From: a virus
Taxonomy: Duplodnaviria > Heunggongvirae > Uroviricota > Caudoviricetes
DNA length: 64,000 nt
Virus record (IMG/VR): IMGVR_UViG_3300020057_001228
Location: 1-64,000 of that record
Strand: one strand, 5' to 3'
Part shown: one piece after another, positions 1-64,000 of the stretch
Numbering within the stretch: position 1 is the stretch's first letter
Layout of the letters: every line of letters begins with the position of its first letter
Program-made: the position numbers and the translations under genes
Notes under the pieces: generated by a model
Database searches by the model: none
The model's input: the letters and a program-made list of their open reading frames with translations, nothing else
What the model was told of the DNA's origin: nothing

Positions 1-240
1 TTATTCCACCAAGGGTTCTTCCACCCATTCGACGGTAGGGTAGTCGCCTCCCCCATTAGGGTTAGGTAGACCACCAGCCACCATCTCCGGGAAGATCATG
101 TTCAAAGAACCATAGTCGGCTGCCGTTTCGCGAGCAGCATCCTCTACATTCTCTTTGTAGTTAGCGATGCCGCTGTCGTCGTCCGGAAGGCTATCATCGA
201 TGATGACCGTGACGATCATCTTCAGAAGACGCTTAGCCAT
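1..240 (-). CDS. hypothetical acidic small protein (79 aa), complete
   Basis: Complete minus ORF; stop at 1-3, ATG at 238-240; TAATG stop/start overlap with upstream gene. Confidence 0.4.
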   Translation of the reverse strand: MAKRLLKMIVTVIIDDSLPDDDSGIANYKENVEDAARETAADYGSLNMIFPEMVAGGLPNPNGGGDYPTVEWVEEPLVE

Positions 241-431
241 TATGCCTTCTTATGAAGGATGTGGCGCTTCGGGTGGAGGAAGTCTCCAGCTCCGTGGGTG
301 GCGAACAAGCCAGCGGCCATCAGCTTGGCTCTGCGTCTCTTCCCACGTTCAGTTGTGGGTGGATGATCCTCGGCGTACTGTTGCATACGCACCCGGATGG
401 CATCTCTCATCTTTTCAGCTTTGATGCTCAT
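240..431 (-). CDS. hypothetical basic small protein (63 aa)
   Basis: Minus ORF translationally coupled (TAATG) to downstream gene. Confidence 0.35.
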   Translation of the reverse strand: MSIKAEKMRDAIRVRMQQYAEDHPPTTERGKRRRAKLMAAGLFATHGAGDFLHPKRHILHKKA

Positions 432-463
432 GGCATTCCTTCATCTTAGCAACATAGAATTTG

Positions 464-537
464 TGGTGAGGGACTGAGGAATCGAACCCCAGATACGATG
501 ACTCTCGCCACCGTGGTTTACACTTAACCTATCCCCC
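464..537 (-). tRNA. tRNA, CCA-encoded, noncanonical anticodon loop (8 nt GCGAGAGT by my fold); isotype undetermined
   Basis: RC has acceptor GGGGGAT/GTCCCTC+A+CCA, D-arm GGTT/AACC, T-arm TGGGG-TTCGATT-CCTCA. Confidence 0.55.
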
Positions 538-540
538 ATG

Positions 541-617
541 TGGTGCCTGGAGATGGGAATGGACCCACCGTACTACGGCCACGAGTGCCGCTGCTTTACC
601 ACTTAAGCTATCCAGAC
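541..617 (-). tRNA. tRNA-like, CCA-encoded; anticodon loop ACTCGTG (possible Arg-TCG); atypical T-arm (6-bp stem GGTGGG/CCCATC with 6-nt loop)
   Basis: Acceptor GTCTGGA/TCCAGGC+A+CCA, D-arm GCTT/AAGC, anticodon stem GCGGC/GCCGT. Confidence 0.5.
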
Positions 618-618
618 A

Positions 619-694
619 TGGTGCCGGGGGACGGGCAACGACCCATCACCTACTGGTACAAGTACCAGCCGCTCTGCATTTGAGCTACCCCGAC
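619..694 (-). tRNA. tRNA-like, CCA-encoded; perfect acceptor (GTCGGGG/CCCCGGC) and D-arm (GCTC/GAGC) but anticodon region forms CTGGT/ACCAG stem with 6-nt loop; isotype undetermined, possibly nonfunctional
   Basis: Manual fold of RC of 619-694. Confidence 0.45.
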
Positions 695-701
695 AAGCTT
701 T

Positions 702-777
702 TGGTGCTTCCCCTCGGTATCGATCCGAGTACCTCGGGCTTTTCAAACCCGCGCTCTACCGTTTGAGCTAGAGAAGC
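702..777 (-). tRNA. tRNA-Phe (GAA), CCA-encoded
   Basis: Acceptor GCTTCTC/GGGAAGC, D-arm GCTC-AAACGGTA-GAGC, anticodon stem CGGGT/GCCCG with loop TTGAAAA, T-arm CTCGG-ATCGATA-CCGAG, ACCA end. Confidence 0.8.
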
Positions 778-786
778 AAACTTTGT

Positions 787-1086
787 TTATCCTACGCGGA
801 CGTAGGCCTTTTGTCCAGCCCTCTGTTCAACTTCCTTGTGAGCATTCTCAGGTTGGTAGAAGTGAGGGACCTCGACTGCGACATCCTCATAGGCAATTGA
901 TAGCCTAAAAGCATACCGCTGGTTGAGTTGTGTGACGAACCGCTCCTGCTCGATGCCAGCAGTAGTTCTGACACCCCACCAGTCAGCGACGATGTCATAC
1001 GTGCCGTCAATGGATTTGACGAACCCGATGTCGTAATCAGCAGCCATACGTGCGTATCGTGCTCGTGACATAATGCGGTCAGACAT
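787..1086 (-). CDS. hypothetical protein (~99 aa; start MSDRIMS preceded by GGAGG)
   Basis: Longest in-frame ORF with protein-like composition; RBS GGAGGCTCATATG; alternative frame 792..1103 is Ser/Leu-rich junk. Confidence 0.45.
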   Translation of the reverse strand: MSDRIMSRARYARMAADYDIGFVKSIDGTYDIVADWWGVRTTAGIEQERFVTQLNQRYAFRLSIAYEDVAVEVPHFYQPENAHKEVEQRAGQKAYVRVG

Positions 1087-1137
1087 ATGAGCCTCCAAAT
1101 CACTTCTCATTCGGGTGAGCAAAGTGAACTTCCAGCC

Positions 1138-1398
1138 TTATTGGTTCGAGTGCTTCCGAATCAACAGAGTGCTCCATGCCTTAGAGACACGGATGCCATC
1201 CTTACTCTGGGTATGCATTGACGTGGCGAAGGGTTCCCAGCCCGCAGGAACTGAAGCAGTCGCTGCTATGTCGCTGACAGCCCACGCTGGCTGTTGAGAT
1301 GTGGTTCCTGCAGTTGCCTGAGGTACATAGGTGGCTACCAAGAGCCCAACCATAAAACCTATGGGTAGGGCTATTGAGAGTCTCGACAACATATTCAT
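1138..1398 (-). CDS. small secreted protein (signal peptide MNMLSRLSIALPIGFMVGLLVATYVPQATA)
   Basis: Hydrophobic N-terminus, AGGAGC RBS upstream of ATG at 1398. Confidence 0.5.
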   Translation of the reverse strand: MNMLSRLSIALPIGFMVGLLVATYVPQATAGTTSQQPAWAVSDIAATASVPAGWEPFATSMHTQSKDGIRVSKAWSTLLIRKHSNQ

Positions 1399-1476
1399 AC
1401 AAGCTCCTATTTTCTATTTGACTTTAACAAGACACCAAAGCTGAGGAACAGCTCTCAGCCTGGTGCCGAAGTTTCA

Positions 1477-1782
1477 CTACGGTGCGATGGTTTCAGGAAT
1501 GAGGCTTTGAGGATTGTGCGCGGCTCTAGTAGCCCGTTCGTACAACACTTGCTTCATCTCAGGCGACATGCGGGGAAGGATACCGCTGATGAAGCGCTTA
1601 CGTGCTTTACCAGTGGGAACCCCGTCTGCCTTTAGCTGGCGCCTACGCTCAGCTCTAGAATCGGATACCTCGACAGCCTCAGGGGCTGGAGGCAATCTAT
1701 AGAACGTATCCCTGTTCTTGGGAAGCGGGATACTCTTTACCTTCTTCACCTGTGATGGATTGAAGGGAATGATCTGTGCCAC
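1477..1782 (-). CDS. hypothetical basic protein (101 aa)
   Basis: Minus ORF, no recognisable motif. Confidence 0.4.
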   Translation of the reverse strand: MAQIIPFNPSQVKKVKSIPLPKNRDTFYRLPPAPEAVEVSDSRAERRRQLKADGVPTGKARKRFISGILPRMSPEMKQVLYERATRAAHNPQSLIPETIAP

Positions 1783-1806
1783 ATCGGTCTCCTATGACGG
1801 CGGGTA

Positions 1807-2001
1807 TTAGTTGTTGTCGAAGATGGTCCGATGTTTGGTCGGGAAGTCTTCGGCAGTATGAATTTCCATGTCAGAACAGAAGTGAGTTCGGTTGGTAATC
1901 GTGACGGGGTGACCGGTTTCGAGATCGTCCGCAGCCTCAATGAGAGCTGCACGAATGCCTTCGATAGTGGTTGCCTCGACGGCGAGCATCATCTTCATCA
2001 C
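1807..2001 (-). CDS. hypothetical protein (64 aa)
   Basis: Minus ORF contiguous with neighbours. Confidence 0.35.
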   Translation of the reverse strand: MMKMMLAVEATTIEGIRAALIEAADDLETGHPVTITNRTHFCSDMEIHTAEDFPTKHRTIFDNN

Positions 2002-2198
2002 TGATTTCTCCTTCTTCTACTGGTGTGATTATATGCCCTGTTTGCGTAGCGTATGCGACGTAACAGGTAAGCCGTAGTGAGGAGTGATTCAATAGACATA
2101 TATTTAAAGTCATCGTCCTTGATGTCTTTAAACCCCAAATCCCGAGTGGATGTTTTTGCGAAGCTCGCAAGGACAGAGTTAATTCTGGATTCGTCCAT
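1998..2198 (-). CDS. small protein of the array family (C-term LLTTAYLLRRIRYANRAYNHTSRRRR); start likely internal MDESRIN
   Basis: Shares the C-terminal basic motif of the 9.8-25 kb array; upstream part of track ORF overlaps a tRNA-like element. Confidence 0.35.
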   Translation of the reverse strand: MDESRINSVLASFAKTSTRDLGFKDIKDDDFKYMSIESLLTTAYLLRRIRYANRAYNHTSRRRRNQ

Positions 2199-2223
2199 TG
2201 TGGTGGTTACTTTCAGAAGAGCA

Positions 2224-2280
2224 GGTGCGAGAGTCGAACTCGCGATAGGCGCCATCCCAGTCCACGGCCCTGCTCGTAGG
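2224..2280 (-). other. tRNA-like 3' fragment (perfect T-arm GCGAG-TTCGACT-CTCGC plus acceptor-like ends), too short for a full tRNA
   Basis: RC of 2224-2280 reads AGCAGGG...CGCGAGTTCGACTCTCGCACCTGCTC. Confidence 0.3.
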
Positions 2281-2281
2281 G

Positions 2282-2440
2282 TTAACGATGTAGTCTATCG
2301 TATAAAGCTACTGCTACTAAACCAATCATGATGATTGGGCTGAAAACAATAGCAACGATACTAAACAGCACTACTTGTTTGGTGGTGAACTCAGGTGGTC
2401 CATCATCCAACATTTCCCTGAGGTACTCCGGTGGGGGCAT
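2282..2440 (-). CDS. small membrane protein (~52 aa, MPPPEYLREMLDDGPPEFTTKQVVLFSIVAIVFSPIIMIGLVAVAL)
   Basis: Not in ORF track (below cutoff); TAATG coupling to upstream small gene; one TM helix. Confidence 0.3.
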   Translation of the reverse strand: MPPPEYLREMLDDGPPEFTTKQVVLFSIVAIVFSPIIMIGLVAVALYDRLHR

Positions 2441-2616
2441 TAGCGGCTCTTACGCCGTGCCACTCTGGCGGCCTTGTTGGAGGCCTTACGCTTGGCCTTG
2501 AAGCCCTTAGGTAGGCCAACGGAGGGATTGACCTCATAGGTACGGGTAGGAACGACTGGCGGGACCATTGCCGCTACTAGGGCTGCTACTGTGGGGGCGA
2601 GTGTTGTCGGGTTCAT
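2440..2616 (-). CDS. small basic protein (58 aa, MNPTTLAPTVAALVAAMVPP...KRKASNKAARVARRKSR)
   Basis: Strong RBS AAGGAGAGAAC before ATG at 2616; not in track (short). Confidence 0.4.
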   Translation of the reverse strand: MNPTTLAPTVAALVAAMVPPVVPTRTYEVNPSVGLPKGFKAKRKASNKAARVARRKSR

Positions 2617-2723
2617 GTTCTCTCCTTAAGCGCGATGCTTCCTGTTGATGTCGAGTATCTGACGTACCTCATCCTGAGTAAGGGGGTACGCGTCGCTGTA
2701 GTGGCCTTCCATAGGCATGTCCA

Positions 2724-2912
2724 TCATTCGGATCCAAGTATTGGGTAAGCCTGCTTGAACAGTTCATCAGAGACCTTGTGTCCCACAAGTACAGCCTTCT
2801 TTACGGACTGTGCAAGTAGCTCTTCGTTGACGTTACCATGTCCTGAGGCTACATAGCCTGAGAGGATGGTGGCGGCTAACAGTGTAGCCTCTTGTTGCGA
2901 TGGAATTCTCAC
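2724..2912 (-). CDS. hypothetical small protein (62 aa)
   Basis: Minus ORF. Confidence 0.3.
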   Translation of the reverse strand: MRIPSQQEATLLAATILSGYVASGHGNVNEELLAQSVKKAVLVGHKVSDELFKQAYPILGSE

Positions 2913-3115
2913 AGTAGCTTCCTCAGAAGTAGATAGGGACCCATGTTACCAAAAGGTTCCCACCCATCAGAACAGGTGATGGTTCTCTTTTGTTCAATGA
3001 CGTTTCGACTAATGTCTACTGCTTTGATCTCCCACCTAGGAAGGTCTGACGACTCTTCGGGGGAGACCTTCGTATTCCTTGAAATAGCGTTTATGAACCG
3101 CGATACGATGGACAA
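2909..3115 (-). CDS. hypothetical small protein (68 aa)
   Basis: Minus ORF, ATGA coupling. Confidence 0.3.
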   Translation of the reverse strand: MSIVSRFINAISRNTKVSPEESSDLPRWEIKAVDISRNVIEQKRTITCSDGWEPFGNMGPYLLLRKLL

Positions 3116-3254
3116 TTCGGATGTTCCTCAACGTCTCGTCATCTATGAAGGTTCGATCATACCTGGTGGCCACCAGGTCCATCTGAATGGACCGGAATAT
3201 GGCATGGATAGGGTCTCTCACGTCGTACAGCCCTCTTGTAGGAGTAGAACTCAT
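3036..3254 (-). CDS. small protein, array-family-like C-terminus (IVHRIAVHKRYFKEY)
   Basis: Minus ORF; start probably internal. Confidence 0.3.
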   Translation of the reverse strand: MSSTPTRGLYDVRDPIHAIFRSIQMDLVATRYDRTFIDDETLRNIRIVHRIAVHKRYFKEYEGLPRRVVRPS

Positions 3255-3375
3255 GTAGGTTAAGCATTTGCTTTAACCTTACATCGACAACAGGCCAGAA
3301 GACGACAAAGCTATCCACACTCATGTGAATCCTGTTAATGGCTGACCGTATGTAATCTGGGAACTTTGGCATCAC
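3157..3375 (-). CDS. small protein, basic C-terminus (EFYSYKRAVRRERPY)
   Basis: Minus ORF overlapping neighbours; start uncertain. Confidence 0.25.
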   Translation of the reverse strand: MMPKFPDYIRSAINRIHMSVDSFVVFWPVVDVRLKQMLNLHEFYSYKRAVRRERPYPCHIPVHSDGPGGHQV

Positions 3376-3622
3376 GACGTCTTCTTATATACTTCACATA
3401 CTGGAATGCTGTGTACGCGTAGCGTATAGCTAACATACGGAAGTATTCATCCCAGAATGGTCTACGCTCTTGTATAGCGAAGAGACGAAGCTGGTATATG
3501 TCCTGTGTTCTGAGTTCGAAGTCAGAGAACTGGTATATGGTGGAGCGTTTCTTCACTATCCTAGATCGGAATCTACCCATGTAGACTCCCCAAGGTTCTC
3601 TCTTCTTAGGTTGATGTGGCAT
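3335..3622 (-). CDS. small protein, array-family-like C-terminus (FQYVKYIRRRRDAK)
   Basis: Minus ORF. Confidence 0.3.
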   Translation of the reverse strand: MPHQPKKREPWGVYMGRFRSRIVKKRSTIYQFSDFELRTQDIYQLRLFAIQERRPFWDEYFRMLAIRYAYTAFQYVKYIRRRRDAKVPRLHTVSH

Positions 3623-4076
3623 TAAGCTCCGATCGTAGGTTGATCAGTAACTGTCCAAGGAGATTGGTACCTTCACCGTTATGCACAGAACAGGTACACT
3701 TACCCCAGATACAGTCGTGCCAGTTGTTCCACTCAACGATGTCCTCATCACCTGTAGCGAGTAGCTGAGCTACCCATTCAGGATCAGTGATTCGATGGTT
3801 GAGTGCTTCGTACATGACAGCAATCTTCACCTTCTCCCAATCAGCCCTGATAGTAGCCTTACGTCCTAGACGCTTAGCAATGCCAGGAGTGGGAGCATTA
3901 GCAATCTTGAGTCTCTCGGCTCTATCTAGTGTCTTCATCGCCTGGAAGAAGTGCTCAGGCGTACAATAGGAGATACCGTCAACTACCAAAGATGTATGGT
4001 AGGACTCAAAGTTGCTAAACCAGTTCTTAGTGAACATTGCTGTATTCCTTTTAGAAGAGGAGCTGCCATTAGACAA
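3606..4076 (-). CDS. NADAR (YbiA-like, DUF1768) family protein
   Basis: FSNFESY...CTPEHFFQAMK...GQLLINLR pattern typical of NADAR domain. Confidence 0.75.
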   Translation of the reverse strand: MSNGSSSSKRNTAMFTKNWFSNFESYHTSLVVDGISYCTPEHFFQAMKTLDRAERLKIANAPTPGIAKRLGRKATIRADWEKVKIAVMYEALNHRITDPEWVAQLLATGDEDIVEWNNWHDCIWGKCTCSVHNGEGTNLLGQLLINLRSELNATST

Positions 4077-4088
4077 CTCCCCGATTTG

Positions 4089-5024
4089 CTACTGTGCAGC
4101 AGCTACTGGAGCTGGCACATTGGTGAAGTTGTAGAACGCCTTATCTGGTAGTACCAGTTGTACGTTCGGGTTCAACTTCTCGATGGCTAGCTTCCTGAGG
4201 ATAGGACCCGTCAGAGAGTTGGCGATCTTGTGATTCGCTGCTGCCTCTGCGTTAGCCCTGATCATCGTAGCTTTAGCAGAGCCTTCTGCGGAGGCTATTT
4301 CTGCATCTGCTCCAGCTCTTGCTTCAACGACCTTCTGCTGAGCATTGGTCCTGGATTGTACCAGGTCATTCTCTGCTTTGGTCTTTGCTGCAATACTGTT
4401 GGCGATTGCATCAGGCACGTGCACTGCACGGATCATGACTCTGGTGACAGCGATGCCATCAGAGGCTAGATCTTCCTGTAGCTCTTTGGCAGCTACATGC
4501 TCGACACCCACCCTACCTGGGCCTGTGATGGCCTGAGCTAGGGGCAGTGATGCAAAGGCGTTGATGATGACTGAGCTGAACTTAGAACGGTACCGTGTCT
4601 CCACAATACGCTCGAAGTCCATACCATACTTCTGGTATAGTGGGCCTGCAGCTTCCTTGTTGGCGAGCCTGTAATCCACAGATGCGTCAACGTTGAAGGC
4701 CTGCCCCTCAGCACTATTCACCTGGACTGAGTCGTCGCCCTTGTTCTGCCCTTCACCCGACGCAGCTACCATTACGTACTGCTGTTGAAGGGTGGGGAAG
4801 ATGACGAGTCTCTGACCAACAGGCATAGCGAGACGCCAGCCTGGATCCAGAGTGCGGTCGATCTTACCTGTCATATTGCTGACCAGCAGGCCAACATGAC
4901 CCTGGGGAACGTCAGTCGATGCCCAGTTGAGTAGAGTCAACGCGAAGATCACTGCAACCACAGCTGCTGCCTTGCGTAGTGAGAACATGCCGACGATCTT
5001 ATCGACCGCGGTATTGGCACTCAT
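4089..5024 (-). CDS. SPFH/band-7 (prohibitin/HflK-like) membrane protein
   Basis: N-terminal TM, band-7 core, C-terminal Ala/Glu-rich coiled coil. Confidence 0.8.
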   Translation of the reverse strand: MSANTAVDKIVGMFSLRKAAAVVAVIFALTLLNWASTDVPQGHVGLLVSNMTGKIDRTLDPGWRLAMPVGQRLVIFPTLQQQYVMVAASGEGQNKGDDSVQVNSAEGQAFNVDASVDYRLANKEAAGPLYQKYGMDFERIVETRYRSKFSSVIINAFASLPLAQAITGPGRVGVEHVAAKELQEDLASDGIAVTRVMIRAVHVPDAIANSIAAKTKAENDLVQSRTNAQQKVVEARAGADAEIASAEGSAKATMIRANAEAAANHKIANSLTGPILRKLAIEKLNPNVQLVLPDKAFYNFTNVPAPVAAAQ

Positions 5025-5197
5025 AGTTTCTCCTTATCGATACTACGTATCTTCTGATCCAATACATCAATGTTTCTGTGTGCCTTCCTATGGAAGATGC
5101 CCATCAGAGTACCAATTACCCTGGTGCCACCAACCGCATAGATAAGGAGCCATAGAAACAGGACTACGACGATGAGTTCAATCATCATTGGAAACAT
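5021..5197 (-). CDS. small membrane protein (~58 aa) coupled to SPFH gene (possible NfeD-like partner)
   Basis: ATGA stop/start overlap with SPFH start; one TM helix; not in track (short). Confidence 0.4.
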   Translation of the reverse strand: MFPMMIELIVVVLFLWLLIYAVGGTRVIGTLMGIFHRKAHRNIDVLDQKIRSIDKEKL

Positions 5198-5209
5198 TTA
5201 TGTTTGTCC

Positions 5210-5821
5210 TTAGAACAAAGTGATCACTACCGCTAACAGTATACTGATCCCAGTGATGACCACGAGGGCATCCGCCTGGAATATATACCGTCTAGTCCTA
5301 TTATAAGACCCTTCAAGGTCGTCTAAGCCAGCTGTAACACGCCAAGCACGCTCGTTCATTGCTTCTCTGGCCTGTCGCATAGCTTCATTAGTATCTTCTC
5401 GATACTTAATACGTTCTTCCGCATGTTCACGACGGACCTGATCCATACGCTCACGTTGCTCACGACGAGCTTCGTTCTGCTGCCTAGCAAACCTAACCCT
5501 CCAATCCTCTGTGGGATTGTCGTAGCCCCATGCAGGACCATAGCCAGACTGCTGATTGTTAGGTTGTTGCTTCTTCACACGATCGTATGTGTCACGTGCG
5601 TCAAAGCTACCTGACGAGGAGCTTGCTTTTAGAGCTGCATCATACGTGTCCTTACCGGACCCAGAGAGTACGTCATAAGCCTGCTGAACCTCCTTGAACT
5701 GGAGTTCATGGCCTGGACCTCTATCTGGGTGGTAGCGTTTAGCCAGGGCTCTGTAGGCCGTCTTAACGGTCTTCTTGTCCGAGTACCTTGCTACACCCAA
5801 TACGGCGTAGTGATCTTTCAC
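5210..5821 (-). CDS. J-domain (DnaJ-like) protein with C-terminal transmembrane anchor
   Basis: MKDHYAVLGV...YRALAKRYHPDRG (HPD motif); C-terminal hydrophobic helix. Confidence 0.8.
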   Translation of the reverse strand: MKDHYAVLGVARYSDKKTVKTAYRALAKRYHPDRGPGHELQFKEVQQAYDVLSGSGKDTYDAALKASSSSGSFDARDTYDRVKKQQPNNQQSGYGPAWGYDNPTEDWRVRFARQQNEARREQRERMDQVRREHAEERIKYREDTNEAMRQAREAMNERAWRVTAGLDDLEGSYNRTRRYIFQADALVVITGISILLAVVITLF

Positions 5822-6161
5822 CCTGCTTCTTCTTGTACGTGTGTCTCATATCTAGGATGAGCACGAAGTGGTATGGGAAGAACTCAGCCCCATACCGTTG
5901 ACTCTCTGGTTCTTCAGTTATAGTGCCGATCTTCCAGCATTTGATTCCATTACCATGGTGAGACTGGCCAGAGGTTACGAACTGTACCGTGCCCATACTA
6001 AGAACGTGAGATAGCCAGCTTAATCTCTTCAAAGGTAGGTCCCATGTTGGTTGGCGTAAGACTACAGGTGGATGTTCAATGAGGCGGCGAAACCAGCGTT
6101 TGATCTTAAACCAGATCAGGAGAAGTGAACTTCTCCCTATCCAGCTCCATCTTAGTAGCAC
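5763..6161 (-). CDS. hypothetical; possibly 3' part of a frameshifted gene with 6106..6453
   Basis: Overlaps DnaJ start by 58 nt and the next ORF by 56 nt in different frames. Confidence 0.25.
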   Translation of the reverse strand: MLLRWSWIGRSSLLLIWFKIKRWFRRLIEHPPVVLRQPTWDLPLKRLSWLSHVLSMGTVQFVTSGQSHHGNGIKCWKIGTITEEPESQRYGAEFFPYHFVLILDMRHTYKKKQGERSLRRIGCSKVLGQEDR

Positions 6162-6453
6162 GGCGGTCCCGTACCTTCCTCCAGCCTCTATGAGCTGATT
6201 GTATGGCTGCGAAGTCCTGGTAACCCATATCTTCTCTTATAGCACCGCTTGGAGAGATGATCTCTATACCAAATGGCCCTCTATCAAAGGAGTGCTTAGC
6301 CATCCTGAAGTCTCGGCCCAAGAGTATAAAGAATACTCTCCTGTAGAAGATGGTGGGCACAGAGCCCCCTTTTAGATTGAATGGTGGAGCGCCGGAGTAA
6401 CGATCTCCGCAGCACGAGGCTTCCTTGTAGGCTTTAACCTCGCCGGGTCCCAT
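6106..6453 (-). CDS. hypothetical protein (115 aa)
   Basis: Minus ORF. Confidence 0.3.
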   Translation of the reverse strand: MGPGEVKAYKEASCCGDRYSGAPPFNLKGGSVPTIFYRRVFFILLGRDFRMAKHSFDRGPFGIEIISPSGAIREDMGYQDFAAIQSAHRGWRKVRDRRATKMELDREKFTSPDLV

Positions 6454-6473
6454 GCCCGCGCCCCAAGCTTGTG

Positions 6474-6701
6474 TTAGTACGGACCGTGATATCCGTGTTT
6501 ACGCGCCTCATCAGCACGTTTCTCCAGTCGTTGTTCAGCTTCGAACCATAGAGGTCTTGGCTTTACTCCAGCTGAGGAGAGCATCATGATACCACCAGCT
6601 ACCAGAGTTGGTACCTGCATTGGTGGCATCATAGAGATGAAGACCAAGCCACCACCTACGAATAGGAGGAAGGCCGAAGCCATGTGTCTGAAGGCTCTCA
6701 T
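6474..6701 (-). CDS. small membrane protein (75 aa, two TM helices)
   Basis: Hydrophobic segments. Confidence 0.4.
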   Translation of the reverse strand: MRAFRHMASAFLLFVGGGLVFISMMPPMQVPTLVAGGIMMLSSAGVKPRPLWFEAEQRLEKRADEARKHGYHGPY

Positions 6702-6750
6702 TTCTTACCCCTGATAAAAGCCGCGAGTGCGGCTGCGTGTTGCTCTGACA

Positions 6751-7284
6751 TTACTGCCCTCCTATTAGATACTGGTCTACTTCCTGAATAGAGTTGACCC
6801 TAATGAACCTGTCTTCTGCGTGGTTATGAGGAGCTGTCATCAGTAGCTTAACACCCTGGAAGAACTCAAGGTTCTTAGGACTGTCATCTATCATGATGTC
6901 GGCTCTGATGTACCTCTTGTCCTCCATGAAGACAAAGTGGTTTGGTGGAACCATCGGTAGATGCTTCTTTAGCCAATCAATCTTAGCAGCGATCATATTT
7001 GGATTATGGTAAGTCGCTGTCACCACAAGCGGAATATGACCCTTGTCTACTACAGACTGAACGTATTCTATAGCACCAGGCATAGGCTGTACGCCATCGT
7101 ACAAAGTACGATCCTTTAGGTACTCATAGATATCATGTCCACACTTAACAAACTTGTGGATGTCCCAACTGGTTACGTGGTTTGTTGTGACTGTGTCTTC
7201 GTGGTCACGATTGTAACGGTGAAGCCACTCAGTATGAAGATCTGCTAGAACTCCATCCATATCGAATGCTATGACTTTACTCAT
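6751..7284 (-). CDS. 5'(3')-deoxyribonucleotidase (HAD superfamily, NT5C family)
   Basis: IAFDMDGVLADL motif at N-terminus. Confidence 0.8.
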   Translation of the reverse strand: MSKVIAFDMDGVLADLHTEWLHRYNRDHEDTVTTNHVTSWDIHKFVKCGHDIYEYLKDRTLYDGVQPMPGAIEYVQSVVDKGHIPLVVTATYHNPNMIAAKIDWLKKHLPMVPPNHFVFMEDKRYIRADIMIDDSPKNLEFFQGVKLLMTAPHNHAEDRFIRVNSIQEVDQYLIGGQ

Positions 7285-7414
7285 CTGGGTCTTTCACTCT
7301 AGATCTGACAGCAGGGGGAGAGAACTTAGACCATAGCCAGTCACTGATCTTTTGTTTGATATACTGGAACATTGAATCTCCTAAGAGGGGAGGAGTTACC
7401 CTCCCCATTGGCTC

Positions 7415-8083
7415 TTAGGCCACGGTTACCGGTGCGCGCTCGACAGCTTCTTCGACAGCATCCCAGGCGTAGCCTGAGTCCTGAAGGGCAGCGCTGAGCA
7501 CTGCGATCTGGACACCGAGCTCACGCACGAGGGCGAGACGGTAGTCACCACCAGCACTTCTGGCGTAGTAACGGGCCATGTGGTACATGAACAGGTTACC
7601 ACTGTTGATCACGTCAGCCTTGGGCTTGTGGGCCAGACTGAGGGATGTCAGAGCATTGTACAGGTGCCAGTCTGCACTACCCTCTGTGACATTCAGCCTG
7701 GAGCGCAGGTGCTGCTTGGCTCCACGGATGAACTCCTGTGCCTTGTGCCACGAAGCAACACGGCTGCGGTGATTGGCATCGATCTCAGTCCAGGGGGTGA
7801 GCTTGGTGTAGCTCTTCCCTTTCTGATCGGTATAGGCCTGGCCGTTGGTGGGACGGGATGCATGTTTGACACCACCCTTCTCCACGTATGCGGTGATCAG
7901 TCCGAAGACCGCACTACGAACATTGGATGCACCAACGTGCTCGACAGTGGCAGTCTCTGCCTCACCGTGGATGAGATCCTTGGCCGCTGCAGCCGGTAGA
8001 GCTTTCAGCAGTCGTCGCCGTAGATACTCCTGGGATTGGATGCCATTGGTCAGGGCATCGCTGAAGCGTTGTGCTTCGGTCAT
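7415..8083 (-). CDS. hypothetical protein (222 aa, locally GC-rich)
   Basis: Long clean ORF, no recognised motif. Confidence 0.5.
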   Translation of the reverse strand: MTEAQRFSDALTNGIQSQEYLRRRLLKALPAAAAKDLIHGEAETATVEHVGASNVRSAVFGLITAYVEKGGVKHASRPTNGQAYTDQKGKSYTKLTPWTEIDANHRSRVASWHKAQEFIRGAKQHLRSRLNVTEGSADWHLYNALTSLSLAHKPKADVINSGNLFMYHMARYYARSAGGDYRLALVRELGVQIAVLSAALQDSGYAWDAVEEAVERAPVTVA

Positions 8084-8097
8084 TGTGTTGCTCCTCT

Positions 8098-8367
8098 TTA
8101 TGCGAACTGTTCACGGGATGCTTCTAGAGCATCACCTTCGGCTTGGGCTTTGTCATCAAGGTATCGCTGCGTCTTACGACGGTACAACTGAAGAGTTCTC
8201 TCCAGCTGGTCTACCTTCTTCACCAGATGATTGATGGTTACTTCATCTTCTTCATAGGCTTCGACTAACGCAATGACCTCTAAGGTCCCCTCTATCAACT
8301 CACCCTCATAACTAAGGAGGATGCTATCAGCTACTTTTAGGGCCTTGCATAGGTCAGCGTTATTCAT
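8098..8367 (-). CDS. hypothetical acidic protein (89 aa)
   Basis: Minus ORF, coiled-coil-like. Confidence 0.4.
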   Translation of the reverse strand: MNNADLCKALKVADSILLSYEGELIEGTLEVIALVEAYEEDEVTINHLVKKVDQLERTLQLYRRKTQRYLDDKAQAEGDALEASREQFA

Positions 8368-9016
8368 GAGTCCAGTCTATCGAAGCGATGTCTTTGCTAG
8401 CTAAGAATGCGTTTGCCTTTGAGAAGGGCTTAGACCCAAAGAAGCCACTATTTGCCGAATAGGGACTAGGGTGGGCTGCTTTAACAGCGTATTGCCCTTG
8501 TGGTGTGTACGGGAGTTTGTTTTGAGCGTGCTTACCAAAGAGTAGATAGACTACTGGTCTGCCAGAGTCACCCAAGGCTTTGATAGTCGCATCAACTAGG
8601 AAGTCCCACATACCTACATGAGATGCAGGTTTATGGATCTCTACAGTTAGACTGCTGTTCAATAGGAGTACACCCTGCTTAGCCCACGTGATAAGGGTAC
8701 GATCTTTAAGTTTGTCATCGAGATCGTGGTACACCTCTCTGTAGATATTCGCAAGAGACGGAGGCAGACTCTGATCCGCATTCACAGCAAAGGCTAGGCC
8801 GTTTGCTACACCAGGCGTATGGTAGGGATCTTGGCCTTGTAGAAGTACTTTTACATCTTCGAAGTCTGTAAGATGATAGGCACGTAAGATGTTCTCCTCT
8901 GACGGAGCTATATGCTTACCAGAGTCTCTGATACCTTGTAGGTTATCTTCGATCCTCTGTTGTGTACCCTCAGGCAAAGCTTTAAGCCAGCCAGGTGGTA
9001 AGATGTTCTGCGTCAT
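8360..9016 (-). CDS. ung: uracil-DNA glycosylase, family 1
   Basis: GQDPYH water-activating motif and HPSPYS (HPSPLS-type) motif. Confidence 0.85.
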   Translation of the reverse strand: MTQNILPPGWLKALPEGTQQRIEDNLQGIRDSGKHIAPSEENILRAYHLTDFEDVKVLLQGQDPYHTPGVANGLAFAVNADQSLPPSLANIYREVYHDLDDKLKDRTLITWAKQGVLLLNSSLTVEIHKPASHVGMWDFLVDATIKALGDSGRPVVYLLFGKHAQNKLPYTPQGQYAVKAAHPSPYSANSGFFGSKPFSKANAFLASKDIASIDWTHE

Positions 9017-9039
9017 TAATTCCTACATGTTTAATCCGC

Positions 9040-9252
9040 CTAGAATGCTAAAAGCGGTTTGAGCTGCTCAGTCTTCAGAGCCTTAGCATTCCTCCTGTAG
9101 TCTAAGGCTTGCCTCAGCACATGGATATCTTGAATGATGAAAGCAGCTGCGCATACTCTATCACTGAGACCGAGAGCACTCTTTGCGGTGAACGATAGAG
9201 TTGCTATATGTCCTTCTATCCACTCAGCTAAGATAGGCAAGCCTTCCATGCG
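9040..9252 (-). CDS. small protein of array family (C-term FIIQDIHVLRQALDYRRNAKALK); start uncertain
   Basis: Track ORF 9040..9441 overlaps RlpA-like gene; likely internal start. Confidence 0.3.
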   Translation of the reverse strand, partial: RMEGLPILAEWIEGHIATLSFTAKSALGLSDRVCAAAFIIQDIHVLRQALDYRRNAKALKTEQLKPLLAF

Positions 9253-9310
9253 TACGTAACCTAGATCGGTATTGTTCAACCAGGGAGACCACACACAGTA
9301 GTCTTCGTCT

Positions 9311-9688
9311 TCATCCTCCCCGCTGAACAATGACCACCTCCACTGGAGCGATACCATCCATACCAATCTTACGAGCAGCTGCTGTAGAGATATCGATGAT
9401 ACGTCCTCTTGTGAAGGGACCTCTATCCGTGATACGCACAAGGACTGACTTCTTGGTACGAGTGTTTGTCACTCTGACCCATGTTCCAAATGGAAGGGAC
9501 CTTGAAGCAGCTGTGAATGCCCATTGGTTGAAGCGTTCACCAGAGGCTGTACGCTTACCGTGGAAGCCATCTCCCCATCCATAAGTACTACCAATACCAG
9601 TTTGCCTGTAGCCCCTATCTGGAGCCGCTACAGCTGGCTGTACTGTTGATGTTAGCAGGGCCATTAAGGCCGCTAGGATTACTCTCAT
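9311..9688 (-). CDS. RlpA-like double-psi beta-barrel secreted protein
   Basis: Signal peptide plus STYGWGDGFHGKRTASGE...LPFGTWVRVTN...VLVRITDRGPF...RIIDIS..AARKIG, near-identical pattern to RlpA DPBB. Confidence 0.8.
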   Translation of the reverse strand: MRVILAALMALLTSTVQPAVAAPDRGYRQTGIGSTYGWGDGFHGKRTASGERFNQWAFTAASRSLPFGTWVRVTNTRTKKSVLVRITDRGPFTRGRIIDISTAAARKIGMDGIAPVEVVIVQRGG

Positions 9689-9838
9689 GTTTACTCCTTG
9701 GTTTATGACTCTCGTACATAATATTGAAGATGTCCAGGCAGTCTATGTAACCTAGTGCTGACGCTGGACTAGGGTATCTGTAATAGAGCATTCTTCTTAC
9801 CTAACAAGAACTCACGTACAAGCCTTAGCATCAGACAC

Positions 9839-10024
9839 TCATCGTGAATACGACCGAACGCGTTTACTTCTTCTGGGGTACATAACGAAGCTAATGTCAC
9901 TCTGGATTCTATCGTCACCACGCGCTAAGAAGCGGGATATCCCATCACAATAGTCGATTGATCTTATGACTACCTCCACCAAAGGCTCTTGGTCGGTATA
10001 GTACATAAACATGTTTTCATCCAC
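9839..10024 (-). CDS. array small ORF
   Basis: C-term ISFVMYPRRSKRVRS. Confidence 0.3.
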   Translation of the reverse strand: MDENMFMYYTDQEPLVEVVIRSIDYCDGISRFLARGDDRIQSDISFVMYPRRSKRVRSYSR

Positions 10025-10241
10025 AACGTTTCCTCGTGGCTACTTTGAAGAGCATATAGCAAGCTACGATCTGATCCTGTATCAGTAATCTATCCTGAAG
10101 TGACCGCTTAACGGATGTATAAGCCGCTAGGTTGTTATGCAACCAGAAGCTGGCTGTGTGCACACCATAGGGACATATCTGTTCAGTGATGAACTCAGGG
10201 AAGGTACCAAAGTAGTACTGTGGCTCGTAGTGTGTTAACAC
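10017..10241 (-). CDS. array small ORF
   Basis: C-term DQIVACYMLFKVATRKR. Confidence 0.35.
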   Translation of the reverse strand: MLTHYEPQYYFGTFPEFITEQICPYGVHTASFWLHNNLAAYTSVKRSLQDRLLIQDQIVACYMLFKVATRKRCG

Positions 10242-10465
10242 CGATTCCTCGTAGCTGTTTCATAGAGTTCTCTAGCAACAAGGCACTCATCATAGGCTCT
10301 ACGGATGTAGCGTTCGTCTTTGTTGACATCTCCTATTGCTCTGTCTAGTAGGATGAACTCTTGGCATAGGAACTGTTGTAGTCCCTGGTTGGTTGCAACA
10401 CGTGCTATACAGACGGCGATAGGTCCTATATCACTGTAGAAGATGAAGCTGTTGTCTTTAGGCAT
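10235..10465 (-). CDS. array small ORF
   Basis: C-term ECLVARELYETATRNR. Confidence 0.35.
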   Translation of the reverse strand: MPKDNSFIFYSDIGPIAVCIARVATNQGLQQFLCQEFILLDRAIGDVNKDERYIRRAYDECLVARELYETATRNRC

Positions 10466-10782
10466 CGATGTTTACCTGTTTGGTACACAACCCACGCTGC
10501 GTACGTCTGAGTGTAGATAAGGCTATAGTTATCCTTTAAGCTGTCCCACTTACCCCACAGAAAGTCTGCGTTTGAGCCAGCTAGGTGAGCCCAGTGGTAT
10601 ATATCATGCAACCTATGGGTAGCTCTACCACCTATCCACTCGTGATCTGTGCCATACTCAGGTGCTATGAGAAGAGTACTTTTTAGCTGTACGGTAGATA
10701 GTTCTCGCAACGTAGCAGTGTTGGAGTAAGGCGTTGATTTTGCTTGCACCGAAACCTTCTTCACCCACTCTCTCTTGTACAT
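10426..10782 (-). CDS. hypothetical (118 aa)
   Basis: Minus ORF overlapping neighbours. Confidence 0.3.
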   Translation of the reverse strand: MYKREWVKKVSVQAKSTPYSNTATLRELSTVQLKSTLLIAPEYGTDHEWIGGRATHRLHDIYHWAHLAGSNADFLWGKWDSLKDNYSLIYTQTYAAWVVYQTGKHRCLKTTASSSTVI

Positions 10783-10897
10783 TTCGGTCTAGGTAGTACA
10801 TCCAGGTGTACAAGAATCTAGACTTATCAAGACACACGCTAACCATCATGTAGGGTGTGATCCAGTTCTTCAAAAGAGGCCAGAGTGCTCTGCCCAA
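10658..10897 (-). CDS. array small ORF
   Basis: C-term LLQHCYVARTIYRTAKKY. Confidence 0.35.
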   Translation of the reverse strand: MGRALWPLLKNWITPYMMVSVCLDKSRFLYTWMYYLDRNVQERVGEEGFGASKINALLQHCYVARTIYRTAKKYSSHST

Positions 10898-11382
10898 CTA
10901 CCCCATACGTTGTACACTGTCTTCTCTTTAGACTTAGCGTAGTCGATACAGTTAGTGGTACCGCCAGGTCTACCAGACCATAGAGCTAGGATGATGTTGG
11001 AATGATCAACGATCCAGATGTTTCGGATCTGAAGCTTCTCACCAGAGTATCCACCGGACGAGGTATAAGCTACCTCAGCGTACTCACATAACTCAACGTG
11101 TCTACGCAGCCAGTAGGGACCCCAATTGCTACCGTGGCCCTCGAAAGGTATGGCAGCTACTAAAGATATACTTAGGTTCTTAGCTGCTTGAGCTAGAGCC
11201 ATATCCCAACCCAAAGCCATACCACTGATGACTTTGGATGGGGCAAGACTTTCTAAAGACTTAGTAGCAAGAGCTACCAGCCTGTCAAACACGAGATCCG
11301 AATAAGGATCAATGGTCCCAGGAGGGATTAGACCGCCTGGTCTATGTCCCGTCCCGCCCAGTATCAGAGTCTCTTGTGACAT
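10870..11382 (-). CDS. DUF1273/YoqJ-like (SLOG-type Rossmann) protein
   Basis: LILGGTGHR...ISGMALGWDMALAQAA...AAIPFEGHGSNW resembles YoqJ-family signature. Confidence 0.5.
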   Translation of the reverse strand: MSQETLILGGTGHRPGGLIPPGTIDPYSDLVFDRLVALATKSLESLAPSKVISGMALGWDMALAQAAKNLSISLVAAIPFEGHGSNWGPYWLRRHVELCEYAEVAYTSSGGYSGEKLQIRNIWIVDHSNIILALWSGRPGGTTNCIDYAKSKEKTVYNVWGSWAEHSGLF

Positions 11383-12580
11383 TCATCCTCTGCTGTATCT
11401 CTTTTAGGAAGCCTAGAGGGTCATCAACATGCTCGATGGCAATCTCTTGCACATGAGCCATGCTTAGGCCAGTATCATCAGACCTCAACATGCCACCCTT
11501 CTTATCTGGATAGAAACGTTTGTACATCTCCATCACCTGATATGAGTTAGCGTTGCTGAGTTCCATCTTGATATCAGCTCTACCTGGACGTATTAATGCA
11601 GGGTCTAGCTTCTCAGGATGATTTGTAGTCATCACAAAGATCCTACCCTCAGGTGCACCTAGTCCATCGATAGCGTTGAGTAGACCACCAAAGCTGATCT
11701 GCTGGTGTTCCTTGTTGGTAACTACACGTCCCTCAAAGATGGTATCGATCTCTTCGAATACCACGATAGAGTTCTCGTTAGTTGTAGCCACGATGTCCAT
11801 TAGCTTAGCGTCTGTGAGTTCCTGGTCAGCTAGGTTCACGATGTGAACATCAGCTAACAGGTGAGTAGCCATGACGAGGATAAGAGAACTCTTACCATTA
11901 CCAGGTTCACCATGTAGTAGGTAGCCACGCTTCCAGGGTATACCCATCCGTAGGTACCAGTCTCTACGTCTCTTGAATGTATCCAGATCATCCAGAATGC
12001 TCTGCATCTGTCCTTCTTTAAGGACTAATGTCTCAGGTGGTCTGAATGATTTAGCGCACGCGTCGGACCAGTGGTAGCCATTGTAGGCCATTACCTGGAT
12101 GCTAGTCTTCTCGCTGACTCTATGAGAACGATACATGTCCAACACCAAGTCATAGACCATCTGACGTGTTCCACCAATCGTTGATAGACTGATAGTTTCG
12201 ATCCATGCATTGTGTTTCAGTCCTGACGTAGCACTCTTCTCACGTGACCTGACCATCCAGAAGAATCTTCCCTTGTAGGTGAAGAAGTGGAAGCCAGGTG
12301 CTGGAGATAGTTTGATGATGGGGTCAGCTGCATCAGAAGGACCAGAGATAGCCGTGATAGTCACAGCCTTGTTCTTGTCTGTACGGATGTTCTGGTCCAT
12401 CCAGCTTTGCATCCAGTAGAAGACGTTATCCTGGTTCGTGATATCGATAGTGGTGATGAATCTGTTACGGCCTATACCAGCTAGATTGCTAAGCGTATCC
12501 TTAGCTGAACTAAGAATTGCATTCAGCACGACAAGAGCTGCACCACTAGTCAGGAGTGTATTGCTGAATGGATCGATCAT
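11342..12580 (-). CDS. BCS1-like AAA+ ATPase
   Basis: GIPWKRGYLLHGEPGNGKSSLI (Walker A), IVVFEEIDTIF (Walker B) with BCS1-N-like N-terminal region. Confidence 0.8.
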   Translation of the reverse strand: MIDPFSNTLLTSGAALVVLNAILSSAKDTLSNLAGIGRNRFITTIDITNQDNVFYWMQSWMDQNIRTDKNKAVTITAISGPSDAADPIIKLSPAPGFHFFTYKGRFFWMVRSREKSATSGLKHNAWIETISLSTIGGTRQMVYDLVLDMYRSHRVSEKTSIQVMAYNGYHWSDACAKSFRPPETLVLKEGQMQSILDDLDTFKRRRDWYLRMGIPWKRGYLLHGEPGNGKSSLILVMATHLLADVHIVNLADQELTDAKLMDIVATTNENSIVVFEEIDTIFEGRVVTNKEHQQISFGGLLNAIDGLGAPEGRIFVMTTNHPEKLDPALIRPGRADIKMELSNANSYQVMEMYKRFYPDKKGGMLRSDDTGLSMAHVQEIAIEHVDDPLGFLKEIQQRMNVTRDSDTGRDGT

Positions 12581-12876
12581 CCGACTAGTTCTTCTGCAGC
12601 GTTATGAAAGACAGATGCTGCCAGCTCGTTGTGTACAATCACACACATCATCGTAACTGTCAGCGCAAAGGTGTCGAGGAACTGATGGAACTCAATCTTC
12701 TCAGTACCCTGTACGACAGGCCTCAGTTCTTTGCTGAGTATATTGATGAGTCGCTTCATCAGTTCAGGGTTAGGTAGGTCAGCCAGCTTCTGCATAAGAG
12801 GAGCGTAGTCTGGAGTGTTGGCTGTTTGGGAGACGCAGCTTAATAGCTGTCGAAGATCGTCGGGTTTGAAACTCAT
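12577..12876 (-). CDS. hypothetical (99 aa)
   Basis: ATGA coupling. Confidence 0.4.
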   Translation of the reverse strand: MSFKPDDLRQLLSCVSQTANTPDYAPLMQKLADLPNPELMKRLINILSKELRPVVQGTEKIEFHQFLDTFALTVTMMCVIVHNELAASVFHNAAEELVG

Positions 12877-13076
12877 ACTGCTGCTCCATTTAAGAGACTG
12901 ACCAATGCTACTTCTATTTGCTCGTGCGACATCTCACCGCTATCATAAGCGTCACTGAGATCAGCTAACTTCTCATAACGCTTATTAGCGTCCTCTAGAG
13001 CCCCGCCTACAGAGTCCATCACAAAGGAATGTGTGAACTCATAAGCACGAGCAGATGTGAAGCATTCGTGTTGCAA
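12873..13076 (-). CDS. hypothetical acidic (67 aa)
   Basis: Minus ORF. Confidence 0.35.
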   Translation of the reverse strand: MQHECFTSARAYEFTHSFVMDSVGGALEDANKRYEKLADLSDAYDSGEMSHEQIEVALVSLLNGAAV

Positions 13077-13126
13077 CGTGTATTCCTTCTGTATCGGAAG
13101 TCCTCCAGGGACCCTCAGAGAAGGTC

Positions 13127-13444
13127 TTACTCTGGAGATATCAGGTGATCCTGATTCTTAGGTCTACCAAGCTTGTAGCTGTCATACATAAAGACTACGC
13201 ACTCGGCAAACTCACAAGCTAGTTCTGTCTCAATTTCTGTCTCAATGCGGTGATAGCCTTCCAGCACTCTGTTGATGTAGGGCACTACGAAGATAAGTTG
13301 CCACGAGCGGATGTCGTCCAACGTCTTCTTGCTGAACTGACGAGCATCTCTTATCCAAGACGAACTTGTAGACGTCGAAGCAGTAGTCAAGTGCTCTTGT
13401 GTAGATAATGAGCTCGTCATCCCCAATCCTCTTGTCTGCTTCAA
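13127..13444 (-). CDS. hypothetical; overlaps 13242..13571 in another frame
   Basis: C-terminal half protein-like, N-terminal half low-complexity. Confidence 0.25.
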   Translation of the reverse strand: MKQTRGLGMTSSLSTQEHLTTASTSTSSSWIRDARQFSKKTLDDIRSWQLIFVVPYINRVLEGYHRIETEIETELACEFAECVVFMYDSYKLGRPKNQDHLISPE

Positions 13445-13571
13445 ATCTACTTATCAGGATCTTTGTATCCATCTCTAACCTAGCTATAGGTAGCCGAGGC
13501 GAGTGGCGTCTAAAGCTACCTATTAGAGACGGGTAGCTTGTCTCTGTTGATCTGTCTCTTGATACGTACAT
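13242..13571 (-). CDS. array small ORF (motif DELIIYTRALDYCFDVYKFVLDKR, then junk-like tail)
   Basis: Possible frameshift with 13127..13444. Confidence 0.3.
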   Translation of the reverse strand: MYVSRDRSTETSYPSLIGSFRRHSPRLPIARLEMDTKILISRFEADKRIGDDELIIYTRALDYCFDVYKFVLDKRCSSVQQEDVGRHPLVATYLRSALHQQSAGRLSPH

Positions 13572-13746
13572 TGGTCCAGCACTCGTGTAGATATGTGGTG
13601 TATATGAACTCTAATGGAGAGAAAGCCATGCTGACGTCCCAGTCGAGTCTCTTGAGTATGCCGATAGCCTCTTTGAGGTTGTCTAGGGCTATCACTGGAA
13701 TGATACCTTCCCTAAGAGCCTGATAGCCTAGCTTGTCTTTCAGCAC
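13516..13746 (-). CDS. array small ORF
   Basis: C-term YTTYLHECWTNVRIKRQ. Confidence 0.35.
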   Translation of the reverse strand: MLKDKLGYQALREGIIPVIALDNLKEAIGILKRLDWDVSMAFSPLEFIYTTYLHECWTNVRIKRQINRDKLPVSNR

Positions 13747-13906
13747 GTAATCTCCTCGTCAACATGTAACAGTCACGTAGGTATTTGAGACCGCAATGGT
13801 GCCTAGCTTTGAAGACCATACCTACAGGCCACGGGTTGCTCGGTCTGGTGGCTCTATAGAGCCACTCTTCTAGGTCATAGAGGATATCCAGTGGACTTAG
13901 TTCCAC
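13712..13906 (-). CDS. array small ORF
   Basis: C-term DCYMLTRRLRAERQAR. Confidence 0.3.
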   Translation of the reverse strand: MELSPLDILYDLEEWLYRATRPSNPWPVGMVFKARHHCGLKYLRDCYMLTRRLRAERQARLSGS

Positions 13907-14204
13907 GTAATCTCCTCACGACATGGTATTGAACATGGAGTTCTATGGAGTACATCCATATGGTTGCAAACTGGGTTGGTGGGTAGTGTTTAGGTCTAGA
14001 CTCTTCTGTAAGCTCGATAGCTACATTGATACTAGGTCCAGCAACCCAGCGGGTGAATACCTTAGGCTCCCACCCTGATATGGAACCACCAGACACATGG
14101 CACTCGATCCTACCAGCCTTCAACTTTATCCTGATGTCAGGAGTAAGCTGGACTTCAAACTCCGATGGGATCTGACAACGTTCCATTGCGCCCTCATAAC
14201 ACAC
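13875..14204 (-). CDS. array small ORF (W-M-Y subfamily)
   Basis: C-term TIWMYSIELHVQYHVVRRLRG. Confidence 0.35.
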   Translation of the reverse strand: MCYEGAMERCQIPSEFEVQLTPDIRIKLKAGRIECHVSGGSISGWEPKVFTRWVAGPSINVAIELTEESRPKHYPPTQFATIWMYSIELHVQYHVVRRLRGTKSTGYPL

Positions 14205-14446
14205 GAGTACAACCAGATTGAAGCCAGATACTCTCTTGGGTATTTACTATCATCATAGTTACGTAAACCCTTCTCAAGAGCTTCTAGTGCTATAGGTGTC
14301 TTCCAGTCCCAACTACCCCCGTCACTACTCCAAAAGGAACACCATTGAGGGCTTAGAGTTACTGTAGTAGGACCTATCTTTGTCGTGAAGCACGACGGAA
14401 TCTCACGGTATTCCACATCATCCTCACTCCATGGGCATACATCCAT
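14126..14446 (-). CDS. array small ORF (W-M-Y subfamily)
   Basis: C-term SIWLYSCVMRAQWNVVRSHRS. Confidence 0.35.
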   Translation of the reverse strand: MDVCPWSEDDVEYREIPSCFTTKIGPTTVTLSPQWCSFWSSDGGSWDWKTPIALEALEKGLRNYDDSKYPREYLASIWLYSCVMRAQWNVVRSHRSLKSSLLLTSG

Positions 14447-14676
14447 ACGGTTGCTAGGTACGACAGATCGTACTTACCACTGGAGTCTGGATACTGATGC
14501 TTGTGAGTACACTCGTTGATTGACTCTAATGGGTCAAAGGTGTCTCTAGGATCACAGGACCATCTCTCAACGTGACTATCAGATACACCAGAGTCAAGAT
14601 TGGCACGATAGATATCCCTGTAGAAGCCTACAGTGACGACGCCATGCCCATTGGAGAATTTCTCTTCAAAGTGCAC
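14374..14676 (-). CDS. array small ORF (W-M-Y subfamily)
   Basis: C-term TVWMYAHGVRMMWNTVRFRRA. Confidence 0.35.
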   Translation of the reverse strand: MHFEEKFSNGHGVVTVGFYRDIYRANLDSGVSDSHVERWSCDPRDTFDPLESINECTHKHQYPDSSGKYDLSYLATVWMYAHGVRMMWNTVRFRRASRQR

Positions 14677-14971
14677 GGCGCTTGTGACTCCTTACCAATG
14701 CAGCTCTAGCTACGATGACGTCGATGTACATATGCCACCACTGCATTGGGTTATCTACCGATACATAAGTTCTATGGTTACGTTCTACACTGTTCAATGT
14801 CTTAATGAAATGTTTAACGACTACTGAGTCGTATACATCACGTCTGTATTCACGCTTGTTGTGTATTACGGTGACGTGGTCTGCTGATACTTCGATGTGC
14901 CACTCCGCGAGCAGGGGATCTCTATGGACCCCCAACTCTAGGACTGAGTTACTTGTCGCCGTGGTAGTCAA
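14666..14971 (-). CDS. array small ORF
   Basis: C-term WWHMYIDVIVARAALVRSHKRR. Confidence 0.35.
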   Translation of the reverse strand: MTTTATSNSVLELGVHRDPLLAEWHIEVSADHVTVIHNKREYRRDVYDSVVVKHFIKTLNSVERNHRTYVSVDNPMQWWHMYIDVIVARAALVRSHKRRAL

Positions 14972-15188
14972 GGATGGTGCTCAGCACAGCCAGGTCGATG
15001 GTGCGCTTGGCTACTACAGCATTCGCCTGATCGATCTTGACGTTCGTAGCACCCATCATGCCTTTGATCACTTCAGGCTTAGCCAGCTCTAACCCATCAT
15101 CCGTCAGAGTGATGACTTCAACTCTCTGAGGCAGGGGAACTAGCTTCAAACCGGTGATGGAGCTGATGAGCTTCTTGAGAAATTCCAT
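14949..15188 (-). CDS. hypothetical (79 aa), not of the motif family
   Basis: Clean ORF with balanced composition. Confidence 0.4.
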   Translation of the reverse strand: MEFLKKLISSITGLKLVPLPQRVEVITLTDDGLELAKPEVIKGMMGATNVKIDQANAVVAKRTIDLAVLSTILDYHGDK

Positions 15189-15591
15189 TGGTGTTTCCTT
15201 TTAGTGATCTTCTGTTCCTAACGATGTTCCATGTGCACCGAAGCCACATCGCTTCGCAATAGATATATGGAGGGTAATAGGTGGTGCAGTTAGGCTGATT
15301 AACATCAACCTCGATAGCATGGCCTATATGCTGGACTATCCTGGTGCTGTCGTTCACCGTTATGGTGTGCACCTTACTCCATATAACTAAGATCACTGAG
15401 AAGCCTGTATGCTCCCCCTGTGCGTTGTAATCGTATCCAATGGATAGCAATTGATCAGGACGTGGGGAAGCTTCATAGCGCTCACCTAGTGGGATACTGT
15501 GCCTTTTGATATACGGTACAGCGCTCTGCATAAGTTGGTGTCCTCTAGTACACTGTGCCAACTGTGGTTGCTTCCCCTTACCATGGCCCAT
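15118..15591 (-). CDS. array ORF (motif CEAMWLRCTWNIVRNRRS internal)
   Basis: W-M-Y subfamily motif; 3' end overlaps next gene. Confidence 0.3.
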   Translation of the reverse strand: MGHGKGKQPQLAQCTRGHQLMQSAVPYIKRHSIPLGERYEASPRPDQLLSIGYDYNAQGEHTGFSVILVIWSKVHTITVNDSTRIVQHIGHAIEVDVNQPNCTTYYPPYIYCEAMWLRCTWNIVRNRRSLKGNTNGISQEAHQLHHRFEASSPASES

Positions 15592-15698
15592 AGCCAGTCT
15601 GCACAGCTGTACAGCAGGGCTGGACCAGTACCGAATACTAAGGGGTTACCTATGCTGGCTGCTGTGTAGGCTTCAAACAGTGTTAGTGGATCTCGCAA
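15486..15698 (-). CDS. array small ORF
   Basis: C-term DTNLCRALYRISKG. Confidence 0.35.
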   Translation of the reverse strand: MRDPLTLFEAYTAASIGNPLVFGTGPALLYSCADWLWAMVRGSNHSWHSVLEDTNLCRALYRISKGTVSH

Positions 15699-15876
15699 TC
15701 TTAAGTAGCTCCCTAGCCAACACGATGTCTTCTAGCATGAGTTGTCCTGCCTGCCCAAAGCCTTTAACACGTGGTGGGCTGTGAGCAACAGAGTTAATAT
15801 AGGCAAGACCCTGGAACATTGATGGGCTGCTATTGTTACCATCAGTGTAGCCCTTGAAGAGCTTTACTGGTCCCAT
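15673..15876 (-). CDS. array small ORF
   Basis: C-term DIVLARELLKIARS. Confidence 0.35.
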   Translation of the reverse strand: MGPVKLFKGYTDGNNSSPSMFQGLAYINSVAHSPPRVKGFGQAGQLMLEDIVLARELLKIARSTNTV

Positions 15877-15973
15877 GATAGCTTCCTGGCTAACTTAAAG
15901 AAGCCATAGCATAACCACAGGTCATCCTGAGTACCTTGACCTACAGTGCCATCAAACTCTTCTACAGCGCACT

Positions 15974-16246
15974 CTATGATGAAGGAAGGCATGTAGAGCG
16001 CTGTGATCTGGAAGTCGTCATTGAAGACCATATCAGATGACCAAGTAGTGTGTCGTCATAGACAATGACCATATCCTCAGGTTCCAAACTGGCGTGATGT
16101 ATCTTGCTTCTAAGTACCCTTGTGAACTCATAGAGAGCTGTGATGTCAGGGTACTCTTTGGTGTACAGCTGCAGCAGCATTACTGGAGCTATGTGTGGAC
16201 TGTCTGGATCGTCTCCATAGTACGTTACAGAGTTGGACGTCGTCAT
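15974..16246 (-). CDS. array small ORF
   Basis: C-term DDTLLGHLIWSSMTTSRSQR. Confidence 0.3.
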   Translation of the reverse strand: MTTSNSVTYYGDDPDSPHIAPVMLLQLYTKEYPDITALYEFTRVLRSKIHHASLEPEDMVIVYDDTLLGHLIWSSMTTSRSQRSTCLPSS

Positions 16247-16415
16247 AGATGTACTCGTACCCTCGCTTAGTCATAGCCTTACCAAAGTTCTCTATAGTTG
16301 TGGTGATACCACCCAAGATAGATATCGATCTATATAAGGCTTCAACCTTGTGGAATGACACAGAGTCATTGTGCTGAGCTAAGAGAGCAGCAGGCTCTTT
16401 GTAGTAGGCCGCCAT
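16146..16415 (-). CDS. array small ORF
   Basis: C-term DDVQLCNVLWRRSRQ. Confidence 0.35.
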   Translation of the reverse strand: MAAYYKEPAALLAQHNDSVSFHKVEALYRSISILGGITTTIENFGKAMTKRGYEYIYDDVQLCNVLWRRSRQSTHSSSNAAAAVHQRVP

Positions 16416-16582
16416 CTAACACCATATTCCATACATGCGTATAGGAAAGCTATATCAGCCAAACCATGATCATCGACATGCCCATCGCTGACTTGGCCAC
16501 CTAGACAATCACACATACTCTCAATGTCTTCACCCTTCTGGGTTTCTAGAATGTCTCGTACGAGAGTACTTATAACCATCAT
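16379..16582 (-). CDS. array small ORF
   Basis: C-term FLYACMEYGVRWRP. Confidence 0.3.
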   Translation of the reverse strand: MMVISTLVRDILETQKGEDIESMCDCLGGQVSDGHVDDHGLADIAFLYACMEYGVRWRPTTKSLLLS

Positions 16583-16695
16583 ACAATAACCTCACACCCC
16601 TGATGAACGGTACATTCTCAAACGCGAAGCTTATCTTCATGCGGCAAGCTTGCTTGAACACTGGGTGATCGATCAGGTGTGCCCCTGATGCATGT

Positions 16696-16968
16696 TCAGG
16701 TGAGAAGACGTCGCCTCTTTCTTATTGCAAAGAAGTTGATCCATAGAAAGCACACGTTGGTGTAGATATGCTTCAACTCACTCTTGGTTGTAAGCGGGTA
16801 GTGATTGAAGCTACAGTGATCTAGTATCTCATGGACCGAAGAGCGGATACACCTAGCTACACCTTCAGTTCTCCACTTGTCCACGTGCTTTGTATTCCTA
16901 CGTGCTTTGAGTAGCTCGTTTACTACGGTGTCTGGCAGCTTGTCGTCCATCCCATAGAGCTCTGGCAA
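16696..16968 (-). CDS. array small ORF
   Basis: C-term NVCFLWINFFAIRKRRR. Confidence 0.35.
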   Translation of the reverse strand: MPELYGMDDKLPDTVVNELLKARRNTKHVDKWRTEGVARCIRSSVHEILDHCSFNHYPLTTKSELKHIYTNVCFLWINFFAIRKRRRLLT

Positions 16969-17149
16969 CTAGAGCTTCCTCCCTTATAGTTGGGTAGCTG
17001 ATTGTCCGAGCGATGTTCGTTCGGTAACTAATGACACTATCGTGAGCACGCTTCTGTAAGGCTTCTACAGCCCTATAGATAGCACGCGCATAGATACCTT
17101 TGTAGTAGTGCAGATACAGGTCAAGATAGTGTGCTTGTTCGTCTGTCAC
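16898..17149 (-). CDS. array small ORF
   Basis: C-term EEALVARALWDGRQAARHRSKR. Confidence 0.35.
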   Translation of the reverse strand: MTDEQAHYLDLYLHYYKGIYARAIYRAVEALQKRAHDSVISYRTNIARTISYPTIREEALVARALWDGRQAARHRSKRATQST

Positions 17150-17333
17150 GTATGGTTCTCTTCCCTAGCCAATACTGAGAGGGCTCTATGCAATACCCTA
17201 TAAGCCATAGGAAAGCCCTACCCTCTGGCACGAAGTCTACGTTTGCGTTCACAGCGTAGTGGAACATGTTGTCTAGGCATAGCCTAATCTCTAAGGCTGG
17301 CCAGTAGAGATCCTTGACCTGATCACCATCCAC
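17121..17333 (-). CDS. array small ORF
   Basis: C-term YWLGKRTIRDRR. Confidence 0.3.
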   Translation of the reverse strand: MDGDQVKDLYWPALEIRLCLDNMFHYAVNANVDFVPEGRAFLWLIGYCIEPSQYWLGKRTIRDRRTSTLS

Positions 17334-17529
17334 GCTTCAGTACCTTACGAGCTTGGATATAGTACCTAGCCTGTGTACTGTGGTCAAAGATGAAGTTATA
17401 ACGCTTCCTGATCATGTATGGATCATCCTCGTATGGTGAGTTCTCTATCAATCTGCAAAGAGTCTGTAGAGACTGTGCCTCTCTGTAGATCCACCATATG
17501 TTGAACATTGAGCTTCTTCCTCTGGACAA
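17323..17529 (-). CDS. array small ORF
   Basis: C-term ARYYIQARKVLKRGW. Confidence 0.3.
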   Translation of the reverse strand: MSRGRSSMFNIWWIYREAQSLQTLCRLIENSPYEDDPYMIRKRYNFIFDHSTQARYYIQARKVLKRGW

Positions 17530-17734
17530 TCTTCATCCTCCAGTAGAGGAGCATACGTTGTAGATCCTGTTTGAAGAAATAGTCCAACCATTCTCTATGA
17601 GGCCACTGATACGAGCTACAGACTTCTCTGTAACGTCTGTTATGTAGCTCACACAGATCTACGGTAGTGAGAGTGAGGCCTGTGCTTCTTGTCTTCTTGT
17701 GGGACATACAGGATCTTCTGAGACACAACACCAT
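17423..17734 (-). CDS. array small ORF
   Basis: C-term QRMLLYWRMKIVQRKK. Confidence 0.3.
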   Translation of the reverse strand: MVLCLRRSCMSHKKTRSTGLTLTTVDLCELHNRRYREVCSSYQWPHREWLDYFFKQDLQRMLLYWRMKIVQRKKLNVQHMVDLQRGTVSTDSLQIDRELTIRG

Positions 17735-18092
17735 CAGTGATGATCTTGCTCTGCTCGATACCTACATCCTTGGTGAAGTGCAATAGATCCTCAAGCGTGT
17801 CAGCCCAGAAGCTGATGAACTCTCCACCCTGAAACATCTCCTCAGACTCGTTGATCATATAGACAACGTGGTCACCCTTCTTCCAAGGACGTACATACAT
17901 CCCTGTGAGGAGACGTACAGCTGGCTCACGGTTTACCCAACCGACTACAGGTACTTTGTTAAGAGTGGAATCTTGAAGTGTCTGTAACCACTTCGGCTTC
18001 TTGCCAACACCATTCCAACCAACGACTTTGAAAGCAGCTCTCTGCTTTACGCGTTGGAATGTAATGTTCTCTAGAGAGTTATAGTTGGGCAT
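17649..18092 (-). CDS. hypothetical (147 aa)
   Basis: Clean ORF, no recognised motif. Confidence 0.4.
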   Translation of the reverse strand: MPNYNSLENITFQRVKQRAAFKVVGWNGVGKKPKWLQTLQDSTLNKVPVVGWVNREPAVRLLTGMYVRPWKKGDHVVYMINESEEMFQGGEFISFWADTLEDLLHFTKDVGIEQSKIITDGVVSQKILYVPQEDKKHRPHSHYRRSV

Positions 18093-18113
18093 GATGATTC
18101 CCTCGTTAGATTG

Positions 18114-18401
18114 CTACTTATCCATTTTAACACGTTTACGGATCCGTAACAGATCCCTAGCAGTCCTAGATGCCCTGTATAGGTATACGAACCAGTCATC
18201 CTGATCGAAGCGACTATCTTCATAGAAGCCTGCTTCAATAGCTGAAGCTATGACCGATACAGGTTTGTACACGTCACCTACTGGGTCTTTGTAGAACTCA
18301 CTAGGTGCATCAAGTAGTTGACTTCTAGTGTTAAATCCGAATGCTGCTGCTAACTTAGTGAGAACCATGCCGCTTAGCAACTGCAATCCTGTAAGCTTCA
18401 T
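18114..18401 (-). CDS. array small ORF
   Basis: C-term DDWFVYLYRASRTARDLLRIRKR. Confidence 0.35.
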   Translation of the reverse strand: MKLTGLQLLSGMVLTKLAAAFGFNTRSQLLDAPSEFYKDPVGDVYKPVSVIASAIEAGFYEDSRFDQDDWFVYLYRASRTARDLLRIRKRVKMDK

Positions 18402-18597
18402 GCATGAACCTCGTCATGGTGTAGGTGTGTGCGTACTTCAAATGCCTACTATCGTGACCACTCTCTATACCGAGGACGTATAACCTACAACGATCTGCAT
18501 GGATATACAGGCCTTCCAGATGCATGACTCTAATGCGACTCCACCAGGTCCCCATGATGAACTTTGCGGTTTCTAATTGCGAGGTTGTAGCTCTCAT
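18355..18597 (-). CDS. array small ORF
   Basis: C-term FMHEAYRIAVAKRHG. Confidence 0.3.
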   Translation of the reverse strand: MRATTSQLETAKFIMGTWWSRIRVMHLEGLYIHADRCRLYVLGIESGHDSRHLKYAHTYTMTRFMHEAYRIAVAKRHGSH

Positions 18598-18895
18598 TCA
18601 GGTACTCCATGCACTGATATAGATACATGCACTGATATAGATAATCGAAGTGCATACCTGGACCAAACCCAAGCGGACTACCTACCTCTCCATTGAGGAT
18701 ACGGATGTTCTTTCCGCAGATTTCTATAACAACGAATGGACCGTAGTCTGGGTCCTTCTTAGCATGTAGCCAATCTATGTCTTTCGGAGTGGACAAGTTT
18801 ATGAACCTCGTGTAAGTATTCAATGCATTGGTAGAGCCAGAGTTGGTAAGGCTGATCGATCCTATCGTTCTGTATATCGTTGATGTTATTACCAC
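18530..18895 (-). CDS. array small ORF
   Basis: C-term EYLNESYNLAIRNRKVH. Confidence 0.3.
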   Translation of the reverse strand: MVITSTIYRTIGSISLTNSGSTNALNTYTRFINLSTPKDIDWLHAKKDPDYGPFVVIEICGKNIRILNGEVGSPLGFGPGMHFDYLYQCMYLYQCMEYLNESYNLAIRNRKVHHGDLVESH

Positions 18896-18971
18896 AGATC
18901 CAAACGATAGTATGAACAGATTGAGGATGGTTCTCAGCGTTCAGCCAGCTTATGTCTTTTGCTATATGCAT
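18759..18971 (-). CDS. array small ORF
   Basis: C-term CIEYLHEVHKLVHSERHR. Confidence 0.3.
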   Translation of the reverse strand: MHIAKDISWLNAENHPQSVHTIVWICGNNINDIQNDRIDQPYQLWLYQCIEYLHEVHKLVHSERHRLATC

Positions 18972-19158
18972 ATGCGTGATGGAGTCTCTCTGCGAAGCTG
19001 ATGGTGATGAAGATAGACATACGTGAGACTAGACAGGTATTGGGGTTATTATCCCCAACTGGCCAATAGTCAAACCACCGTGTCGCATGCCATATACTCA
19101 GGATGAAGTCACAGTTCTCTCTTGGGACTCTGTGGTACTTTAGATGCTTTGAAGACAT
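18934..19158 (-). CDS. array small ORF
   Basis: C-term SFAERLHHAYAYSKRHK. Confidence 0.3.
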   Translation of the reverse strand: MSSKHLKYHRVPRENCDFILSIWHATRWFDYWPVGDNNPNTCLVSRMSIFITISFAERLHHAYAYSKRHKLAER

Positions 19159-19351
19159 AGTGTAATCTCTCCGCCAGAGCTAACGTATAACGCACACGTA
19201 TGTCGTATTGCTTGTACGTTGGATCTAAGTCCTCTTCTGTAAGGAAGTTGAACCAAGCGTATGCTACGTGGGGGTAGTAGGATGATGGAGATGTATCACC
19301 CCAGTCGTTAGCCATCAGGTTATCGTACTTGAGCTCTGTCTTTAGTGGCAT
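19109..19351 (-). CDS. array small ORF
   Basis: C-term TLALAERLHYVFKASK. Confidence 0.35.
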   Translation of the reverse strand: MPLKTELKYDNLMANDWGDTSPSSYYPHVAYAWFNFLTEEDLDPTYKQYDIRVRYTLALAERLHYVFKASKVPQSPKREL

Positions 19352-19553
19352 ATCTATAGCCTACTCTCAACACATGGATGGCACGATAGATAGTCCAACC
19401 ATCATTACCGTAGAACTGTATACCCCACATACCCTCTAAGTTGATACGACTGGCTAATCTAGCTACATCCCATATCCAACGACGATTGCCAACAGGTATG
19501 TCGCACTTAGGGAACCTTGGGTAGGCGAACCAGTACTTCTTCTTCCTACCCAT
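19320..19553 (-). CDS. array small ORF
   Basis: C-term TIYRAIHVLRVGYRYATKDR. Confidence 0.35.
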   Translation of the reverse strand: MGRKKKYWFAYPRFPKCDIPVGNRRWIWDVARLASRINLEGMWGIQFYGNDGWTIYRAIHVLRVGYRYATKDRAQVR

Positions 19554-19734
19554 CGTGGAAAGAGAGACAGGCGAGAGTAGCTAACGGTATACTGAAGCCA
19601 GTGACAGTCAACCAGGTAGCTACTCCCCAAGAGATGAACGTCGAGATACTGATCATAAAGGCACACAGGATGATAGACCCCTGCATAAGCCTGATACTGG
19701 TCATTTCGACCTTAGAGTTCTTTTCGTTAGCCAT
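19546..19734 (-). CDS. small membrane protein (62 aa, two TM helices)
   Basis: Hydrophobic segments. Confidence 0.35.
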   Translation of the reverse strand: MANEKNSKVEMTSIRLMQGSIILCAFMISISTFISWGVATWLTVTGFSIPLATLACLSFHDG

Positions 19735-19852
19735 GCGTCCCTCAGTCTTCTTATCGTTCCACCACAGACTACGATCCCTTCTTTGACCTTCACCAGAGTT
19801 GCGAATGGTCGTATGGAGAGGGCCTTAACTGGGGCGTAGAGTATCTTAGGAT

Positions 19853-20482
19853 TTAACACCTAGCTGCCCTTAGCTGCTGTAGTGATTGCTGCGCTGAGGT
19901 ATGCAGGATACCAATACCACCAATGTTATTCCATTGGTCGATGTTGATCTGCATGTCATCGATCAGGACATCCTGAGGTGAGTAGCAATGGTACTGCTTG
20001 TCCATAGCAAAGGGTCCGAAGCGGACTCTAATCTGTGGGTGGATATGCTTACGTGCCCACTCGACCTTGTGCTGAACAGCATCAGGGAATTGCAGACGAG
20101 CACGACGAGGAAGAGCAGTGAGGATCTGAACCTGGTTACGATCCCCAGTGAACTGACAGCAACCCTCGTACAACTCCAGAGCGTCTGGCATAGGAGCAAG
20201 CATCTCGTAGATACTGGGATAGGCAGAGAAACGTCCCCATTCAGGTAGCTTGATCTCTTCCTTCCAAGTACTCCCAAAGAGCTCTAGGCCCTTGGCATCA
20301 AAGTCTGCTAGGACACCATCCATGTCCAGGTAAATGATGGACTTGTTGCCACGCTTGACCAGATCCATCTGAGCCAGAATCAACGTGTTCCTGGTCTTAA
20401 CCAGCTCGTCTTGTAGCTTCTTATTAGCTACCTGTTCATCTGCTAACTTGCCCTCAAGTTGGTGCTTTGTGTAGAAGCTCAT
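19853..20482 (-). CDS. second 5'(3')-deoxyribonucleotidase-like HAD protein with N-terminal coiled-coil extension
   Basis: IIYLDMDGVLADFD motif. Confidence 0.7.
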   Translation of the reverse strand: MSFYTKHQLEGKLADEQVANKKLQDELVKTRNTLILAQMDLVKRGNKSIIYLDMDGVLADFDAKGLELFGSTWKEEIKLPEWGRFSAYPSIYEMLAPMPDALELYEGCCQFTGDRNQVQILTALPRRARLQFPDAVQHKVEWARKHIHPQIRVRFGPFAMDKQYHCYSPQDVLIDDMQINIDQWNNIGGIGILHTSAQQSLQQLRAARC

Positions 20483-20738
20483 GTGTCCCTCGTAGTCTAA
20501 TAGCGTATAGGTAACGTAACCGTGAGTGTCTGAGATGCCTCATCACATCTAGATGTACATCATGACCAGCGAGTGCCTCCCCGATAATGACACCACAGTC
20601 CCACTGGAACGCACTCTCAATCGCATACGCAGGGTTATACACAGAGATGTATGACCACTCTGTGTAGACTCGCCAATAGATATAGATCTCTAGAGGCCCT
20701 GCATAGCTGTAGGACTGCGGGGAAGCGTGTGAGTTCAT
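20454..20738 (-). CDS. array small ORF
   Basis: C-term RLRYLYAIRLRGTH. Confidence 0.3.
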   Translation of the reverse strand: MNSHASPQSYSYAGPLEIYIYWRVYTEWSYISVYNPAYAIESAFQWDCGVIIGEALAGHDVHLDVMRHLRHSRLRYLYAIRLRGTHELLHKAPT

Positions 20739-20894
20739 TGTGTGGTATCCAGAAGAGAGCGTCGTGCAAACTAATGCTTGCTGAGTACATCAAGGGTACC
20801 GTCGATGATAGCCACAAAGAACCTCTTGAGCTTATGTTGGCTCATGAGACGATGTGCGATAGGGAAGTGCTTGATGAAGGTGTCGTAGGCTGCC

Positions 20895-21167
20895 TTAGCT
20901 AGGGCTAGGACCACTTTGTCCTTCGGTGTCAGGCTTGTCTTCATTGGTGATTTTCCTACTGTGAATAAGCATGTGTACTCTAGCCCACAGGGTCATAGGT
21001 CTACCCATGAACTCACGAGGGACACCGTACGAGTCAAGTTTATCATGAGCATCAATGATCTCTGTAAACATACGAGCGTTGTTACGTTCTAGAGTTGCTA
21101 GATCCTTCTTTGCTACAGATAGGTTACCTAGTAGTGCTGCTATGACTGGATTGTTCTCTTGGACCAT
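20895..21167 (-). CDS. hypothetical (90 aa)
   Basis: Clean ORF. Confidence 0.35.
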   Translation of the reverse strand: MVQENNPVIAALLGNLSVAKKDLATLERNNARMFTEIIDAHDKLDSYGVPREFMGRPMTLWARVHMLIHSRKITNEDKPDTEGQSGPSPS

Positions 21168-21282
21168 TTGACCCTCTGCATTCGGTATGCTTTATGCAAT
21201 CGATACATGAAACGCATGAATACAGGTTTGTCACTCGGCATCCATACGTGTATGTAGAAGATCATACCTCTATATGGGTTCT

Positions 21283-21678
21283 TCATCGACTAATCGAATA
21301 TAGCAAATGACAGAGATCAATGTCTTCTCTTAAGATGTTCCAGTCTGGCACTCGATCATCCTGGATCTCACGCGTCTCGATCATCTCATCTAACCATGCA
21401 GCACCTGTGTACACAGAGCCATATAGGTTACCACGATCACTATGTACATCCGTGACACCTGTGTTGTAGTACTTTATCAGGGTGACTGGATCCATCATCT
21501 TATGTCTTCTGGATCGTCTGTAGACAAAGTTTGCTAGACGAACAGCAGCTTCTAGTTCTGGAACAACGAACACAGCCTTAGGCTCAGCGTTGGTGATCTG
21601 CCCAAAGGCACAGATGTGTAGGTTGATCATCCATGTGGTGTAGAGACCAGCACCAGGTAGTTCTCTCATTGGGATCAT
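21283..21678 (-). CDS. array ORF
   Basis: C-term EDIDLCHLLYSISR. Confidence 0.35.
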   Translation of the reverse strand: MIPMRELPGAGLYTTWMINLHICAFGQITNAEPKAVFVVPELEAAVRLANFVYRRSRRHKMMDPVTLIKYYNTGVTDVHSDRGNLYGSVYTGAAWLDEMIETREIQDDRVPDWNILREDIDLCHLLYSISR

Positions 21679-21863
21679 GGTTTAAACCTTGAATAGAAGA
21701 AGCGTAGGATATCTGCAGCTGAATGAAACCTACCCCACTCTTCCTTAGACGGCACACTAAGTAGGAAGTGGCCATGCGTAGCCCCGTCGAGGGCCCTAGC
21801 TATTACCACAGGCTTGAATCTAAACTCAGCAAAGAACGTAGCCGTTGCATCATACTCGTTCAC
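21675..21863 (-). CDS. small ORF, paralog of 21860..22048
   Basis: C-term DILRFFYSRFKP; ATGA coupling. Confidence 0.3.
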   Translation of the reverse strand: MNEYDATATFFAEFRFKPVVIARALDGATHGHFLLSVPSKEEWGRFHSAADILRFFYSRFKP

Positions 21864-22048
21864 TTACGGAACCTCACGACTACTAAGCGGAGTGCTTCAA
21901 CAGCTGCTAGGAACCTGATCCAGTTGTCTCTAGAGGGGAGTCGTTGAATCGAGTAGTTGCTGGTGATGCCACGCTCTACAGCAGTTGCGAGATCTATCGC
22001 ATTACCTCTAAAGTCCAACAGTATCAGTCTCGCTGCATCAGGCATCAT
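21860..22048 (-). CDS. small ORF, paralog of 21675..21863
   Basis: C-term VEALRLVVVRFRK. Confidence 0.3.
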   Translation of the reverse strand: MMPDAARLILLDFRGNAIDLATAVERGITSNYSIQRLPSRDNWIRFLAAVEALRLVVVRFRK

Positions 22049-22217
22049 TTCCTATACCCCAAGCTAGCTAGACGGAAGACTGTGATTGCATACTCAAACC
22101 TATCCCACGTGGCTGTTGGGTCCCAGTGATGAGTTGAGTAGTTCAAAGCTGTACCTAGTCGTCTTGTACATGAGCCGAACTCAACTAAGATGGCATGCGA
22201 ACCGTGGGGCAGCCTAA

Positions 22218-22526
22218 TCATCTTCTACCAATCTTGAATAGCTCATAAGCTAACCTGAAGTCCTCAAAGTACATGGCAATACCGTTCACCCAGACACCTA
22301 TGCTCACGTTGTCTGTAGATATTCCACCCTCACCTGCAATCAGGTGGACAGGCATGTAGATAGCGTCTATGGGCCACCTATACCGCCATATGATTGGGTG
22401 TGTGAATCTACCTTCTGTGTACTCAGCTATCAGTACGTTTGGAGGAGTGTTTGACAGATCCACGTATCCTCCACAGCTCTGCACATAGGTTGGTATCCTC
22501 AAATAGGAAGTCCCAATCTTTGTCAA
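22218..22526 (-). CDS. array small ORF
   Basis: C-term EDFRLAYELFKIGRR. Confidence 0.35.
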   Translation of the reverse strand: MTKIGTSYLRIPTYVQSCGGYVDLSNTPPNVLIAEYTEGRFTHPIIWRYRWPIDAIYMPVHLIAGEGGISTDNVSIGVWVNGIAMYFEDFRLAYELFKIGRR

Positions 22527-22824
22527 TCAGGGGATCTTCCTCGTTTGGGGTATCGATCTTCCCCACAATACTCTCAGCCTCATTGTTAGCGTACATAGAG
22601 GCTCTATAGACCCTATCCTGGACTTCTACCTCACCATAGTAGCCCTCTATGTACATGTGGTACAGGTAGTGAGGGTTTCTAGGTGGGTTGACTATTCTAT
22701 CTGGTGCGGGCATGTCATCCAACGTTGAGGAAAGCCTTAAGGATCTTCTCGGCAACCTCGTCTTTAAGATCGGTGAGTACCATACCTGGCGTACGTTCAT
22801 CGAAGTCATCTTTGGGAGCCGCAA
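22423..22824 (-). CDS. array ORF
   Basis: C-term EDTNLCAELWRIRGSVKHSSKR. Confidence 0.35.
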   Translation of the reverse strand: MRLPKMTSMNVRQVWYSPILKTRLPRRSLRLSSTLDDMPAPDRIVNPPRNPHYLYHMYIEGYYGEVEVQDRVYRASMYANNEAESIVGKIDTPNEEDPLIDKDWDFLFEDTNLCAELWRIRGSVKHSSKRTDS

Positions 22825-23089
22825 CAGTTACCTCGATGTCTTTGAACTTGCCTGTGATGACGATAGTAGTGCCCTCGATCTTCTCTTCGTAGAGAACCTT
22901 AGGGACCATCACGCGTGTCATCAGGCGGACAGCATAGCTAATCTTCTGTGATTCACTCAAGCCCATGTCTTCTTCGTTCCCTTCGTCCAAGAACACGTCC
23001 GTGCACCTGGTATAGCGTGTAACAGTAACCATGCAGATAGGTTGAATCCAACCAGCGGAACGTTGAGTCCGCGTGCATAGGATTATCAA
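22715..23089 (-). CDS. hypothetical (start probably internal)
   Basis: C-terminal half protein-like. Confidence 0.3.
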   Translation of the reverse strand: MIILCTRTQRSAGWIQPICMVTVTRYTRCTDVFLDEGNEEDMGLSESQKISYAVRLMTRVMVPKVLYEEKIEGTTIVITGKFKDIEVTVAAPKDDFDERTPGMVLTDLKDEVAEKILKAFLNVG

Positions 23090-23144
23090 GCTTTTTAGTC
23101 ATACGCTCTACAGTATTGGGAACTGAGAACTCACTAAAGGTCAT
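22953..23144 (-). CDS. hypothetical small (63 aa)
   Basis: Minus ORF. Confidence 0.25.
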   Translation of the reverse strand: MTFSEFSVPNTVERMTKKLDNPMHADSTFRWLDSTYLHGYCYTLYQVHGRVLGRRERRRHGLE

Positions 23145-23153
23145 TAGAGGTAC

Positions 23154-23405
23154 CTAGCATGCCCTAGAGTCCATGTCTAATATGGCTCTGGTGTGTCTGG
23201 ACCTTCTTCTAGAATAAGAGGCCTTGTAGGCCACGTGAAGAGTTCTAAGTGATCTGTGGTATATGACATAGATAAACTCACCCTCTATGTTGCTGCCACT
23301 GTAGATCAATTGAAGCACTCTCGATGCTTCCCAGTAGAACGGGTTAGATGAGGGAGGGACTAACCGTTGGCCAGCCGTCTCTTCGAAGAGATATATCTTG
23401 TGCAT
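23154..23405 (-). CDS. array small ORF
   Basis: C-term LRTLHVAYKASYSRRRSR. Confidence 0.35.
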   Translation of the reverse strand: MHKIYLFEETAGQRLVPPSSNPFYWEASRVLQLIYSGSNIEGEFIYVIYHRSLRTLHVAYKASYSRRRSRHTRAILDMDSRAC

Positions 23406-23644
23406 TTACGTATTTCCCATAGGAGGTGAACGATGCGTATGTCCACACTGATGTTCTCAGGTTCTTCGAAGTCAGGCATCATGTGCTCTAGCATTTTGGC
23501 TGAGTAGTAAACCACATCAGCTATACTGCCACGCCTAGACCCATTAGCTACCAGGCTTGTGTCCGCGAGGAATAGGTTTATGGCACACTCAGTGTCTGTT
23601 TGGTCAACCGGGTCGTGCATGAAACCCTCCAGTAGATATAGCAT
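23360..23644 (-). CDS. array small ORF
   Basis: C-term DIRIVHLLWEIRKCTRYISSKRR. Confidence 0.35.
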   Translation of the reverse strand: MLYLLEGFMHDPVDQTDTECAINLFLADTSLVANGSRRGSIADVVYYSAKMLEHMMPDFEEPENISVDIRIVHLLWEIRKCTRYISSKRRLANG

Positions 23645-23826
23645 AGGACAATGTCAGTGTACGCATCGCCACGCAGGATGGGGTATTCGTACTTGAGGTA
23701 ATCAGATAGGAGAACTGCTGGTTGATACGCAGGATGATGTATACCAGCTGAGTTCTTAGCTAGCCAATTAACGTGGTCTGTTGCTATAGCCTCAGTCAGC
23801 CACTCGTCACTTACACCTAATCGCAT
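23578..23826 (-). CDS. array small ORF
   Basis: C-term DIVLCYIYWRVSCTTRLTK. Confidence 0.35.
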   Translation of the reverse strand: MRLGVSDEWLTEAIATDHVNWLAKNSAGIHHPAYQPAVLLSDYLKYEYPILRGDAYTDIVLCYIYWRVSCTTRLTKQTLSVP

Positions 23827-24065
23827 TTGCTTCTCCTGAAGTACAGGTACAGGATGGCAATGTCTAGGAGTGTGTGTTTCTGTTCACCGTGGAGGTAGGT
23901 TTCAGCGTAACCACCTGAGTTGTATGGATCTTTGTACCACTCCCTGAAGGTTATCTCAGCAAGTGCGACGTACAGAGCTTCTACGATGCCATAACTGAGA
24001 GCTGTGTCACATGTCTGGTCTTTGATCACTAGGGCTAGAGCTCGTACGAGCAGCTCGGGTTGCAA
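23817..24065 (-). CDS. array small ORF
   Basis: C-term DIAILYLYFRRSKCD. Confidence 0.35.
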   Translation of the reverse strand: MQPELLVRALALVIKDQTCDTALSYGIVEALYVALAEITFREWYKDPYNSGGYAETYLHGEQKHTLLDIAILYLYFRRSKCD

Positions 24066-24348
24066 GGCGTATCCTCCAGAGTAAGTGTGTTAAGGCTGTG
24101 TCGACTATGAGTCGTATGTGAATACGTGGCCCGTAAGTTATGCTATCGACTGCCCTGAGGCTATCACTAATTTCATTGCAGCAAACGAACAGCGCTGCTG
24201 GTGTGTCCTGTGAGTTGTCTCTAGTGTCTAGTTCGAACAGGATGAGTGCATCAGCTTCTAAGTTAGCATCCATGCTTAGCCACCTTGTAGAGTCTGTGCG
24301 AGGTGATGATATCGATGAAGAACTCGTTCTTCTGCTTGCTGGTTTCAA
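24007..24348 (-). CDS. array small ORF
   Basis: C-term DTALTHLLWRIRLATRAAR. Confidence 0.35.
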   Translation of the reverse strand: MKPASRRTSSSSISSPRTDSTRWLSMDANLEADALILFELDTRDNSQDTPAALFVCCNEISDSLRAVDSITYGPRIHIRLIVDTALTHLLWRIRLATRAARTSSSPSDQRPDM

Positions 24349-24490
24349 ATGGCCAACACTCTGTTACGTCGTACTCAACCATACTGGCTGCTACATAGGG
24401 TGGTTCTATTCCTCCACCCGTAGCTCTTAACTCACGATCGTTATCACTGATCCAGGTCTCATCAGACTTGAGTAGGTCTTCAGCGTCCAT
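24263..24490 (-). CDS. array small ORF
   Basis: C-term DIITSHRLYKVAKHGC. Confidence 0.35.
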   Translation of the reverse strand: MDAEDLLKSDETWISDNDRELRATGGGIEPPYVAASMVEYDVTECWPFETSKQKNEFFIDIITSHRLYKVAKHGC

Positions 24491-24887
24491 GAGCTAACCT
24501 TAGGAACTCTCTGCACATGATGATCTCTGATAGGAGGTCAGGTGTTACTGAGAGTAACTTGATCTCGTAGTCGAGGATGCGTGCTGGGTTGTAGACAGCT
24601 TCGTGTGGCCCCCAACCTATCTCACATGTGCCTGCTGTGTCTGTTAGGAGGTTGCCAACCATCCGACGTCTGCTGCTGATGTGCTTGAAGGCTGTGTGTA
24701 GTCTGATGAGGTGCTGGTAGTTGAAGTAGGTGTGGTGGAACTCTTTGCCAGGTATGCCTCTGGCTTCAATGAGGGTGTAGTAGATGTTGGTTAGAGATTG
24801 GTGGAATGGATATCTGTCTCTGTTGAAGCGGTTGTTGGTAACGATGGCGAACCCACTGGTTGGGAGTATGTTGTACGTGTTTGCCAT
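24480..24887 (-). CDS. array ORF with two motif copies
   Basis: LIRLHTAFKHISSRRR internal and IIMCREFLRLAHGR at C-term. Confidence 0.35.
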   Translation of the reverse strand: MANTYNILPTSGFAIVTNNRFNRDRYPFHQSLTNIYYTLIEARGIPGKEFHHTYFNYQHLIRLHTAFKHISSRRRMVGNLLTDTAGTCEIGWGPHEAVYNPARILDYEIKLLSVTPDLLSEIIMCREFLRLAHGR

Positions 24888-25147
24888 CGTTGCCTCTTTG
24901 CTTTGTAGCCTGTGTGGAGCGTATGGAGTGCCCAGAGGCGTATGGTTTCGATTAGTTCGACTTCAAGGATTGTGTATTTGCCTATGCCAGTAAAGTCTCC
25001 TTTGTTTTTACCTTCCCAGCTGTAGACGTAGTGGCAGAGACTGAAGAAGGTTTCGTCGTCTGGTCTGTAGTAGTCAGGCTGATAGATTGCTCTGTAGGTG
25101 TGGATTATTGATGGCGGCATTGTTTTCTCTTTGCCTAAAAATCGCAT
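24791..25147 (-). CDS. array ORF, first gene of the array
   Basis: ELIETIRLWALHTLHTGYKAKRQRW motif; immediately downstream of AT-rich promoter region. Confidence 0.35.
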   Translation of the reverse strand: MRFLGKEKTMPPSIIHTYRAIYQPDYYRPDDETFFSLCHYVYSWEGKNKGDFTGIGKYTILEVELIETIRLWALHTLHTGYKAKRQRWQTRTTYSQPVGSPSLPTTASTETDIHSTNL

Positions 25148-25215
25148 AACTAAAGTATTGACTTTAAAAAATCATAGTGTATTTTTCTAATAGTATTATA
25201 TATACCTTATATAAA
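25141..25215 (-). promoter_or_regulatory. AT-rich promoter-like region upstream of the paralog array
   Basis: About 75 bp of greater than 80 percent AT with multiple TATAAT/TATATA-like hexamers directly upstream of first array gene. Confidence 0.35.
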
Positions 25216-25514
25216 TACACCTGCAGTCGGAACGACGGGAAGGTGTGCAGCGAGGCAGAGCCGAGCGCAGTGCAACGTCCAGTCAGCTATCAGTTAGACT
25301 CGTGTCTGTTTACTGTCTTTTCATCTCGTCAACAAAAATCACTTTAGTTTAACTATAGCTTTCTTTTGGTTCTTTTCTTTCGCCACACCCCCGTGAATAC
25401 CCGCAGCGTCTCGATGAACACGGTGAGGCTCTGCTCCGCTTGATACACTGCGTATGGAGCATGGCCATCCATTGGACTTAAGACTCAGCTCATCACTGAT
25501 GACCACGCTCTCAT

Positions 25515-25817
25515 CTAGATCCCCTGTTCCATCAACCATTCGACTGCCTTCTTTACGATGTCACCGTGGCATTCCAGTGGGGCACAGTAGCACACGAGGT
25601 CCACAGTGCCAGCCTTATGCTTCCCTAGGATCACCAGTAGCTCACGGAGCTGGGTTGTGTCTTCTTTCATCTTGCCCTGCAACCAGAGCTTGTACAGAGC
25701 CACACAGCCTTCACGGCCATACTTCATGAGGTCGTATGGATTACCGAGGACACTTGGCCGACCGATGTAGTGTCCGTTAGAACCGGCATACGTGTGCTTG
25801 TTGACGACGTTAATCAT
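25515..25817 (-). CDS. DUF4326-like phage protein
   Basis: VVNKHTYAGSNGHYIGRPSVLGNPY...CYCAPLECHGDI pattern. Confidence 0.5.
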   Translation of the reverse strand: MINVVNKHTYAGSNGHYIGRPSVLGNPYDLMKYGREGCVALYKLWLQGKMKEDTTQLRELLVILGKHKAGTVDLVCYCAPLECHGDIVKKAVEWLMEQGI

Positions 25818-25889
25818 CTCGGGTTCCTTTCCTAGCTTCCATCGGGTACGCGAAGAGCGGGTTGTGTTGAGCGACCTATGAAACTCTTG

Positions 25890-26040
25890 GTAGCTATGAG
25901 GCTAAACCTTCAATCTGCTATAGCTACGAGCTACAATTAGCTACGAGTAGCGAGCACAATAAGGCTTCAATGGATGACGGCAGCGAGCACCACGAAGGGG
26001 TGCGAGATAGTGAATATAGTCAGCTACGAGTAGCGAACGG
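25890..26040. repeat. iteron-like direct repeats (AGCTACGAG[TAGCGA] x3-4, GCGAGCAC x2) in 600-bp noncoding region
   Basis: agctacgagtagcga at about 25939-25953 and 26022-26036; agctacgag at 25922; tagctatgag at 25891. Confidence 0.4.
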
Positions 26041-26415
26041 AGTGCGAAAGCACGGAGTGAGTATTGGCAAATAAGTGTCTAAACATGGGCGGTGCCACCT
26101 TACCCCCATACCACCTCCACCTACCTACTAGCTATTTCTAAGCACACTTGTAGCCACATGTCAGTAACCTAGATTCATAGCATTAGCCCCACTTTAGTGT
26201 CTACTGCCACCCCGTACATTGTACTAAAGTGTCATACTCGTCTGCTGAAACCCACGTTACGCCTACATCATAGCCTTTGTGTACATCGGTGCCTCCCAGC
26301 TAAAAACAGAGGTGCACCACAACAAGTACTAACTGTACTGTGTAATACACCTCTAGTTTTCATTATGGGTAGCTCCTGAGCGACTCAGGAATCCTGCTAC
26401 ACATAAAAATAGCGG

Positions 26416-26632
26416 TTACGCTGCCCACACCAGGTCTTCATCCCGTATGACTTTGTTGGTCATAGCGGAGCTTGATGAGACGGTGCGTTCTTGCGTATGC
26501 CATGGATCAGTCACTGTAATAGAGTTCCCTACAATGGATTCGAGTACCCAAGTCTCCTTGGATCCTTCGAGCATGATTTCTGAGTTGATGTGCTTCGATA
26601 GTTCATCGTATGGAATGTGGACTGCTAAAGTC
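26416..26632 (-). CDS. hypothetical small protein (start probably MTLAVHIPYDEL)
   Basis: Track ORF 26416..26712 would overlap tRNA-Met, so internal start assumed. Confidence 0.3.
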
Positions 26633-26682
26633 ATAGCGTCCTCTCTACTCTCTAGGCAGTGATGCCTGTCTAATGGTGTACT

Positions 26683-26754
26683 GGGGGTGGCTGGAATTGA
26701 ACCAGCGACCAACGAATTATGAGTTCGCCGCTCTAACCACTGAGCTACGCCCCC
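26683..26754 (-). tRNA. tRNA-Met/fMet/Ile2 (CAT), no encoded CCA
   Basis: RC GGGGGCG-TA-GCTC-AGTGGTTA-GAGC-G-GCGAA-CTCATAA-TTCGT...GCTGG-TTCAATT-CCAGC-CACCCCC-A (one acceptor mismatch). Confidence 0.75.
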
Positions 26755-26901
26755 ACGAATATTAAAGACAACAGACCAAGTAGCGCGCCTGCCTGTTGCC
26801 CATTGATCCGGCTAAACATCTACAGCTTACACGCCTTCATCCATAGACATCTTTTTTGGGTGATCTGGAGGCGTAGTGCCTCTCCCGCAGCCAGATTGCT
26901 T

Positions 26902-26978
26902 TGGTACCCCGTACTGGACTCGAACCAGTGACCGTGGGATTAGAAATCCCATGCTCTATCCAGCTGAGCTAACGAGGC
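26902..26978 (-). tRNA. tRNA-Arg (TCT), CCA-encoded
   Basis: RC GCCTCGT-TA-GCTC-AGCTGGATA-GAGC-A-TGGGA-TTTCTAA-TCCCA-CGGTC-ACTGG-TTCGAGT-CCAGT-ACGGGGT-A-CCA. Confidence 0.8.
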
Positions 26979-27315
26979 AAAGATTGGTGCTGGGCCCCAC
27001 CCAGACTTTAGGGCTGCCTAACAGCAGCTTTGGGTACCCACAGCTACGCCACTCTAACCAAGTGGTTTCAGCGCTGTTATTTTAACGCGATGGGTAGCTA
27101 ATCCCACCGGCCTGCTAACCGTGCAGGAACAGAGTAGGTCATGCCGTGCACAACATTCCCCACTAAAGAATACACCCTCTACTGCGGATAGAGAGACCAT
27201 CTCCGACTAATCGGGGTGATCATGTGGTGTACTCATTAGTAGGGAATGCCCGCTGCTCAGTATCCCGAGCTTTGGGCACCCCATAGGGCCCAGCATTACT
27301 GCCGGTATGTCTGCA

Positions 27316-27927
27316 CTAATCCTTTGGGAACAACGCGTTCCAGAGACGCTTGGCCAGGCCAGGTCCCTTCTTGTTGGATTTGTGCATTCTCTTGTTGGCC
27401 ATCGGACGAACCGATACGGCATGATCCACACCACCGTAGATCAACGGATCCACTTCCACACGGACGATGGTGTCTTGGTTGATGTACATGAACGGGTGGA
27501 TCGGGGTCTCTTCACCTGACCGCTTGTCGACCAGAGGCTTGTCTTTCGCACGCGAGGACAGGCCAGTGGACTCCACCTGCAGATCATAGCCCTTGACCAG
27601 CAGCTCGCAGGCCGGGTGATCGTAGCCGAGGTGGATGTTGGACTTGATCTTGTGGGTGAAGGGTTGCAATGCCCAGTCACCATCGATGTCCAGAACGTCA
27701 GGAGTGCTGACACAGTACACGTCCACCAGAGCAGACATGTTGGTCTCCCACTCACTCACGTGGAGCACCTTGACGACGTACTTCTTCAGCACGACACCAT
27801 GACCTACGGGAACGACTTGTTGGATGGCATCGGTCTGCTGTTGCACAACCTCAGCCGCCTTCGTAACCGCCCCACCCATGTAGGTGGGAGCAGAAGCGGG
27901 GATGACACTGATCATATCGCTGTCCAT
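27316..27927 (-). CDS. hypothetical protein (203 aa), first gene of high-GC island
   Basis: Clean ORF; GC shift begins here. Confidence 0.5.
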   Translation of the reverse strand: MDSDMISVIPASAPTYMGGAVTKAAEVVQQQTDAIQQVVPVGHGVVLKKYVVKVLHVSEWETNMSALVDVYCVSTPDVLDIDGDWALQPFTHKIKSNIHLGYDHPACELLVKGYDLQVESTGLSSRAKDKPLVDKRSGEETPIHPFMYINQDTIVRVEVDPLIYGGVDHAVSVRPMANKRMHKSNKKGPGLAKRLWNALFPKD

Positions 27928-28029
27928 CGTAAAATCCTCCTGGGATTATCTATAGGCGGTTACTTTTGTAAGACGAGTAGGGGATAACTACGAGAGCACT
28001 GTCTCTTCATCCCCCAACACGTCGTTTGG

Positions 28030-28548
28030 TTAGCTTACGGCTACCAGCTCGTCCACGTTGATCACTTCCGTGATCTCTGCTTCGTCTGTAGCTGCGCCGA
28101 CACCCTTGGCCACGTTGTTCTTGAGTTTGAGGTAGTCGATAGCTGTTGATGCACGACCCGAGATCGTTTCCTCGATGACCTTGATCATCGTTTGTAGAGG
28201 CTTGTCTTCAAAGGTTGATTTGCCATCCCATACCGCCGGTCCGACTCCACAGAAGTAGATCGTACGACCAGGGGTGAATGAGATTTCCTCATTCTGCTTG
28301 ATGTAGCCCTTCTCCTGATACTCACGGGTCGTTTCCGAACCGAGCTTATCGAGGACAAGATGATCGCCCTGCAGACGGAAGCAAACGTGTGTCCACGTTT
28401 CTAACGGCTCCAGGTCTTCAATGCCACCACCGTTGATAGCCATCTCACGCACTTGCACGATGACTTTGACGGTTGCGGTATCTTTGTACTTGGCGACCTT
28501 TTTGATCACACCCGAGAACAGAGGAAGAGGCTTCTGCTTGGACATCAC
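28030..28548 (-). CDS. hypothetical protein (172 aa)
   Basis: Clean ORF. Confidence 0.5.
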   Translation of the reverse strand: MMSKQKPLPLFSGVIKKVAKYKDTATVKVIVQVREMAINGGGIEDLEPLETWTHVCFRLQGDHLVLDKLGSETTREYQEKGYIKQNEEISFTPGRTIYFCGVGPAVWDGKSTFEDKPLQTMIKVIEETISGRASTAIDYLKLKNNVAKGVGAATDEAEITEVINVDELVAVS

Positions 28549-28590
28549 TTTTAGTTACTCCTAATGTGGCCATAGGTGTATTGGTGATGA

Positions 28591-28950
28591 CTAGATGAGA
28601 CCTAAGAGTTTCTGTTGAATCTCTGTTGGTATCTTTGTCATTCCGAGCAGGTATAAGGCTATGTCCGACATTGCGTCGGGGTGCTGCATAGCTGCGTGAT
28701 TGTAAGACAACCACGTAACTAACCAGACCCATTTACTGATTGCACGTTGGTCCACCAGCTCGACTAGCTCACGCATGAGAGGGTCTTTGTCTACGACATC
28801 TAGGTCGGATTCACCAACCTCTTTGTAGACCCCTATTGCGGTAGCTAGCCGATGACCGATGTACCTAGCTTCAAGGGCAGTAAACGGCTCTTGGCCACGC
28901 CTTTTCAATTGTTTGTATGCTTCGTCTCGTAGTACTGCGAAATTAACCAC
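28591..28950 (-). CDS. hypothetical protein (119 aa)
   Basis: Clean ORF. Confidence 0.45.
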   Translation of the reverse strand: MVNFAVLRDEAYKQLKRRGQEPFTALEARYIGHRLATAIGVYKEVGESDLDVVDKDPLMRELVELVDQRAISKWVWLVTWLSYNHAAMQHPDAMSDIALYLLGMTKIPTEIQQKLLGLI

Positions 28951-28994
28951 GTATCATCCTCTGTTCATTACGGGTTTAGGTAAACCCCGCTGAA

Positions 28995-30215
28995 TCAGTG
29001 GATAAACATTGCAGTCATCACGCCGGACATTCCTGTGTAGTAGATCAGCACTGGGCCTATCATGGAGACCATGAGAGCTTGATTGGGTACAAACCACTTC
29101 TTGGCTTGTGAACTGATTAACCAGGCAGAAACGAATACGATAAGCCCACTCACCCCGCACGTGTACCAAATGGTAGACACGGTCCAGGCGAACAGACCCA
29201 TCGCTACAATCTTTTGTGGAACCTGGCGGATGACCATTCTGTAGGGATCATGGATCCTGTTCAGAACAGCCGTACCCGCCCATATGCCTAACATCATGAC
29301 GATGAGGCATATCATAGCTCCAAAGACATCCACAGCTGGGGCTGCTTCTGCTACTGCAGCTGCTACACCAGACCGTGTACTTCCGATAAGAGTAAATGAC
29401 AGCAAAGCAAACATGTTGTTGCTGGCATCCCCTGCAGACCCCAGCAGTAGCATCTCTTCTTCGTCCATATCACTATGGCGTGCCAGAGACACTAGACTGC
29501 TGGTGCCTACACCGGCGAGGAAGCCTGTCACCATGCCCAGAAACGCTCCTGTTGGGGAGGCATCCGTGTCATCGTTCCAGTCATTCCTACGATCCGCTTG
29601 GGGCTCCCTGGAAGCCTTTGAAGTCATCATGCCATATGCAGCAGGAGCCATAAACAATCCGCCCAGCAAAGGGAGCATTGTCCACGGTGATCCTACCATC
29701 GCTGGGATATTGAAGGTCATGAACCCTAATAGCCCAGCACACAGGCAAATGACGACAGTTCGTATCGGTCGCGAGGACTTACCTACAGTGATCAGTATTA
29801 CTAATCCCAGCACATAAGGACTGACTACCTTTACGATTCGATTGATACCACCTGCGGCATCTAACCCCAGAAGGGCTAGAACAACGAAGATGATTCCAAC
29901 AAACAGGATCATGAAGGCTGACTGATGAACAGCATCCTTATGAAGCCTGACTACTGCCTGACCGAAGCCCATATGGGCGAGTTTGGTAGCTACGTCACTA
30001 TTTGCCAGCATATCGTTGCTGACAGGTTGATAGGCCGCATGCAGAATACTCAGCACACTTCCCATACCAACACACATAGCTGCCGTAGCGATGGACCCAT
30101 CACTCCCTAAGGAGAGCCATGGTAACACCATCATAAGAATAAGAGCCGCGTGAACACCTGGGAGCAGGCTCAGGAGGCTTATAACAAAGCCTAAGCCCAC
30201 TCCTACGATGATCAT
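28995..30215 (-). CDS. polytopic membrane protein (about 10-12 TM), tentatively TctA/DUF112-like transporter
   Basis: Many hydrophobic helices with Gly-rich G-x-x-x-G-x-G repeats (VTGFLAGVGTSSLVSLA); start taken at MIIVGVGLGF because upstream part overlaps next gene. Confidence 0.5.
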   Translation of the reverse strand: MIIVGVGLGFVISLLSLLPGVHAALILMMVLPWLSLGSDGSIATAAMCVGMGSVLSILHAAYQPVSNDMLANSDVATKLAHMGFGQAVVRLHKDAVHQSAFMILFVGIIFVVLALLGLDAAGGINRIVKVVSPYVLGLVILITVGKSSRPIRTVVICLCAGLLGFMTFNIPAMVGSPWTMLPLLGGLFMAPAAYGMMTSKASREPQADRRNDWNDDTDASPTGAFLGMVTGFLAGVGTSSLVSLARHSDMDEEEMLLLGSAGDASNNMFALLSFTLIGSTRSGVAAAVAEAAPAVDVFGAMICLIVMMLGIWAGTAVLNRIHDPYRMVIRQVPQKIVAMGLFAWTVSTIWYTCGVSGLIVFVSAWLISSQAKKWFVPNQALMVSMIGPVLIYYTGMSGVMTAMFIH

Positions 30216-30294
30216 CTCTTGACTCCCATGAATGCGAAGTACAAGACTCCACACATGAGAACAAAGCCCCCAACCATCATTCCATATGCCATGA

Positions 30295-30900
30295 TCATGA
30301 CCACGCCTCCACGATGAATATACCGTTGGGCATACGATACCCCTTGAGGGTGGAGCTTCGCATGACTTCATCTATCCACGTCTCCTGAACAAGTCCGTTA
30401 AAGACCCGTCCGTTGGCTACGAATTGGATGCTACGGATTCCCTTTGCAGAGACTCTTGGTAGCTTTATGATTTCATCAGTGCGAAACTCCACGCGGGTAC
30501 TGACTCCGCCAGGCTCAATCCCCTTGCTGTAGACGATGCCACCAGCTGGTAGGAGAAGGCGGAAGTCATTCTCTGATTGGAGGGTTACAGCCTTCTCACC
30601 AAGCATCTTGCCGGTGATAGAGACGTAAGCCCCGATGTGAGGGATACCAATCCCTAATGCTGGCCCTATGTAGGCTAGGACTTGCTCGTTGTCCACCTGC
30701 AGGGTTAGTACCTTGCCAGCTTCACGAGTCATCACAGCCTTGATCACAGTGCCATTGAAGGTAACCAGGCCAGGCTGAAGAGACGTCAAAGACATCCCAT
30801 CAACATGCTTGGGTACAGAGTATTGCCTATATGGCTCTCGGAGAGCTGAAAGGCCCATGAGGAGGATTAGCACGACTGCTATTTTGAGCATTGGGGCCAT
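30295..30900 (-). CDS. secreted protein (201 aa; signal peptide MAPMLKIAVVLILLMGLSA)
   Basis: N-terminal signal-like segment. Confidence 0.5.
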   Translation of the reverse strand: MAPMLKIAVVLILLMGLSALREPYRQYSVPKHVDGMSLTSLQPGLVTFNGTVIKAVMTREAGKVLTLQVDNEQVLAYIGPALGIGIPHIGAYVSITGKMLGEKAVTLQSENDFRLLLPAGGIVYSKGIEPGGVSTRVEFRTDEIIKLPRVSAKGIRSIQFVANGRVFNGLVQETWIDEVMRSSTLKGYRMPNGIFIVEAWS

Positions 30901-31508
30901 CCTTCCGCTTCATCTTCCTTTTGTACCGGCACGATGGGCACCGATCAGGAGGATGCTCTACTTGGTTCTGGTTCTTGGTGCGCATGAAACCACCACCGCA
31001 GTCGATGCAGGTAGTAGTCGGTGGCAATGAGACTTCCCGCTTCAGAGGAACAGGAGCTTCTTCAGCACCTTTGACGCTCAGCACACCTTGTCGTTCACGC
31101 TTGGGAAGTAGACCTTCAGGCCGCTTCTTGCGCATGACACAGTAGACCAGGTGAGCACTAAGGATCTCTTTGCCTTTGATGGGCTCATTGAAGCCGTTGT
31201 TGGGGTTCTGAGGTGTGTACAGGACTTCAGGTTCGGTACCTGTGATCCCACGCAACCCAGCAACAAACAACACCGCTGCCGTAGAACTACCAGGAGGAAC
31301 GAGAAGCACCCGACCAAACCGGGTCAGGTTAACATCTTTGTTGATGCGCCAGAGAGCAGTGATGACATCATCCTGCACTGACAAGGGATTGACACTCAAC
31401 CCATAGAGATAGGTGACCACCTCACCCGGAAGTGAGGCTATGAATCTCTGAGTGGCTTCACTGGGTTCATGACCCAGGAGAACGATTGTCCTCTGGATAT
31501 CATCCATG
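30827..31508 (-). CDS. hypothetical protein with Rossmann-like core and C-terminal Zn-ribbon (CIDC...CPSC)
   Basis: VLLVPPGSSTAAVLFVAGLRGITG segment; Cys4 cluster; start taken at MDDIQRT. Confidence 0.4.
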
Positions 31509-31532
31509 TGCGTTTCCTTTCGTAAGTTAGGT

Positions 31533-31742
31533 CTAAGACCCAACAGCTGCCTCAAATAAGGCGGTATAGATGTCCTGAGACATCTGGCTGATCTCATATG
31601 CGAGATCATTCTTGAAGCGTGCGGTGACGTCCCCATTGGACGCTAACCCGGCTGCAATGGTACACAGGTGCTTGAACTGACGTTCTTGACCTTCTGTCAT
31701 CTGATCAGTGATCTCACGCTCGTCTGGATCGAGGCCGGTCAT
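31533..31742 (-). CDS. hypothetical small (69 aa)
   Basis: ATGA coupling. Confidence 0.35.
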   Translation of the reverse strand: MTGLDPDEREITDQMTEGQERQFKHLCTIAAGLASNGDVTARFKNDLAYEISQMSQDIYTALFEAAVGS

Positions 31743-32131
31743 GAGAGTACCAATCCCTTCTTTGTGAGCAGGGCTTCATGTACCTTACGCATGGTGCTGT
31801 ACATGACCGTAGGATCGCATTTGATGATGCGCGAGAGAGTCTGACCCGTAACCACGTTGTTCAACGCTTGTGAGGCAGACTGGATGTTGTGGTGACCCTT
31901 ACCGATGAACTGGAGGATCTCACAACGTACCTGACGTTGGTAGTCCCGCTGACTGATCTCGATGGTGGGTAGTGGCTCATCCAATGTGAAGTTGATACCA
32001 ACCATGGCCATCTTCTTCAGGATGTATTCGTCGTTGTTCACGAACTCGATAACCTTACGGAGTTGCTCTTCAGGCCAGACACCTTCTGGCACCATCATGC
32101 AAACGCGTAGGTTGCTGGTAATTGGCTGCAT
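31739..32131 (-). CDS. hypothetical (130 aa)
   Basis: Clean ORF. Confidence 0.45.
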   Translation of the reverse strand: MQPITSNLRVCMMVPEGVWPEEQLRKVIEFVNNDEYILKKMAMVGINFTLDEPLPTIEISQRDYQRQVRCEILQFIGKGHHNIQSASQALNNVVTGQTLSRIIKCDPTVMYSTMRKVHEALLTKKGLVLS

Positions 32132-32246
32132 TGAGCGTTTGTCCTTTCAAAAGCTCCAGGTGATGCGACTTACATCCGCCAGGAGCACACAAAGCAGCTT
32201 GAGCTTTAGTAGAGGCAGGAGAATTAGAATCCCCCCGCCTCCAACC

Positions 32247-32552
32247 TCATGCGCTCTCGCTGGCTTCTGTTTCCTTGGGCTGAACCACGATCTGATGTTT
32301 GTCTTCGCATATGATGTGTATTTGCTTCGTCTTTCCGTGGGCTACCTTACGGACGCCACTATGATCACGAACATCAGAAATGATATCGGCCAGAGACAGA
32401 TCCTTACCGTGTTGGTCCACGAAAGGTCCCACCTCTAGCAAGTTGGCATCATGGCGTCTGCCAAGTGCTTTGATAAGTGTTGCCTCATCCATAGAGGACC
32501 CCCTTCCGCTCACTACGTTGAGCGTTGCAGCTAAAAAGGGTATCCACAGCAT
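32247..32552 (-). CDS. hypothetical (101 aa)
   Basis: Clean ORF. Confidence 0.4.
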   Translation of the reverse strand: MLWIPFLAATLNVVSGRGSSMDEATLIKALGRRHDANLLEVGPFVDQHGKDLSLADIISDVRDHSGVRKVAHGKTKQIHIICEDKHQIVVQPKETEASESA

Positions 32553-32601
32553 GCGGGATGCACACTATGGATACCCTTCAAGATCTCCCTAGCACCTGGT
32601 G

Positions 32602-33204
32602 CTAGAAGCCGGAGGCAGCGCCGCTCGACTGATGCCCGAGGACCTGTGCGGCACGTTGGGCATTCGCCACGGCCACCGGGTCGACCAGGCCTGCGCCGAT
32701 GCCCGCACCACCCTGCATGCCGGCGTGAAGCCGGACACCCTGGTTGAGTCGGGGCTGACGGACACGAACCGCGATCTCACCATCCATCGCGTCTTCGGCC
32801 GCATCGTACGGCTTGGAGTTGGTGATGGTGTCGATGGTGAAGTCGAATGTGTACCGGCTGAAGTCGACGTTGTCACGGTTCGTGAGCTTCGCCTCGGACA
32901 CGGCGGTGAGCCGCGCGTTGATGTTGCACAGGATCGGGAACTTGACGTCACGCAGGTTGCGCGCCGCCTCAGTCGTCAACCACCCCTGGGCCCAAATGGT
33001 CCCCGAGATGCTCTTGAAGTCGGACACTTCAAGCGTCTTGCTGTACGCCTCCATGTACTGCTCCAAGTCCACCTTCTTGAGGTAGGCCGCGGCCTGCTCC
33101 TCGGTGAGGGGGAACCGGATCAGGATGCCGCTGGAACCCGGAGGCGGATTGTCCGTCCGACGCAAGGCACCATTGACACGGGTCTGTTCGAAAAGCTGTC
33201 CCAT
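32602..33204 (-). CDS. hypothetical protein (200 aa) with Gly-rich C-terminus
   Basis: Very GC-rich ORF; antisense ORF 32599..33231 rejected. Confidence 0.5.
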   Translation of the reverse strand: MGQLFEQTRVNGALRRTDNPPPGSSGILIRFPLTEEQAAAYLKKVDLEQYMEAYSKTLEVSDFKSISGTIWAQGWLTTEAARNLRDVKFPILCNINARLTAVSEAKLTNRDNVDFSRYTFDFTIDTITNSKPYDAAEDAMDGEIAVRVRQPRLNQGVRLHAGMQGGAGIGAGLVDPVAVANAQRAAQVLGHQSSGAASGF

Positions 33205-33516
33205 GGTAAGCTCTCTTTCTTTTGTTCCTGAGGTCAGTATTACCGTATGGTAGCTCTGCGCTCTCGGCCGCAGCAGGCCGCTTGTCTCAACTATGTGGGG
33301 TTAGGCGTATCAGCCTGTAGCACCCACCTCTGAGAACAAGAATCATCTATTGGTATGCTGCATTAGCACACCGTATCAACAATGATCATCTACTGGTAGG
33401 CAGCATTCGCAGCATTAAGGTAAGTTCGAGAGCGGGTGGCGCTCTGAGGCACAGTCAAGAATAAAGGGAGCTTTCGCTCCCCCTATTCTCAGTTAGCTCG
33501 CAGCAAAGCTACGATC

Positions 33517-36500
33517 TTACCACTCGTCTTCACCCCACGACACGTCATCGTCCTCTTGTGCCTCAGTGTCCATCAGGTCACCGATCAGCGTGTTCACCGT
33601 ACCGAGCTGCTTGCTAACCAGCCGGCAGAGGTTGTAGAGGAATGAATCATCGAAGCCATGAACCCGAGCCGATTGCTCCATCTCATCGCTGGCAACGATG
33701 ACACAGTCAGCAACAGCCTGGGACAGCTTCTTACGACCCAGCATCCATGCAACACGGAACAGCGGAGTCAGCATGTGGTAAGGCATTTCCTGACCGTACT
33801 TATCGTACACAGGAGCCTGCACAGTGGCTTCATCAGGTGCACCATGCTTGATGCTGCGGTTCAGGTGGTTGCCCACCTTGATGGCATGAGGGAGAAGGAT
33901 GTCGCCACTGGACTTGTAGCACTTCACCTCATTCATCGTGACCCGCAGGTTGGACATCATGCCGGTAACCACGTCGGTATCCCAGAGAGGCCAGATCCAG
34001 CTCTGCATGAACTTCTTGCAGGACTCACCAACTGGCTTGCCAGCGAGACCTTTGTGCTCATACAACCATGCGCCCAGCATCATCATACGAGGATTGGTCA
34101 GACCCAGTGCGTACTGGATAGAACCACCCTCCATGAGACGATAGGCAGTACCAGTCCACCACGTGTTGGCTTCAACGCCTTCACGGATAGTTTCAAACCA
34201 CTTGTCAGCGGTCATCTTCTTGGACTTGGCGATCATCTTGTCCGCGGTGTTATTCGGGGACACAGCCTCACTGAACATCAGCGGCTCATAGACCCTAGTC
34301 CCATCACTGAGGACTTCCTTGAGGGTCTCGATGTGCTCAGCATCGTTGCCAGGCCCGTAGGTAGCCAGGTTCATGTCACCCTTGGGCAACAGGGCTTCCA
34401 GCTCCACACGCAGCTCAGCAGCGATGTCACGAGTACCAATGTTCGTGATGGGGAAGATGCAACCAGTGTCACCATCAAAGTCACCCTGGTTAACACGACG
34501 CCACTTCATCTCGTTGGCCATCATCACGTGCAGGTTGACCTTATCGTTTAGCACGATAGTGGCAACGTAGCCCACGATAACGGGATGGCGCAGCACGTAC
34601 ACAGCCTTACCGTTGAGGTCAGCGACATTGCACTTGAACTTACGGGCGAGCCGCTTGGCAATCCGTGAGTCCGGGTGGATATGGATCTCTTCCATACCAA
34701 TGCCACGAGAAGCAACCATCTTACTGGTCACACCCCAACGAGTACCGTAGACCCGACCGAAGCCACCACTCTTGGCGAGCTTAGCAGCATCAATCTTGAC
34801 GGACTGCACCAGACCAGCAACGCTGTCAGGATTAGCAGTGACCAGCTTGAGACGCAGCGCAGGGTCTGCCATCACACGCACTAGACGTGCAACAGTCTCA
34901 CCCAGCCCAGTGAGGCCAGAACCCAGGCCATCAGGCGCCGTTGCCTGCAGGACCTTATCAGCATCAATAGCTGCTGCCAGCACACCATTGACGATGATAT
35001 TAACACCCTGAGGATACAACTCCTTGACCTTCTCCAACAGTTGGACATCGGTCATCGCAGGAGTATACTCACCATGCAGGTCGAGTACATCATCACGCTG
35101 GAGCAGCAGGTTAGTACCCAAGAGCAGGTACAAGAACTGTTCACCTGTAGCAATCTTAGCTGCATTGGGGAATGATCCCAAACCAGCCAGATAGCCAAGC
35201 AGATGAGTACGCCGCACCATGTCGGGCACAACGTACTGCTTCAGCAGATCCTTACCAGCCTTGGTGAAGCCCAGGAAGAGGATCTGGTACAGCGTCATTG
35301 CTGCACTACCCACGTTCTCCTGAACGCTGGAGCTCTCAATGAGGAACGTAACCTCACCCAGGATAGCGTTGTCATCCACTGTAGTGATAGTGCAGGTAGC
35401 ATCATCAAACGTGAACTTAGCCGCATACTCAGGCTTGTCGTAGATCTCCTTGGTCGTAGCGTACACAATGGGGTTGTACACACTGCTAACCTCGACACGA
35501 CCACGACCAGTCTCCTTGAAGCGCTTGCGAAGCTGCTTGGAGGACTTGATGAGACCGTCGCCAATGTGCAGGCCTTTGAACACCTGTCCATTGATGAGGA
35601 CCTGCACACCAGCAGCTTCGTTGGTCTGCATCATAGCTTTGACAGGTCCACGACCCTTGGCTGCACCCTTATCAGTAGCCTCGATCGTCACCGTGAGCAC
35701 GAATTCGTACTCCCCTGCAACGTTCTTGGAGGCACCATGCAAGCGCATGTTCTTAACCACCTCGATGACACGACCCTCAACAGCACCATCATCGGAAGAC
35801 CAGTTGATGATATTGCCATTGAAGTCAAGCACCGGTACCTTGACGTTGTCTTCGGGTTTAGCCTTAGCAACTTCGACAAGAGCCCCATTGGCCCGTTCGT
35901 CTGCCAGGTGAGCGATGGTGTTACCATCAGCATCAGTGGAGAACGTGATCAGATCGCCAACTGCAACCAGGATATGGGAGTTCTTGGCTTCCATGAACGC
36001 CATCTCGTGATCAGCAGCACTATAGCGGTGGCTACCACCGATGGTAACCAAGCGCTTACCAACAGCCTCATCGAGGATCTCAGCACCGATGTGAGCCTGC
36101 CCACACTGAGAGATAGGAGATACAGCATCAATGACACACGGGACAGTCATTGATCCGCAGTGAGACGCAGCAGAGCTCTTGAGCAGCCCCTTGATGTTGC
36201 TACCTGCGAACTCGATCTCAGTACCCACCAGCTTAATGCCGAGAGGTCCACCATCCGTAGCGAGGTCCGTGTAAGGGATACGCAACGGGAAGCTACCACG
36301 GTTGTCAGGGATGTACCACGCGGTGGCATCTAGAGCATCCATATAGCGGCAGATCTCCACAACGTTGGGGCGATTGCCACTCAGAGAACCACGACCAGCG
36401 TGGACCTTGCCACCACGGTCCATGAAGAGACCAACCACCCCAACGGAGTACTTGGTCTTAATCAGCAGACCATCCTCATCGAGCTCGTCACGCTCACGAG

Positions 36501-37227
36501 CATCAGGACCAAGAGCCCCAGTGAACCCGAGCAGCGCACCCACAGCGTACTGAGCAGCCTTAGTCTCAGCGTGCATGGTGAGCACAGCCAGCATGATTTC
36601 CATGAACTCCTTAGGACCCTTCAACCCAGCGATGAGTTGTGGAGCAATCCCCCACTGATCCTCGGCCAGGTTAACGATAACCGTACTACGAAGCTGGGCA
36701 GTGTTCATGTAGATCTCATCATCGGAGACCCACTTGAACGTGAAGCTGGCACCGAAGGGCACCTTGACGATGAAGGTATCCTTGTCATCCTCGTCAGCCT
36801 CAACCCGATATCCCAGCTCACTGAAGATGTGTTGAGCCGTCTCAGAGCCGTTCGTGAGTTCACAGAACTTCAAGAACTCTTTCATCTTCATGGAGATCTG
36901 AACAGTCTCCTCGGACACGATCTTACGAGACTCTGGCTGAGCCTGGTGGATCTCCTTGAGCGCGGAGGCTTCACCCTTCTGGAGCTTAGCACCCTTACCA
37001 ACCACAACACGCACGTGAGGCATGTTGAACAGTGTAGTGAGAAGGATCTGCTTGTAGGCAGAACCAGTGTGACCGCCAGGGTTCCAGGAAGACAAGTCTT
37101 CCTTCTCGATGACAGCACTAACAGGGATACCGTAGTAGTCAGCAACGAGATTGAGGTCTGCGCATTGATATGCGTAGACAGCGAGACCGGTGTAGTTGAT
37201 ACTCATGTGATGTTGTCCTTTCAGCAC
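33517..37227 (-). CDS. 1236-aa protein with RNAP beta-prime-like double-psi beta-barrel catalytic motif (putative two-barrel RNA polymerase-like protein)
   Basis: LRHPVIVGYVATIVLNDKVNLHVMMANEMKWRRVNQGDFDGDTG (aa about 878-922; DFDGD at 34468-34482) parallels beta-prime NRAPTLH...KAIQLHPLV...NADFDGDQ; upstream RLHGASKNV resembles beta GRHGNKGV. Confidence 0.45.
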   Translation of the reverse strand: MLKGQHHMSINYTGLAVYAYQCADLNLVADYYGIPVSAVIEKEDLSSWNPGGHTGSAYKQILLTTLFNMPHVRVVVGKGAKLQKGEASALKEIHQAQPESRKIVSEETVQISMKMKEFLKFCELTNGSETAQHIFSELGYRVEADEDDKDTFIVKVPFGASFTFKWVSDDEIYMNTAQLRSTVIVNLAEDQWGIAPQLIAGLKGPKEFMEIMLAVLTMHAETKAAQYAVGALLGFTGALGPDARERDELDEDGLLIKTKYSVGVVGLFMDRGGKVHAGRGSLSGNRPNVVEICRYMDALDATAWYIPDNRGSFPLRIPYTDLATDGGPLGIKLVGTEIEFAGSNIKGLLKSSAASHCGSMTVPCVIDAVSPISQCGQAHIGAEILDEAVGKRLVTIGGSHRYSAADHEMAFMEAKNSHILVAVGDLITFSTDADGNTIAHLADERANGALVEVAKAKPEDNVKVPVLDFNGNIINWSSDDGAVEGRVIEVVKNMRLHGASKNVAGEYEFVLTVTIEATDKGAAKGRGPVKAMMQTNEAAGVQVLINGQVFKGLHIGDGLIKSSKQLRKRFKETGRGRVEVSSVYNPIVYATTKEIYDKPEYAAKFTFDDATCTITTVDDNAILGEVTFLIESSSVQENVGSAAMTLYQILFLGFTKAGKDLLKQYVVPDMVRRTHLLGYLAGLGSFPNAAKIATGEQFLYLLLGTNLLLQRDDVLDLHGEYTPAMTDVQLLEKVKELYPQGVNIIVNGVLAAAIDADKVLQATAPDGLGSGLTGLGETVARLVRVMADPALRLKLVTANPDSVAGLVQSVKIDAAKLAKSGGFGRVYGTRWGVTSKMVASRGIGMEEIHIHPDSRIAKRLARKFKCNVADLNGKAVYVLRHPVIVGYVATIVLNDKVNLHVMMANEMKWRRVNQGDFDGDTGCIFPITNIGTRDIAAELRVELEALLPKGDMNLATYGPGNDAEHIETLKEVLSDGTRVYEPLMFSEAVSPNNTADKMIAKSKKMTADKWFETIREGVEANTWWTGTAYRLMEGGSIQYALGLTNPRMMMLGAWLYEHKGLAGKPVGESCKKFMQSWIWPLWDTDVVTGMMSNLRVTMNEVKCYKSSGDILLPHAIKVGNHLNRSIKHGAPDEATVQAPVYDKYGQEMPYHMLTPLFRVAWMLGRKKLSQAVADCVIVASDEMEQSARVHGFDDSFLYNLCRLVSKQLGTVNTLIGDLMDTEAQEDDDVSWGEDEW

Positions 37228-37299
37228 ATGGATAGTGTGGGTCTTTTAAGAGGAGACAGTACCTACCATCTCCTCTTCGCCTGGTATAAGAGCGATTTG

Positions 37300-38160
37300 T
37301 TAGAATCCCTCGATGGTCATGTCGGTGATGCCCATCTCGGCCGAAGCCTTCTTGGCAGCCTCCAACACGTCCAGGTTCACATCCTTGTTGGGGTGAACAC
37401 GGAAGCGCTCGAACCACGCAGCCTGGCCTTCCGTGGGATCAACCACAGCCGTAGGATGCGTGCGGAAAATGGGCTCCTTGCGAGTATCCGATTCAACGGA
37501 GTACTCCAAGACTTCCTGGATAGTACCGATGTAGGCCATAGCCCCATCGTTGTCCTTCTTCAGTTCAAAGGTACCCTTGAAGCTGAAGGCGAACTTCTTG
37601 TACAGCCCAGCAGTCTCACGCAGCCAGAGCTTCTTGGCAGCCTGCTTGGCATCCAAGGCAGACATACCAACCATGCTGACGTTACGCTCAGCAAGGAACT
37701 TGGTGTACTCCGCTTCCTCGCTCAGGTGGAGACCATAAGCCTCCTTGAGCATCTGGCGGATCTGGTCGTTGATACCACCAAAGACGGCATCTTCCATCTT
37801 GACGTAGGTCCGAACCGTGGCTTCCGCTTTGGTCGGATCCAAGATAGCCATCGGGTTCTTGAACCACGGGGTTTGGCTCTTGAAGATGAAGTTCTTGATG
37901 AAGTCATCTTCGTTCTTCGACAGGCCGTTGAAGTACAGCTTCATCATCCCAGCGTCAGCAGTCTTCGTGCTGTAGTTGGGGAAGTGCTGAACTCCCTTGA
38001 TGGTCTTCGGGAAGATGTTAGCCTCAGCATAGTACGTCGGGACGACGATCTTGCTGGCCTCCTCACCCATGAGGAAGGTCTTGATCTTGTTAGTGAAAGT
38101 ACCCATTTGGTACCTCCCTTTCTGAACACTGGTGCATACTGTTGAGCCGACATGACCCAA
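37300..38160 (-). CDS. hypothetical protein (286 aa) co-transcribed downstream of RNAP-like gene
   Basis: Clean ORF; terminator at 38183-38210 separates it from upstream cassette. Confidence 0.5.
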   Translation of the reverse strand: MGHVGSTVCTSVQKGRYQMGTFTNKIKTFLMGEEASKIVVPTYYAEANIFPKTIKGVQHFPNYSTKTADAGMMKLYFNGLSKNEDDFIKNFIFKSQTPWFKNPMAILDPTKAEATVRTYVKMEDAVFGGINDQIRQMLKEAYGLHLSEEAEYTKFLAERNVSMVGMSALDAKQAAKKLWLRETAGLYKKFAFSFKGTFELKKDNDGAMAYIGTIQEVLEYSVESDTRKEPIFRTHPTAVVDPTEGQAAWFERFRVHPNKDVNLDVLEAAKKASAEMGITDMTIEGF

Positions 38161-38182
38161 TGCAGTAACGCTGTGTTAGTGT

Positions 38183-38210
38183 CCAAAAATAAAGGGGCGT
38201 AAGCCCCCTT
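38183..38210 (-). terminator. intrinsic terminator (GGGGGCTTACGCCCC + T-tract on minus strand)
   Basis: Hairpin followed by TTTATTTTTGG reading on minus strand. Confidence 0.6.
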
Positions 38211-38224
38211 ATTAAGATGTTTAG

Positions 38225-38470
38225 TTAGAGTGTGTCAGCGTACGCACTCATACCCTGTACAGCATTCAATGACCGAAAGTACGTGATGACCAGCGTCCTC
38301 TCCTTACAGATTAGGAGAGTCCAATCTTCGCACTGGATTTCCGCCTGGAATCCCCCAAGCGAATCGTGTTCCTGATGCATCCAGGCTACCAAGCCTGCGA
38401 GACTGGTATCTTCCAAATGATCCATGATAGGGTCGTGGACAGATACCAGTCTCGCAGGCTTGGTATTCAT
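38225..38470 (-). CDS. small protein (81 aa, start MNTKPARL)
   Basis: Start aligned with conserved 5'UTR element copy (AAAGGAAACTCAATG). Confidence 0.45.
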   Translation of the reverse strand: MNTKPARLVSVHDPIMDHLEDTSLAGLVAWMHQEHDSLGGFQAEIQCEDWTLLICKERTLVITYFRSLNAVQGMSAYADTL

Positions 38471-38487
38471 TGAGTTTCCTTTCATAA

Positions 38488-38527
38488 GAGCTCCACGTAG
38501 AGCTCGTCTATACGCTAAAGAGCGGGT
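38488..38527 (-). promoter_or_regulatory. conserved 40-bp upstream element, copy 1 (GAGCTCCACGTAGAGCTCGTCTATACGCTAAAGAGCGGGT)
   Basis: Identical copy at 39012-39051, each directly upstream of a minus-strand RBS/start. Confidence 0.5.
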
Positions 38528-38544
38528 TTGAAGCGTTAGCTTCG

Positions 38545-38832
38545 TTAAGCGGCCCCCATGGCAGGCTGGTGGACAGGCTTCACTCCTTCCTGTGATAGTG
38601 TGGGTTGCTGAACGTCTCGGTGGTAGTATTCAGAGGTGTAAGTAACAGCACGCTCTAAGTTACCATCGGCATCGAACTCCCACGCCTGGAAGTGTGCTAG
38701 GCTGTCACACGTGACAATAGTCTTACCATCAGGCATCAGTTCAATCACCTTTGTACCTTTGGCGCTGCCGAACGGTGGCACGCAATCACAGTTGCTGACT
38801 GTGATTGTTTCCCATGTCCATTTCGTGTTCAT
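38545..38832 (-). CDS. small protein (95 aa, start MNTKWTWE after GGAGGG RBS)
   Basis: Track ORF extended upstream in junk frame; RBS GGAGGGCTAACCATG. Confidence 0.45.
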   Translation of the reverse strand: MNTKWTWETITVSNCDCVPPFGSAKGTKVIELMPDGKTIVTCDSLAHFQAWEFDADGNLERAVTYTSEYYHRDVQQPTLSQEGVKPVHQPAMGAA

Positions 38833-38837
38833 GGTTA

Positions 38838-38996
38838 GCCCTCCACAAAGATCTTGAACTTGCGACCTTCGCAGATGTACTTCCACAGCAGCCCCAGACT
38901 GCAGACAGAGAACTCCAGCCGGTAATACTGTGTAACCCTATCCTCCTCAGGATAGAAGGCCACATTCTGGGCCATGTTACGTTGGTTCATTTTCAT
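38838..38996 (-). CDS. small protein (~53 aa, MKMNQRNMAQNVAF...)
   Basis: Starts right after 40-bp element copy 2 with GAAAGGGAACACAATG; not in track (short). Confidence 0.35.
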
Positions 38997-39011
38997 TGTG
39001 TTCCCTTTCAC

Positions 39012-39051
39012 AAGAGCTCCACGTAGAGCTCGTCTATACGCTAAAGAGCGG
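39012..39051 (-). promoter_or_regulatory. conserved 40-bp upstream element, copy 2
   Basis: Identical to 38488-38527. Confidence 0.5.
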
Positions 39052-39069
39052 GTAAGTTTGAATACCTAC

Positions 39070-39486
39070 TTAGAGGTATTCCCCCTCGATGATCACGTGT
39101 TCACATTCAGTGAGAAAGCAGGAGCAATCACCATAAGCACCACCGCATTCATGTTTGTCAGTAGCCAGGTGCAAACGATCGCGCATGTTAAGGACCTGAA
39201 CGAAGTGTTCAGCACAGTGTTCACCCATGCACTCAGCCACATTGAGATCGCACAACAGGACATCCTTGGTGGTGTAAGGCTCATCACCTTCATAACTACG
39301 GGTCATCACAATGAAGATAGGCTTGGCAATGGATGTGACCGTACCCTTGATCTCACCACGGATCTTCACATCACCGAGACCGTTGTACCACAGCCCACCG
39401 ATCATCCTGCATGAGCACCCACAGATGCCACACCAGCCATCCATCGTGCAGGTTTGGCAGTAGCACTTGCATTCGTTTCCCATTGT
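39070..39486 (-). CDS. cysteine-rich protein (~138 aa; MGNECKCYCQTCTMDGWCGICGCSCR...)
   Basis: About 20 Cys incl. CxCxC, CxxC, CGxCGCxC clusters; RBS GAAGGGAGAA. Confidence 0.5.
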   Translation of the reverse strand, partial: TMGNECKCYCQTCTMDGWCGICGCSCRMIGGLWYNGLGDVKIRGEIKGTVTSIAKPIFIVMTRSYEGDEPYTTKDVLLCDLNVAECMGEHCAEHFVQVLNMRDRLHLATDKHECGGAYGDCSCFLTECEHVIIEGEYL

Positions 39487-39530
39487 TGTTCTCCCTTCAC
39501 AAGCTCGTACCAACGTAGGTATGAGCGTCT

Positions 39531-39558
39531 ATCAAAAGAAAAGGGGCCGAAGCCCCTA
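39531..39558 (-). terminator. intrinsic terminator (GGGGCTTCGGCCCC + T-tract)
   Basis: Hairpin then TTTTCTTTTGAT on minus strand. Confidence 0.6.
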
Positions 39559-39566
39559 TGGAATAC

Positions 39567-39776
39567 CTACACCTGCCAGCACCAGTACAGCTCTTCAGCC
39601 GCCCATTGCCAGTGGTCAGATAGGAATTCATACCTCTCATGCGTCCAGTCGTACAACCTCCCAAAGGGAAGCATACGAAGGGCCACACCCCATACTTTCC
39701 AGTATGGTTTGAGGTAGGATTCTACAGCCATCCAGAACGCCACGATGCAGTGCAACGCAGTGATGATGATGGTCAT
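39567..39776 (-). CDS. small membrane protein (69 aa, Trp-rich)
   Basis: TTTTGAAAGGAGAGGTCTATG RBS/start; TM helix. Confidence 0.45.
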   Translation of the reverse strand: MTIIITALHCIVAFWMAVESYLKPYWKVWGVALRMLPFGRLYDWTHERYEFLSDHWQWAAEELYWCWQV

Positions 39777-39788
39777 AGACCTCTCCTT

Positions 39789-39866
39789 TCAAAAGTAGCT
39801 TAAGCCAGCTACCAAGCAATACTGCGCCGAGGCAGTATCAAAAGAAAAGGGGGCTTACGCCCCCTT
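39789..39866 (-). repeat. 78-bp composite element copy 1 (two hairpins + terminator)
   Basis: Duplicate at 40731-40808 with 1 mismatch. Confidence 0.6.
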
Positions 39867-39871
39867 TGATG

Positions 39872-40120
39872 CTACATACCCATAGCATCGTAGAATGCAG
39901 CGGTCTCCTCACGACGGGCAGCATCATAATGCTCACGCAGAGAGATAGACACATCATGATGATCCAGCGCAGCCTTAGCATCACTGCACACTACAGTCAT
40001 CACCTCAAGGCGGTTCTGCGGCTCACCCTCAAGCGCAGCCTCTTCGCTGGTCATGCTTATGAAAGCACTTCCAACAATGAGGTTGCAGACGGTGAGCGCA
40101 GTCGCGATGATGATACGCAT
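39872..40120 (-). CDS. small secreted/membrane protein (82 aa, MRIIIATALTVCNLIVGSAFI)
   Basis: TTTTGAAAGGACAATACTATG RBS/start; N-terminal hydrophobic segment. Confidence 0.45.
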   Translation of the reverse strand: MRIIIATALTVCNLIVGSAFISMTSEEAALEGEPQNRLEVMTVVCSDAKAALDHHDVSISLREHYDAARREETAAFYDAMGM

Positions 40121-40179
40121 AGTATTGTCCTTTCAAAAGAGGCTTAGCGAGCCCCCGCGCAACACAGAGCTGAGTCTAT

Positions 40180-40206
40180 GTCAAAAAGAAAGGGGCTTTC
40201 GCCCCT
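40180..40206 (-). terminator. intrinsic terminator (GGGGCGAAAGCCCC + T-tract)
   Basis: Hairpin then TTTCTTTTTGAC. Confidence 0.55.
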
Positions 40207-40215
40207 AATCATCCT

Positions 40216-40374
40216 TACGGATGCGAGTCGATCGCATCTTGCAGGTTCGTAAAATCATCCATCATTTCAGCAGCATGATGAGCAGACACGTCAGCCTGAT
40301 GACCTTGAAGATCATAGGTGCCCATCAAACCAACAACAACGATGGCGATGATGATAGCAGTGATCTTACCCATG
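40216..40374 (-). CDS. small membrane protein (~52 aa, MGKITAIIIAIVVVGLMGTYDLQGHQ...)
   Basis: GTGAAAGGATGTACACCATG RBS/start; not in track; antisense plus ORF 40221..40454 rejected. Confidence 0.4.
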
Positions 40375-40412
40375 GTGTACATCCTTTCACAAGCTCAATC
40401 GTGTTGAGCATA

Positions 40413-40440
40413 TATCAAAAAGAAAGGGGCTTACGCCCCT
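40413..40440 (-). terminator. intrinsic terminator (GGGGCGTAAGCCCC + T-tract)
   Basis: Hairpin then TTTCTTTTTGATA. Confidence 0.6.
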
Positions 40441-40447
40441 CAGATGA

Positions 40448-40657
40448 TTATTGACCCACAATCATAGCACACACATACCATGTGCGCATGAATGCGAACA
40501 TCCATACGATCATGGCGAGCACCTGCATACGCAGATAGCTCCTCGCAAAGCGGCTATTCAAAGCCACAATGCTACCTTCAATGTCAAGCATGTACGCCGT
40601 GGATGAATCCACGTACACAGTAAATTCAGACATGGCCTTGTCCTCGTACTTGGTCAT
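40448..40657 (-). CDS. small membrane protein (69 aa, MTKYEDKAMSEF...)
   Basis: Preceded by palindrome element and GAAAGGAATGCATCATG. Confidence 0.45.
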   Translation of the reverse strand: MTKYEDKAMSEFTVYVDSSTAYMLDIEGSIVALNSRFARSYLRMQVLAMIVWMFAFMRTWYVCAMIVGQ

Positions 40658-40678
40658 GATGCATTCCTTTCATAAGCA

Positions 40679-40694
40679 CATGCACATGTGCATG
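40679..40694. promoter_or_regulatory. perfect 16-bp palindrome CATGCACATGTGCATG, about 25 bp upstream of start codon
   Basis: Same palindrome at 42122-42137; degenerate copy at 41874-41898. Confidence 0.5.
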
Positions 40695-40700
40695 AGCGAT

Positions 40701-40730
40701 AGTCAAAAAGAAAGGGGCTTACGCCCCCTT
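40701..40730 (-). terminator. intrinsic terminator (GGGGGCGTAAGCCCC + T-tract)
   Basis: Hairpin then TTTCTTTTTGACT. Confidence 0.6.
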
Positions 40731-40808
40731 CAAAAGTAGCTTAAGCCAGCTACCAAGCAATACTGCGCCGAGGCAGTATCAAAAGAAAAGGGGGCTTAGG
40801 CCCCCTTT
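40731..40808 (-). repeat. 78-bp composite element copy 2
   Basis: Near-identical to 39789-39866. Confidence 0.6.
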
Positions 40809-40818
40809 TCTTTTTATG
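40777..40818. terminator. bidirectional intrinsic terminator (GGGGGCTTAGGCCCCC flanked by T-tracts on both strands)
   Basis: AAAAGAAAAG upstream and TTTTCTTTTTAT downstream on plus strand. Confidence 0.55.
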
Positions 40819-41857
40819 CGTAAGCTTCCTCCCACTCGGAGGCGTATGCGCCTCCAACCCATGGGTCTACTACCTCATCGACTACCCGGTCGTAGCGGGT
40901 AAGCGGCAATCCCATTGCCTCTGCCAGATCTCTGGCGAACTGGGGTGGATCTTCTCCTAGATACACCACAGATTGGTATACAGGGCTCTCTATAAAAGCC
41001 TCGATATACCAGTCCTCTGTCATGGAGTCGGACATCCGGTCGATGTCCCCCCAATAGCAGACTTTGACCAGACCCAGCATCCTGCTGGATATCCGCCCCT
41101 TGTCTGCTGTGCACGCGTCCCCCGCGTACGCCTTTAGGAGGACTGTCTTCGTGGTATCTACCACGAGCCCTACCTTGGCCACCTCCCCGGCCAGTCCCAG
41201 GGACTGGCCGAAGCGAAACGCCTCGGCACTTACCGGTCGTCCCGGCGCTGCTTCGAAAGCAGCGATGTCCGCCACGGTCGCCCCGCGCCCGTAGGCGCCC
41301 ATCCACCTTACGGTGGTGGGATGGGAGGACCTGCTCTCTTTCCCCACCTTTTCCCAATACGGAGCTGCGGCTGCCAACGCAGCCTCAGCTAGGTGTGCCT
41401 CCCAGAGGAGGATTTCCTCTGGCCACATTACTATGTCCAGTAATGCGGCCGTTTCCGCCGCCTGGGCGGCGGCCCAGACGTCTGCGCCCAGTATCACCTG
41501 GGTGTATACCCCGACCGCGGTCGCGACCGGGTAGTCGCCGGCGAGGATGCCGGCGATGTCGAGCCCCGCTTGCAGGGTCTCTGCTACCTCCCGGTAACGG
41601 AGCCCCTGCTTGACAAGCCCGTAGGCTTGTCCCGACAGCTCGGGGCAGAGCTCTACTATGTGCCCAGCCGCCTCTAGGGTGGCGAAGTCTGTGGTATTAA
41701 CCCACAGGATGGCGGCCTCTGCCGTCGTCAGACGACGGTTGAGGCCAGACGCCTTGAGGGCGTCCTTGAGGACACCCGCCTCACGCTGGATCCAGAGTGC
41801 GCCGCACTCGGCGCCCCGGGCGGCGATGAGGGCGGCAATAGTGTTCTTCTTGGTCAT
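40814..41857 (-). CDS. Ala-rich hypothetical protein (347 aa), highest-GC gene in window
   Basis: Clean ORF; starts MTKK after same GAAAGGAATGCATCATG leader as 40448..40657. Confidence 0.55.
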   Translation of the reverse strand: MTKKNTIAALIAARGAECGALWIQREAGVLKDALKASGLNRRLTTAEAAILWVNTTDFATLEAAGHIVELCPELSGQAYGLVKQGLRYREVAETLQAGLDIAGILAGDYPVATAVGVYTQVILGADVWAAAQAAETAALLDIVMWPEEILLWEAHLAEAALAAAAPYWEKVGKESRSSHPTTVRWMGAYGRGATVADIAAFEAAPGRPVSAEAFRFGQSLGLAGEVAKVGLVVDTTKTVLLKAYAGDACTADKGRISSRMLGLVKVCYWGDIDRMSDSMTEDWYIEAFIESPVYQSVVYLGEDPPQFARDLAEAMGLPLTRYDRVVDEVVDPWVGGAYASEWEEAYA

Positions 41858-41902
41858 GATGCATTCCTTTCATAAGCACATACACACACGTGCATGAGCG
41901 AT

Positions 41903-41932
41903 AGTCAAAAAGAAAGGGGCCGAAGCCCCCTT
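41903..41932 (-). terminator. intrinsic terminator (GGGGGCTTCGGCCCC + T-tract)
   Basis: Hairpin then TTTCTTTTTGACT. Confidence 0.6.
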
Positions 41933-41986
41933 TGATGCTAATACCCGCGTTGAGTGTGTATATCACTCAACGCAACATCATTGTTG

Positions 41987-42099
41987 ACTAGGCGTGCGGT
42001 TACGCACGCCACACACTGCGCACACGCAGCACCACCGCACGTCTTTCGAAGTAGACGTGCATACTTAACCCCCCGAACGAACAGTTCAACGATGACCAT
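41987..42099 (-). CDS. micro-ORF (~37 aa, MVIVELFVRGVKYARLLRKTCGGAACAQCVACVTARL)
   Basis: Driven by third palindrome/GAAAGGA leader copy; coordinates +/-1. Confidence 0.3.
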
Positions 42100-42121
42100 G
42101 TGATACATCCTTTCATAAGCA

Positions 42122-42137
42122 CATGCACATGTGCATG
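42122..42137. promoter_or_regulatory. 16-bp palindrome CATGCACATGTGCATG, copy 2
   Basis: Identical to 40679-40694. Confidence 0.5.
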
Positions 42138-42517
42138 AGCAGTAATCAAAAAGAAAGGAGGCATAGCCCCCATAGATGTTTAGAACATCACATCATCATC
42201 TCCATCCCTTCGCTGATGATGCGCATTTTGTTTTCCTGTCACAGCACCTGAATTGTTTTTTCAGGTAGCGCTAACAGTATGGGTAGGGGGGTAGGTCCCA
42301 TCCCATATAAAGGACTCGTCTCAACTAGAAGCTTTTAACCCACAGGTTACTAGCCTCACTCCGTGCTCCCGCACTCCGTTCGTACAATGTTCACATCGTA
42401 CAGTGTTCATACCTAACGCACTAGGTTCCCTCCACCCAGGTAAAAATATGTACAGGAGTATTACACCAGCGGTCACTAGTGGGTCCCATGCCTAGCACAG
42501 GGCCCACCAGCAGCCTC

Positions 42518-42748
42518 CTAAAGACCCTCTAGTTCCCGTTGACGACTGTAGGGTCCCATATACTCTTCAAGTGGCCTTATGACCTCCACAGAGCCATCTG
42601 GGCGTAATGCAACACACCCAGTCTTCTCGTAGTGACTGAGGCTTAGCACTTTATCACCTTGGATCTCTTCAATCTCGGTGATAGTAAACCCGTTGGAACC
42701 GAGAGCCAGTTTGATGTCCGCCGTTTGCTTATCCGTTAGTCGCATCAT
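42518..42748 (-). CDS. hypothetical small (76 aa)
   Basis: Minus ORF. Confidence 0.4.
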   Translation of the reverse strand: MMRLTDKQTADIKLALGSNGFTITEIEEIQGDKVLSLSHYEKTGCVALRPDGSVEVIRPLEEYMGPYSRQRELEGL

Positions 42749-43109
42749 TCTTCTCCAGGGTCTCCCATAGGAATTTGGTGACGTCAGGAGTATCAGAGGC
42801 TTGCATGAGGACTATCTCTTCCTCTTCATCTGGTGGAGAGAGATCAACGATCTCCGTATGACGGGCTTTCAGTCTAGCAGTACCGATCTTCCGTAGTTCT
42901 TCATCTGACAGTTCGACCACGAAAGCTAGTACGTCACAACCATTGGCACTAGGCACAGGATGCTCAATGTGCTTGACCATCCAACGACCAGCCCACTCAG
43001 TGGCTTGGAGATTAATAGTCTCCCCGAACAGAGGACGGGTAGGTAGAGATAGCACCACGAACGGGCTATCAGTATCGGCTTCGTCATGGATAAGTCCAAC
43101 AACAGTCAT
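42729..43109 (-). CDS. hypothetical acidic protein (126 aa)
   Basis: Minus ORF. Confidence 0.45.
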   Translation of the reverse strand: MTVVGLIHDEADTDSPFVVLSLPTRPLFGETINLQATEWAGRWMVKHIEHPVPSANGCDVLAFVVELSDEELRKIGTARLKARHTEIVDLSPPDEEEEIVLMQASDTPDVTKFLWETLEKNDATNG

Positions 43110-43119
43110 AGTTAACTCC

Positions 43120-43148
43120 TTGACACATGGTCATCTAATAGATATTGT
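43120..43148 (+). promoter_or_regulatory. sigma70-like promoter candidate (TTGACA-N17-TATTGT) facing the plus-strand regulator gene
   Basis: ttgaca at 43120-43125, tattgt at 43143-43148. Confidence 0.35.
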
Positions 43149-43285
43149 CTAAGTATCAGCCTTCGGTTACATTTCCAGAGGCTGAGGCTCCCTGAGCTTA
43201 GCTCTAGGCGCTCTGCCCTGTAGGAAGGGTAGGAAACCTGAGAGGGGCTTGCAGCCCGGCTGGGGTATTCCCTGGCCACTTTAGT

Positions 43286-43320
43286 GAGCGGCAGGTGCTT
43301 GTTTCCTCCACCTGCCGCTC
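43286..43320. promoter_or_regulatory. perfect 12-bp inverted repeat GAGCGGCAGGTG...CACCTGCCGCTC just upstream of RHH gene RBS (operator or attenuator hairpin)
   Basis: Seen directly; followed by TTTCTATATC. Confidence 0.4.
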
Positions 43321-43344
43321 TTTCTATATCTGGAGAGTGCTAGT

Positions 43345-43668
43345 ATGAGACACGGACGCGTTCCTAAAGCTGCCAGTAAGACTTCCAAAACGAAAGACAG
43401 GAACCAGTTCAACTGCTACCTCACTGAAGAGTACGCAGATTACTTAAGATTCCTGTCTACGAAGAAGAATGTTTCGATCGGTGAGTTTATAGAGTCTCTC
43501 CTAGAGCTTTATAGGATGGACACTTTAAACCCAGTCATTTCCAGACTAACCGAGAGGCTTACTGCTGAGGATATACCTGAGAAGGTGATTAGCCAGCTAC
43601 CATTGCTAGCTAAGAGAGTAGAGTCGCTCATTAGCGCCAATGCTTCCCCCGCTTCTCCCAGTTGTTGA
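43345..43668 (+). CDS. putative ribbon-helix-helix (Arc/CopG-like) DNA-binding regulator
   Basis: NQFNCYLTEEYADYLRFLSTKKNVSIGEFIESLLELY has beta-strand then helix pattern of RHH; only plus-strand gene in first 53 kb. Confidence 0.4.
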   Translation: MRHGRVPKAASKTSKTKDRNQFNCYLTEEYADYLRFLSTKKNVSIGEFIESLLELYRMDTLNPVISRLTERLTAEDIPEKVISQLPLLAKRVESLISANASPASPSC

Positions 43669-43915
43669 GGTATCGCTGTTTGTTAGAGTACTTACTCCGA
43701 GCAGCCTCTTGAGCGGCTATTCTCTTCTGCCGTTCAGCTTCTTCTACGGCTTCCTTAGCTGCATGTAGCTGTTCGAAGGGTGCTATGCCTTTATAGCCGC
43801 ACCGCTTACATTTCCACCTGCCCCAACCTGGGAGTAGGCCTTGTCCACCACCAACGATAACCCACTCAAACTCAGGGCAGTTAGGGCACTCCAACAGATA
43901 CCTCCTGAACAGCAC
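43631..43915 (-). CDS. Zn-ribbon protein (CPNC...CKRC) with basic coiled-coil tail
   Basis: Two CxxC pairs. Confidence 0.45.
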   Translation of the reverse strand: MLFRRYLLECPNCPEFEWVIVGGGQGLLPGWGRWKCKRCGYKGIAPFEQLHAAKEAVEEAERQKRIAAQEAARSKYSNKQRYLNNWEKRGKHWR

Positions 43916-43962
43916 TATCTCGTACCACGAGTATAGTGTTGAGAGCGTTTAGAATCTACTTG

Positions 43963-44427
43963 TTAGTGGTGGACCTGAACGGAATAGAGCACCTTTCTAC
44001 TACTATCTGTGTAGTAGCTGTACTCTATCCACGTTCCGTCTCTCAACTGATGACGTACGACCACATCTCTATGGCCTACGTTGTCTAGTCGTTTGCTACT
44101 AGACGTGATCTTTACAGGCTTATCTGCTACCCAACCGAATGGATACTCAGACTGTCCTAGGTTCTTGTTGTAGATAGGATCGGTGTACGCGACCTCATCC
44201 ACTATCACATCAGAATCTAGTGGTGTCGAGATGCTGTACAGTACACCCATTGGGTAGTCCTTGTACGGACGTACTGTCCACACGTGACACATGTGGTTTT
44301 TGTCTGGAAGTATGTAATCCTCTGGAGCTGTTGACATCTTATCCCTGTATGTCCAGAGATCCACCTTGTTGAGAGCATTAGCCGCTGTACTGAACAGCAG
44401 GACTAGAAACATAACAAGGATACGCAT
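43963..44427 (-). CDS. secreted protein (154 aa; signal peptide MRILVMFLVLLFSTAANA)
   Basis: Signal-like N-terminus. Confidence 0.5.
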   Translation of the reverse strand: MRILVMFLVLLFSTAANALNKVDLWTYRDKMSTAPEDYILPDKNHMCHVWTVRPYKDYPMGVLYSISTPLDSDVIVDEVAYTDPIYNKNLGQSEYPFGWVADKPVKITSSSKRLDNVGHRDVVVRHQLRDGTWIEYSYYTDSSRKVLYSVQVHH

Positions 44428-44436
44428 AAACCCTCC

Positions 44437-47400
44437 TTACTGGTTTACTGTGCTGTTATCCACTGTGTCCCTTAGATTCGTATACGACAGGTCTCCATCT
44501 TCGCCGTCTGCAAAGGTGATGTTAGCCAAGTTGCCAGGCGAACCATCGATGTAGACTTCACTCCCATTTTGATCAACCAGTGAATTGACTTGAGTAAGAT
44601 CATCAGCCAGTCCTTCCATATATCCTGTAAGCATGTCGATTTGGCTCATAGCCCCCGCAGTGATATCTCCGAGTAGATCTTTAGCTTTCTTGGTAGCACC
44701 ACTACCCATCAACCTCTCAAGAGGCTTCTGTGCCAGTACGGCAGCGAAGGTGGAGGCAACTCCACCGACGACGGTCCTACTCCACACGTTCCTACTAGGT
44801 ATCCTTAGAGCAGCAGCAGCTACTCCTTCAGCCATGATACCAATACCCATAGAGGCAGCCATGATTCCAGCTGCGTGTAGCTGTTTGTCATGAGAGTTGT
44901 TTAGGAGCATACGAGTCATAGCCTGTGGTGAGTTCATAGCTATACCATAAGCAGCACCTTCCGCTATGTCTTCGTAACGTACCTTCTGGTGGTTGATAGC
45001 AGCTCCTAGAGCAGATCCTAAACCACCACCAAGTCCACCGATCATTACGTTCAGTGTGGTAGCACCTGATTGATTTCTAGGGTTATGAGGATCAGAACCG
45101 ATAGCCTTGTTCAACCTACCCTCTACCTTGTTCCAGAAGAAGTTAGTAGGATCGCCACTCCTGATCTCGAAGCGTCTCCGTAGGCCCTCTTCGATACCAG
45201 CAAAGTTCTGTAGTAGCTTCTCTAGCCCTGGCGCATCGTGGTCACCTGTTAAGGCGGTACCAGACTGTACACCAAAGACCATAGACTGCCGTGAGAGCTT
45301 ACGCCTCTGGTTATCACTTAGAGAGTTGTTAGCAGCATTCATCAGAGACTTCTCTGACATATCAGAGCTAGCACGCTGCTCAGCATACTTACTTAGCATG
45401 GTGCCTAGACCAGAGTTAGGATCCATAGCATTCATAGCAGCTTCTAGAGCAGGCATGGTGTGCTTGTCTGCCACCGCACGCTCTAGCAGGCTCTCTAGGA
45501 CTACTACGAGCTCCTTAGGGTGTTGTGCTAGATGAGGACGACCTGCTAGCTCCATGAGAGCTGTAGACTGTACAGATAAATCGAAGTGACTATTGTTCTC
45601 TATTGAGAACCTACCACCAGGACCTACCGTACCAGCGTGCTCACGAACACTCTCAAGGTACTGCTTCTTCTTACCCTGCACCTCAATGAATCTGTCTAGA
45701 ACAGCGAAGTCACCATCATCTACAGAGAACAGCTCGGTTAGTCTGTTCTGGAAAGCCTTCTGCATCTTGTACTCAAGAGAGCTGATCCTACCGCCACCCT
45801 GCTTTTTAGCTGTAAGGTCAGGAACACCAGTCTCTTCATGTACGAACATAGCAGTGGCGTGCTGGTGTACGAACTCAGTGAACCCCAGGTACATGCTGCT
45901 ATTCTTACCCATGGTCTTCTTGAGCTCAGCAAAGGTAGTGAACCTATCTGCTGTACCAAGCTTGGACTCATCAAGGGTCTTACGGAAGTCCATGGCGATA
46001 TCGTCAGCAATGATCGTGTTCTCTAGAGTATGGAGATCGATCTTCTGACCCTTACCAAACTTCTTGTTCAGCATGGCATCCATGTTGTATTCGCTGAACT
46101 CTTTAGCAGCTACTAAGGTGAAGCGCTTCTGAGCTTCCTTCATACCGTTGTGGCTTAGCTGACGACGTTTCTCAGCGTCTGGGTAGCTCTCGTGCTTATC
46201 TCCGTGCAAAGTATCATCTAACACATCTCCGATAAGATTACGTAGCACACCATCGACTGGCATGTTGTCACTGATCATCGCGTGTAGGTAGGAAGCAGTC
46301 TTGGCACCAGTGATGTTAGCCATAGCTGCCTTAGCACCACTACCACCGTGATCTTTAGAGAGTGCACCTAGCTGAGCTACAGTGCTGATACCCTTAGGTT
46401 TCATAGCGTCACGAGGCATCTGCGCTAGGGTCTTGATGAACCAGGAGAACTTCTCCTTCTTAGTTAATCCACCTTCGTTACGTACCTTCTTTGACCCATC
46501 AAAGTAGGTCATACGGTACTTATCATCATCTAGCCCACTCAGCACGTTAGTCATCGTCATCATGTCGTATGACACGTTGAATGCTTTACCGATGATCTCA
46601 GTACCAGCTACACCTACGTACTCCTGCATGAACCGGAAGTGCTCTTTGTTAAGAGCTACAGGGTTGGATACGTTCTGAGTAAGCCCACTTAGGGCCCTGT
46701 CAGTAACAGTTCTGGAGATATCCATGTGCATCTTACGACGTGCTTCTGGAGAGACGTCCTTAATCTTGTTTGTGCTAGTCTTATCCTCGTGAGCCTTAAC
46801 CTCAGCTAGATAGTCCATGAAGTAGCCAGCACTACCGTCGTAGAGCTCACGTACCTGTTGGATTACATGTTGAGATCTGTATAGGATGTCAGCCTGCTCT
46901 GTAGTGTTCTTATCAGCAATAGCTTTATCGAACGCCATGCTCAAACCAGGTACTGAGGCGTACTTCTCAGCGGAACGGACTAGCAGACGACCATTGTTAG
47001 CATCAGCTACAAACTGGTGCATAGTGTGGTACTGCTTATCAATTCCGTCAGCACTGTAGTTCTTGAGGAAGTTGATATCCTGTTGAGTTAGGCCAACAGG
47101 TACGTTCTTACCAGTGGCCCTAAGAGCAGCATTCTTCTTCACACGCTCTCTCAGAGCCTCACGTGTGCGCTTCTTACCCTTTAGAGCTGTGTACTTACCA
47201 ACATCTAGGAAGGACGCTTGGTCTCCATCCCAGTCTCCAAGAGACATAGCCATAGCTGTCATGCTGGTCAGGATGATCGACTGGTTATCTTTGCCAGATA
47301 AGGTTATGTCACTCAGCTTGTTGAGATCCTTCAACATCCCGTACTCTTTCATGTTGAGTACTAGAGATGGAGCATACTCAGAACCTAGAGGAGCACCAGC

Positions 47401-50400
47401 ACGACCACCGTAGCTAAGCATGCCACCAGGACCAGTTATAGCCAGGTCAGCCATAACACTCTTAGCAGTCTGGTAGATATGTAGGTCGCTTACACCTTTA
47501 GTCTTACGCCTACCCTTAGGATCGTCTTTGAGCTTACGGCTCAACTTCTCCATCAAGGTGTCCATCGCCTCGTTGAGGCGGCCTTCCTTAATAGTAGAGA
47601 AATCTAGATCCTTCTGGGTTAACTTACCGTTCTCATCAGTTACCCATACGTTCTTAGCACCCTCATCATAGCGGTCTGTAACCTGCTTGAAGATACTACG
47701 TACGTGCTTATCTAGAGCTCCACGGAGAGATGTCTCATCCATGTAGACTAAGTCAGACCTGAGGACAGGCTTGTTCTTTACAGTGTCCCGCTGCCCTGTA
47801 CGTCTTAGCTTCTTGTACTCAGCTTTAGATATCGGCTTAAAGTCACCGTTATCCATGTAGACACCCTGTTGGTGATCGGCAACGCTCATGTAGAGCTTGC
47901 TGATGTCATCACTGATACCAACAGTCTCATAGAACAGATTGTCTACACCCTTGGCAAAATCCTTGCTACCAGGTAGAGCTTTATCTACACGCTTGGTGTA
48001 CTCCTGACGTACGTGATCGTAGAGGAACCGTTTGGTATCACGGACCTTCTTGTTGAAGACTGAGTCCCCGTATACAGCCATACCCATAGGAACGGCCATG
48101 TCTGTGACGGCCGTGACGGTGCTACCGGTAGACTTAAAGACACCATATAGAGCAGACACATAGTCGTTGCTTAGGTTGCTACTGTACCAGTCGTAGATCT
48201 TTTGAGTAGCATCAAGTAGGTAAGACAACTGCTTACCAGCTCTATCGGTGATACTAAGCTTCTTACCTTGCTCAGCAGCAGTAGATATATCCTGGAAGAG
48301 GCCAACTTCATCTGCCTGAATACTTAATACCCTCTGGAAGCTCTGTACGATATCAGCACCAGCACCACTACCACTCATTGCCTTCATAACATCGAAGTCA
48401 GGCATAGGGATCTTCACACCACCCACAAGTTCGACACTCATGCCGGAACCCTGAGGAGTGATGTTCAGCTCAGGCAGGAAGATGGTCTGTGCGCCTATAC
48501 CAGCCTTCTCAAGGGCTGTTAGGAACGCTGGAGTATCAAGTGTACGGAGATCACCTGTACCCACCGTTACGGTCTTACCAGAGGCTCTCTTATCCCTGAG
48601 AGTCTGGGCGATGTTACTACTATCCTTGATGAGAGCTAAGCTCTTTACCTCAGTAGCTTTAGTAAGGCTATCAACACCTGTCTTAAATCCCTTTTCGAGT
48701 CTTGCTCTACGATCCACATCTGTTACTAACTTAATCTTGTCCCATTTACCCTGCAGGGATAGGATACGATCTGCCGTACCTTCGTGAAGCTCGTGCAGCT
48801 GTTTCGCCAGGGAGCCCACTTCAGACTCCAGCCCTAGTTCTGCTATAGATGCAATCATCGCAGCACTGATGGTACCAAAGGCGCTGATACCCTGTTTACG
48901 TCCACCAACCTCACCAAAGCCCGTGGTGAACAGAGATGCAAGGTGAAGCTGACTCTGCTGAGACTTGTTCATACCATCGAACATGATACCGAACTGGTGC
49001 TGGTTCTCGGAGAAGTTCATGTAGGTCAGGAACTTAACCTCAGGCCTACGTGAGAGCACGGTGGTATTCGTATTCATAGCGTTAGGTGCAAACGTAGGGA
49101 TCATGAACTTCTCTTTCGAGATTAGGTCCATCATCTTCTTAGTCTGCGCATCGTCCAAGTCACCAGCCTGGATCTGCTTCTTATGCTCATGCATAAAGAC
49201 GGAGATCTCGTTAGACTGCGTGTCTACGGGTCCCTTTACGTGCGCATCCCAATTAGCCATACGGTGCTCAAGCTGAGAACTCATATGGAACTGTTCCCAC
49301 AGATACCAAGCCATCAAGGAAGCTGCTTGGTGTTTTACGTTACCAACGTTAAGAGCCTTACGACCCTTCATGTTGCTAAGGTCAGTCTCTACGCTCTCGA
49401 ACAACTTCTTGATCTTAGCGTGTGCGTTCTCTCCACTGCTAGCAATGTTGTGGATTAGATCCCTAGCCATCTCCTTACTACCGTAGTTACCCTTGTGAGC
49501 ATCTTCACCCAGCTCTGTGTAACCACCTTCCTTCTTCTCTTGAAAGTCCTTCATCACACGCTCTAGGAATAGATCTGATCCACCCATCCTCTCAATACCT
49601 GTCCACATCTTCTGTAGGAAGCTTGTAGAAGGATTAGCGGTCATCAATAGGCCAGCACCTGTCTGCATAAGCAGATCACCGTGCTTGATGTTCGACTTGT
49701 TAACGATAGTGTGGAAAGACTCAGCACTAACACTACCCATACCCATGTAGCTCTTCATGGCTTCTGTGGAATCAGTGTTCATCAGGTAAGACTTATTAAC
49801 GGCAGCTGCGAAGCTAGCACCAGTCTCAATGAGGTGCACACCTTTTGTGGTCATGCTCCTCATACCACCCTCGGTGGGAGATGCTACCTTAAGGGCTACG
49901 TTTACGATGTACTTACGTGGATCAGCAGCACTACGTATAAGCTCAGGTGCTCTAGAGATCTGAGAGAACCCACCGGATGCAGTAAAGGACCAGGCAGGGT
50001 TATCAATGACCAGATTAACCTTGCGCTTACCGAACCTGCTGTGGATCTCTGCTTCACCTAGATCGATCTTCTCAGAAAGGATCTTGGTCCCTTCCTCATG
50101 CAGCTTCTGTAGAGCTTCGATAGACCTAAGGTCATGGTTCTTAGCATCTAGCTGGAAGGATACTACCTGCTCACGTACCTGGAAGACGCCATCGTATGCC
50201 GCTGCGTTAGCCCTGATAATATCGTGGTTAACACCTGAGCCAATCTCCAATAGAGACATCGTCTTGTACATCTTGATAGCTGGGTCCTCAAGTAGGTTAC
50301 CCATCTTATCGAATGCATCCTGTGTCTGCATTGGAGCATAGTACAGCTCAGAGTCTACAAGACTACCAGTGCCCTTCTTAGCACCCTCAATCCAGGTAGC

Positions 50401-53238
50401 CTGATCCCAGATGCTAGAACCGAAGACGTTCTTCAAACGCTGAGAGGTCTGCCACAACTTACCAAACGGTGTGAAGAACGTGAAGTCTTCTCTACCATCC
50501 TCACTCACAGTGGTCATGGTTGTGTTTCTGAAGGCTTGAGACCTGTACTGTTGACCTACCTGACGTCCCTTCTGATAGCCCTTACCAGTATCCTGGAAGC
50601 TGTAGTCGTCTACCTCGTAGTTGTTGTTCCTGAAGGCGATCTTAGCCTGTCTCTCAGGACGTAGGATATCGAATGGATCCTTGGTCTTCTCGTATACCTG
50701 GTACTGGTGATCCTTACCTGCGTAGGCGTGCCTACCAAGATCGGACCCCTCAAAGGTACCCATAATGTCACGTAGGAATTCCATACCTCTACGCTTCATA
50801 AGATACTTCGTGGAAGTACGGGACATCATCTCTTCGATACGAGTCTCAATCTGAGATTCGGTAGGAGGCTTGCTGAGAGCCATGTTGAGCTCTACGATAG
50901 CTTTGGAACGGAGTTCTTCTCCGATTACCTTCTCGGCTATAAACTCATGTGTGAGCTTCATAGCGCTACCGATTACTTGTTCGTAGCCAATGTGCTCACT
51001 ACTCCTATAGGCACCGTCTTGACGAGTTAAAGCTGTGACTCCACGAATAGTCTTCTGGAACGCAGGTAGGTAGACACTGGTCTCACCTGGCTGGTGGAAC
51101 ATCTCGAATGTTACGAGGTTCTCAACAGCAGTACCCTTGAACCTAGCTCCAATGGAAGCTACGCTTGAGTAACCACCTGTACCCTTGCTGATCTTAGCGT
51201 GTAGCCCAGCAGCGTTTAGCCTATCAGATACACCAGACAATGCCTTCAGTGTTGAGTCTAGTAGACCCCACCTGGCTAGTACTGGAGTGCTGTACAGAGA
51301 GATGTTCTTATCCATCATGTTCTCTGTTGTAGCAGCAGCCATTACACTGTGCTGGCCTAAACCATACTGACGTTCAATCAGCTTGTAGGAATCATGCAGA
51401 TCAGGGATATCATCCGAGGTAGCCATGAAGGCACCCTCTCGGTTCCTACGTGCATCATCCATTGCAGCAGAACGATCAGACGCATTGGCAGAACCAATGA
51501 TTTGTGTCATACGTCCACCAGAGTCCTGATGGAAGAAGCCCTTGGCGTGCTGGAACCGACCGAAGGTATCAGCTAGTCTGATGTTTTTACCTAGGCCGAG
51601 GATCTCTGTCATGGCTGCTAAGTCGCGACCAGTTCCCTTCAGGTCACGCATCACACCACCTTCGTTCTTATCGAAGTAGGCTTTGAAGTCTGCGTTGTTG
51701 GACCAGTTCTTAGTCTCCATACCCTCCATGAGTAGTGTGATCTCACCACCCTGGTTAGCAAAGCCCTTCATCTGGCTTAGAAGCCTATCGAAGGTGCTTG
51801 TACCACCATTGCTGGTTGATACGTTGATTAACGCAGTCATACGATGGCCTGTGAGGTCACCTGTCTGCTGGAGGATCTTACCGACCTCCTTGTACATATC
51901 CATACCATCCATGAAGAAGCCAGCTCCCTGGCTCCTAGTCAGTCTGGAGGTACCTGTAGGATCGTGCATGTAGCTACTGAAAGCCCTAGCACCATCTACC
52001 ATGCGCTTGAAGATGGCTTCTCTCTGTTGGAGCTGACTACCACCTGCAGCCCGTCTCCACTTAGAGTCAGGGTCTAATCCACGGGTAACGATAGTATCGT
52101 AGTCTGCATACTGGGTAAGCTCGATGTTACCCAAGCTGCTAGCGTACACACCATCACGCATAACAGGACCAAGAGCACCCATGGTGACGTTGGCTGTAGA
52201 CATGAGGAAGGCAGCATTACGCCAGTTGCTAGAGCTCGATAGGTTAGCACCAATGAACTTGTAGTGAGCAATCTGCGAGAAGGTATCTTCGCTGTTACCG
52301 AAGTTGTGTGAGTCCCCAGGTGTAAACCAATCTAGGTTAACGTTGTTCAGGCTGCCATTGGTAGAACGTATAGGACTAAATGCACCCTTAGCCTCAGGTA
52401 GGTTAGCAGCGCCAGTCCTTAGGTTGTTAGCTACGTTCCTACCAAACTCACGTAGGGTAGCCATAGTTAACGCATTACGTGTAGCAATGGACGTAGGTGC
52501 GCTCAGGGTCATATTGACATGACCACCAGCTTCCATAACCCTACGTTGGGCTAGCATAGTCTCAGCTAAGATACTGGTGTTCTCAAATTGGAACATACCG
52601 ATATCTAGACTGCTAGTTGCCTTCTGTAAGACCTTAACAAACAGTGAAGCATGATCATGGGATGCCAGAGACGTTACCATCTCAGGTACTCGTAGACCCT
52701 TACCACCTGTAAGAATCTCGTATTCCCTGAACGACGTCATAGTTGTGTGCATCAAGCTGTTGGTAACGAACTCGTGGTTCCAGCCTTCAAGACGGTTCAG
52801 ATCCTTCCAGTTGGCGTCTGGCGTGCCCACCAAGGTGTGTCTGATAGCATTTAGGACAGTATCCACCTGCCTACCCATTTCAGTGGGTCTTAAGGAGGTG
52901 CCAAGGTCAAACTGTTTTGGTTCTAGACCGGACTTAATCCTGCGTAGGCTATCTGCACGTGTACCAGTAGTATTGATGAGAGCATCCATGATCCCATCAG
53001 TCTTAGTCATCTGACCAAGGGTGTGGAATGGATCAATAGAGTGCTGCTGCTGTAGATCGTTAAAGATACTCAGGGTGCGAGAATCACGCTCAGCAGTGTT
53101 ATCAGCTGCCTGGTGTGTCTCTGCTAAACTATCATCAGCGTTACGTGGTTGTAGTAAACCAAAGAACGGTTTGAGCCTAGCGGACTCCAAAGCATTCTTG
53201 GTGTTCGCCGTCAATCTTTGTAGATCAAAACTATCCAC
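44437..53238 (-). CDS. giant 2933-aa protein, putative virion-associated two-barrel (DPBB) RNA polymerase-like protein
   Basis: YAPSLVLN...[30 protein letters not shown] (DWDGD at 47221-47235, aa about 2002) parallels beta-prime RAPTLH...GKAIQLHP...[20 protein letters not shown] (about aa 559, nt 51536-51565) resembles beta GRHGNKGV; gene abuts virion module. Confidence 0.4.
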   Translation of the reverse strand: [2933 protein letters not shown]

Positions 53239-53333
53239 TCAAGCATCTCCAGCTGGTATATGTGTGTTGCATTACTATCTAACCATATGTATAGTATTGA
53301 CTGAGCGCAAGCTAGTATTTCTGAGGAGATCGT

Positions 53334-53678
53334 ATGAGCTATACATTAGGCCTCCCGAGTGGTATGGAAGTCCAGTTCCGTACACCTAGGAACAAAGATC
53401 GCAAGTATGTAATCGAGAATTTCATTGCAGACAACAAGAACAAGGGTAGCAGCGATATTGAATTGCTAGCTGCTGTCTGCCTTGAGACAGTAAATGGTGC
53501 TGCACCTGGGGATCCTGATCCTCGTCGTCGTATGGACCAGTGGGACCTTAAGGACATGCAGTTCTATCAGGGTGTATTCCTTGAGATGTTCACCATCAGT
53601 GGTGAGGATGAGCTGGATAAGATTAAGGACACAGCAAAAAAGTTGCTGGAGGGCGGGACCGCGAACTCGAAAGAGTAA
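53334..53678 (+). CDS. hypothetical protein (114 aa), first plus-strand gene of late module
   Basis: Clean ORF. Confidence 0.45.
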   Translation: MSYTLGLPSGMEVQFRTPRNKDRKYVIENFIADNKNKGSSDIELLAAVCLETVNGAAPGDPDPRRRMDQWDLKDMQFYQGVFLEMFTISGEDELDKIKDTAKKLLEGGTANSKE

Positions 53679-53913
53679 AAGAACTCATAAGGCGGCGTAG
53701 AGTAGATAGGTTCACAGAGGACCTTAATACAGAGCTAGGAGCTTATCTATGCCGCTATGGGAACGTCCAGCCCAGTGAGTACTATGCTATGGAGGATGCC
53801 GAAGCAGAAGCCTGGGCACTCTCCATAGCTACACTCATACAAGCCGAAGATAAGAAGTGGTCAAGCCGAATGACAAACGATCTAATAGCCTCGAATAGTG
53901 GGTTCTTAAGATA

Positions 53914-55599
53914 ATGGCAAAGAACACAGCTAGATTAGCCCAACAGGCTAAAGCTCAGGCGCAAACAGATAAGGTTGTCCAGGCTTTACCTAGGGGTTCA
54001 GCCAAGCAGGCTGGTAGTTCTATCCTGCTTGGCACTATCGCTAATATCAACGGCTTCCTCGCTAACCCTGATGCGATTAGACTTCAGGAGTACGAGAGAG
54101 CCCTCACGACGGATGAGACGGTAGCTGGAGCCATTGACTTCATACAGCTATCTCTCATTGCGTCTATGGGTGAGTATCAACATCCTAGGGAAGATATTCG
54201 TAGGTTTGTTCAAGAGAACCTAGACAATATGGAAGGTAACTTCAGACAGGCACTTGGAGAGATGGTTCTCTCTGCGCTATGGTCTGGCTTTGCCTGCTCT
54301 GAGATGGTCTGGCGTGTTGATGGTGGTTCTTTGTGGCTAGAGAGAATGGCCAACTACCATCCTGGTTCTATTCATATGGCTGTAGACCGCAACGGTTATC
54401 TAACCGAGGGTGGTGAGCCTATGATGCCTGGTTCCAAGACACCTGGTGTCTATCAGATGTCACCTGTCAAAGGTTGGGGAACATATCTCCCACTACCGAT
54501 GAACAAGCTGTGCATCCTAACCCATCGTAAGCGCCACAATAACTACTACGGTGAATCTATCATCCGTAGAATCTACAAGCTCTGGAAGTACAAAGACCCA
54601 GGCCTAGAGATGTGGGCTATCGCTCTAGACCGCTATGGTACACCTGTTGTGTACGCAGTCGTTCCAAACCTACCTACAGGTAGAGAGATTGGTGACAGCT
54701 ACTCTGAGGGTGGTAAGCGTGCTGAGACGATGGCTGATTCAGCCTCTGTAGCACTCGCGGGTATCCATACTGGTACTGGTCTAGTACTAGAGAACCCAGA
54801 CCCACAGAATGAAATCCAGCTTGGAACTTTGAGCACTGGTAACAACTATGGCACTAGCTTTGAGAACTTCATCGGCCACCTAGACCGTGGTATGTACAGG
54901 GGTATGCTTATCCCACAACTAGTGTTCAGTGATGGCAAAGGTGGTATGAACTCTACCGCTCAGACTCACTTCGCTGTATACCAAGCTATGATCAAAGCGT
55001 TGTACTCTCAGTTCGTAGAGCAGTTCACGGAGCAAGTCATTGGTCGTCTGATCCGCTACAACTTTAATGAGACTAATCCTGGTAAGTTTCCATGGATCCC
55101 GTTTGACCCAACTATCTCTAGCACCATTACTAATGCTTTAGACAAGATGGTAGACAAAGGTGTTGTGGATACTTCTGATATTACAGACCTCAACATTGTT
55201 CGTCAGATCATTGGTCTACCAAGCAAGGAACAGGCTATGGTCAAGGACATCCACCAACTTGTAGAAGACAAGAGTGAGGCCACCAGATCTAAGGTCAACA
55301 TCGCACAGATCAGGGCAGATGCTCAGGTCAAAGTGGCTGGTATGCGTACAGAGACTAAGGAAGTTCCTAAAGAGAACGCTGCCCCAGAGGACATTCATGG
55401 CCAGCACGCTCTGGATCTGGATACTATCGATGTAGAACATCAGAACGATATGGAGAAGATGCTCAAGCAGCATGAGCTCGATATTGAGAAGCTGAAGATC
55501 ACACAGCAGCACCAGAAGGAAACAGCGAAGATCAATGCTAAGGCAAAGGCTTCGATGCCTAAACCTGCGGTACCTAAGAAGCCTGCTGGAGGCAAGTAA
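53914..55599 (+). CDS. putative portal protein (561 aa)
   Basis: Size and position at head of capsid module upstream of scaffold-like and capsid genes; charged C-terminal tail. Confidence 0.4.
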   Translation: MAKNTARLAQQAKAQAQTDKVVQALPRGSAKQAGSSILLGTIANINGFLANPDAIRLQEYERALTTDETVAGAIDFIQLSLIASMGEYQHPREDIRRFVQENLDNMEGNFRQALGEMVLSALWSGFACSEMVWRVDGGSLWLERMANYHPGSIHMAVDRNGYLTEGGEPMMPGSKTPGVYQMSPVKGWGTYLPLPMNKLCILTHRKRHNNYYGESIIRRIYKLWKYKDPGLEMWAIALDRYGTPVVYAVVPNLPTGREIGDSYSEGGKRAETMADSASVALAGIHTGTGLVLENPDPQNEIQLGTLSTGNNYGTSFENFIGHLDRGMYRGMLIPQLVFSDGKGGMNSTAQTHFAVYQAMIKALYSQFVEQFTEQVIGRLIRYNFNETNPGKFPWIPFDPTISSTITNALDKMVDKGVVDTSDITDLNIVRQIIGLPSKEQAMVKDIHQLVEDKSEATRSKVNIAQIRADAQVKVAGMRTETKEVPKENAAPEDIHGQHALDLDTIDVEHQNDMEKMLKQHELDIEKLKITQQHQKETAKINAKAKASMPKPAVPKKPAGGK

Positions 55600-55934
55600 T
55601 GCCTGCTAACTATGCACCGGTAGTTTACCAAGGCGATAACTTTCTTATGCCTATGACTTTGGTAAACGCTGACCCAGGCGAGACACCTATAGATATCACA
55701 GGGTGGACTTTCCAAGGTGATATCAAGCCATTCCTGGGCTCTCCTACTACCTTGGCATCGTTTACAATAAACATCGTCAGTGCAGTGGATGGGGAACTAG
55801 CTGCATCGCTTAGTCCAGCCCAGACTGTATTACTGCCTCAGAATTGCGTATATGATATAGAGGCAACAAAGGCAGACTTAACTATAGAGACGCTACTCTT
55901 TGGTAGGATCACGGTTCTGCAGCAGGTGACATAA
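55599..55934 (+). CDS. virion module protein (111 aa)
   Basis: TAATG coupling with portal. Confidence 0.45.
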   Translation: MPANYAPVVYQGDNFLMPMTLVNADPGETPIDITGWTFQGDIKPFLGSPTTLASFTINIVSAVDGELAASLSPAQTVLLPQNCVYDIEATKADLTIETLLFGRITVLQQVT

Positions 55935-56404
55935 TGAGTGACCCGTTAGTTAAGATCGTTGAACGGGATCCTATCAAGCTACAGGTTAGTCCTCAGACTA
56001 CAGTAGTAATCAAAGTAGGAGCTCTACGAGGACCAGCAGGCCCTACAGGACCCTCTAGCCCAAATACGACAGCTTCGGCTGTTGCAGGTCAGACTATGGG
56101 TGGCCAGAAGGTTGTCTACTCTAACGTAGACGGTAAGGCCTACCTGGTGAACAACACCACAGTATCACAGGCTGGAAAGATTCTAGGGTTCACTGATACT
56201 GCTGTGGTAGCTGATGCAACCTTCGATGTTGTTAACGGGGGTACTGTTCTACTCTCTGGACTTGTACCAGGAGATAGATACTACGCAGGGCTTACAGGAG
56301 GCGTAACTAATACACGTCCAACTGTGGGATTTGTACAACAGGTGGGTATCGCTATGACTACTACGGTTCTAGCAATACAGATATGTATGCCGATAGTTTT
56401 ATAG
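55934..56404 (+). CDS. beta-rich structural protein, paralog A (156 aa)
   Basis: Similar to 56417..56929 (Ala/Gly/Thr/Val-rich). Confidence 0.45.
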   Translation: MSDPLVKIVERDPIKLQVSPQTTVVIKVGALRGPAGPTGPSSPNTTASAVAGQTMGGQKVVYSNVDGKAYLVNNTTVSQAGKILGFTDTAVVADATFDVVNGGTVLLSGLVPGDRYYAGLTGGVTNTRPTVGFVQQVGIAMTTTVLAIQICMPIVL

Positions 56405-56416
56405 GAGATCTAAGTC

Positions 56417-56929
56417 ATGGCAGGTAAGAAGTACATTAAGCTCAACACCGTGGGCAACCTAGAGCAGGAAGCGTCTGTCGACGTATCCGCAGGTGCGGGT
56501 GATGCTACTAAGATCGTTGCGCTAGACGCCAATGGTCTGATCAGTAGAACTATGATCCCTACAACCCCAGCTCGTACCTTTACAGCTTCCGAAGCTATCG
56601 CAGCCGGTGCGTTTGTAAACATCTGGGATTCTACGGGAACCAAGGTCCGTAATGCCGATGCTTCTGGTGGTGTGGCTAAAGGTGCTGACGGCGTAGCTGT
56701 TTCTGCTATCAGTAATGCTGCTAGTGGGATTATCGACTTGGACGACCTAATAATCGGTGGTCTGGTAGGCCTCACAGTAGGCGCTTACTACTTCCTTGAC
56801 GCCGTTACACCTGGTGCTATCACAGCAACACCTCCTACAACTGCTGGACATATTGTACAGAAGGTTGGTAAGGCTATCTCTACTACCGAGCTAGCGGTGG
56901 AGATTGACGATCCTATTATCCTAGCTTAA
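56417..56929 (+). CDS. beta-rich structural protein, paralog B (170 aa)
   Basis: Paralog of 55934..56404. Confidence 0.45.
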   Translation: MAGKKYIKLNTVGNLEQEASVDVSAGAGDATKIVALDANGLISRTMIPTTPARTFTASEAIAAGAFVNIWDSTGTKVRNADASGGVAKGADGVAVSAISNAASGIIDLDDLIIGGLVGLTVGAYYFLDAVTPGAITATPPTTAGHIVQKVGKAISTTELAVEIDDPIILA

Positions 56930-56949
56930 GTTTTTAGCTAGGTGGTACC

Positions 56950-57309
56950 ATGGCTACTAAAGTACTGAAGATCAACGCTGGCGGGCATCTTGAAGAGGTG
57001 CCCGTACTTGATGCTACAGACATGGCTAACCACTACCACGCACGTGCACAGTACTGCGAGCCTAAAGCTGTTACAGCTGATGGACTAGATACAGGACAGA
57101 CGTGTTGGAATAGTGCTGCTAAGACTACTGTCTACTACGAAGAGACAATCGCTTGGTCTGTTGATAGGTTAACGGCGACTCAAACTGAAGACTACTATGA
57201 CAACGCTGGCACGGCTAAAGGCCAAGTCGTTACTGTGCATATCTATGATGTCGATGGTAACTGGCTCAATGGTACTCAGACTGTCCCACTAGGGTCAGGA
57301 GGACTGTAA
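56950..57309 (+). CDS. virion module protein (119 aa)
   Basis: Clean ORF. Confidence 0.45.
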   Translation: MATKVLKINAGGHLEEVPVLDATDMANHYHARAQYCEPKAVTADGLDTGQTCWNSAAKTTVYYEETIAWSVDRLTATQTEDYYDNAGTAKGQVVTVHIYDVDGNWLNGTQTVPLGSGGL

Positions 57310-58130
57310 TGGGTATCCACCAGCTTATGAAGAACGTAGGACTTAGGTTCGGCGCTGACAATGCTGTTGGTGAGAACTCAGGTACTCCTACGTCTACAAC
57401 GATCCTTGGTAGACTTAAAGCTATTGCTGACGCTATTACAGCTCGCTTCAGTGTTCTTGGTCAACAGACTATGGCTAACAGTACTTCGATTGTTGTAGCC
57501 TCAAACCAATCAGCTATCCCCGTCAGCCAAAACGGTACATGGACTGTAGGGCGTACATGGAGTCTGTCTTCGGGCACTGACTCGATTACTGCTGTGCAGT
57601 CTGGTACTTGGGCTGTTAATCAGACACAGATAAGTGGTACTGCTATTACACTTGGGCAGAAAGCTATGGCTGCCTCTTACCCGGTGGTTATCGCCTCAGA
57701 CCAACCACCACTAGACACCTACCCAGACTGGACTGTAAACAGGACAATCATCCATAGGCGTGGGGCTATCACCCAAGCCAGCTTAACAGAAGCTGTTCTG
57801 TCTAACGCTACAGCCGTACCTGGTGGCGAAAGTGCCCAAGCAATAAACTACACAACACCAGCATCCGGCCCTATCTTCTATCTAACCCGTATTACTGTAG
57901 CTACCTTAGCTCAATCTTTGAACAACGTATGTTCTGTAACGATCAGAGATGGTGCAGGTGGTACACGTACACAGGCAGTAAGTATACATACTGAGTACGA
58001 AGCTATGGCCCATGCAGAGTTCAATCCCCCAATCCCTATGCCGGCTAACACTGCTATACAAGTTCTAGTTGACCAGAGTACTACAACCTCTACAACCTAC
58101 CGTATCTCTTTTGGAGGTTACGAGCAGTAA
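57309..58130 (+). CDS. structural protein (273 aa), Ser/Thr/Gly-rich, fiber or decoration-like
   Basis: ATGA coupling; composition. Confidence 0.45.
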   Translation: MGIHQLMKNVGLRFGADNAVGENSGTPTSTTILGRLKAIADAITARFSVLGQQTMANSTSIVVASNQSAIPVSQNGTWTVGRTWSLSSGTDSITAVQSGTWAVNQTQISGTAITLGQKAMAASYPVVIASDQPPLDTYPDWTVNRTIIHRRGAITQASLTEAVLSNATAVPGGESAQAINYTTPASGPIFYLTRITVATLAQSLNNVCSVTIRDGAGGTRTQAVSIHTEYEAMAHAEFNPPIPMPANTAIQVLVDQSTTTSTTYRISFGGYEQ

Positions 58131-59032
58131 TGGACTACTCTTCACTGCTAGCGAATGTTAGACACCACAACTCTCAGATCCTCGTAGAGGACGCTGGGGC
58201 CTATTACAAAGTGTCTACATACCCACCTAAAATGGGACTCATAACCTGTGTTGTGAACAAGGGTACAGAGGATGCTACGGCTTTAGAATCTATCCAGCCG
58301 TACTGGAATATACCTACAGCTACTGAAGAGTTTAGGTTCATCACGCATAAGTTCAACAACCCTGCATCGTGGGATGGTAGAACTAATGGAGACCCTGCTG
58401 CTTCTTGGGCAGCTGACAATGGTGGCGTTTTTTATGATGACGTCCACTATAAATGGCTAGATGTTAATGGTGACCCTGTCTGTCATCTAGATACCATGGA
58501 TGGGGGTGTAGGCTCTATATGGCGGGATGAAGAGGATGAGATCATTGTCCAATACAACGCTGTTACCAGTCATTGGGAGCGCGTAGACAACAGTGCTAAC
58601 GTAACTTCTAGCCGCTGGTCCATTGTCCCTTATCCTAATACGAAGATGGCGTTAATCCAGGCTAAGAGCTTATTCCACTACCAGGCTACAATCCAACCTG
58701 TAGCCGAAGGTGTTCCTGGTGCACTACGGTACATTGTCTATATGTACCTACCGGAAGGTTACGCAGGCCCTGGAGCCCCAGCAGGAATATACCCGGTTAA
58801 GCAGTTTGTCTATCAACAGACCGAGCTTCTAGCTTTAGCTGCTAACCAAGATGACAAAGATGAATCAACTGGTATGGTTAGTTCTCTTTACGACTACAGG
58901 ATTACCAGCATTGTGCACATCGACAGTAGGATGGCTATGAGGTTAGATATACAACTAGATGGCCACCTACCAGTCTTATCAAACTACCCAGCCCTAGCCT
59001 CATTCATTGGAAACAAGATCGCGAGCTTCTAA
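58130..59032 (+). CDS. structural protein (300 aa)
   Basis: ATGA coupling. Confidence 0.45.
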   Translation: MDYSSLLANVRHHNSQILVEDAGAYYKVSTYPPKMGLITCVVNKGTEDATALESIQPYWNIPTATEEFRFITHKFNNPASWDGRTNGDPAASWAADNGGVFYDDVHYKWLDVNGDPVCHLDTMDGGVGSIWRDEEDEIIVQYNAVTSHWERVDNSANVTSSRWSIVPYPNTKMALIQAKSLFHYQATIQPVAEGVPGALRYIVYMYLPEGYAGPGAPAGIYPVKQFVYQQTELLALAANQDDKDESTGMVSSLYDYRITSIVHIDSRMAMRLDIQLDGHLPVLSNYPALASFIGNKIASF

Positions 59033-59526
59033 TGGGTAAAGCTTTTTATCTGGACAGCACTAACATCCTTAAACCTGGTGATATCTTAATCTCTCGTATG
59101 GACTGGTGGCACCCTGTACATCTACTTGTAGCAGCGACTACTAGGTCTCAATTCGTGCATGCATCTTTGTATATAGGTGACGGGTGGGAGTGGTCTGTAG
59201 AGGCCTTTGGTTCCCGTCTACGTAGGTCTCCAACTGACAACGTGTGGATTTACAGACCTTTGCAAGCAGAGGCTGCAATCAAGGCTGTGGAGTTAGCACT
59301 GGCGAACCCTGTGACGGGTTACAACTGGTCTGGTGCGGTATGGACTGGTGTGCGGGCGGCCGAGACCAACAGGTCCGCCCTGCACCGTCCATCTACCGCC
59401 AAGTACTGCTTTGAAGCTGTCACAGATGTATATGCTAAGTGTGAATATGATCTTGTTCCACGTCTAGACGATGGTGCAGTTCTAGGTAAGGATATCGTAA
59501 GTAGCGATCTTCTTGTTAGGTTATGA
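59032..59526 (+). CDS. permuted NlpC/P60 (YiiX-like) papain-fold peptidase, likely virion-associated cell-wall hydrolase
   Basis: GDILISR...TRSQFVHASLYIGDG (His) preceding KYCFEAV (Cys): His-before-Cys order of permuted NlpC/P60. Confidence 0.4.
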   Translation: MGKAFYLDSTNILKPGDILISRMDWWHPVHLLVAATTRSQFVHASLYIGDGWEWSVEAFGSRLRRSPTDNVWIYRPLQAEAAIKAVELALANPVTGYNWSGAVWTGVRAAETNRSALHRPSTAKYCFEAVTDVYAKCEYDLVPRLDDGAVLGKDIVSSDLLVRL

Positions 59527-59580
59527 TGCTTAGATGATCCCAGTACTTTGTAGTGCATAGTGTAAGCAAGGAGATCCTGT

Positions 59581-60951
59581 ATGCTTGACACTGTTAATGA
59601 AAACTGTACTACTGATACTTCAGTAGCGCCTGTAACAGCAGAGGGAGAATACCAGAACATGTTAAAGATTCCCGTAGCCCGTTTAGGTTCTTGGTACCAT
59701 CCCGCGTACGGTATTGTTTCGTTTACCCAAAAAGACTTCAATGAGATGATTCAAAACTTCTCTTCGAATGAATTGGGTTTCCCACCATACATGCGTTATG
59801 GACATGACATAGGTGCTCAGGGTGAAGGCATTGTCGATGCTGACCCATCCAGAGGACTTATAACCAGTCTTGTTCAGGACGGTGAGGTACTTTTTAGCTT
59901 AGTGGTAGCTAGCGACGTAAATGCAGTTGCAGACGTTCGTGAAAAGCGCTATCGTTTTGCTTCAGCAGAACTTCTACGTAATGTAGATTCTAAGAATACT
60001 GGTGAAAAGATTGGTACAGTACTTAAAGCAATCTCTCTAACCAACGCACCATTCCTACCTAACCTACCTCAGTGTGAAGCTCTCTCAGAGTCTAGTGATC
60101 CTCTTACCACACCAGGGTTCTTTGTATTGAACCTTGCTCAGCCTACAGTCATTGAGCCTGTGGTTGAGACGGTAGAGCATGAGGCTGAAGAGATGAGTCT
60201 ACTGGCAAGACTAGAAAAGAAGGTCACAGCAATGTATGATAAGTTGACCGGCTTCCTAGACAAGGATCAGGTAGAAGAAACCGCTAGCCAATTTTCCCAA
60301 CCAGGTGATATAGTCACGCTAGAAACTGTAGCTGATCAAGAAGAGCAGATTGTGCAAGAAGATCATGCTTTAAGTGGTAGTGTTATCTCAGAGGAGCAGG
60401 AGACTACTCAGATGTCAGAAGAGAACAAGACAGAGGAACAGCAGGAAGAGCCTAAGGTGGCTCCTGCTGCCGCTCAAGACGAGAGTCTTAGCCAGAACGT
60501 GGCCAAGCTCATGGAAGAGATGGTTGCTATGAAGGCTACCCTTGATGCCACTGTGGCAGAGAAGGATGCTCTTAAGCACGAGCTCTCCAGCGCTAAGGCA
60601 ACATTGGATGAGACCAGCAAGGCTGCTGAGCTTTTCAGCAACGCACTTGCAACAGAGAAGTTGGATAAGTTGAAGAATGCCCTAGTAGCCGAAGGCATTC
60701 CTCCAACGATGGTTGAGCAGGCATTTAGCCTCGCCGCTTCCATTCCCGTCAAGGAGCTGAAGCTATCAGATGGTGCTTCGGTTTCTATCAGTGAGAAGAT
60801 GGCAGAAGTCCTGCGTACTTTGCCCGCAGATAATCGTGTTAAGTTCGGTCAGGTGGGACACAACTTGTCCACCAGCTCCGCACCGACCACGAGCCCGTTT
60901 GCGGATATCATTGATCGTTACAAAGGCGATATCGGTAAGAGTGGTAAGTAA
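59581..60951 (+). CDS. putative scaffolding protein (456 aa, acidic, coiled-coil)
   Basis: Glu/Gln-rich central region, heptad-like segments; immediately upstream of capsid gene. Confidence 0.4.
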   Translation: MLDTVNENCTTDTSVAPVTAEGEYQNMLKIPVARLGSWYHPAYGIVSFTQKDFNEMIQNFSSNELGFPPYMRYGHDIGAQGEGIVDADPSRGLITSLVQDGEVLFSLVVASDVNAVADVREKRYRFASAELLRNVDSKNTGEKIGTVLKAISLTNAPFLPNLPQCEALSESSDPLTTPGFFVLNLAQPTVIEPVVETVEHEAEEMSLLARLEKKVTAMYDKLTGFLDKDQVEETASQFSQPGDIVTLETVADQEEQIVQEDHALSGSVISEEQETTQMSEENKTEEQQEEPKVAPAAAQDESLSQNVAKLMEEMVAMKATLDATVAEKDALKHELSSAKATLDETSKAAELFSNALATEKLDKLKNALVAEGIPPTMVEQAFSLAASIPVKELKLSDGASVSISEKMAEVLRTLPADNRVKFGQVGHNLSTSSAPTTSPFADIIDRYKGDIGKSGK

Positions 60952-60965
60952 GGAGAGTTAGCTAA

Positions 60966-62066
60966 ATGGCTGGCAATGTAACAGATTACGGTCTAGCAGG
61001 CGATCTCGCTTCGCTAGGTACCACTGTCCTGACCGATATGGCCAGGCAGTTTGAACAGTTCCCAGGCGACCCGATCGCCCAGCTGTTCCCAGCACGCAAC
61101 ATTAACGACATGACAATCGTTATTGAGCGTCTGAAGAATGGTGTTGGTATCGCTCCGATCGTTAACCGCGGTCAGCCCGATGCTATCACTGACAGCGCGC
61201 TAGTCGATCGTAGGATCGTGCAGCCCGTGTTCGTACGTGAGTCTGATTTCATCCCTCAGGATGTTATCAATAACCTTCGTCAGCCAGGTACCCTGAATGA
61301 GAAGGTTGGCCTTGAGTTCGTTGCAGAGCGTATTCGTCGTCTGACTGATCGCAACAACCACCTCTGGGCAGTACTACGTGCACAGGCACTTCTAGGTGGT
61401 ATCAACTACACTGATCCTCGGACCGGTGCTGATATCAACGTGAACATGCAGATCCCTGCTGGTAACCTACGCTCGCTTCTCCCATTGGGCGGTTCTCGCA
61501 CCTGGGATAACACAGCTCAGTCTATGCCTATCAGTGACCTACGTCGTTTCAAGCAGTACATGTACATGACTGCGAAGACCAATCCTACTCACATGATCAT
61601 GCGTTCTAGCTTGAAGCTTCTTCTGGAGCTCAACAAGGACATCGTGACCCGTGTTGAGGGTTCTGGTGCTCGCAACGCTGCTGGCTTCGTTGAGTATGCC
61701 AATGGTGAAGTAAGCCGCATTGGTGGTCTACAGATTCTTATCTGCGACACCAAGTACGACAACCCTGTAAGTGGGGCCAACGAGTTCGTTTGGCCCGTTA
61801 ACAAGGTCGCCGTAGTGGCAATGAGCCACGAACAGGGTGGTGGTGAGTTTGTTGGTCAGACTGTATACGCAGTTGGTGAAGATCCTATGGGTCGTGCCGG
61901 TCTGTGGATGCGCTCCGGTCCTGACACGTCTCCTCCTGCACCTCCAGGGCGTTCTGTGCAGATGGGTAACTGCGGTCTTCCATTCCTCAAGTACCCCGAC
62001 TGGGTCGGTATCCTAACCGTTGGTAACGTGGCCGACATCGACACCGCTATCAACACCGCGATCTAA
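60966..62066 (+). CDS. putative major capsid protein (366 aa)
   Basis: Position after scaffold-like gene; size and composition typical of HK97-fold MCP. Confidence 0.5.
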   Translation: MAGNVTDYGLAGDLASLGTTVLTDMARQFEQFPGDPIAQLFPARNINDMTIVIERLKNGVGIAPIVNRGQPDAITDSALVDRRIVQPVFVRESDFIPQDVINNLRQPGTLNEKVGLEFVAERIRRLTDRNNHLWAVLRAQALLGGINYTDPRTGADINVNMQIPAGNLRSLLPLGGSRTWDNTAQSMPISDLRRFKQYMYMTAKTNPTHMIMRSSLKLLLELNKDIVTRVEGSGARNAAGFVEYANGEVSRIGGLQILICDTKYDNPVSGANEFVWPVNKVAVVAMSHEQGGGEFVGQTVYAVGEDPMGRAGLWMRSGPDTSPPAPPGRSVQMGNCGLPFLKYPDWVGILTVGNVADIDTAINTAI

Positions 62067-62119
62067 GTGAGTAGTGAGGGGGCCAGCTAATACCTGGTCC
62101 CCATAACAAGGAGAAGATA

Positions 62120-62578
62120 ATGGGCCTAAAAACTAATCACGAAGCAATCCGTGGTGTCCGTTCCCGGAAGGGCGTTCTTAACGGTTGCGACGTTTCCCGT
62201 ACTGGCGCTAACCAGCTGACTATGAGCGCAGGCCTAGTGAAGTTTGGCCTAGTTGCAGCAGACATCACCGCTTTAGGTGGTCAGATGCTCAACGAAGGTG
62301 GCGCTGAGAAGGCTGCAACTCTTGCAACTTTCGACAGCACTGCACTAGCTGATGGTAAGTATGTGCTATTCCTGAAGACTGATGGTACGTTGTCTACAAC
62401 CCCTGAGGCTGAGACAGCTCTTACTGACGGTCCTCTAATGGCCATCAATGTACCAGGTACAAATCCTCTAGCACTGCGTCTTGATACACCTTCTGTGCGT
62501 CTAGGCCAGTTCACTAAAGCCGCTGGTGCTATTGCAGCAACAGGCGCCATCGAGTACACTGTACGCGAAGACGCTTAA
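62120..62578 (+). CDS. virion module protein (152 aa)
   Basis: Clean ORF with RBS AAGGAGAAGATAATG. Confidence 0.45.
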   Translation: MGLKTNHEAIRGVRSRKGVLNGCDVSRTGANQLTMSAGLVKFGLVAADITALGGQMLNEGGAEKAATLATFDSTALADGKYVLFLKTDGTLSTTPEAETALTDGPLMAINVPGTNPLALRLDTPSVRLGQFTKAAGAIAATGAIEYTVREDA

Positions 62579-62601
62579 TAACCAGCAATTGGAGTGATTG
62601 A

Positions 62602-62946
62602 ATGAGTGACAAGCTAAGCCTTAGGGTTATCCATCCTCATTACCTGGAAGGTGTTCTGCATTATCCAGGCGACGAGTTGGAGCTAGATCGCACAGAGTAT
62701 GAGAAGGCTGTTTCCGAACAGCCCTTCCCTTACTACCATGTACTGGCGGGCAACCCTGTAGAGACTAAGGCGTATAAGGTTCCTGAACCAACGCCCCTGC
62801 CTCTAGATGACACGGTTCCTCTAGCTATAGAGGCAATGGAGATCGCAGCACATGCGATGAAGGCTGAGGATGCAGGGCTCCCGCTAGACGAGGGTACTGA
62901 AGATCCAGACGAGGATCCAAAGCCAGCTAAGAAGAACAAAAAGTAG
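62602..62946 (+). CDS. virion module protein (114 aa, acidic C-terminus ending KKNKK)
   Basis: Clean ORF. Confidence 0.45.
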   Translation: MSDKLSLRVIHPHYLEGVLHYPGDELELDRTEYEKAVSEQPFPYYHVLAGNPVETKAYKVPEPTPLPLDDTVPLAIEAMEIAAHAMKAEDAGLPLDEGTEDPDEDPKPAKKNKK

Positions 62947-62996
62947 CCAATGGTTGAAGGAGGGGCGGTGATTAATAGTCATCGCCCTATTTTGTT

Positions 62997-64000
62997 ATGG
63001 CATTAAGAGACACAATCTTATCTAATACAGATCCAATCATTGGTATGGTCAGAACAACGAACGTTCTGCTTGCCAGTAAAAGTGCTGCAGATATTCGTGC
63101 GGTACTTAACGATCACTCATTCCCACGCATCCGTATGCGTATCCTGACTGCTACAAAGAGCTTCGTAAACGGTGAAGGCTCAGGTAAGCAGGAAGGTCTA
63201 TCTATCTGGTTTGACGACCTGCGACAGATGGCTGATCCATTTATCCAGGCACAGGTAGATACAGAGATCGAAACGATGATCTCTACCAACCCTTTAATCA
63301 GGGATGCTATCTATAGCATTGCTGCTAAACTCACAGGTTCCTACCTAACAAATGCTCTAGCTGCCCAGGTTGCCGCTCAGGCTAACTATGCTGCTGAACT
63401 AGAGCGTCAGGCTATGGAAGACCTTGAGAAGTTGCTACGTACTCCGTTCTTCACAGGTACTGTAGCTACTTTCAGAGAGACACAAGCCTCTGCTGCTAAA
63501 GCTCCACGTATCTTCATGGCGCTAGACATCGATGACAACACCTCGAACTACACATCTTCTACCAACATAGGTGTTACCTATACGGGAGTTGTAGTAGCTG
63601 GTCAGGCACGTATGTGGATTGGCCTAGACACTGTAGTCGTTAACGTCAACGTTGGGGACAAGCCTAACCTGATTCTCAACAGGCTAGCTGCTCAGTGGAG
63701 AACAGTACAGACTACGCGTAACCTAACCAACGTAGCGCCTATCAATGTAGTACTAGCACCAGACGAGGGGTTCCCTGTAGCAGGTACGAGGAAGACTCAG
63801 TATAAAGACTACAGCATCAACCCTCTAGGGACGCCTGTAGGTACTCCTGTCAGCCCTGCTATATCTACTAACCTGAGCTTTATGCAGGCTACTCCTTATC
63901 AGTACGATAAGACTGTAGACTTCTTGAACGTAACTATGGAGTTATGGTCAGAGACAGTTCTGGGTAGTGCTGTATTTGATCAACCTGGTATTAAGGGTCT
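62997..64000 (+). CDS. structural protein, 5' partial at window end (more than 334 aa, MALRDTILSNTDPIIG...)
   Basis: Open reading frame from ATG at 62997 with no stop through 64000; not in ORF track because open-ended. Confidence 0.45.
   Translation, partial: MALRDTILSNTDPIIGMVRTTNVLLASKSAADIRAVLNDHSFPRIRMRILTATKSFVNGEGSGKQEGLSIWFDDLRQMADPFIQAQVDTEIETMISTNPLIRDAIYSIAAKLTGSYLTNALAAQVAAQANYAAELERQAMEDLEKLLRTPFFTGTVATFRETQASAAKAPRIFMALDIDDNTSNYTSSTNIGVTYTGVVVAGQARMWIGLDTVVVNVNVGDKPNLILNRLAAQWRTVQTTRNLTNVAPINVVLAPDEGFPVAGTRKTQYKDYSINPLGTPVGTPVSPAISTNLSFMQATPYQYDKTVDFLNVTMELWSETVLGSAVFDQPGIKG

Follow-up and report, generated by a model that had tools for sequence, protein, structure and literature searches.

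A tiled array of small overlapping genes in an uncultured phage: diverging paralog families and putatively dual-coded junctions

Does a long run of small phage genes with similar-looking C-termini represent one protein family, or does the likeness have more than one origin? The question is raised by a minus-strand block of ~16 kb in an uncultured phage of ~199 kb, of which a stretch of 64,000 nucleotides (the window) was analyzed here. An initial annotation had assigned more than 40 genes of the block to a single family with one C-terminal motif. The analysis below suggests that the array is probably a mosaic of tandemly duplicated, fast-diverging families with dual-coded junctions, located in an accessory arm of the phage.

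Extent and gene content of the array

The block (positions 9040–25147; all features described here lie on the minus strand) consists of about 61 small ORFs (43–137 amino acids) tiled together with four recognizable enzymes. ORFs of at least 45 amino acids cover 98.9% of the minus strand over this interval, compared with 33.8% of the plus strand and 44 ± 5% in shuffled sequences, which bears out the contiguous small-ORF block described initially. The interspersed enzymes were also confirmed, namely a BCS1-like AAA+ ATPase within the array (11342–12580), a YpsA/SLOG protein (10870–11382, equivalent to the DUF1273 protein of the initial annotation) and an NT5C 5′-nucleotidase (19853–20482) with an ortholog in a syntenic relative, contig L002. 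The start of the YpsA/SLOG gene overlaps the BCS1 gene by 41 nt; use of its next possible start (11292) would remove the N-terminal GGTGHR. Further genes outside the small families include a DPBB (RlpA-like) protein with a hydrophobic N-terminus that resembles a signal peptide (9311–9688), a conserved 147-residue protein (17649–18092; 90 bits to its L002 ortholog), and two genes within 12577–13076 (12873–13076 and 12577–12876), whose L002 orthologs lie just upstream of BCS1. The neighboring accessory genes are nucleotide- or stress-related (NT5C twice, UDG, NADAR, DnaJ, Band_7, SLOG and BCS1).

Codon-usage scores are near zero for many of the small ORFs, 20 of them were passed over by the gene caller of the record, and database homologs are absent; all three observations would fit a reading in which most are not genes, the DNA being non-coding or in decay and the overlaps an appearance created by chance ORFs and wrongly placed starts. 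However, the strand coverage far exceeds that of the shuffled sequences, paralogy is detectable at the protein level without DNA similarity, clear paralogs of called genes are found among the ORFs passed over, and the same families and layout recur in a relative whose enzymes are ~50% identical. This reading is therefore highly improbable, and the data support a large and unusual expansion of small ORFan genes within an accessory region.

At the head of the array, where an AT-rich promoter had been proposed, there is indeed an AT-rich non-coding stretch (25148–25345; 198 nt, 61% A+T, containing TATATAAGGTATATATAATACT) that is a putative promoter for the block; a scan for sigma-70 promoters and terminators gave no enrichment, and sigma-70 sites were fewer than expected from shuffles.

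Paralog families within the array

The main family comprises about 17 genes of 55–100 amino acids, whose products are predicted to form three helices. Its members share an N-terminal block (M-x-D-P-x-x-L-F-x-x-Y-T), a middle block (A-L-Y..A..L) and a last helix that reads [ED]-D-[TI]-x-L-[CA]-x-x-L-[WY]-[RK]-I in the DF type and L-V-A-R-E-L-Y in a variant, the H type. All seven motif examples quoted initially are genuine and belong to this one family. The proposed size of the family did not hold: a motif HMM built from nine clear members, which should have retrieved the rest, added only two or three genes above decoys, and decoy-controlled HMMs that included the second phage recovered 13 DF-type and 4 LVARELY-type genes in the window, or ~17 of 61, with 0 of 262 control ORFs passing. 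Supposed outlying members at 1998–3622 do not score.

The DF-type genes occur in a run of four (23360–24273: 24007–24273, 23817–24065, 23578–23826 and 23360–23620), a pair (22218–22722: 22423–22722 and 22218–22463) and a run of five (15486–16415: 16146–16415, 15974–16246, 15864–16031, 15673–15876 and 15486–15698), with an overlap of 101 nt between the first two genes of the last run. A further member (21283–21678, 131 residues) is an apparent in-frame fusion, in which the upstream module ends in ...FVYRRSRRHK and the second, DF-type module starts with MMDPVT at 21498 and has its best relative at L002 1479–1730. The remaining one (18114–18401) is weak, scoring 8.6 bits, just over the decoy threshold. 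One H-type gene (16898–17149) ends in REEALVARALWDGRQAARHR; the other three (10017–10897: 10658–10897, 10235–10465 and 10017–10241) lie between the SLOG and DPBB genes. An ORF at 9839–10024 is related to these adjoining H-type members.

A W-M-Y group that had been described as a subfamily is real, with four members (family B, 13875–15531: 15118–15531, 14374–14676, 14126–14416 and 13875–14186), but it has no detectable kinship to the main family (hhalign P = 0.09). AlphaFold predicts four beta strands and two helices for family B, whereas the DF model is all-alpha; because model confidence is low (pLDDT 69 and 62.5, from shallow alignments), this difference in fold is tentative. Two ORFs interposed among the W-M-Y genes (14949–15188 and 14666–14971) are unrelated to them.

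The other small families have two to four genes apiece: three adjacent paralogs of 58–62 residues with 4-nt overlaps (family C, 21675–22221), adjacent pairs of families A (18759–18971 and 18530–18796) and E (19109–19351 and 18934–19158) within 18530–19351, an adjacent pair of family I (13516–13906: 13712–13906 and 13516–13746), and family G (24480–25147: 24791–25147 and the N-terminal half of 24480–24887, with more at 23154–23405 and 21140–21286). The gene at 24480–24887 looks like a fusion of two modules, the first ending in ...HISSRRR and the second starting with MVGNLL... at 24662; its start at 24887 overlaps the upstream gene by 97 nt. Adjacent same-strand pairs or runs with significant protein similarity were found for families A, B, C, DF, E, H and I, and ~25–30 array ORFs are singletons.

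Could all of these still be branches of a single superfamily with over 40 paralogs, each joining a variable N-terminus to a common amphipathic, basic C-terminal helix that targets a shared partner or compartment? By eye, many C-termini look alike, with a hydrophobic or aromatic stretch followed by K/R. In held-out genes, the best site of a Gibbs-sampled motif lay within 20 residues of the C-terminus in 57% of cases (~32% expected) and reached p < 0.05 in 19% (5% expected), and full-length profiles ranked array genes above globally shuffled decoys, with single-linkage clustering joining 44 of them. This cluster does not survive block-shuffled decoys, which keep local composition and leave 19 genes joined; it thus reflects local composition, and was rejected as a single family. 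The motif HMMs recover only 12–13 genes (plus the four of the H type), and profile–profile scores between families are at the level of reversed controls, except for DF against H (P = 8e-4), which is suggestive. The two largest families also differ in predicted fold. Nor is there general amphipathicity at the C-termini of the kind that a membrane-targeting helix of the MinD/FtsA type would show: the hydrophobic moment has a mean z of 0.13 against shuffles, with z above 1.64 in 10% of genes, and the segment of highest moment falls close to the C-terminus in 17 of 60 genes (13 expected). As the shared basic and aromatic features moreover coincide with the ribosome-binding site and start codon of the next gene and with out-of-frame tails (see below), a single superfamily of this size is unlikely. 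What the results favor is an array of several unrelated families, the two largest of which, on the tentative evidence of their models, differ in fold.

Overlapping junctions and the origin of the motif

Of 64 junctions, 58 overlap, 40 of them by at least 20 nt. The overlapping start/stop codons (ATGA) noted initially are present, but at seven junctions only (4-nt overlaps), whereas most overlaps span 20–101 nt. Annotated long overlaps frequently stem from wrongly assigned starts; here, five genes do not have any non-overlapping start codon, which sets minimum overlaps of 19–40 nt, and the record's own gene caller places long overlaps at 10 of 35 array junctions against 1 of 18 next door. Since overlap length is limited in standard gene callers, roughly one third of the genes in an array of this kind can escape them.

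The TGG-AGG codons for W-R in the motif form the GGAGG Shine–Dalgarno (SD) sequence of the following gene. At one junction, for example, CTG TGG AGG ATA CGT G encodes L-W-R-I-R and carries both GGAGG and the GTG start at 22463. The next start lies 34–41 nt past the first base of the motif in 6 of 9 window members, and 28–43 nt past it in 10 of 13 L002 members. Often the next start is carried by an upstream codon for W, C, Y, H, N or R (xxA-TGG, TAT-Gxx, xxA-TGC, CGT-G); in the W-M-Y family the second conserved W codon contains it (ATG TGG, CAA TGG), and both family I genes have AGGAG and a GTG start embedded in the gene upstream. The frequency of K/R climbs to ~0.3 exactly at codons −5 to 0 ahead of the next start, where AGG accounts for 53% of Arg codons against 20% elsewhere. 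Positions −11 to −8 before starts are rich in G, and many junctions have GGAGG or AGGAG at 4–9 nt spacing, an enrichment that is partly circular because start codons were picked partly by the presence of an SD sequence. Conserved RNA structure at the junctions was not found (0 predicted pairs).

In its extreme form, this correspondence would mean that the motif has no significance at the protein level and is a translated initiation region (SD, spacer and start) copied with each duplication. Besides the identity of TGG-AGG with GGAGG, this is consistent with an ATACG(N)(A)ATG-like spacer that recurs in both phages, with the use of ATA for the motif Ile at 4 of 6 positions (11% in large genes), and with a third, unrelated phage in which the next ATG comes from the conserved C-terminal W codon at 6 of 8 junctions. 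By contrast, the conserved D, L, C/A and L columns sit 10–25 nt upstream of the SD sequence and vary synonymously, with Leu encoded by TTA, TTG, CTA, CTC or CTT. The helix is also kept in members where the next start lies elsewhere (15698, 16415 and 21498, the last of these with a 4-nt overlap), and the N-terminal and middle blocks are common to the family as well. A DNA repeat was likewise not detectable: direct repeats of 18 nt or more do not occur beyond chance-level pairs, which together with the synonymous codons in the L, D and C columns shows that the motif is not a repeat artefact. We consider a motif that is purely an initiation region quite improbable. The evidence supports a main family that keeps a conserved C-terminal helix under protein-level constraint, with many copies in a related phage. 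Judging from codon and column patterns, the first two thirds of this helix (D, L, C/A, L) appear to be constrained as protein, and its last third and the basic tail appear to be dual-coded. The amphipathic basic motif that the genes had been said to share is not a common targeting module: its amphipathicity is not significant (see the mean z above), and its basic part coincides with the next SD sequence and start and with out-of-frame read-through.

In the mosaic reading favored here, tandem duplication followed by very fast divergence would have produced several families rather than one. The TGG-AGG codons would act as a GGAGG ribosome-binding site, with the next start a few bases on, and the upstream gene would read on out of frame across the N-terminus of the next gene until a stop is reached, which would account for the variable, S/T/R/K-rich tails and the overlaps of 20–101 nt. 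The block would be transcribed as a long polycistronic RNA, and its genes translationally coupled through the embedded start regions. Densely packed viral genes can thus have a conserved 'protein motif' that is partly a translation signal in another frame, which calls for caution where families in phage dark matter are defined by motif.

Relatives, comparable systems and possible function

In L002, BCS1 is 52% identical to that of the window, and enzymes shared between the two score 114–455 bits, whereas family members reach at most 22 bits, with best matches that are a mix of within-phage and between-phage pairs. In L002, 14 ORFs in 13 kb carry the motif; the decoy-controlled HMMs recover 6 DF-type and 9 H-type genes there. 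The comparison rests on this one relative, which keeps the motif in many copies but differs from the window in copy number within syntenic intervals, conserved anchor genes enclosing different numbers of ORFs in the two phages. Small-gene arrays adjoin BCS1 in three of three sequenced contigs (window, L002 and L003). A further Logan contig (L001) matches the window at 100% identity and so shows no population variation.

The ~17 window genes and at least 14 of the sister phage might instead form a new effector superfamily in which the helix docks onto a common partner, N-termini give specificity and the chain of overlaps hands on ribosomes. One candidate partner would be the BCS1-like AAA+ translocase whose gene lies within the array; ribosomes would pass from gene to gene on a 16-kb message, and Trp and Arg codons would serve both protein and ribosome. 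We hold this to be improbable.

Database searches gave no relatives of the small genes. Pfam-A and PHROGs v4 scans of all 61 small ORFs yielded no family match (one isolated weak match per library), and the main-family profile, searched in 5.8 billion proteins and, exhaustively, in 1.84 billion representatives, matched only the contig of its own phage and P0008, a translated satellite repeat that was judged an artefact and rejected as a relative. Neither tblastn with two family members nor megablast of the region matched any of 50,697 phage records; an IMG/VR pattern scan with BCS1 and a PDB sequence search for the family were negative, and Foldseek with the DF model found nothing below E = 0.6 in BFVD or PDB. 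Homology to a characterized inhibitor did not emerge from these searches. Relatives of the main family outside its own phage were revealed only by the syntenic contig, which points to a gene pool, rapidly evolving and as yet unexplored, in a lineage of large phages whose capsid shares ~30% identity with its counterpart in Microcystis and Microcoleus phages.

Among known systems, Bacillus phage SPO1 has a host-takeover module in which 26 small early genes are clustered (PMC6873191). The layout is similar, with contiguous, same-strand, phage-specific small genes that lack conserved domains and lie in an accessory region. By analogy, the presumed role of that module, remodeling or inhibiting host processes, may apply here. 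Sequence relationship to it is absent (Pfam/PHROGs scans of 61 ORFs; tblastn with two members), and the array is two to three times larger, with genes chained by overlaps of 20–100 nt. The SPO1 genes are largely unrelated to one another, whereas at least half of the genes here belong to tandem paralog families. In the Staphylococcus aureus lpl cluster of host-interaction genes, also tandem paralogs, the evolutionary unit is the 3′ end of one gene plus the 5′ end of the next (Tsuru & Kobayashi 2008, PMC2568036); a conserved central DNA segment drives recombination there, and the junction has an intergenic spacer (PMC2568036). As in lpl, the array junction is a linked unit, in which C-terminal helix, SD sequence with start and conserved N-terminal block are physically contiguous; unlike lpl, genes overlap without a spacer and retain no DNA identity.

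In translationally coupled operons, overlaps of 1 and 4 nt dominate, the SD sequence lies inside the upstream ORF, and reinitiation occurs by local ribosome scanning. The array shares the placement of SD sequence and start inside the upstream coding sequence, as well as the seven ATGA-type junctions, but differs in that overlaps of at least 20 nt (up to 101) prevail systematically across a paralog array and in that codons for conserved residues of the upstream protein repeatedly supply the start. Gene accordions such as that of poxvirus K3L are expansions of host-range or anti-defence genes with recent, near-identical copies. In both, tandem duplicates have diverged and relatives differ in copy number, whereas the array paralogs are ancient and nearly saturated.

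Early timing, polycistronic transcription and translational coupling of the array are putative, and genomic context suggests a possible host-takeover or anti-defence role for its products. The likeliest reading is that a translationally coupled polycistron yields effectors of host interaction, a role drawn from context, and that these diversify by duplication, fusion and rapid sequence change. If so, the array would be a rich source of new inhibitors.

A dense block of small genes on one strand

ORFs of 45 aa or more on the minus strand cover 98.9% of 9040-25147, compared with 33.8% for the plus strand and 44 ± 5% in shuffled sequences; the small-gene array claimed in the initial annotation is therefore real, its roughly 61 small ORFs forming a dense block on a single strand. 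Upstream of the first ORF lies an AT-rich non-coding stretch of 198 nt. The recognisable proteins within or beside the block are NT5C (19853-20482), a BCS1-like AAA+ ATPase (11342-12580), YpsA/SLOG (10870-11382) and DPBB (9311-9688), all on the minus strand, and UDG (8360-9016), with a second NT5C, DnaJ, Band_7 and NADAR farther left of the latter.

The window has no nucleotide match among 50,697 phage records. A JGI contig of 198,800 bp and a Logan contig of 26.8 kb (100% identity across 1342-22580) carry the same sequence, and the genome that hosts the array is therefore that of an uncultured large phage. A capsid-like protein (60966-62066) shares ~30% identity with major head proteins from Microcystis phage Ma-LMM01 and from a phage of Microcoleus, and thus points to phages of cyanobacteria. 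A Mu-type portal is encoded at 53914-55599. Two very large minus-strand ORFs, 44437-53238 (2933 aa) and 33517-37227 (1236 aa), have no Pfam family, the sole signal in the former being a sub-threshold PLD-like match.

Array genes differ from the large genes in codon usage (ATA, 34% versus 11% of Ile codons; AGA, 36% versus 15% of Arg codons). The only trace of recent duplication in the array is a perfect 18-nt tandem duplication at 18608-18643, which yields YLYQCM-YLYQCM within ORF 18530-18796. ORFs 21283-21678 and 24480-24887 each appear to be a fusion, in one frame, of two neighbouring array modules, in which an internal helix-plus-basic end (…FVYRRSRRHK and …HISSRRR, respectively) is followed directly by Met and the second module. 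The 62-aa ORF 19546-19734, with its strongly hydrophobic core (…SIILCAFMISISTFISWGVATWLTVTGFSIPLATLACL…), is probably a small membrane protein within the array.

Several tandem paralog families

All-against-all phmmer comparison resolved several small families whose members are mostly adjacent. Named by start coordinate, these are A (18971, 18796), B (the W-M-Y group; 14676, 14416, 14186, 15531), C (21863, 22048, 22221), D (16415, 22722, 15698, 15876, 21678), E (19158, 19351), F (24273, 16180, 23620), G (25147, 23405, 21286, 24887), H (the LVARELY type; 10465, 10024, 10897) and I (13906, 13746). Families D and F align convincingly along their full length and were merged (DF), with an N-terminal block M-x-D-P-x-x-L-F-x-x-Y-T, a middle block A-L-Y..A..L and a C-terminal block [ED]-D-[TI]-x-L-C-x-x-L-W-R-I. 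The last is the motif of the initial annotation, and all seven of the examples given there belong to DF.

That annotation had assigned more than 40 paralogs to this one motif. In the refuting check proposed there, scored against shuffled and reversed sequences as decoys, an HMM trained on nine DF genes added only two further array genes, and on iteration it converged at 12; the proposed outliers at 1998-3622 did not score with the motif models. Profile-profile comparison linked DF only to H (P = 8e-4 across 77 columns), with P = 0.09 for DF and B and the remaining family pairs no better than reversed controls. Iterative full-length searches joined 44 genes when decoys were globally shuffled, but only 19 when decoys kept local composition (shuffling inside 10-residue blocks), and the broader similarity therefore reflects composition, not position. 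Only weak signal is left across the array: a cross-validated, subfamily-aware Gibbs motif reached p < 0.05 in 19% of held-out genes, and its best site fell close to the C-terminus in 57%. Amphipathic C-terminal segments, too, are not general (mean z 0.13). AlphaFold models, both of low confidence, suggest different fold classes for DF (three helices; pLDDT 69) and B (four strands and two helices; pLDDT 62.5). The array thus comprises tandem paralogs of several families, of which the largest has ~17 genes and ends in a conserved helix. The original observation is partly confirmed, and its interpretation partly supported. Both the array and a new family that bears the motif stand, the family's size having been put ~2.5-fold too high.

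None of the 61 ORFs matched Pfam or PHROGs. Searches with the DF profile of 5.8 billion proteins (word-indexed) and of 1.84 billion representatives (exhaustive) returned only the phage itself and one satellite-repeat match, and DF-family searches of phage records, PDB sequences, BFVD and PDB folds returned nothing. The satellite match, a 1347-aa database 'protein' (P0008) with 12 motif matches, is spurious, as the entry translates a tandem DNA repeat (…IYMDLGLCNVYFRYLRS…).

The conserved C-terminus contains the start region of the next gene

The motif is not a DNA repeat. Its Leu, Asp and Cys columns vary synonymously, so that constraint on the initial two thirds of the helix acts at the protein level, whereas the final third is dual-coded. 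In six of nine DF genes the next start lies 34-41 nt past the first base of the motif, and the W-R codons TGG-AGG supply a GGAGG 4-7 nt upstream of it (CTG TGG AGG ATA CGT G at 22463), although Shine–Dalgarno statistics are partly circular in that start choices made use of the presence of such a site. In the W-M-Y family, the conserved second W forms the start of the next gene (ATG TGG, CAA TGG). Across the window, overlaps of at least 20 nt occur at 40 of 64 junctions (maximum 101 nt), and the next start codon falls across the residues x-W (9), x-C (8), Y-x (5), H-x (5), N-x (7) or, from CGTG, R-G/A/V/D (9). The frequency of K/R rises from 0.12 to ~0.3 precisely over codons -5 to 0 relative to the next start, where AGG accounts for 53% of Arg codons versus 20% elsewhere. 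In the tails AGA predominates, and these AGA-rich stretches appear to be the next gene's acidic GAN codons read one base early. No conserved RNA structure was found across junctions. The conserved C-terminus systematically embeds the ribosome-binding site and start codon of the next gene, with long overlaps and unconstrained tails, and much of what had been described as a targeting motif, basic and amphipathic, is that start region in another frame.

Several lines of evidence argue that the long overlaps are genuine. They encode the N-terminal block conserved in DF; five genes have no overlap-free start codon (minimum overlaps 19-40 nt); and SLOG begins within BCS1 (41-nt overlap), the next possible start dropping 30 N-terminal residues, GGTGHR among them. 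The record's independent gene caller also places overlaps of at least 20 nt in the array, in 10 of 35 cases, versus 1 of 18 next to it. In 9040-22580, on the identical Logan contig, the caller leaves 15 gaps of at least 100 nt (3.2 kb uncalled) and omits 20 of the 55 ORFs, some of them clear paralogs of genes that it does call, probably owing to its overlap limit.

A comparable arrangement is seen in an unrelated phage contig (L003; 36% G+C; BCS1 40% identical), where small tandem paralogs from families other than those of the window adjoin BCS1 (14731-15259, 16514-17222 and 13533-13930). These overlap by 25-34 nt, and the codon of a conserved C-terminal W gives the next ATG (xxA TGG) at six of eight junctions.

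Family and layout in a syntenic relative

A second contig (L002), found via its BCS1 ATPase (52% identity), carries a small-gene array, BCS1, SLOG, DPBB, UDG and NT5C in that order, and its small ORFs bear the same helix as DF, as in LEDTWLCRDLVRLRRR, LEDTRYCVELIRIRNG, YDEMLVARELYVISKRD and WNDALVYRSLYVISRR. Motif models applied to the last 45 residues of every ORF in the two phages, with block-shuffled decoys, retrieved 13 window and 6 L002 genes (DF type) and 4 window and 9 L002 genes (LVARELY type), each with none of 262 control ORFs; one L002 gene was scored by both. In 10 of 13 L002 members the next ATG follows 28-43 nt after the motif start, often made of motif codons (CTA TGG, TAT GTC, AAT GNN). 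The two phages share well-conserved anchor genes (BCS1, 455 bits; DPBB, 181; SLOG, 114; a 147-aa ORF, 90; 12577-12876, 81), whereas motif-family members score at most 22 bits, the closest partner lying in the other phage for some and in the same phage for others. The family is therefore older than the split between these phages, and is still duplicating and evolving at a much higher rate than the enzymes. ORF numbers between anchors are unequal in the two phages, so that both the presence of the motif in a related phage and its varying gene number are borne out; family and layout are conserved despite extreme divergence.

The junctions suggest that the array would be expressed as a translationally coupled polycistron. 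Its products may be diversifying host-interaction effectors, a role to which the accessory-gene neighbourhood and analogy with clusters such as the SPO1 host-takeover module (PMC6873191) point. The array resembles the S. aureus lpl tandem cluster (PMC2568036) in its junction-spanning unit, but has neither a spacer nor residual DNA identity.

Four small genes outside the family have clear L002 orthologs (17649-18092, 90 bits; 12577-12876, 81; 12873-13076, 17; 20771-20944, 17) and act as conserved anchors between which small-gene content varies. Beside the first of these, the window has a 119-nt gap (17530-17648) with an 8-bp stem, GAGCTACA…TGTAGCTC, and no T run; the matching position in L002, which follows the 147-aa gene's ortholog, has a textbook terminator (6387-6420; GCCGCC-AGGA-GGCGGC-TTTTTT).

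Follow-up and report, generated by a model that had tools for sequence, protein, structure and literature searches.

Single-chain two-barrel RNA polymerases (RNAPs) are minimal enzymes related to the one that all cells use for transcription, and to our knowledge only few of them have been characterised, namely YonO, crAss gp66, P23-45 gp64 and gp96, and QDE-1. The phage two-barrel enzymes characterised in PMC10770324 and bioRxiv 2020.03.07.982082 are transcriptases. For the Microcystis phage Ma-LMM01, a published transcriptome study described transcription as wholly dependent on host sigma-70 and left the separation of three temporal classes unexplained. No RNAP in Ma-LMM01-type phages was found in the literature searched, the coverage of which was incomplete, and neither the sequence records nor the searchable papers call MaMV-DC ORF65L or Ma-LMM01 gp064 an RNAP. 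The window analysed here, 64,000 nucleotides of IMG/VR record IMGVR_UViG_3300020057_001228, belongs to a 199-kb phage that is a distant relative of Ma-LMM01 and MaMV-DC. It encodes an RNAP-like protein of 1229 aa and a giant protein of 2933 aa, both of which are also carried by Ma-LMM01 and MaMV-DC as 'hypothetical' proteins. With a probability of roughly 0.78, estimated from conserved motifs and a structure model, the 1229-aa protein is a catalytically competent single-chain two-barrel DNA-dependent RNAP of non-virion type that transcribes part of the phage genome independently of the host.

The putative RNAP gene occupies positions 33517-37206 on the minus strand, while the plus-strand frame at 33517-37227 is rich in stop codons. 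The first-pass annotation had described an open reading frame of 1236 codons over 33517-37227, and this frame is indeed uninterrupted up to a GTG at 37227. However, translation most likely begins at the ATG at 37206, giving 1229 aa (MSINYTG...), because an AAGGA ribosome binding site (RBS) lies 9 nt upstream of it and both the database gene call P0001 and the N-termini of homologs agree with this start. The leader/RBS element TGAAAGGA (37216-37223, minus strand), 9 nt upstream of the ATG, is common to the small-gene cassettes upstream and has 10 matches in the window, all on the minus strand and all within 32.1-42.1 kb (3.8 expected). The homologous gene in the relative locus L002 is also preceded by a TGAAAGGA element. 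An intrinsic-terminator-like hairpin with a T-run (33465-33484, minus strand) is located 33 nt past the stop codon. Thus equipped with its own RBS and terminator, the gene is surrounded by small genes of unknown function, and the structural module lies 16 kb away. The 'high-GC island' proposed for this region turned out to be modest, with a GC content that is raised to 0.53-0.57 over 32-37 kb compared to about 0.48 elsewhere.

The predicted Mg2+-binding Asp triad is formed by DFDGD (D909-D913 in ATG numbering) at 34468-34482 on the minus strand, the position given by the first-pass annotation, and NQGDFDGD corresponds to aa 913-920 of the GTG-initiated frame. The annotation had made its proposal dependent on conservation of the triad, and D-x-D-G-D is kept in 26 of 26 homologs covering the site. 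The surrounding beta-prime-like double-psi beta-barrel (DPBB-A) extends approximately from aa 868 to 975 (34282-34605, minus strand). In the structure model, the DFDGD loop has numbers 880-884, with strands 839-891 and 931-946 on either side. DPBB-A is opened by an R-x-P motif, R873-H-P875 (34582-34590, minus strand), for which we take NRAPTLH of bacterial beta-prime as the appropriate comparison. All 12 full-length proteins have this R and this P, and R-x-P is retained in 25 of 26 sequences, the exception being P0024, where R is aligned out of register. The [RK]xPx{20,100}DxDxD filter of Chaban et al. is satisfied by the 1229-aa protein. LRHPVIVGYVAT maps to 34558-34593. A helix of 34 residues with an invariant Y1022 (aa 1000-1033; 34108-34209, minus strand; model helix 971-1004) is a candidate bridge helix by its position after DPBB-A, and it is followed by a conserved G1045/E1050/L1054 segment and two further helices, in an order compatible with a bridge helix and trigger loop.

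The N-terminal half contains the basic motif K517-G-R519-G-P-V-K523 (AAKGRGPVKAM; 35638-35658, minus strand), which lies in a beta-rich stretch (model strands 488-499) 390 residues upstream of the Asp triad. K-x-R-x-x-x-K is invariant in all 18 sequences that cover it, including separate N-half subunits, and is the putative counterpart of the K..R...K(G) active-site motif of beta subunits. The spacing from K to K is 8 in bacterial beta and shorter, 6, in the 1229-aa protein. The beta-like barrel to which the motif belongs, DPBB-B, spans approximately aa 477-576 (35479-35778, minus strand). The first-pass annotation had instead compared MRLHGASKNVAGEY (35707-35748) with the GRHGNKGV motif of beta, but this stretch falls in a variable, gapped part of the alignment, with the conserved motif about 23 residues downstream. 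Being non-conserved in the family alignment, MRLHGASKNVAGEY was ruled out as motif of the beta-like barrel; it is included in a hybrid-barrel segment (biotinyl/lipoyl-like, SBHM-type; aa 407-486 approximately, 35749-35988, minus strand) just upstream of DPBB-B. The profile matches behind this segment are marginal, weak yet consistent hits to biotinyl/lipoyl domains with E-values of 0.0036-0.1, and Biotin_lipoyl_2 was detected in 3 family members.

An AlphaFold2 model of the protein was obtained with a pLDDT of 86.3 and a pTM of 0.87. Foldseek comparison with the PDB returned RNAP large subunits as the best 36 matches, among them the non-virion RNAPs (nvRNAPs) of AR9 and PhiKZ, with structural identities of 7-14% and E-values of about 1e-3. 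The absence of a DPBB from a structure prediction had been named beforehand as a refuting observation; the model has a two-barrel RNAP fold, DPBBs are among its best matches, and the similarity to RNAP catalytic subunits extends past single barrels. Within an active site, the K/R/K motif is probably juxtaposed to the Asp triad. Taken together, the invariance of the triad and the modelled fold strongly support the earlier suggestion of an RNAP-like protein with a beta-prime-type metal-binding DFDGD loop.

A protein that merely retains DPBB domains in an inactive or structural role, or a chance occurrence of DFDGD, would be an extremely improbable explanation, although DPBBs are not confined to polymerases and occur, for instance, in the p97 N domain, in expansins and in formate dehydrogenases. 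The number of DxDGD motifs expected from composition, 0.027 in the 1236-aa protein and 0.077 in the 2933-aa giant, is not negligible, and a 203-aa ORF contains a third DxDGD, DIDGD, that is presumably meaningless. On its own, DxDGD therefore exceeds the chance expectation only weakly; it stands out because it is invariant in 26 homologs with 22-48% identity and has its place in a confidently modelled RNAP fold. It is also unlikely that the protein is a two-barrel nucleotidyl transferase with another job, such as an RNA- or ssDNA-dependent RNAP of the QDE-1/RDR type, a primase or a PolD-like DNA polymerase acting in replication or RNA amplification. Among its structural neighbours, the highest scores belong to the phage DNA-dependent transcriptases gp62/gp64 and gp96 and to the largest RNAP subunits of cells and viruses, and the characterised phage two-barrel enzymes cited above are all transcriptases. 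A DNA-dependent RNAP remains our preferred interpretation, in which RNA synthesis and the use of DNA as template are inferred.

Exhaustive HMMER searches identified 34 relatives, of which 14 had E<1e-30, and none of the 34 is named by any library. Neither the 1229-aa protein nor the giant had a meaningful match in Pfam, PHROGs, NCBIfam or PADLOC. The Pfam domains RNA_pol_Rpb1/Rpb2 were absent from all 34 family members at E-values up to 1, and NCBIfam likewise gave none. Neither Pfam nor PHROGs matched a T7/N4-like RNA_pol domain (PF00940), and the fold matches were two-barrel enzymes only. In tblastn and megablast searches against 50,697 phage records, no match was found to the RNAP, nor to the structural region at the nucleotide level, and a scan of IMG/VR by protein pattern had no match. 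A word-indexed homolog search retrieved, besides the protein itself, a single relative, also when run with the 34-sequence profile, and phmmer and the family profile found no RNAP among PDB sequences, only weak biotinyl/lipoyl-like matches. By these sequence comparisons the family is new to Pfam, PHROGs, NCBIfam and PADLOC; it may be one of the 23 RNAP families aligned by Chaban et al.

In some relatives the protein is divided between two genes, and the match ranges of the half-length homologs place the connector at 35062-35181 (minus strand), with N-halves of about 620-690 aa and C-halves of about 490-540 aa. In L005-L007, a 646-aa gene is followed by a 516-aa gene after 4 nt, and in L008 a 642-aa gene by a 520-aa gene after 11 nt. 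K-x-R-x-x-x-K is found in the N-half and DxDGD in the C-half, in the gene order beta then beta-prime. Because the motifs are invariant and the split relatives carry one motif per half, we consider the protein to be a putative single-chain RNAP with two barrels that represents a new sequence family. Its N-terminal half would provide the beta-like DPBB bearing K517-x-R519-x-x-x-K523, and its C-terminal half the beta-prime-like barrel opened by R873-x-P875, with the loop D909-F-D-G-D913 binding the catalytic Mg2+. Both barrels would face one another and make up the active site, with the long helix coming next in the position of the bridge helix. With this enzyme, the phage may transcribe part of its own genome without the host RNA polymerase.

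The second DxDGD protein, the 2933-aa giant (44437-53238, minus strand), is a candidate for a virion-delivered second polymerase and contains a single DWDGD at aa 2002 (47221-47235). It is transcribed divergently from the portal, scaffold and capsid genes. Three divergent giants share GD[WYF]DGD, those of the window, P0036 (36% identity) and MaMV-DC ORF82L (23% identity), the last of which matches the window giant in BLASTP with an E-value of 2.7e-5 over a range spanning the motif. In all three lineages an upstream R...P is present and the portal gene is adjacent, but the giant of the window does not pass the strict RxP filter ([RK]xPx{20,100}DxDxD). A possible beta-like motif of the giant, KGRRKTKG at 94 aa before DWDGD, was dropped because it is not conserved in P0036. 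The AlphaFold2 model of the giant had a pLDDT of 33.8 and is unusable for fold assignment, and a profile of the three lineages had zero matches among PDB sequences. Direct comparison of the two DxDGD proteins aligned their motifs without significance (BLASTP E 6.1; hhalign profile comparison of the giant with the RNAP family, probability 1.9-3.5%). For the giant, the idea of two DxDGD barrels in one phage thus holds at the level of the motif only.

The enzyme is most likely made after infection and would act on middle or late genes; this non-virion status is suggested by the gene position and the coarse transcriptome of a very distant relative, and the choice of transcribed genes is likewise inferred. 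The reverse assignment, in which the 1229-aa protein is packaged into the virion and enters the cell along with the DNA for transcription of the earliest genes, while the giant is an unrelated ejection, tail or lipid-acting protein with an incidental DxDGD, appears improbable to us. The gene is 16 kb away from the structural module, in a block of small, non-structural-looking genes and with its own terminator, and it is the giant, not the 1229-aa protein, that adjoins the portal gene in three lineages. Additionally, the top structural match of the 1229-aa protein is a non-virion enzyme with a clamp, and Ma-LMM01 gp064, a 'middle' class transcript, does not belong to the late class, although gp080, the presumed counterpart of ORF82L, is also 'middle'.

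The most distant recognisable family members are MaMV-DC ORF65L and, from its position and size, Ma-LMM01 gp064, which is probably the counterpart of ORF65L. Like the 1229-aa protein, ORF65L contains both motifs, similarly spaced (ALKLRGLGKKL at 933, NEGDADGD at 1352), but it differs by an N-terminal extension of about 440 aa with HExxH and shares only about 22% identity over 334 residues. The family profile detected ORF65L with an E-value of 1e-8 in a local database of 176 ORFs, a weak link at the sequence level (21-27 bits). In structure comparison with BFVD, the best match was a MaMV-DC protein, entry A0A075BUT7_2 (Foldseek E 2e-18), which presumably represents the second half of ORF65L. 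The genome layout of Ma-LMM01 and MaMV-DC resembles that of the window in that the giant DxDGD protein has its gene beside that of the portal.

The first-pass annotation had noticed a high density of terminators and recurring intergenic elements, and both were recovered, with 24 terminator-like sites compared to 8.1 ± 2.9 in shuffled sequences and a repeat family of 8 copies. The intergenic elements are position-conserved hairpin-terminator cassettes and candidate promoters, with hairpins preceding TGAAAGGA at 38.4-42.2 kb; the leader of the RNAP gene itself lacks the proximal hairpin of the cassettes. Sigma-70-type promoters were not enriched in the 32-45 kb region (9 vs 9.9 ± 3.2 expected). 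It is conceivable, though we hold it to be rather doubtful, that Ma-LMM01-type cyanophages and their uncultured relatives, the 199-kb phage among them, follow a largely host-independent programme, in which the giant (about 3000-3500 aa) is an ejected virion RNAP and is followed by the 1229-aa enzyme or gp064 for the middle and late genes. In such a programme, the two-barrel core of the giant would be too diverged for profile and structure tools, and transcription would start at the position-conserved hairpin cassettes. If true, this would overturn the conclusion that host sigma-70 serves all phases of Ma-LMM01 transcription, and would constitute a third independent pair of virion RNAP and nvRNAP after P23-45 and the jumbo phages. 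A phage-encoded RNAP in Ma-LMM01 and MaMV-DC, which infect the toxic bloom-former Microcystis, would offer a testable answer to the question how the temporal classes are separated. The 1229-aa protein is also a candidate orthogonal polymerase for biotechnology.

Among the closest known systems are gp66 of phi14:2, a crAss-like phage, and the eukaryotic QDE-1/RDR polymerases, as well as the nvRNAP of Thermus phages, P23-45 gp64 and P74-26 gp62 (PDB 8F72, 8F5M; PMC10770324), to which the window protein has 12% identity and no sequence-level match. The solved chain of gp62 comprises 592 aa compared to 1229 aa for the window protein, which has an extra N-terminal region of about 440 aa and the hybrid-barrel-like segment outside the aligned core. 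Host lineage, cyanophage-like for the window, and virion type differ as well. In P23-45, gp96 (PDB 8H2M/8H2N) is a clamp-less virion RNAP fused to the tape measure, whereas the window protein is free-standing. The beta/beta-prime subunits of cellular and jumbo-phage RNAPs (AR9, PhiKZ nvRNAP) have both catalytic barrels and their motif logic in common with the window protein, and the adjacent gene pairs of the relatives match the halves. The window protein is much smaller than these multisubunit enzymes and has no evident alpha, omega or sigma partners. As a well-modelled member of a family with fused and naturally split forms, it may help to trace the origin of the beta/beta-prime architecture.

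The first-pass annotation had placed an RNAP-like protein of 1236 aa at 33517-37227. This reading frame is real (1236 aa from a GTG), but it is open on the minus strand, the plus-strand frame containing many stops, and translation likely begins at 37206 with an ATG (1229 aa, MSINYTG...), because TGAAAGGA lies 9 nt upstream, the database gene call (P0001) is identical and the N-termini of homologs agree. Residue numbers are counted from this ATG; numbering from the GTG is higher by 7. A terminator-like hairpin (33484-33465, minus strand) lies 3' of the stop codon. The positions given earlier for NQGDFDGD, LRHPVIVGYVAT and MRLHGASKNVAGEY were correct, with DFDGD at 34468-34482. Taken alone, D-x-D-G-D is little proof, since 0.027 copies are expected by composition in the window RNAP and 0.077 in the giant, a 2933-aa protein encoded at 44437-53238 (minus strand), and since a third copy (DIDGD, 27676-27690), which probably arose by chance, is present in a 203-aa ORF of unknown function (27316-27927, minus strand).

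Pfam, PHROGs, NCBIfam and PADLOC contained no meaningful match to the window RNAP, tblastn against 50,697 phage records gave no match, and phmmer against all PDB sequences retrieved nothing relevant. The sole return of a word-indexed search of 5.8 billion proteins was the window RNAP itself, on a 198.8-kb contig. When 1.84 billion cluster representatives were searched exhaustively with HMMER, 34 proteins were retrieved, of which 25 reached E<1e-10 and 14 reached E<1e-30. The 12 full-length family members (1081-1293 aa) share 22-47% identity, and their invariant columns include K517, R519, K523, R873, P875, D909, D911, G912 and D913. Conservation of the Asp triad in homologs, which the first-pass annotation had made decisive, was found throughout the 34-sequence alignment (D-x-D-G-D in 26/26 covering sequences); R-x-P is kept in 25/26, the exception being P0024, in which the R is aligned out of register. 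K-x-R-x-x-x-K is likewise invariant (18/18 covering sequences; consensus aKxRgxGKg) and has the character of the basic active-site motif of the beta subunit, which in E. coli is K1065...R1069...K1073-G, the R-to-K spacing being the same in both. MRLHGASKNVAGEY, previously proposed as the beta motif, is located about 23 residues upstream of K517/R519/K523, where the alignment is variable and in part gapped, and is not that motif.

AlphaFold2 modelling of the last 1200 residues with the 34-sequence alignment gave a mean pLDDT of 86.3 and a pTM of 0.87. In a Foldseek search of the PDB, the top 36 matches were beta-prime and beta subunits (best E 6.4e-4, probability 0.97-1.0). Structural matches, with the two values of the comparison in brackets, were P74-26 gp62 (8F5M; 12.8, 387), the P23-45 virion RNAP gp96 (8H2M; 12.1, 307), Pol I RPA1 (7OB9; 11.7, 353), vaccinia rpo147 (6RFL; 11.2, 343), archaeal A' (2PMZ; 11.1, 236), the largest subunit of Pol IV (7EU0; 10.8, 339), bacterial beta-prime (6EDT_D; 9.6, 340), crAss phi14:2 gp66 (6VR4; 9.4, 558), AR9 nvRNAP beta-prime (7S00_d; 9.2, 167), PolD DP2 (6T8H; 8.8, 278), QDE-1 (7Y7P; 8.6, 501), RDR2 (7W84; 8.5, 519) and the PhiKZ nvRNAP (7OGP; 8.4, 170). 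In the model, an all-beta segment holds the K/R/K motif, in strands 488-499, and the DFDGD loop (model residues 880-884) is located between strands, followed by a 34-residue helix with the invariant Y1022, which from its position would be the bridge helix. Just upstream of the beta-like barrel, biotinyl/lipoyl hybrid barrels were matched by the family profile weakly but consistently (E 0.0036-0.1), and Pfam Biotin_lipoyl_2 was matched in 3 family members; these matches are marginal and bring to mind the SBHM/flap position in beta. The proposed RNAP identity is strongly supported, and we assign a probability of about 0.9 to a two-barrel polymerase. Among the libraries and sequence sets compared here, the family is a new sequence family of two-barrel RNAPs, though it may already be one of the 23 families aligned by Chaban et al.

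About 12 relatives of 490-540 aa match the C-terminal half alone, which contains the Asp triad, and 6 relatives of 620-690 aa match the N-terminal half alone, which contains K/R/K. Wherever contigs are long enough, these halves are encoded by adjoining genes, N-half before C-half, with a 646-aa gene, a 4 nt gap and a 516-aa gene in loci L005-L007, and a 642-aa gene, an 11 nt gap and a 520-aa gene in L008. The split relatives represent the beta/beta-prime division of labour, and the same two parts are fused in the window RNAP.

The window RNAP is quite likely a phage transcriptase. DNA-dependent transcription of phage genes would be its role, because its nearest structural neighbours are phage transcriptases and gp64, gp96 and gp66 were reported to transcribe phage genes (PMC10770324; bioRxiv 2020.03.07.982082). 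P74-26 gp62 is, according to its authors, a close homolog of P23-45 gp64, a biochemically validated non-virion RNAP (PMC10770324).

Small genes at 38190-42175 (minus strand) are each framed by an intergenic cassette consisting of a GC hairpin with TTTCTTTTTGA, a 5-8-bp hairpin, TGAAAGGA and, 8-9 nt on, the ATG. The first element is a terminator of the 8-copy family D1, and the description of this island as terminator-dense is borne out by 24 terminator-like sites versus 8.1 +/- 2.9 in shuffles. The 5-8-bp hairpin varies in sequence and is fixed in position, ending 3-4 nt before TGAAAGGA. The window RNAP gene has the TGAAAGGA leader and lacks the proximal hairpin, a 7-bp hairpin being located a further 43 nt or so upstream. 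In a related phage contig (L002, 1480-5230), the cassettes are built alike but have other stems. TGAAAGGR occurs 10 times, always on the minus strand and always at 32.1-42.1 kb (3.8 expected), and sigma-70-like sites were not enriched in the 32-45 kb region. The cassette hairpins could be N4-like promoters of the phage RNAP or RNA 5' stem-loops. Owing to a 347-aa Ala-rich ORF (40814-41857, minus strand) without Pfam or PHROG match, GC content in the window peaks in the 41-42 kb bin (0.618).

In several family loci, the RNAP gene is followed at a distance of a few kb by the gene for a protein of about 405-412 aa without Pfam match (window 28995-30371, minus strand; L002 13189-14415; L003 10306-11526; L012 11183-12400; L005 11174-12412). 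Gene size and position suggested conserved synteny, and the copy in the window resembles a multi-pass membrane protein. Elsewhere on the minus strand, the window contains phage-borne tRNA genes for Phe(GAA), Met(CAT) and Arg(TCT) (702-777, 26681-26755 and 26902-26978) and a fourth tRNA-like site (544-617) with a weak Rfam match and no ARAGORN call. SPFH/Band-7, DnaJ-domain, uracil-DNA-glycosylase-superfamily and BCS1-like AAA ATPase genes (4089-5024, 5210-5821, 8360-9016 and 11342-12580, minus strand) are an uncommon combination for the early/middle region of a phage.

As stated in the first-pass annotation, a DxDGD motif is present in both the window RNAP and the giant, which has a single DWDGD at aa 2002. 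GD[WYF]DGD and the upstream R...P align in three divergent giants, an agreement greater than expected by chance, and the location beside the portal gene fits a virion protein. The AlphaFold2 model of the giant, built from a two-sequence alignment, reached a pLDDT of 33.8, hhalign against the RNAP family gave probabilities of 1.9-3.5%, PDB sequences contained no match, and the window giant did not pass a strict RxP filter. With P23-45 as precedent for two RNAPs in one phage, it is plausible that the giant is a second RNAP. A weak PLD-like match that does not reach the Pfam cutoff (E 0.0012) covers residues 484-610 of the giant, and hydrophobic segments rich in Gly/Ala and of membrane-like character occur near its C-terminus. 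One BFVD match is a segment of a Ma-LMM01 protein and is annotated as PLD phosphodiesterase domain-containing.

The plus strand of the window carries Mu-like portal, scaffold and major capsid genes, and the capsid and portal proteins share 29-32% identity with their counterparts in the Microcystis phages Ma-LMM01 and MaMV-DC and in a Microcoleus phage. The 'tail protein' genes gp083 of Ma-LMM01 and ORF84R of MaMV-DC match the window portal protein (PHROG portal; Portal_Mu in L010) and are probably mis-annotated portals. P0002, the closest relative of the window RNAP, and P0036, a relative of the giant adjoining portal and capsid genes as in the window, come from one and the same JGI sample. 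The best BFVD structural match of the window RNAP model (E 2e-18 over 897 aligned columns) was A0A075BUT7_2, an uncharacterised protein of MaMV-DC. Since half of 1677 aa is about 839, we infer that this entry is the second half of ORF65L. ORF65L (1677 aa) contains ALKLRGLGKKL at aa 933 and NEGDADGD at aa 1352, and the family profile singles it out from a 43-kb MaMV-DC region (E 1e-8). Its N-terminal extension of about 440 aa (gene at L009 9225-14258, minus strand) has a basic low-complexity start, is absent from the window RNAP and includes an HExxH (VIAHELVHH), which suggests a fused zincin-like protease domain.

MaMV-DC shares the gene layout of the window, with the giant ORF82L (3560 aa) divergent from the portal gene; the GDFDGD of ORF82L is at aa 2537, and its alignment with the window giant spans the motif (BLASTP E 2.7e-5). 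Ma-LMM01 gp064 (1673 aa) and gp080 (3562 aa) fit ORF65L and ORF82L by size and position alone. In the Ma-LMM01 record, a 42-bp repeat is annotated in 6.7 tandem copies exactly between gp064 and gp063 (10272-10552), a candidate regulatory or promoter array between the RNAP-like gene and the first published 'early' gene. In the searchable literature, of which coverage was incomplete, no link of a phage RNAP to Ma-LMM01-type phages was found. In the Ma-LMM01 transcriptome study, transcription was concluded to rely on host sigma-70 in every phase; motifs specific to the phage were not found, and the question of what produces the three temporal classes was left open (PMC5780444). Both gp064 and gp080 were assigned to class B5 ('middle'), later than the early genes gp054-gp063 (PMC5780444 supplement), which are located just downstream of gp064. 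The interest of the family is raised by its reach into this ecologically important phage group, which was thought to be without any RNAP.

Follow-up and report, generated by a model that had tools for sequence, protein, structure and literature searches.

Proposed insulated expression cassettes in a hyperplastic small-gene array of an orphan jumbo phage

Among known arrangements, the nearest to the intergenic units described here are the PeSL terminator/promoter cassettes of T4-type phages (PMC2839356, PMC4122927); the units differ from these in having no sigma70 -10 box. For transcription that a phage polymerase re-initiates, the precedent is the pre-early genes of phage P23-45 (PMC10770324), to which we liken the present locus. 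The only comparable enzyme whose promoters have been so studied is the virion two-barrel RNA polymerase of crAss-like phages; its early promoters share no common motif.

The locus is a 4-kb array (38.19-42.17 kb) of 10 small accessory genes in an uncultured jumbo phage. The window, the whole stretch of DNA that was analysed, is 64 kb long. Coding at the locus is on the minus strand, and all array elements act in that sense. We favor, at a probability of roughly 0.55, a model in which the array is a hyperplastic region made of insulated expression cassettes, where one transcript would end and the next would be restarted.

Layout and statistics of the array

Spacers between the genes follow one order: stop codon; 7-10 nt; a GC hairpin (hairpin 1); a T-tract running to TTG; a second hairpin (H2); CTTNTGAAAGGA; 6-10 nt; and ATG. 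Hairpin 1 has a 6-9-bp GC stem that starts 7-10 nt past the stop codon, is typically capped by a UUCG or GNRA tetraloop, and is followed by a 9-10-nt U-tract. The T-rich tract almost always ends in TTG, after which the window phage has AYW-N4-CTCA (the box). The ribosome-binding leader is an unusually long purine stretch, UGAAAGGA, followed by the start codon; ordinary AGGAG-type sites serve phage genes elsewhere. We counted 10 copies of the leader motif TGAAAGGR in the window; all are minus-strand, and each has an ATG 6-10 nt downstream. Eight copies lie within the array, and the other two precede the gene for a 1229-aa protein and the gene at 32131. The array genes encode proteins of 52-137 aa, plus one of 347 aa; four contain a strongly hydrophobic segment, and one contains 15 Cys.

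The exact hairpin GGGGC-N4-GCCCC occurs eight times in the 64-kb window, all between 38194 and 41929, along with a degenerate copy at 42157-42171. A terminator scan returned 23 hits in 34-46 kb, versus 6.7 +/- 3.1 in shuffles. In a stricter scan of the whole window, nine of the 11 terminator-like sites on the minus strand fell in 38192-42171; the remaining two are at 33465-33482 (just after the 1229-aa gene) and at one weak site elsewhere. The composite tail CCCC-TTTYYTTTTGAYW-N4-CTCA has eight matches at no more than two mismatches, against 0.00 expected (100 shuffles). Apart from the repeat families of the array, the window has no sizeable direct repeats in several copies.

An initial annotation had listed these elements, and they are real: each lies at, or 1-4 nt from, its assigned position, all on the minus strand. 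This holds for the cluster of one-design terminators within 4 kb and for the shared leader. A 40-bp exact repeat (38488-38527 and 39012-39051) was found as described, and is part of a 62-nt match at 95% identity; a duplicate given as 78 bp is borne out as 83 nt at 98% identity (39785-39867 versus 40726-40808). The array layout also bears out the proposal of mini-operons that terminate independently and have a 5' leader in common.

Repeats of this kind might be mis-assembled, or might represent accumulated chance matches. Two independent short-read assemblies of the window phage stop precisely at the edges of the array (38515 and 42111), and the internal unit order rests on one 198.8-kb assembly. 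Against this, shuffle controls predict no matches; the array architecture is also present in four independent lineages from other samples; and the annotated frame of every array ORF carries the best-scoring coding signal. An artefact is scarcely credible.

Units and genes along the array

A 350-nt non-coding region with tandem GAACAYTGTACGA repeats lies upstream of the first unit, c1 (42100-42171). This unit comprises hairpin 1 (42157-42171, GGGGGC-UAU-GCCUCC, whose one G.U pair holds in the minus sense only), the T-tract and box (42136-42156), a palindromic H2 (42119-42140), and leader TGAAAGGA (42108-42115). Gene g1 (41938-42099) encodes 53 aa with 4 Cys. Unit c2 (41858-41931) has a UUCG-loop hairpin 1 (41914-41931), box TTGACTATCGCTCA, a degenerate palindromic H2, and a leader. 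Next is g2 (40814-41857), a 347-aa Ala-rich ORFan. Its GC content is 62% versus about 49% in the phage, and it therefore probably is a recently captured foreign gene.

Unit c3e (40732-40808) is empty: its leader (..CTTTTGAA) meets the c4 hairpin directly, with no gene between. It is a near-exact copy of c7, its source, and its own hairpin (40785-40810) forms a perfect terminator in either direction. Unit c4 (40658-40731) has a GUAA-loop hairpin 1 (40710-40731), box, H2 palindrome (40679-40694), and leader; it precedes g3 (40448-40657; 69 aa, hydrophobic segment at the C-terminus), which has a homologue of 39% identity in the related lineage R2. Unit c5 (40374-40441) combines a GUAA-loop hairpin 1, box TTGATATATGCTCA, the H2 GCUCAA-CACGA-UUGAGC, and leader, followed by g4 (40215-40373; 52 aa). 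Unit c6 (40121-40206) has a GAAA-loop hairpin 1, box, and two hairpins further downstream, one touching the T-tract and the other the leader. Gene g5 (39872-40120; 82 aa) has a 5' end like that of g6 (39567-39776; 69 aa, Trp-rich); g4, g5, and g6 each have the hydrophobic segment at the N-terminus. Between g5 and g6 lies c7 (39777-39867): a GUAA-loop hairpin 1, two downstream hairpins, and leader.

Unit c8 (39484-39557) has a UUCG-loop hairpin 1, box TTGATAGACGCTCA, an H2 with a UACGUU loop, and leader TGAAGGGA; its gene, g7 (39070-39483), encodes the 137-aa protein with 15 Cys. Unit c9 (38997-39069), which is c8-type and holds the 39012-39051 copy of the 40-bp repeat, is without the hairpin-1 5' arm and hence without a terminator, and retains ATAGACG, the H2 GAGCUC-UACGUG-GAGCUC, and the leader. 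Genes g8 (53 aa) and g9 (95 aa) form a two-gene operon (38545-38996) with no unit in between; their homologues in a second related lineage, R1, are apart and in reverse order. Unit c10 (38471-38544) holds the other copy of the 40-bp repeat and is of the same degraded type as c9. It precedes g10 (38225-38470; 81 aa), which includes a 25-nt inverted repeat without mismatch. The array closes with terminator c11 (38192-38209), which has a UUAC loop and a UUUAUUUUUGG tail.

Downstream, the array is bounded by a conserved 268-aa gene (37300-38106, minus strand), whose R1 homologue is 37% identical and in the same position. Related elements continue beyond, also on the minus strand. The array-type leader TGAAAGGA at 37216-37223 precedes the 1229-aa gene (33517-37206). 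Unit c12 (33445-33482) has a different, compensated stem, GGGGAGC-GAAA-GCUCCC[U], then UUAUUCUUGACUGUGCCUCA and a second hairpin. An array-type H2 and leader CTTTTGAAAGGA (32142-32153) stand before a 130-aa gene (31739-32131).

Some of the repeats are recombination scars: the empty unit c3e; c9 and c10, without hairpin 1; the 5' region and first three codons of g2 (ATGACCAAG), copied from a neighbour and the same as at c4; and the 5' flank CTAAACATCT common to the first and last terminators, c1 and c11. The initial annotation had remarked neither such scars nor gene turnover.

Structure of the two hairpins

Four related lineages (loci L037, L039, L041, and L042; L038 is identical to L037, and L040 to L039) have the cassette unit at the matching genomic position, where it again separates small genes. 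Hairpin 1 has the anatomy and clustering of an intrinsic terminator acting in the sense RNA. Its stems vary among units and lineages yet compensate: pairing holds in 96% of cells, with both sides changed in 66 cells, versus 15 in shuffles. Across the five lineages, 25 of 37 loops are UUCG or GNRA in the sense reading, and only three if the other strand is read. The last base of the T-tract is G in 36 of 40 units (P = 1e-13). This G, the tail-plus-box, and the TGAAAGGR leader are signals exceeding the needs of termination.

Almost all units have an H2, and the stem sequences are unrelated. Ten of the 11 leader-bearing genes have a hairpin of -6.5 to -17 kcal/mol that ends 2-3 nt before UGAAAGG, and structure upstream of leader-bearing genes exceeds that upstream of 56 control genes (Mann-Whitney P = 4e-4). 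Pairing was evaluated across the five phage lineages by anchoring on the loop motif A[CT]G[AC]A alone. The flanks pair in 72.7% of cells, versus 48% in shuffles (0/500 reach the observed value) and 37-47% with slid partners; double changes occur in 8/8 pairs. Relatives have 15 pentaloop hairpins in the sense strand (about 3.5 expected) and two in the antisense (about 2.5 expected), whereas the window phage shows no excess of the motif (three found, 3.3 expected). The strand test for H2, G.U versus A.C, gave 7 versus 3, no clear difference. In H2 it is thus structure that is conserved, plus the loop in relatives, and not the palindrome sequence.

The palindrome CATGCACATGTGCATG occurs at 40679-40694 and 42122-42137, exactly as first annotated, and in degenerate form in c2. 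It had been considered operator-like, so that palindromes or repeats before start codons would bind a phage repressor as DNA. A 107-aa ORF (43345-43668, plus strand) is one candidate: it probably encodes an RHH/Arc-like DNA-binding protein, as had been proposed, it lies divergently upstream of the array, and it is kept in three relatives, which is every lineage reaching the region. The single good sigma70-like promoter of the window is upstream of this ORF. A 16-bp palindrome that is perfect twice adds to the case. Nevertheless, six or more H2 sequences, unrelated to one another, occupy this position, and the palindrome is one of them. Pairing, not sequence, is conserved and covaries across five lineages, and therefore one repressor could not recognise all of these as duplex DNA; the tandem repeats upstream of c1 would be a more natural RHH target. 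The palindromes are three copies of one H2 sub-family, not a shared DNA operator, and control by such a repressor is improbable.

A polymerase gene, a proposed restart, and gene turnover

The RNA polymerase gene adjoining the array was previously unrecognised. Its 1229-aa product has a GDFDGD motif and is predicted to fold as a two-barrel RNA polymerase: the AlphaFold model (pLDDT 84) retrieves RNAP beta'/Rpb1 as all top 50 Foldseek hits. Upstream of the array, a giant 2933-aa protein (44437-53238, minus strand) has a GDxDGD motif; GD[WY]DGD and G-x-R-x4-KGV are invariant with respect to a 36%-identical homologue. These two short motifs make it a candidate virion RNA polymerase, for which profile comparison gave only 7% probability. 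No sigma70-type promoters above chance were found in the window. Within the units, no -10 box follows the -35-like TTGAYA at any spacing, and no known promoter consensus fits. In R2, TTGAYA is absent and the T-tract passes directly into H2, with no room between. Promoter determinants, if a promoter exists, must therefore overlap the T-tract and H2.

A possible, though doubtful, alternative is that a single upstream promoter serves the whole array and that there are none inside it; the 350-nt non-coding region could house this single entry. Hairpin 1 would be a leaky terminator, or a 3' stabiliser after an endonuclease cut in the single-stranded, U-rich linker. H2 would be an RNA element for a phage factor: a nut/boxB- or put-type antiterminator, a processing site, or a translational operator, through which one protein would act as an on/off switch for all genes of the class. 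Several features agree. The units contain no recognisable promoter, and R2 leaves no space from U-tract to H2. Variable stems with a conserved pentaloop in relatives are the usual mark of protein-bound RNA hairpins, and H2 is held 2-3 nt from the ribosome-binding leader. RNase E prefers single-stranded A/U-rich sites, which the linker between the hairpins resembles. Finally, c9 and c10 contain CGCUCUUUA, which fits the boxA consensus, 9 nt before H2. However, this string occurs in those two units only. Nine strong terminators in series would silence distal genes barring very efficient antitermination, and lambda needs one nut site per operon, so a repeat before each gene is unexpected. H2 plus leader also occurs without any terminator (c9, c10, the first array gene in R1 and R2, and the polymerase gene). 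An N-like, Q-like, or endonuclease gene was not identified, and the invariant G that ends the T-tract is left unexplained.

Under the cassette model, transcripts of the upstream gene would stop at hairpin 1, and transcription would restart in, or just past, the T-rich tract; the new mRNA would therefore start with H2. Because H2 ends 2-3 nt before the ribosome-binding leader, it could shield the mRNA 5' end, or translational control could use it as a handle. A phage polymerase, not the host enzyme, would most likely perform the restart, given the lack of sigma70-type promoters, the adjoining two-barrel polymerase, and the giant GDxDGD protein upstream. We infer promoter activity inside the units, the polymerase that uses it, and the role of H2. 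The earlier comparison to moron cassettes or phage-RNAP promoter arrays pointed in the right direction.

Gene content was compared with two relatives, R1 and R2. Genes flanking the array are 37-63% identical between the window phage and R1, with order kept. Only 2/10 array genes have a homologue in R1 (in different order) and 1/10 in R2, or 3/10 in either. Thus, genes turn over between conserved flanks. Such turnover, along with the empty and duplicated units, would also suit a mobile element, in which units are integron attC-like or MITE-like cassette ends served by a dedicated recombinase and the terminator shape is incidental; each gene has downstream of it a hairpin that is an imperfect inverted repeat, an arrangement shared with attC sites. 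This is very unlikely. No integrase or transposase was detected among the proteins scanned around the array or in the precomputed Pfam hits for genes of the relatives' loci, and no target-site duplications were seen. The array hairpins have short GC stems, stable RNA tetraloops biased to the sense strand, and U-tracts, whereas attC folds span 60-140 nt.

We infer instead that recombination mediated by the units causes the turnover. Repeated and self-sufficient, the units would therefore also be homology patches, through which genes could be duplicated, deleted, captured, and shuffled while their neighbours remain undisturbed.

Units of the small-gene array

The small genes between 38.19 and 42.17 kb (g1–g10, minus strand) are separated by composite spacer units (c1, c2, c3e and c4–c11), best interpreted as insulated cassettes that stop and restart transcription within a hyperplastic region. 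A single assembly gives the sequence in which the units follow one another; assemblies from short reads are broken at the edges of the array. The parts of a unit come in a common order: a stop codon; 7–10 nt; hairpin 1, a terminator-type stem-loop; the tract T3-4-C-T4-5-GA; YW; N4; CTCR; one or two further hairpins, here termed H2; and finally GC/TC-TTN-TGAAAGGA, 6–10 nt, and ATG.

The initial annotation described this region as mini-operons with repeated terminators, leaders and operator-like palindromes. All of the elements it listed are present where it placed them, and the whole arrangement lies on the minus (coding) strand. The exact sequence GGGGC-N4-GCCCC occurs eight times in the window, confined to 38194–41929, with a degenerate ninth copy at 42157. 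The palindrome of 16 bp, the 40-bp repeat and the duplicate of 78–83 bp are likewise real, and no other sizeable repeat family with several copies occurs in the 64 kb. Outside the array, the window contains no recurrent exact 9–12-nt words beyond a few scattered copies.

Hairpin 1 has a GC stem of at least 5 bp, a loop of 3–8 nt and a U-rich tract directly after it, and is predicted to be an intrinsic (Rho-independent) terminator. Read in the sense orientation, its loops are UUCG or GNRA. A GGGG..CCCC-type hairpin followed by a U-tract is found in 9 of 11 spacers. A scan of the whole window for GC hairpins with T-tracts returned 11 minus-strand sites, nine of them in the 4-kb array and one just after a 1229-aa gene (33517–37206, minus strand); a terminator tool found 23 sites between 34 and 46 kb (6.7 expected). 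The composite tail CCCC-TTTYYTTTTGAYW-N4-CTCA is matched eight times, against 0.00 expected. As for known RNA families, Rfam gave no match at gathering thresholds, and an E-value threshold returned sub-threshold, terminator-driven matches only.

The leader is equally distinctive. TGAAAGGR occurs ten times in the window, always on the minus strand with ATG 6–10 nt downstream, and is present in every unit; the phage's other genes use ordinary AGGAG-type sites. The annotated frame scores best in all ten small ORFs, four of which encode a strongly hydrophobic segment and one of which encodes 15 cysteines. Just past its start codon, the g10 coding sequence carries a perfect 25-nt inverted repeat (38387–38411 and 38441–38465, with a 29-nt spacer) that, as written, would form a very stable mRNA hairpin or DNA cruciform.

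The phage, its relatives and gene turnover

The window belongs to an uncultured jumbo phage (198.8-kb source record), apparently lytic. About 53 kb of minus-strand genes lie ahead of a plus-strand structural module, which starts at 53.9 kb and encodes a Mu-type portal (PF06074), a prohead protease and an E-type major capsid protein. The capsid protein is approximately 30% identical to those of Ma-LMM01-type freshwater cyanophages, a weak hint about the host. No deposited phage has DNA-level similarity to this one.

Several other features of the genome deserve mention. Four tRNA genes, for Phe, Met, Arg and one more, form two small clusters (544–777 and 26681–26978, minus strand); the fourth gene, at 544–617, was detected by Rfam only. 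The same arm encodes a BCS1-like AAA ATPase (BCS1_N plus AAA; 11342–12580, minus strand) and an SPFH/Band-7 protein (4089–5024, minus strand), both of them uncommon among the accessory functions of phages. A small protein with a zinc ribbon (CxxC...CxxC) and the motif WVIVGGGxGLLPGWGRWKC is encoded at 43631–43894 (minus strand) and in the relative L017 at 19558–19842; it is 63% identical between lineages, far above the conservation of adjoining genes. The divergent intergenic region 53239–53333, between the gene for a giant 2933-aa protein and the structural module, is also kept in L017 (9790–9870), as ACTATACATAT.GTTAGAT...ATGCAACA, and probably holds promoters for both arms.

Related loci were reached through protein profiles. 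Word-indexed protein searches with the 1229-aa and 347-aa proteins returned self-matches only. DNA scans of phage, IMG/VR and metagenome collections gave single unrelated terminators, and tblastx showed none of those loci to be related; zinc-ribbon alignment scans recovered just the known relative from IMG/VR and nothing from isolate genomes. An exhaustive HMMER search with the 1229-aa protein identified 34 relatives, including split forms, none of them annotated. Synteny extends to four more lineages: R1 (L037), R2 (L039), L041 and L042. Each has the giant protein, a few genes, a small-gene array, a 200–270-aa gene and a 1130–1230-aa protein. Their polymerase-like proteins are 50–29% identical to that of the window phage, and lineage GC reaches 59%.

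Nearly all array spacers of these four relatives contain the stop/hairpin 1/T-tract/H2/leader unit. The hairpin-1 stems differ and yet compensate, for example GGGGAC/GUCCCC, GGGGCC/GGCCCC, GGGGAGCC/GGCUCCCC, GGGGAAGC/GCUUCCCC and GGGCUAC/GUAGCCC. Among units that had been picked by a hairpin scan, 96% of cells pair, with changes on both sides in 66 cells versus 15 in shuffles. Of 37 loops, 25 are UUCG or GNRA, and a G closes the T-tract of 36 units among 40 (P = 1e-13). A strand test based on G.U versus A.C pairs is circular for hairpin 1, because the scan admitted G.T only. The TTGAYA box formed at the T-tract end was not found in R2, where the T-tract abuts H2.

The units persist while the genes between them turn over. 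Genes flanking the array keep their order between the window phage and R1, at 37–63% identity. In R1 the array genes with homologues are just g8 and g9, there reversed and separated, and in R2 the sole one is g3; three of the ten have a homologue in either relative.

Scars within the genome itself include empty, half and duplicated units. Units c9 and c10, which contain the 40-bp repeats, are of the c8 type but have lost hairpin 1's 5' arm; c3e is empty, its leader running straight into the following terminator. The first and last array terminators share a common flank, CTAAACATCT, and upstream of c1 lies a remnant of 12 codons (ATGCGCATCATCAGC...) resembling the 5' end of g5. The 347-aa gene (40814–41857, minus strand) is Ala-rich, with 62% GC and 72% GC3 in a phage of about 49% GC, and has its entire 5' region and first three codons in common with a neighbour; compared with 5.8 billion proteins, its product matched only itself. 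The gene seems to have been captured recently from a source of high GC. The empty unit, half units, shared flanks, gene remnant and 347-aa gene are scars of duplication, deletion and capture.

Such arrays also leave their mark on assemblies. The genomes L037 and L038 are identical, as are L039 and L040, and the ends of independent Logan short-read assemblies fall at the array edges: within a repeated unit (window 38515; the start of L038, at L037 position 2890), or at or beside the first array gene (window 42111; the start of L040, at L039 position 6298). Arrays fragment assemblies, and therefore are probably under-represented among metagenomic contigs.

A second hairpin beside the ribosome-binding site

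The sequence of H2 is wholly different among unit sub-families, for example CAUGCA/UGCAUG, GCUCAA/UUGAGC, GAGCUC/GAGCUC and GUAGCU/AGCUAC. Its position is nearly fixed, the 3' end lying 2–3 nt before UGAAAGG in 10 of 11 leader-bearing genes. Compared with 56 control genes, these genes have upstream regions with more structure (P = 4e-4).

In the relatives, H2 stems are 5–8 bp and unrelated in sequence, and the pentaloop usually is of the A(C/U)GAA type. Flanks anchored on the loop motif pair in 72.7% of cells, versus 48% in shuffles (0 of 500) and 37–47% with slid partners, and double compensatory changes are found in all eight pairs. Pentaloop hairpins in the relatives number 15 in the sense orientation, against about 3.5 expected, and 2 in antisense, against about 2.5; this motif was noticed first and tested afterwards. 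In the window phage the strict motif is without enrichment, and the loops (CACGA, UACGUU, UACGUG and CAUG) have, to judge from their sequences, drifted. With its covarying stem, conserved loop and location 2–3 nt from the ribosome-binding site, H2 is a clearly delimited candidate for a regulatory element of RNA (or DNA).

Two further pairings were considered and rejected. Minimum free energy folds pair UUCUUUUU of the U-tract with GAAAGGAA of the leader in most units, reminiscent of a riboswitch-like Shine-Dalgarno trap. However, c9 and c10 have the leader without a U-tract, and in R1 the leader faces UUUAUUUUU, with A replacing the pairing C of this phage. The match is treated as an incidental one between U-rich and purine-rich stretches because it shows no covariation. 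A kissing interaction between UUCG in the hairpin 1 loop and CGAA in the H2 loop fails because loop 1 varies (GAAA, GUAA, UUCG) while the H2 loop is constant.

Some units of the relatives (L041 5388–5430; L039 9230–9257) place the Shine-Dalgarno sequence within a small hairpin loop, for example GTTAGC-TATAGGAG-GCTAAC. This is another mode of ribosome-binding-site presentation.

The proposed operator palindrome turns out to be merely H2 of the sub-family c1, c2 and c4, leaving the operator idea weak for the H2 palindromes. Its candidate binding protein fares better. The ribbon-helix-helix (RHH)-like ORF at 43345–43668 (plus strand, 107 aa) is real: it is kept in R1, R2 and L041, always upstream of the array on the opposite strand. 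Its matches are a PHROG Arc-like family (E = 0.01); Pfam RHH_3 in two of four family members, with a best E-value of 0.0018, which does not reach the curated threshold; and Arc repressor over positions 1–38 (E = 0.45). A QFNxY motif is invariant in the family, and the product is probably an RHH/Arc-like protein.

Upstream of this ORF is the only good σ70-like promoter in the window (TTGACA-17-TATTGT, 43120–43148, plus strand), and a perfect 12-bp inverted repeat (43286–43320) lies between the two. On the array side, about 350 nt of non-coding sequence precede the first unit (42172–42517, minus strand), with tandem GAACAYTGTACGA repeats at about 42386–42414 and several hairpins. This stretch may serve the array as its entry promoter/operator region, and the RHH-like protein could act on its tandem repeats.

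Promoters, polymerases and parallels in other phages

Across the whole window, σ70-type promoters occur at chance level. Within the units, TTGAYA at the T-tract end resembles a −35 element, but a −10 element at 16–18 bp is present in no unit, and extended −10 readings fail at the key A−11 and T−7 positions. Resemblance to a T7-like promoter (ATAGACTCA versus ACGACTCACTATA) is short and missing from most units, and no T7-type RNA polymerase was seen.

The main rival explanation, less likely but plausible, dispenses with promoters in the units altogether; as an RNA handle, H2 would then serve antitermination, processing or the control of translation. The form of H2 invites this view, given its similarities to the λ nut (boxA plus boxB) and HK022 put sites: a short stem with a purine-rich pentaloop, in which the stem varies and the loop is kept; a location in the 5' part of terminator-containing transcription units; and, only in c9 and c10, a boxA-like CGCUCUUUA 9 nt upstream of H2. 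Nevertheless, the units are not nut sites. The loop is A(C/U)GAA rather than GAAAA or GAAGA, boxA is confined to two units, an N-like protein was not identified, and each gene has its own copy of the element, in contrast to one per operon. More generally, such a handle would have to carry transcripts through nine strong terminators in series; the H2-plus-leader module also occurs without terminators; and an invariant G closes the T-tract.

Similarity to known mRNA stabilizers bears on the same element. Stabilizing 5'-terminal hairpins or strong Shine-Dalgarno sequences are known from the ompA 5' untranslated region, the SP82 and aprE leaders, and the cryIIIA STAB-SD. The array likewise has a stable hairpin, at or near the predicted 5' end of the mRNA, and a strong extended Shine-Dalgarno sequence follows it immediately. 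Those are individual cases, whereas H2 belongs to a repeated module with a conserved loop.

Insulated cassettes have a close precedent in the PeSLs (promoter-early stem-loops) of T4-type phages (Arbiol et al. 2010, PMC2839356; Comeau et al. 2014, PMC4122927), for which mini-circle formation and promoter and terminator activity were shown by experiment (PMC2839356). The shared features are numerous: the order of a G(n)-loop-C(n) stem-loop terminator, A/T-rich stretch, promoter region (here only predicted), Shine-Dalgarno sequence and ATG; clustering in hyperplastic regions among small ORFan genes; repeated, mosaic units and degraded "half" units; and the proposed roles, gene insulation and provision of recombination patches for gene shuffling. 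The differences are equally clear. Here the σ70-type −35/−10 promoter is absent, with only the −35-like TTGAYA, itself lacking in R2; the array adds a covarying H2 fixed beside the unusual UGAAAGGA leader; the phage has, as modelled, its own two-barrel RNA polymerase; and the genome is not T4-like, having a Mu-type portal and an E-type capsid distantly related to that of Ma-LMM01. Because both the σ70 promoter and the phage type fail, the array works like a PeSL array but is not one. By this comparison, its units may be regarded as a variant of the PeSL principle, with non-host promoter signals and a conserved second hairpin.

Other gene-cassette systems are more distant. Morons also are autonomous accessory genes bracketed by their own transcription signals, but they are single prophage insertions with host-type promoters, in contrast to 8–10 tandem units with a shared, non-host-like signal. 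Integron attC cassettes (about 60–140 nt, R and L boxes, promoterless genes) do not correspond to 14–22-nt GC stems with U-tracts, and neither the scanned proteins nor the precomputed Pfam matches for genes called in the relatives' loci include an integrase.

The predicted polymerase is the neighbouring 1229-aa protein. It has no match in Pfam, PHROG or PDB sequences. Its family consensus reads RHP...GDxDGD...FPI, with GDxDGD in the consensus of 30 relatives; the protein itself has GDFDGD at residue ~909, matching the metal-binding DxDGD loop of a β'-type barrel. An alignment-based AlphaFold model reached pLDDT 84 (the single-sequence model, at 34, was unusable), and its top 50 Foldseek matches are all RNA polymerase β'/Rpb1. 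The modelled fold is like those of RNA polymerase largest subunits and single-chain two-barrel enzymes, predicting DNA-dependent RNA synthesis. An array-type leader precedes the gene, and in L042 a full unit lies directly before it. The gene that follows the polymerase has its own leader of about 240 nt (33205–33444, minus strand), matching L037 9719–9975. This leader includes a block common to R1 (CACCCGCTCTCGAACTTACC) and internal direct repeats (TACCARTAGATGAT), and could be a structured 5' untranslated region or a small RNA.

The giant 2933-aa protein (44437–53238, minus strand; L017 10001–19024; L039 1–4751) is a candidate for an injected virion RNA polymerase, on the strength of its motifs. 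GD[WY]DGD at residue ~2002 and G-x-R-x4-KGV at residue ~1130 are both invariant between it and a 36%-identical homologue. It also contains a weak PLD-like stretch (residues 484–610). It matches nothing in Pfam or PDB sequences, and hhalign against the RNA polymerase family aligned the motif with a probability of 7%. Its polymerase nature is only a lead, because the profile comparisons are not significant.

Thermus phage P23-45 offers a template for such an enzyme: an injected two-barrel RNA polymerase within a giant virion protein transcribes clustered small pre-early genes, which have a conserved AT-rich promoter and terminator motif and include a second two-barrel polymerase gene (PMC10770324). 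Early transcripts of the crAss-like phage φ14:2 have no common motif. The P23-45 pre-early layout matches that of the array: small genes lie clustered, conserved A/T-rich and terminator motifs accompany each of them, and a second, non-virion two-barrel polymerase gene falls in the same class. Protein and motif sequences have no detectable similarity, however; P23-45 has a special 26-nt terminator motif where the array has ordinary-looking intrinsic terminators; and the giant protein, a virion polymerase there, is only a candidate here.

A bolder proposal, to which we give roughly one chance in four, makes the units bifunctional stop/start signals of a phage transcription system not described before. 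The injected 2933-aa two-barrel enzyme would transcribe a pre-early class comprising the accessory array, the 268-aa gene (37300–38106, minus strand) and the second, non-virion polymerase gene, which has the same leader. Its start signal would be the T-rich tract with the terminal TTG and its stop signal hairpin 1; it would also recognize, or be controlled via, H2 with its conserved A(C/U)GAA pentaloop. H2 would act either as extruded single-stranded DNA or as nascent RNA; the N4 virion RNA polymerase uses hairpin promoters in the former state. If this proposal is true, the clade would supply a promoter and terminator for a new RNA polymerase family, a pair that is compact, portable and based on structure.

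For phage two-barrel RNA polymerases, promoters have proved notoriously difficult to locate, and the unit provides a precise candidate promoter/terminator signal for a new family of these enzymes. The small membrane and Cys-rich ORFan proteins of the array likely are host-takeover or anti-defence factors, and the units could be used as markers for locating such genes in metagenomes. Moreover, PeSL-type modular evolution, with self-contained, insulated cassettes that would also serve as recombination patches, probably extends beyond T4-like phages with host σ70 promoters, to an unrelated clade of uncultured jumbo phages that appears to run its own transcription.
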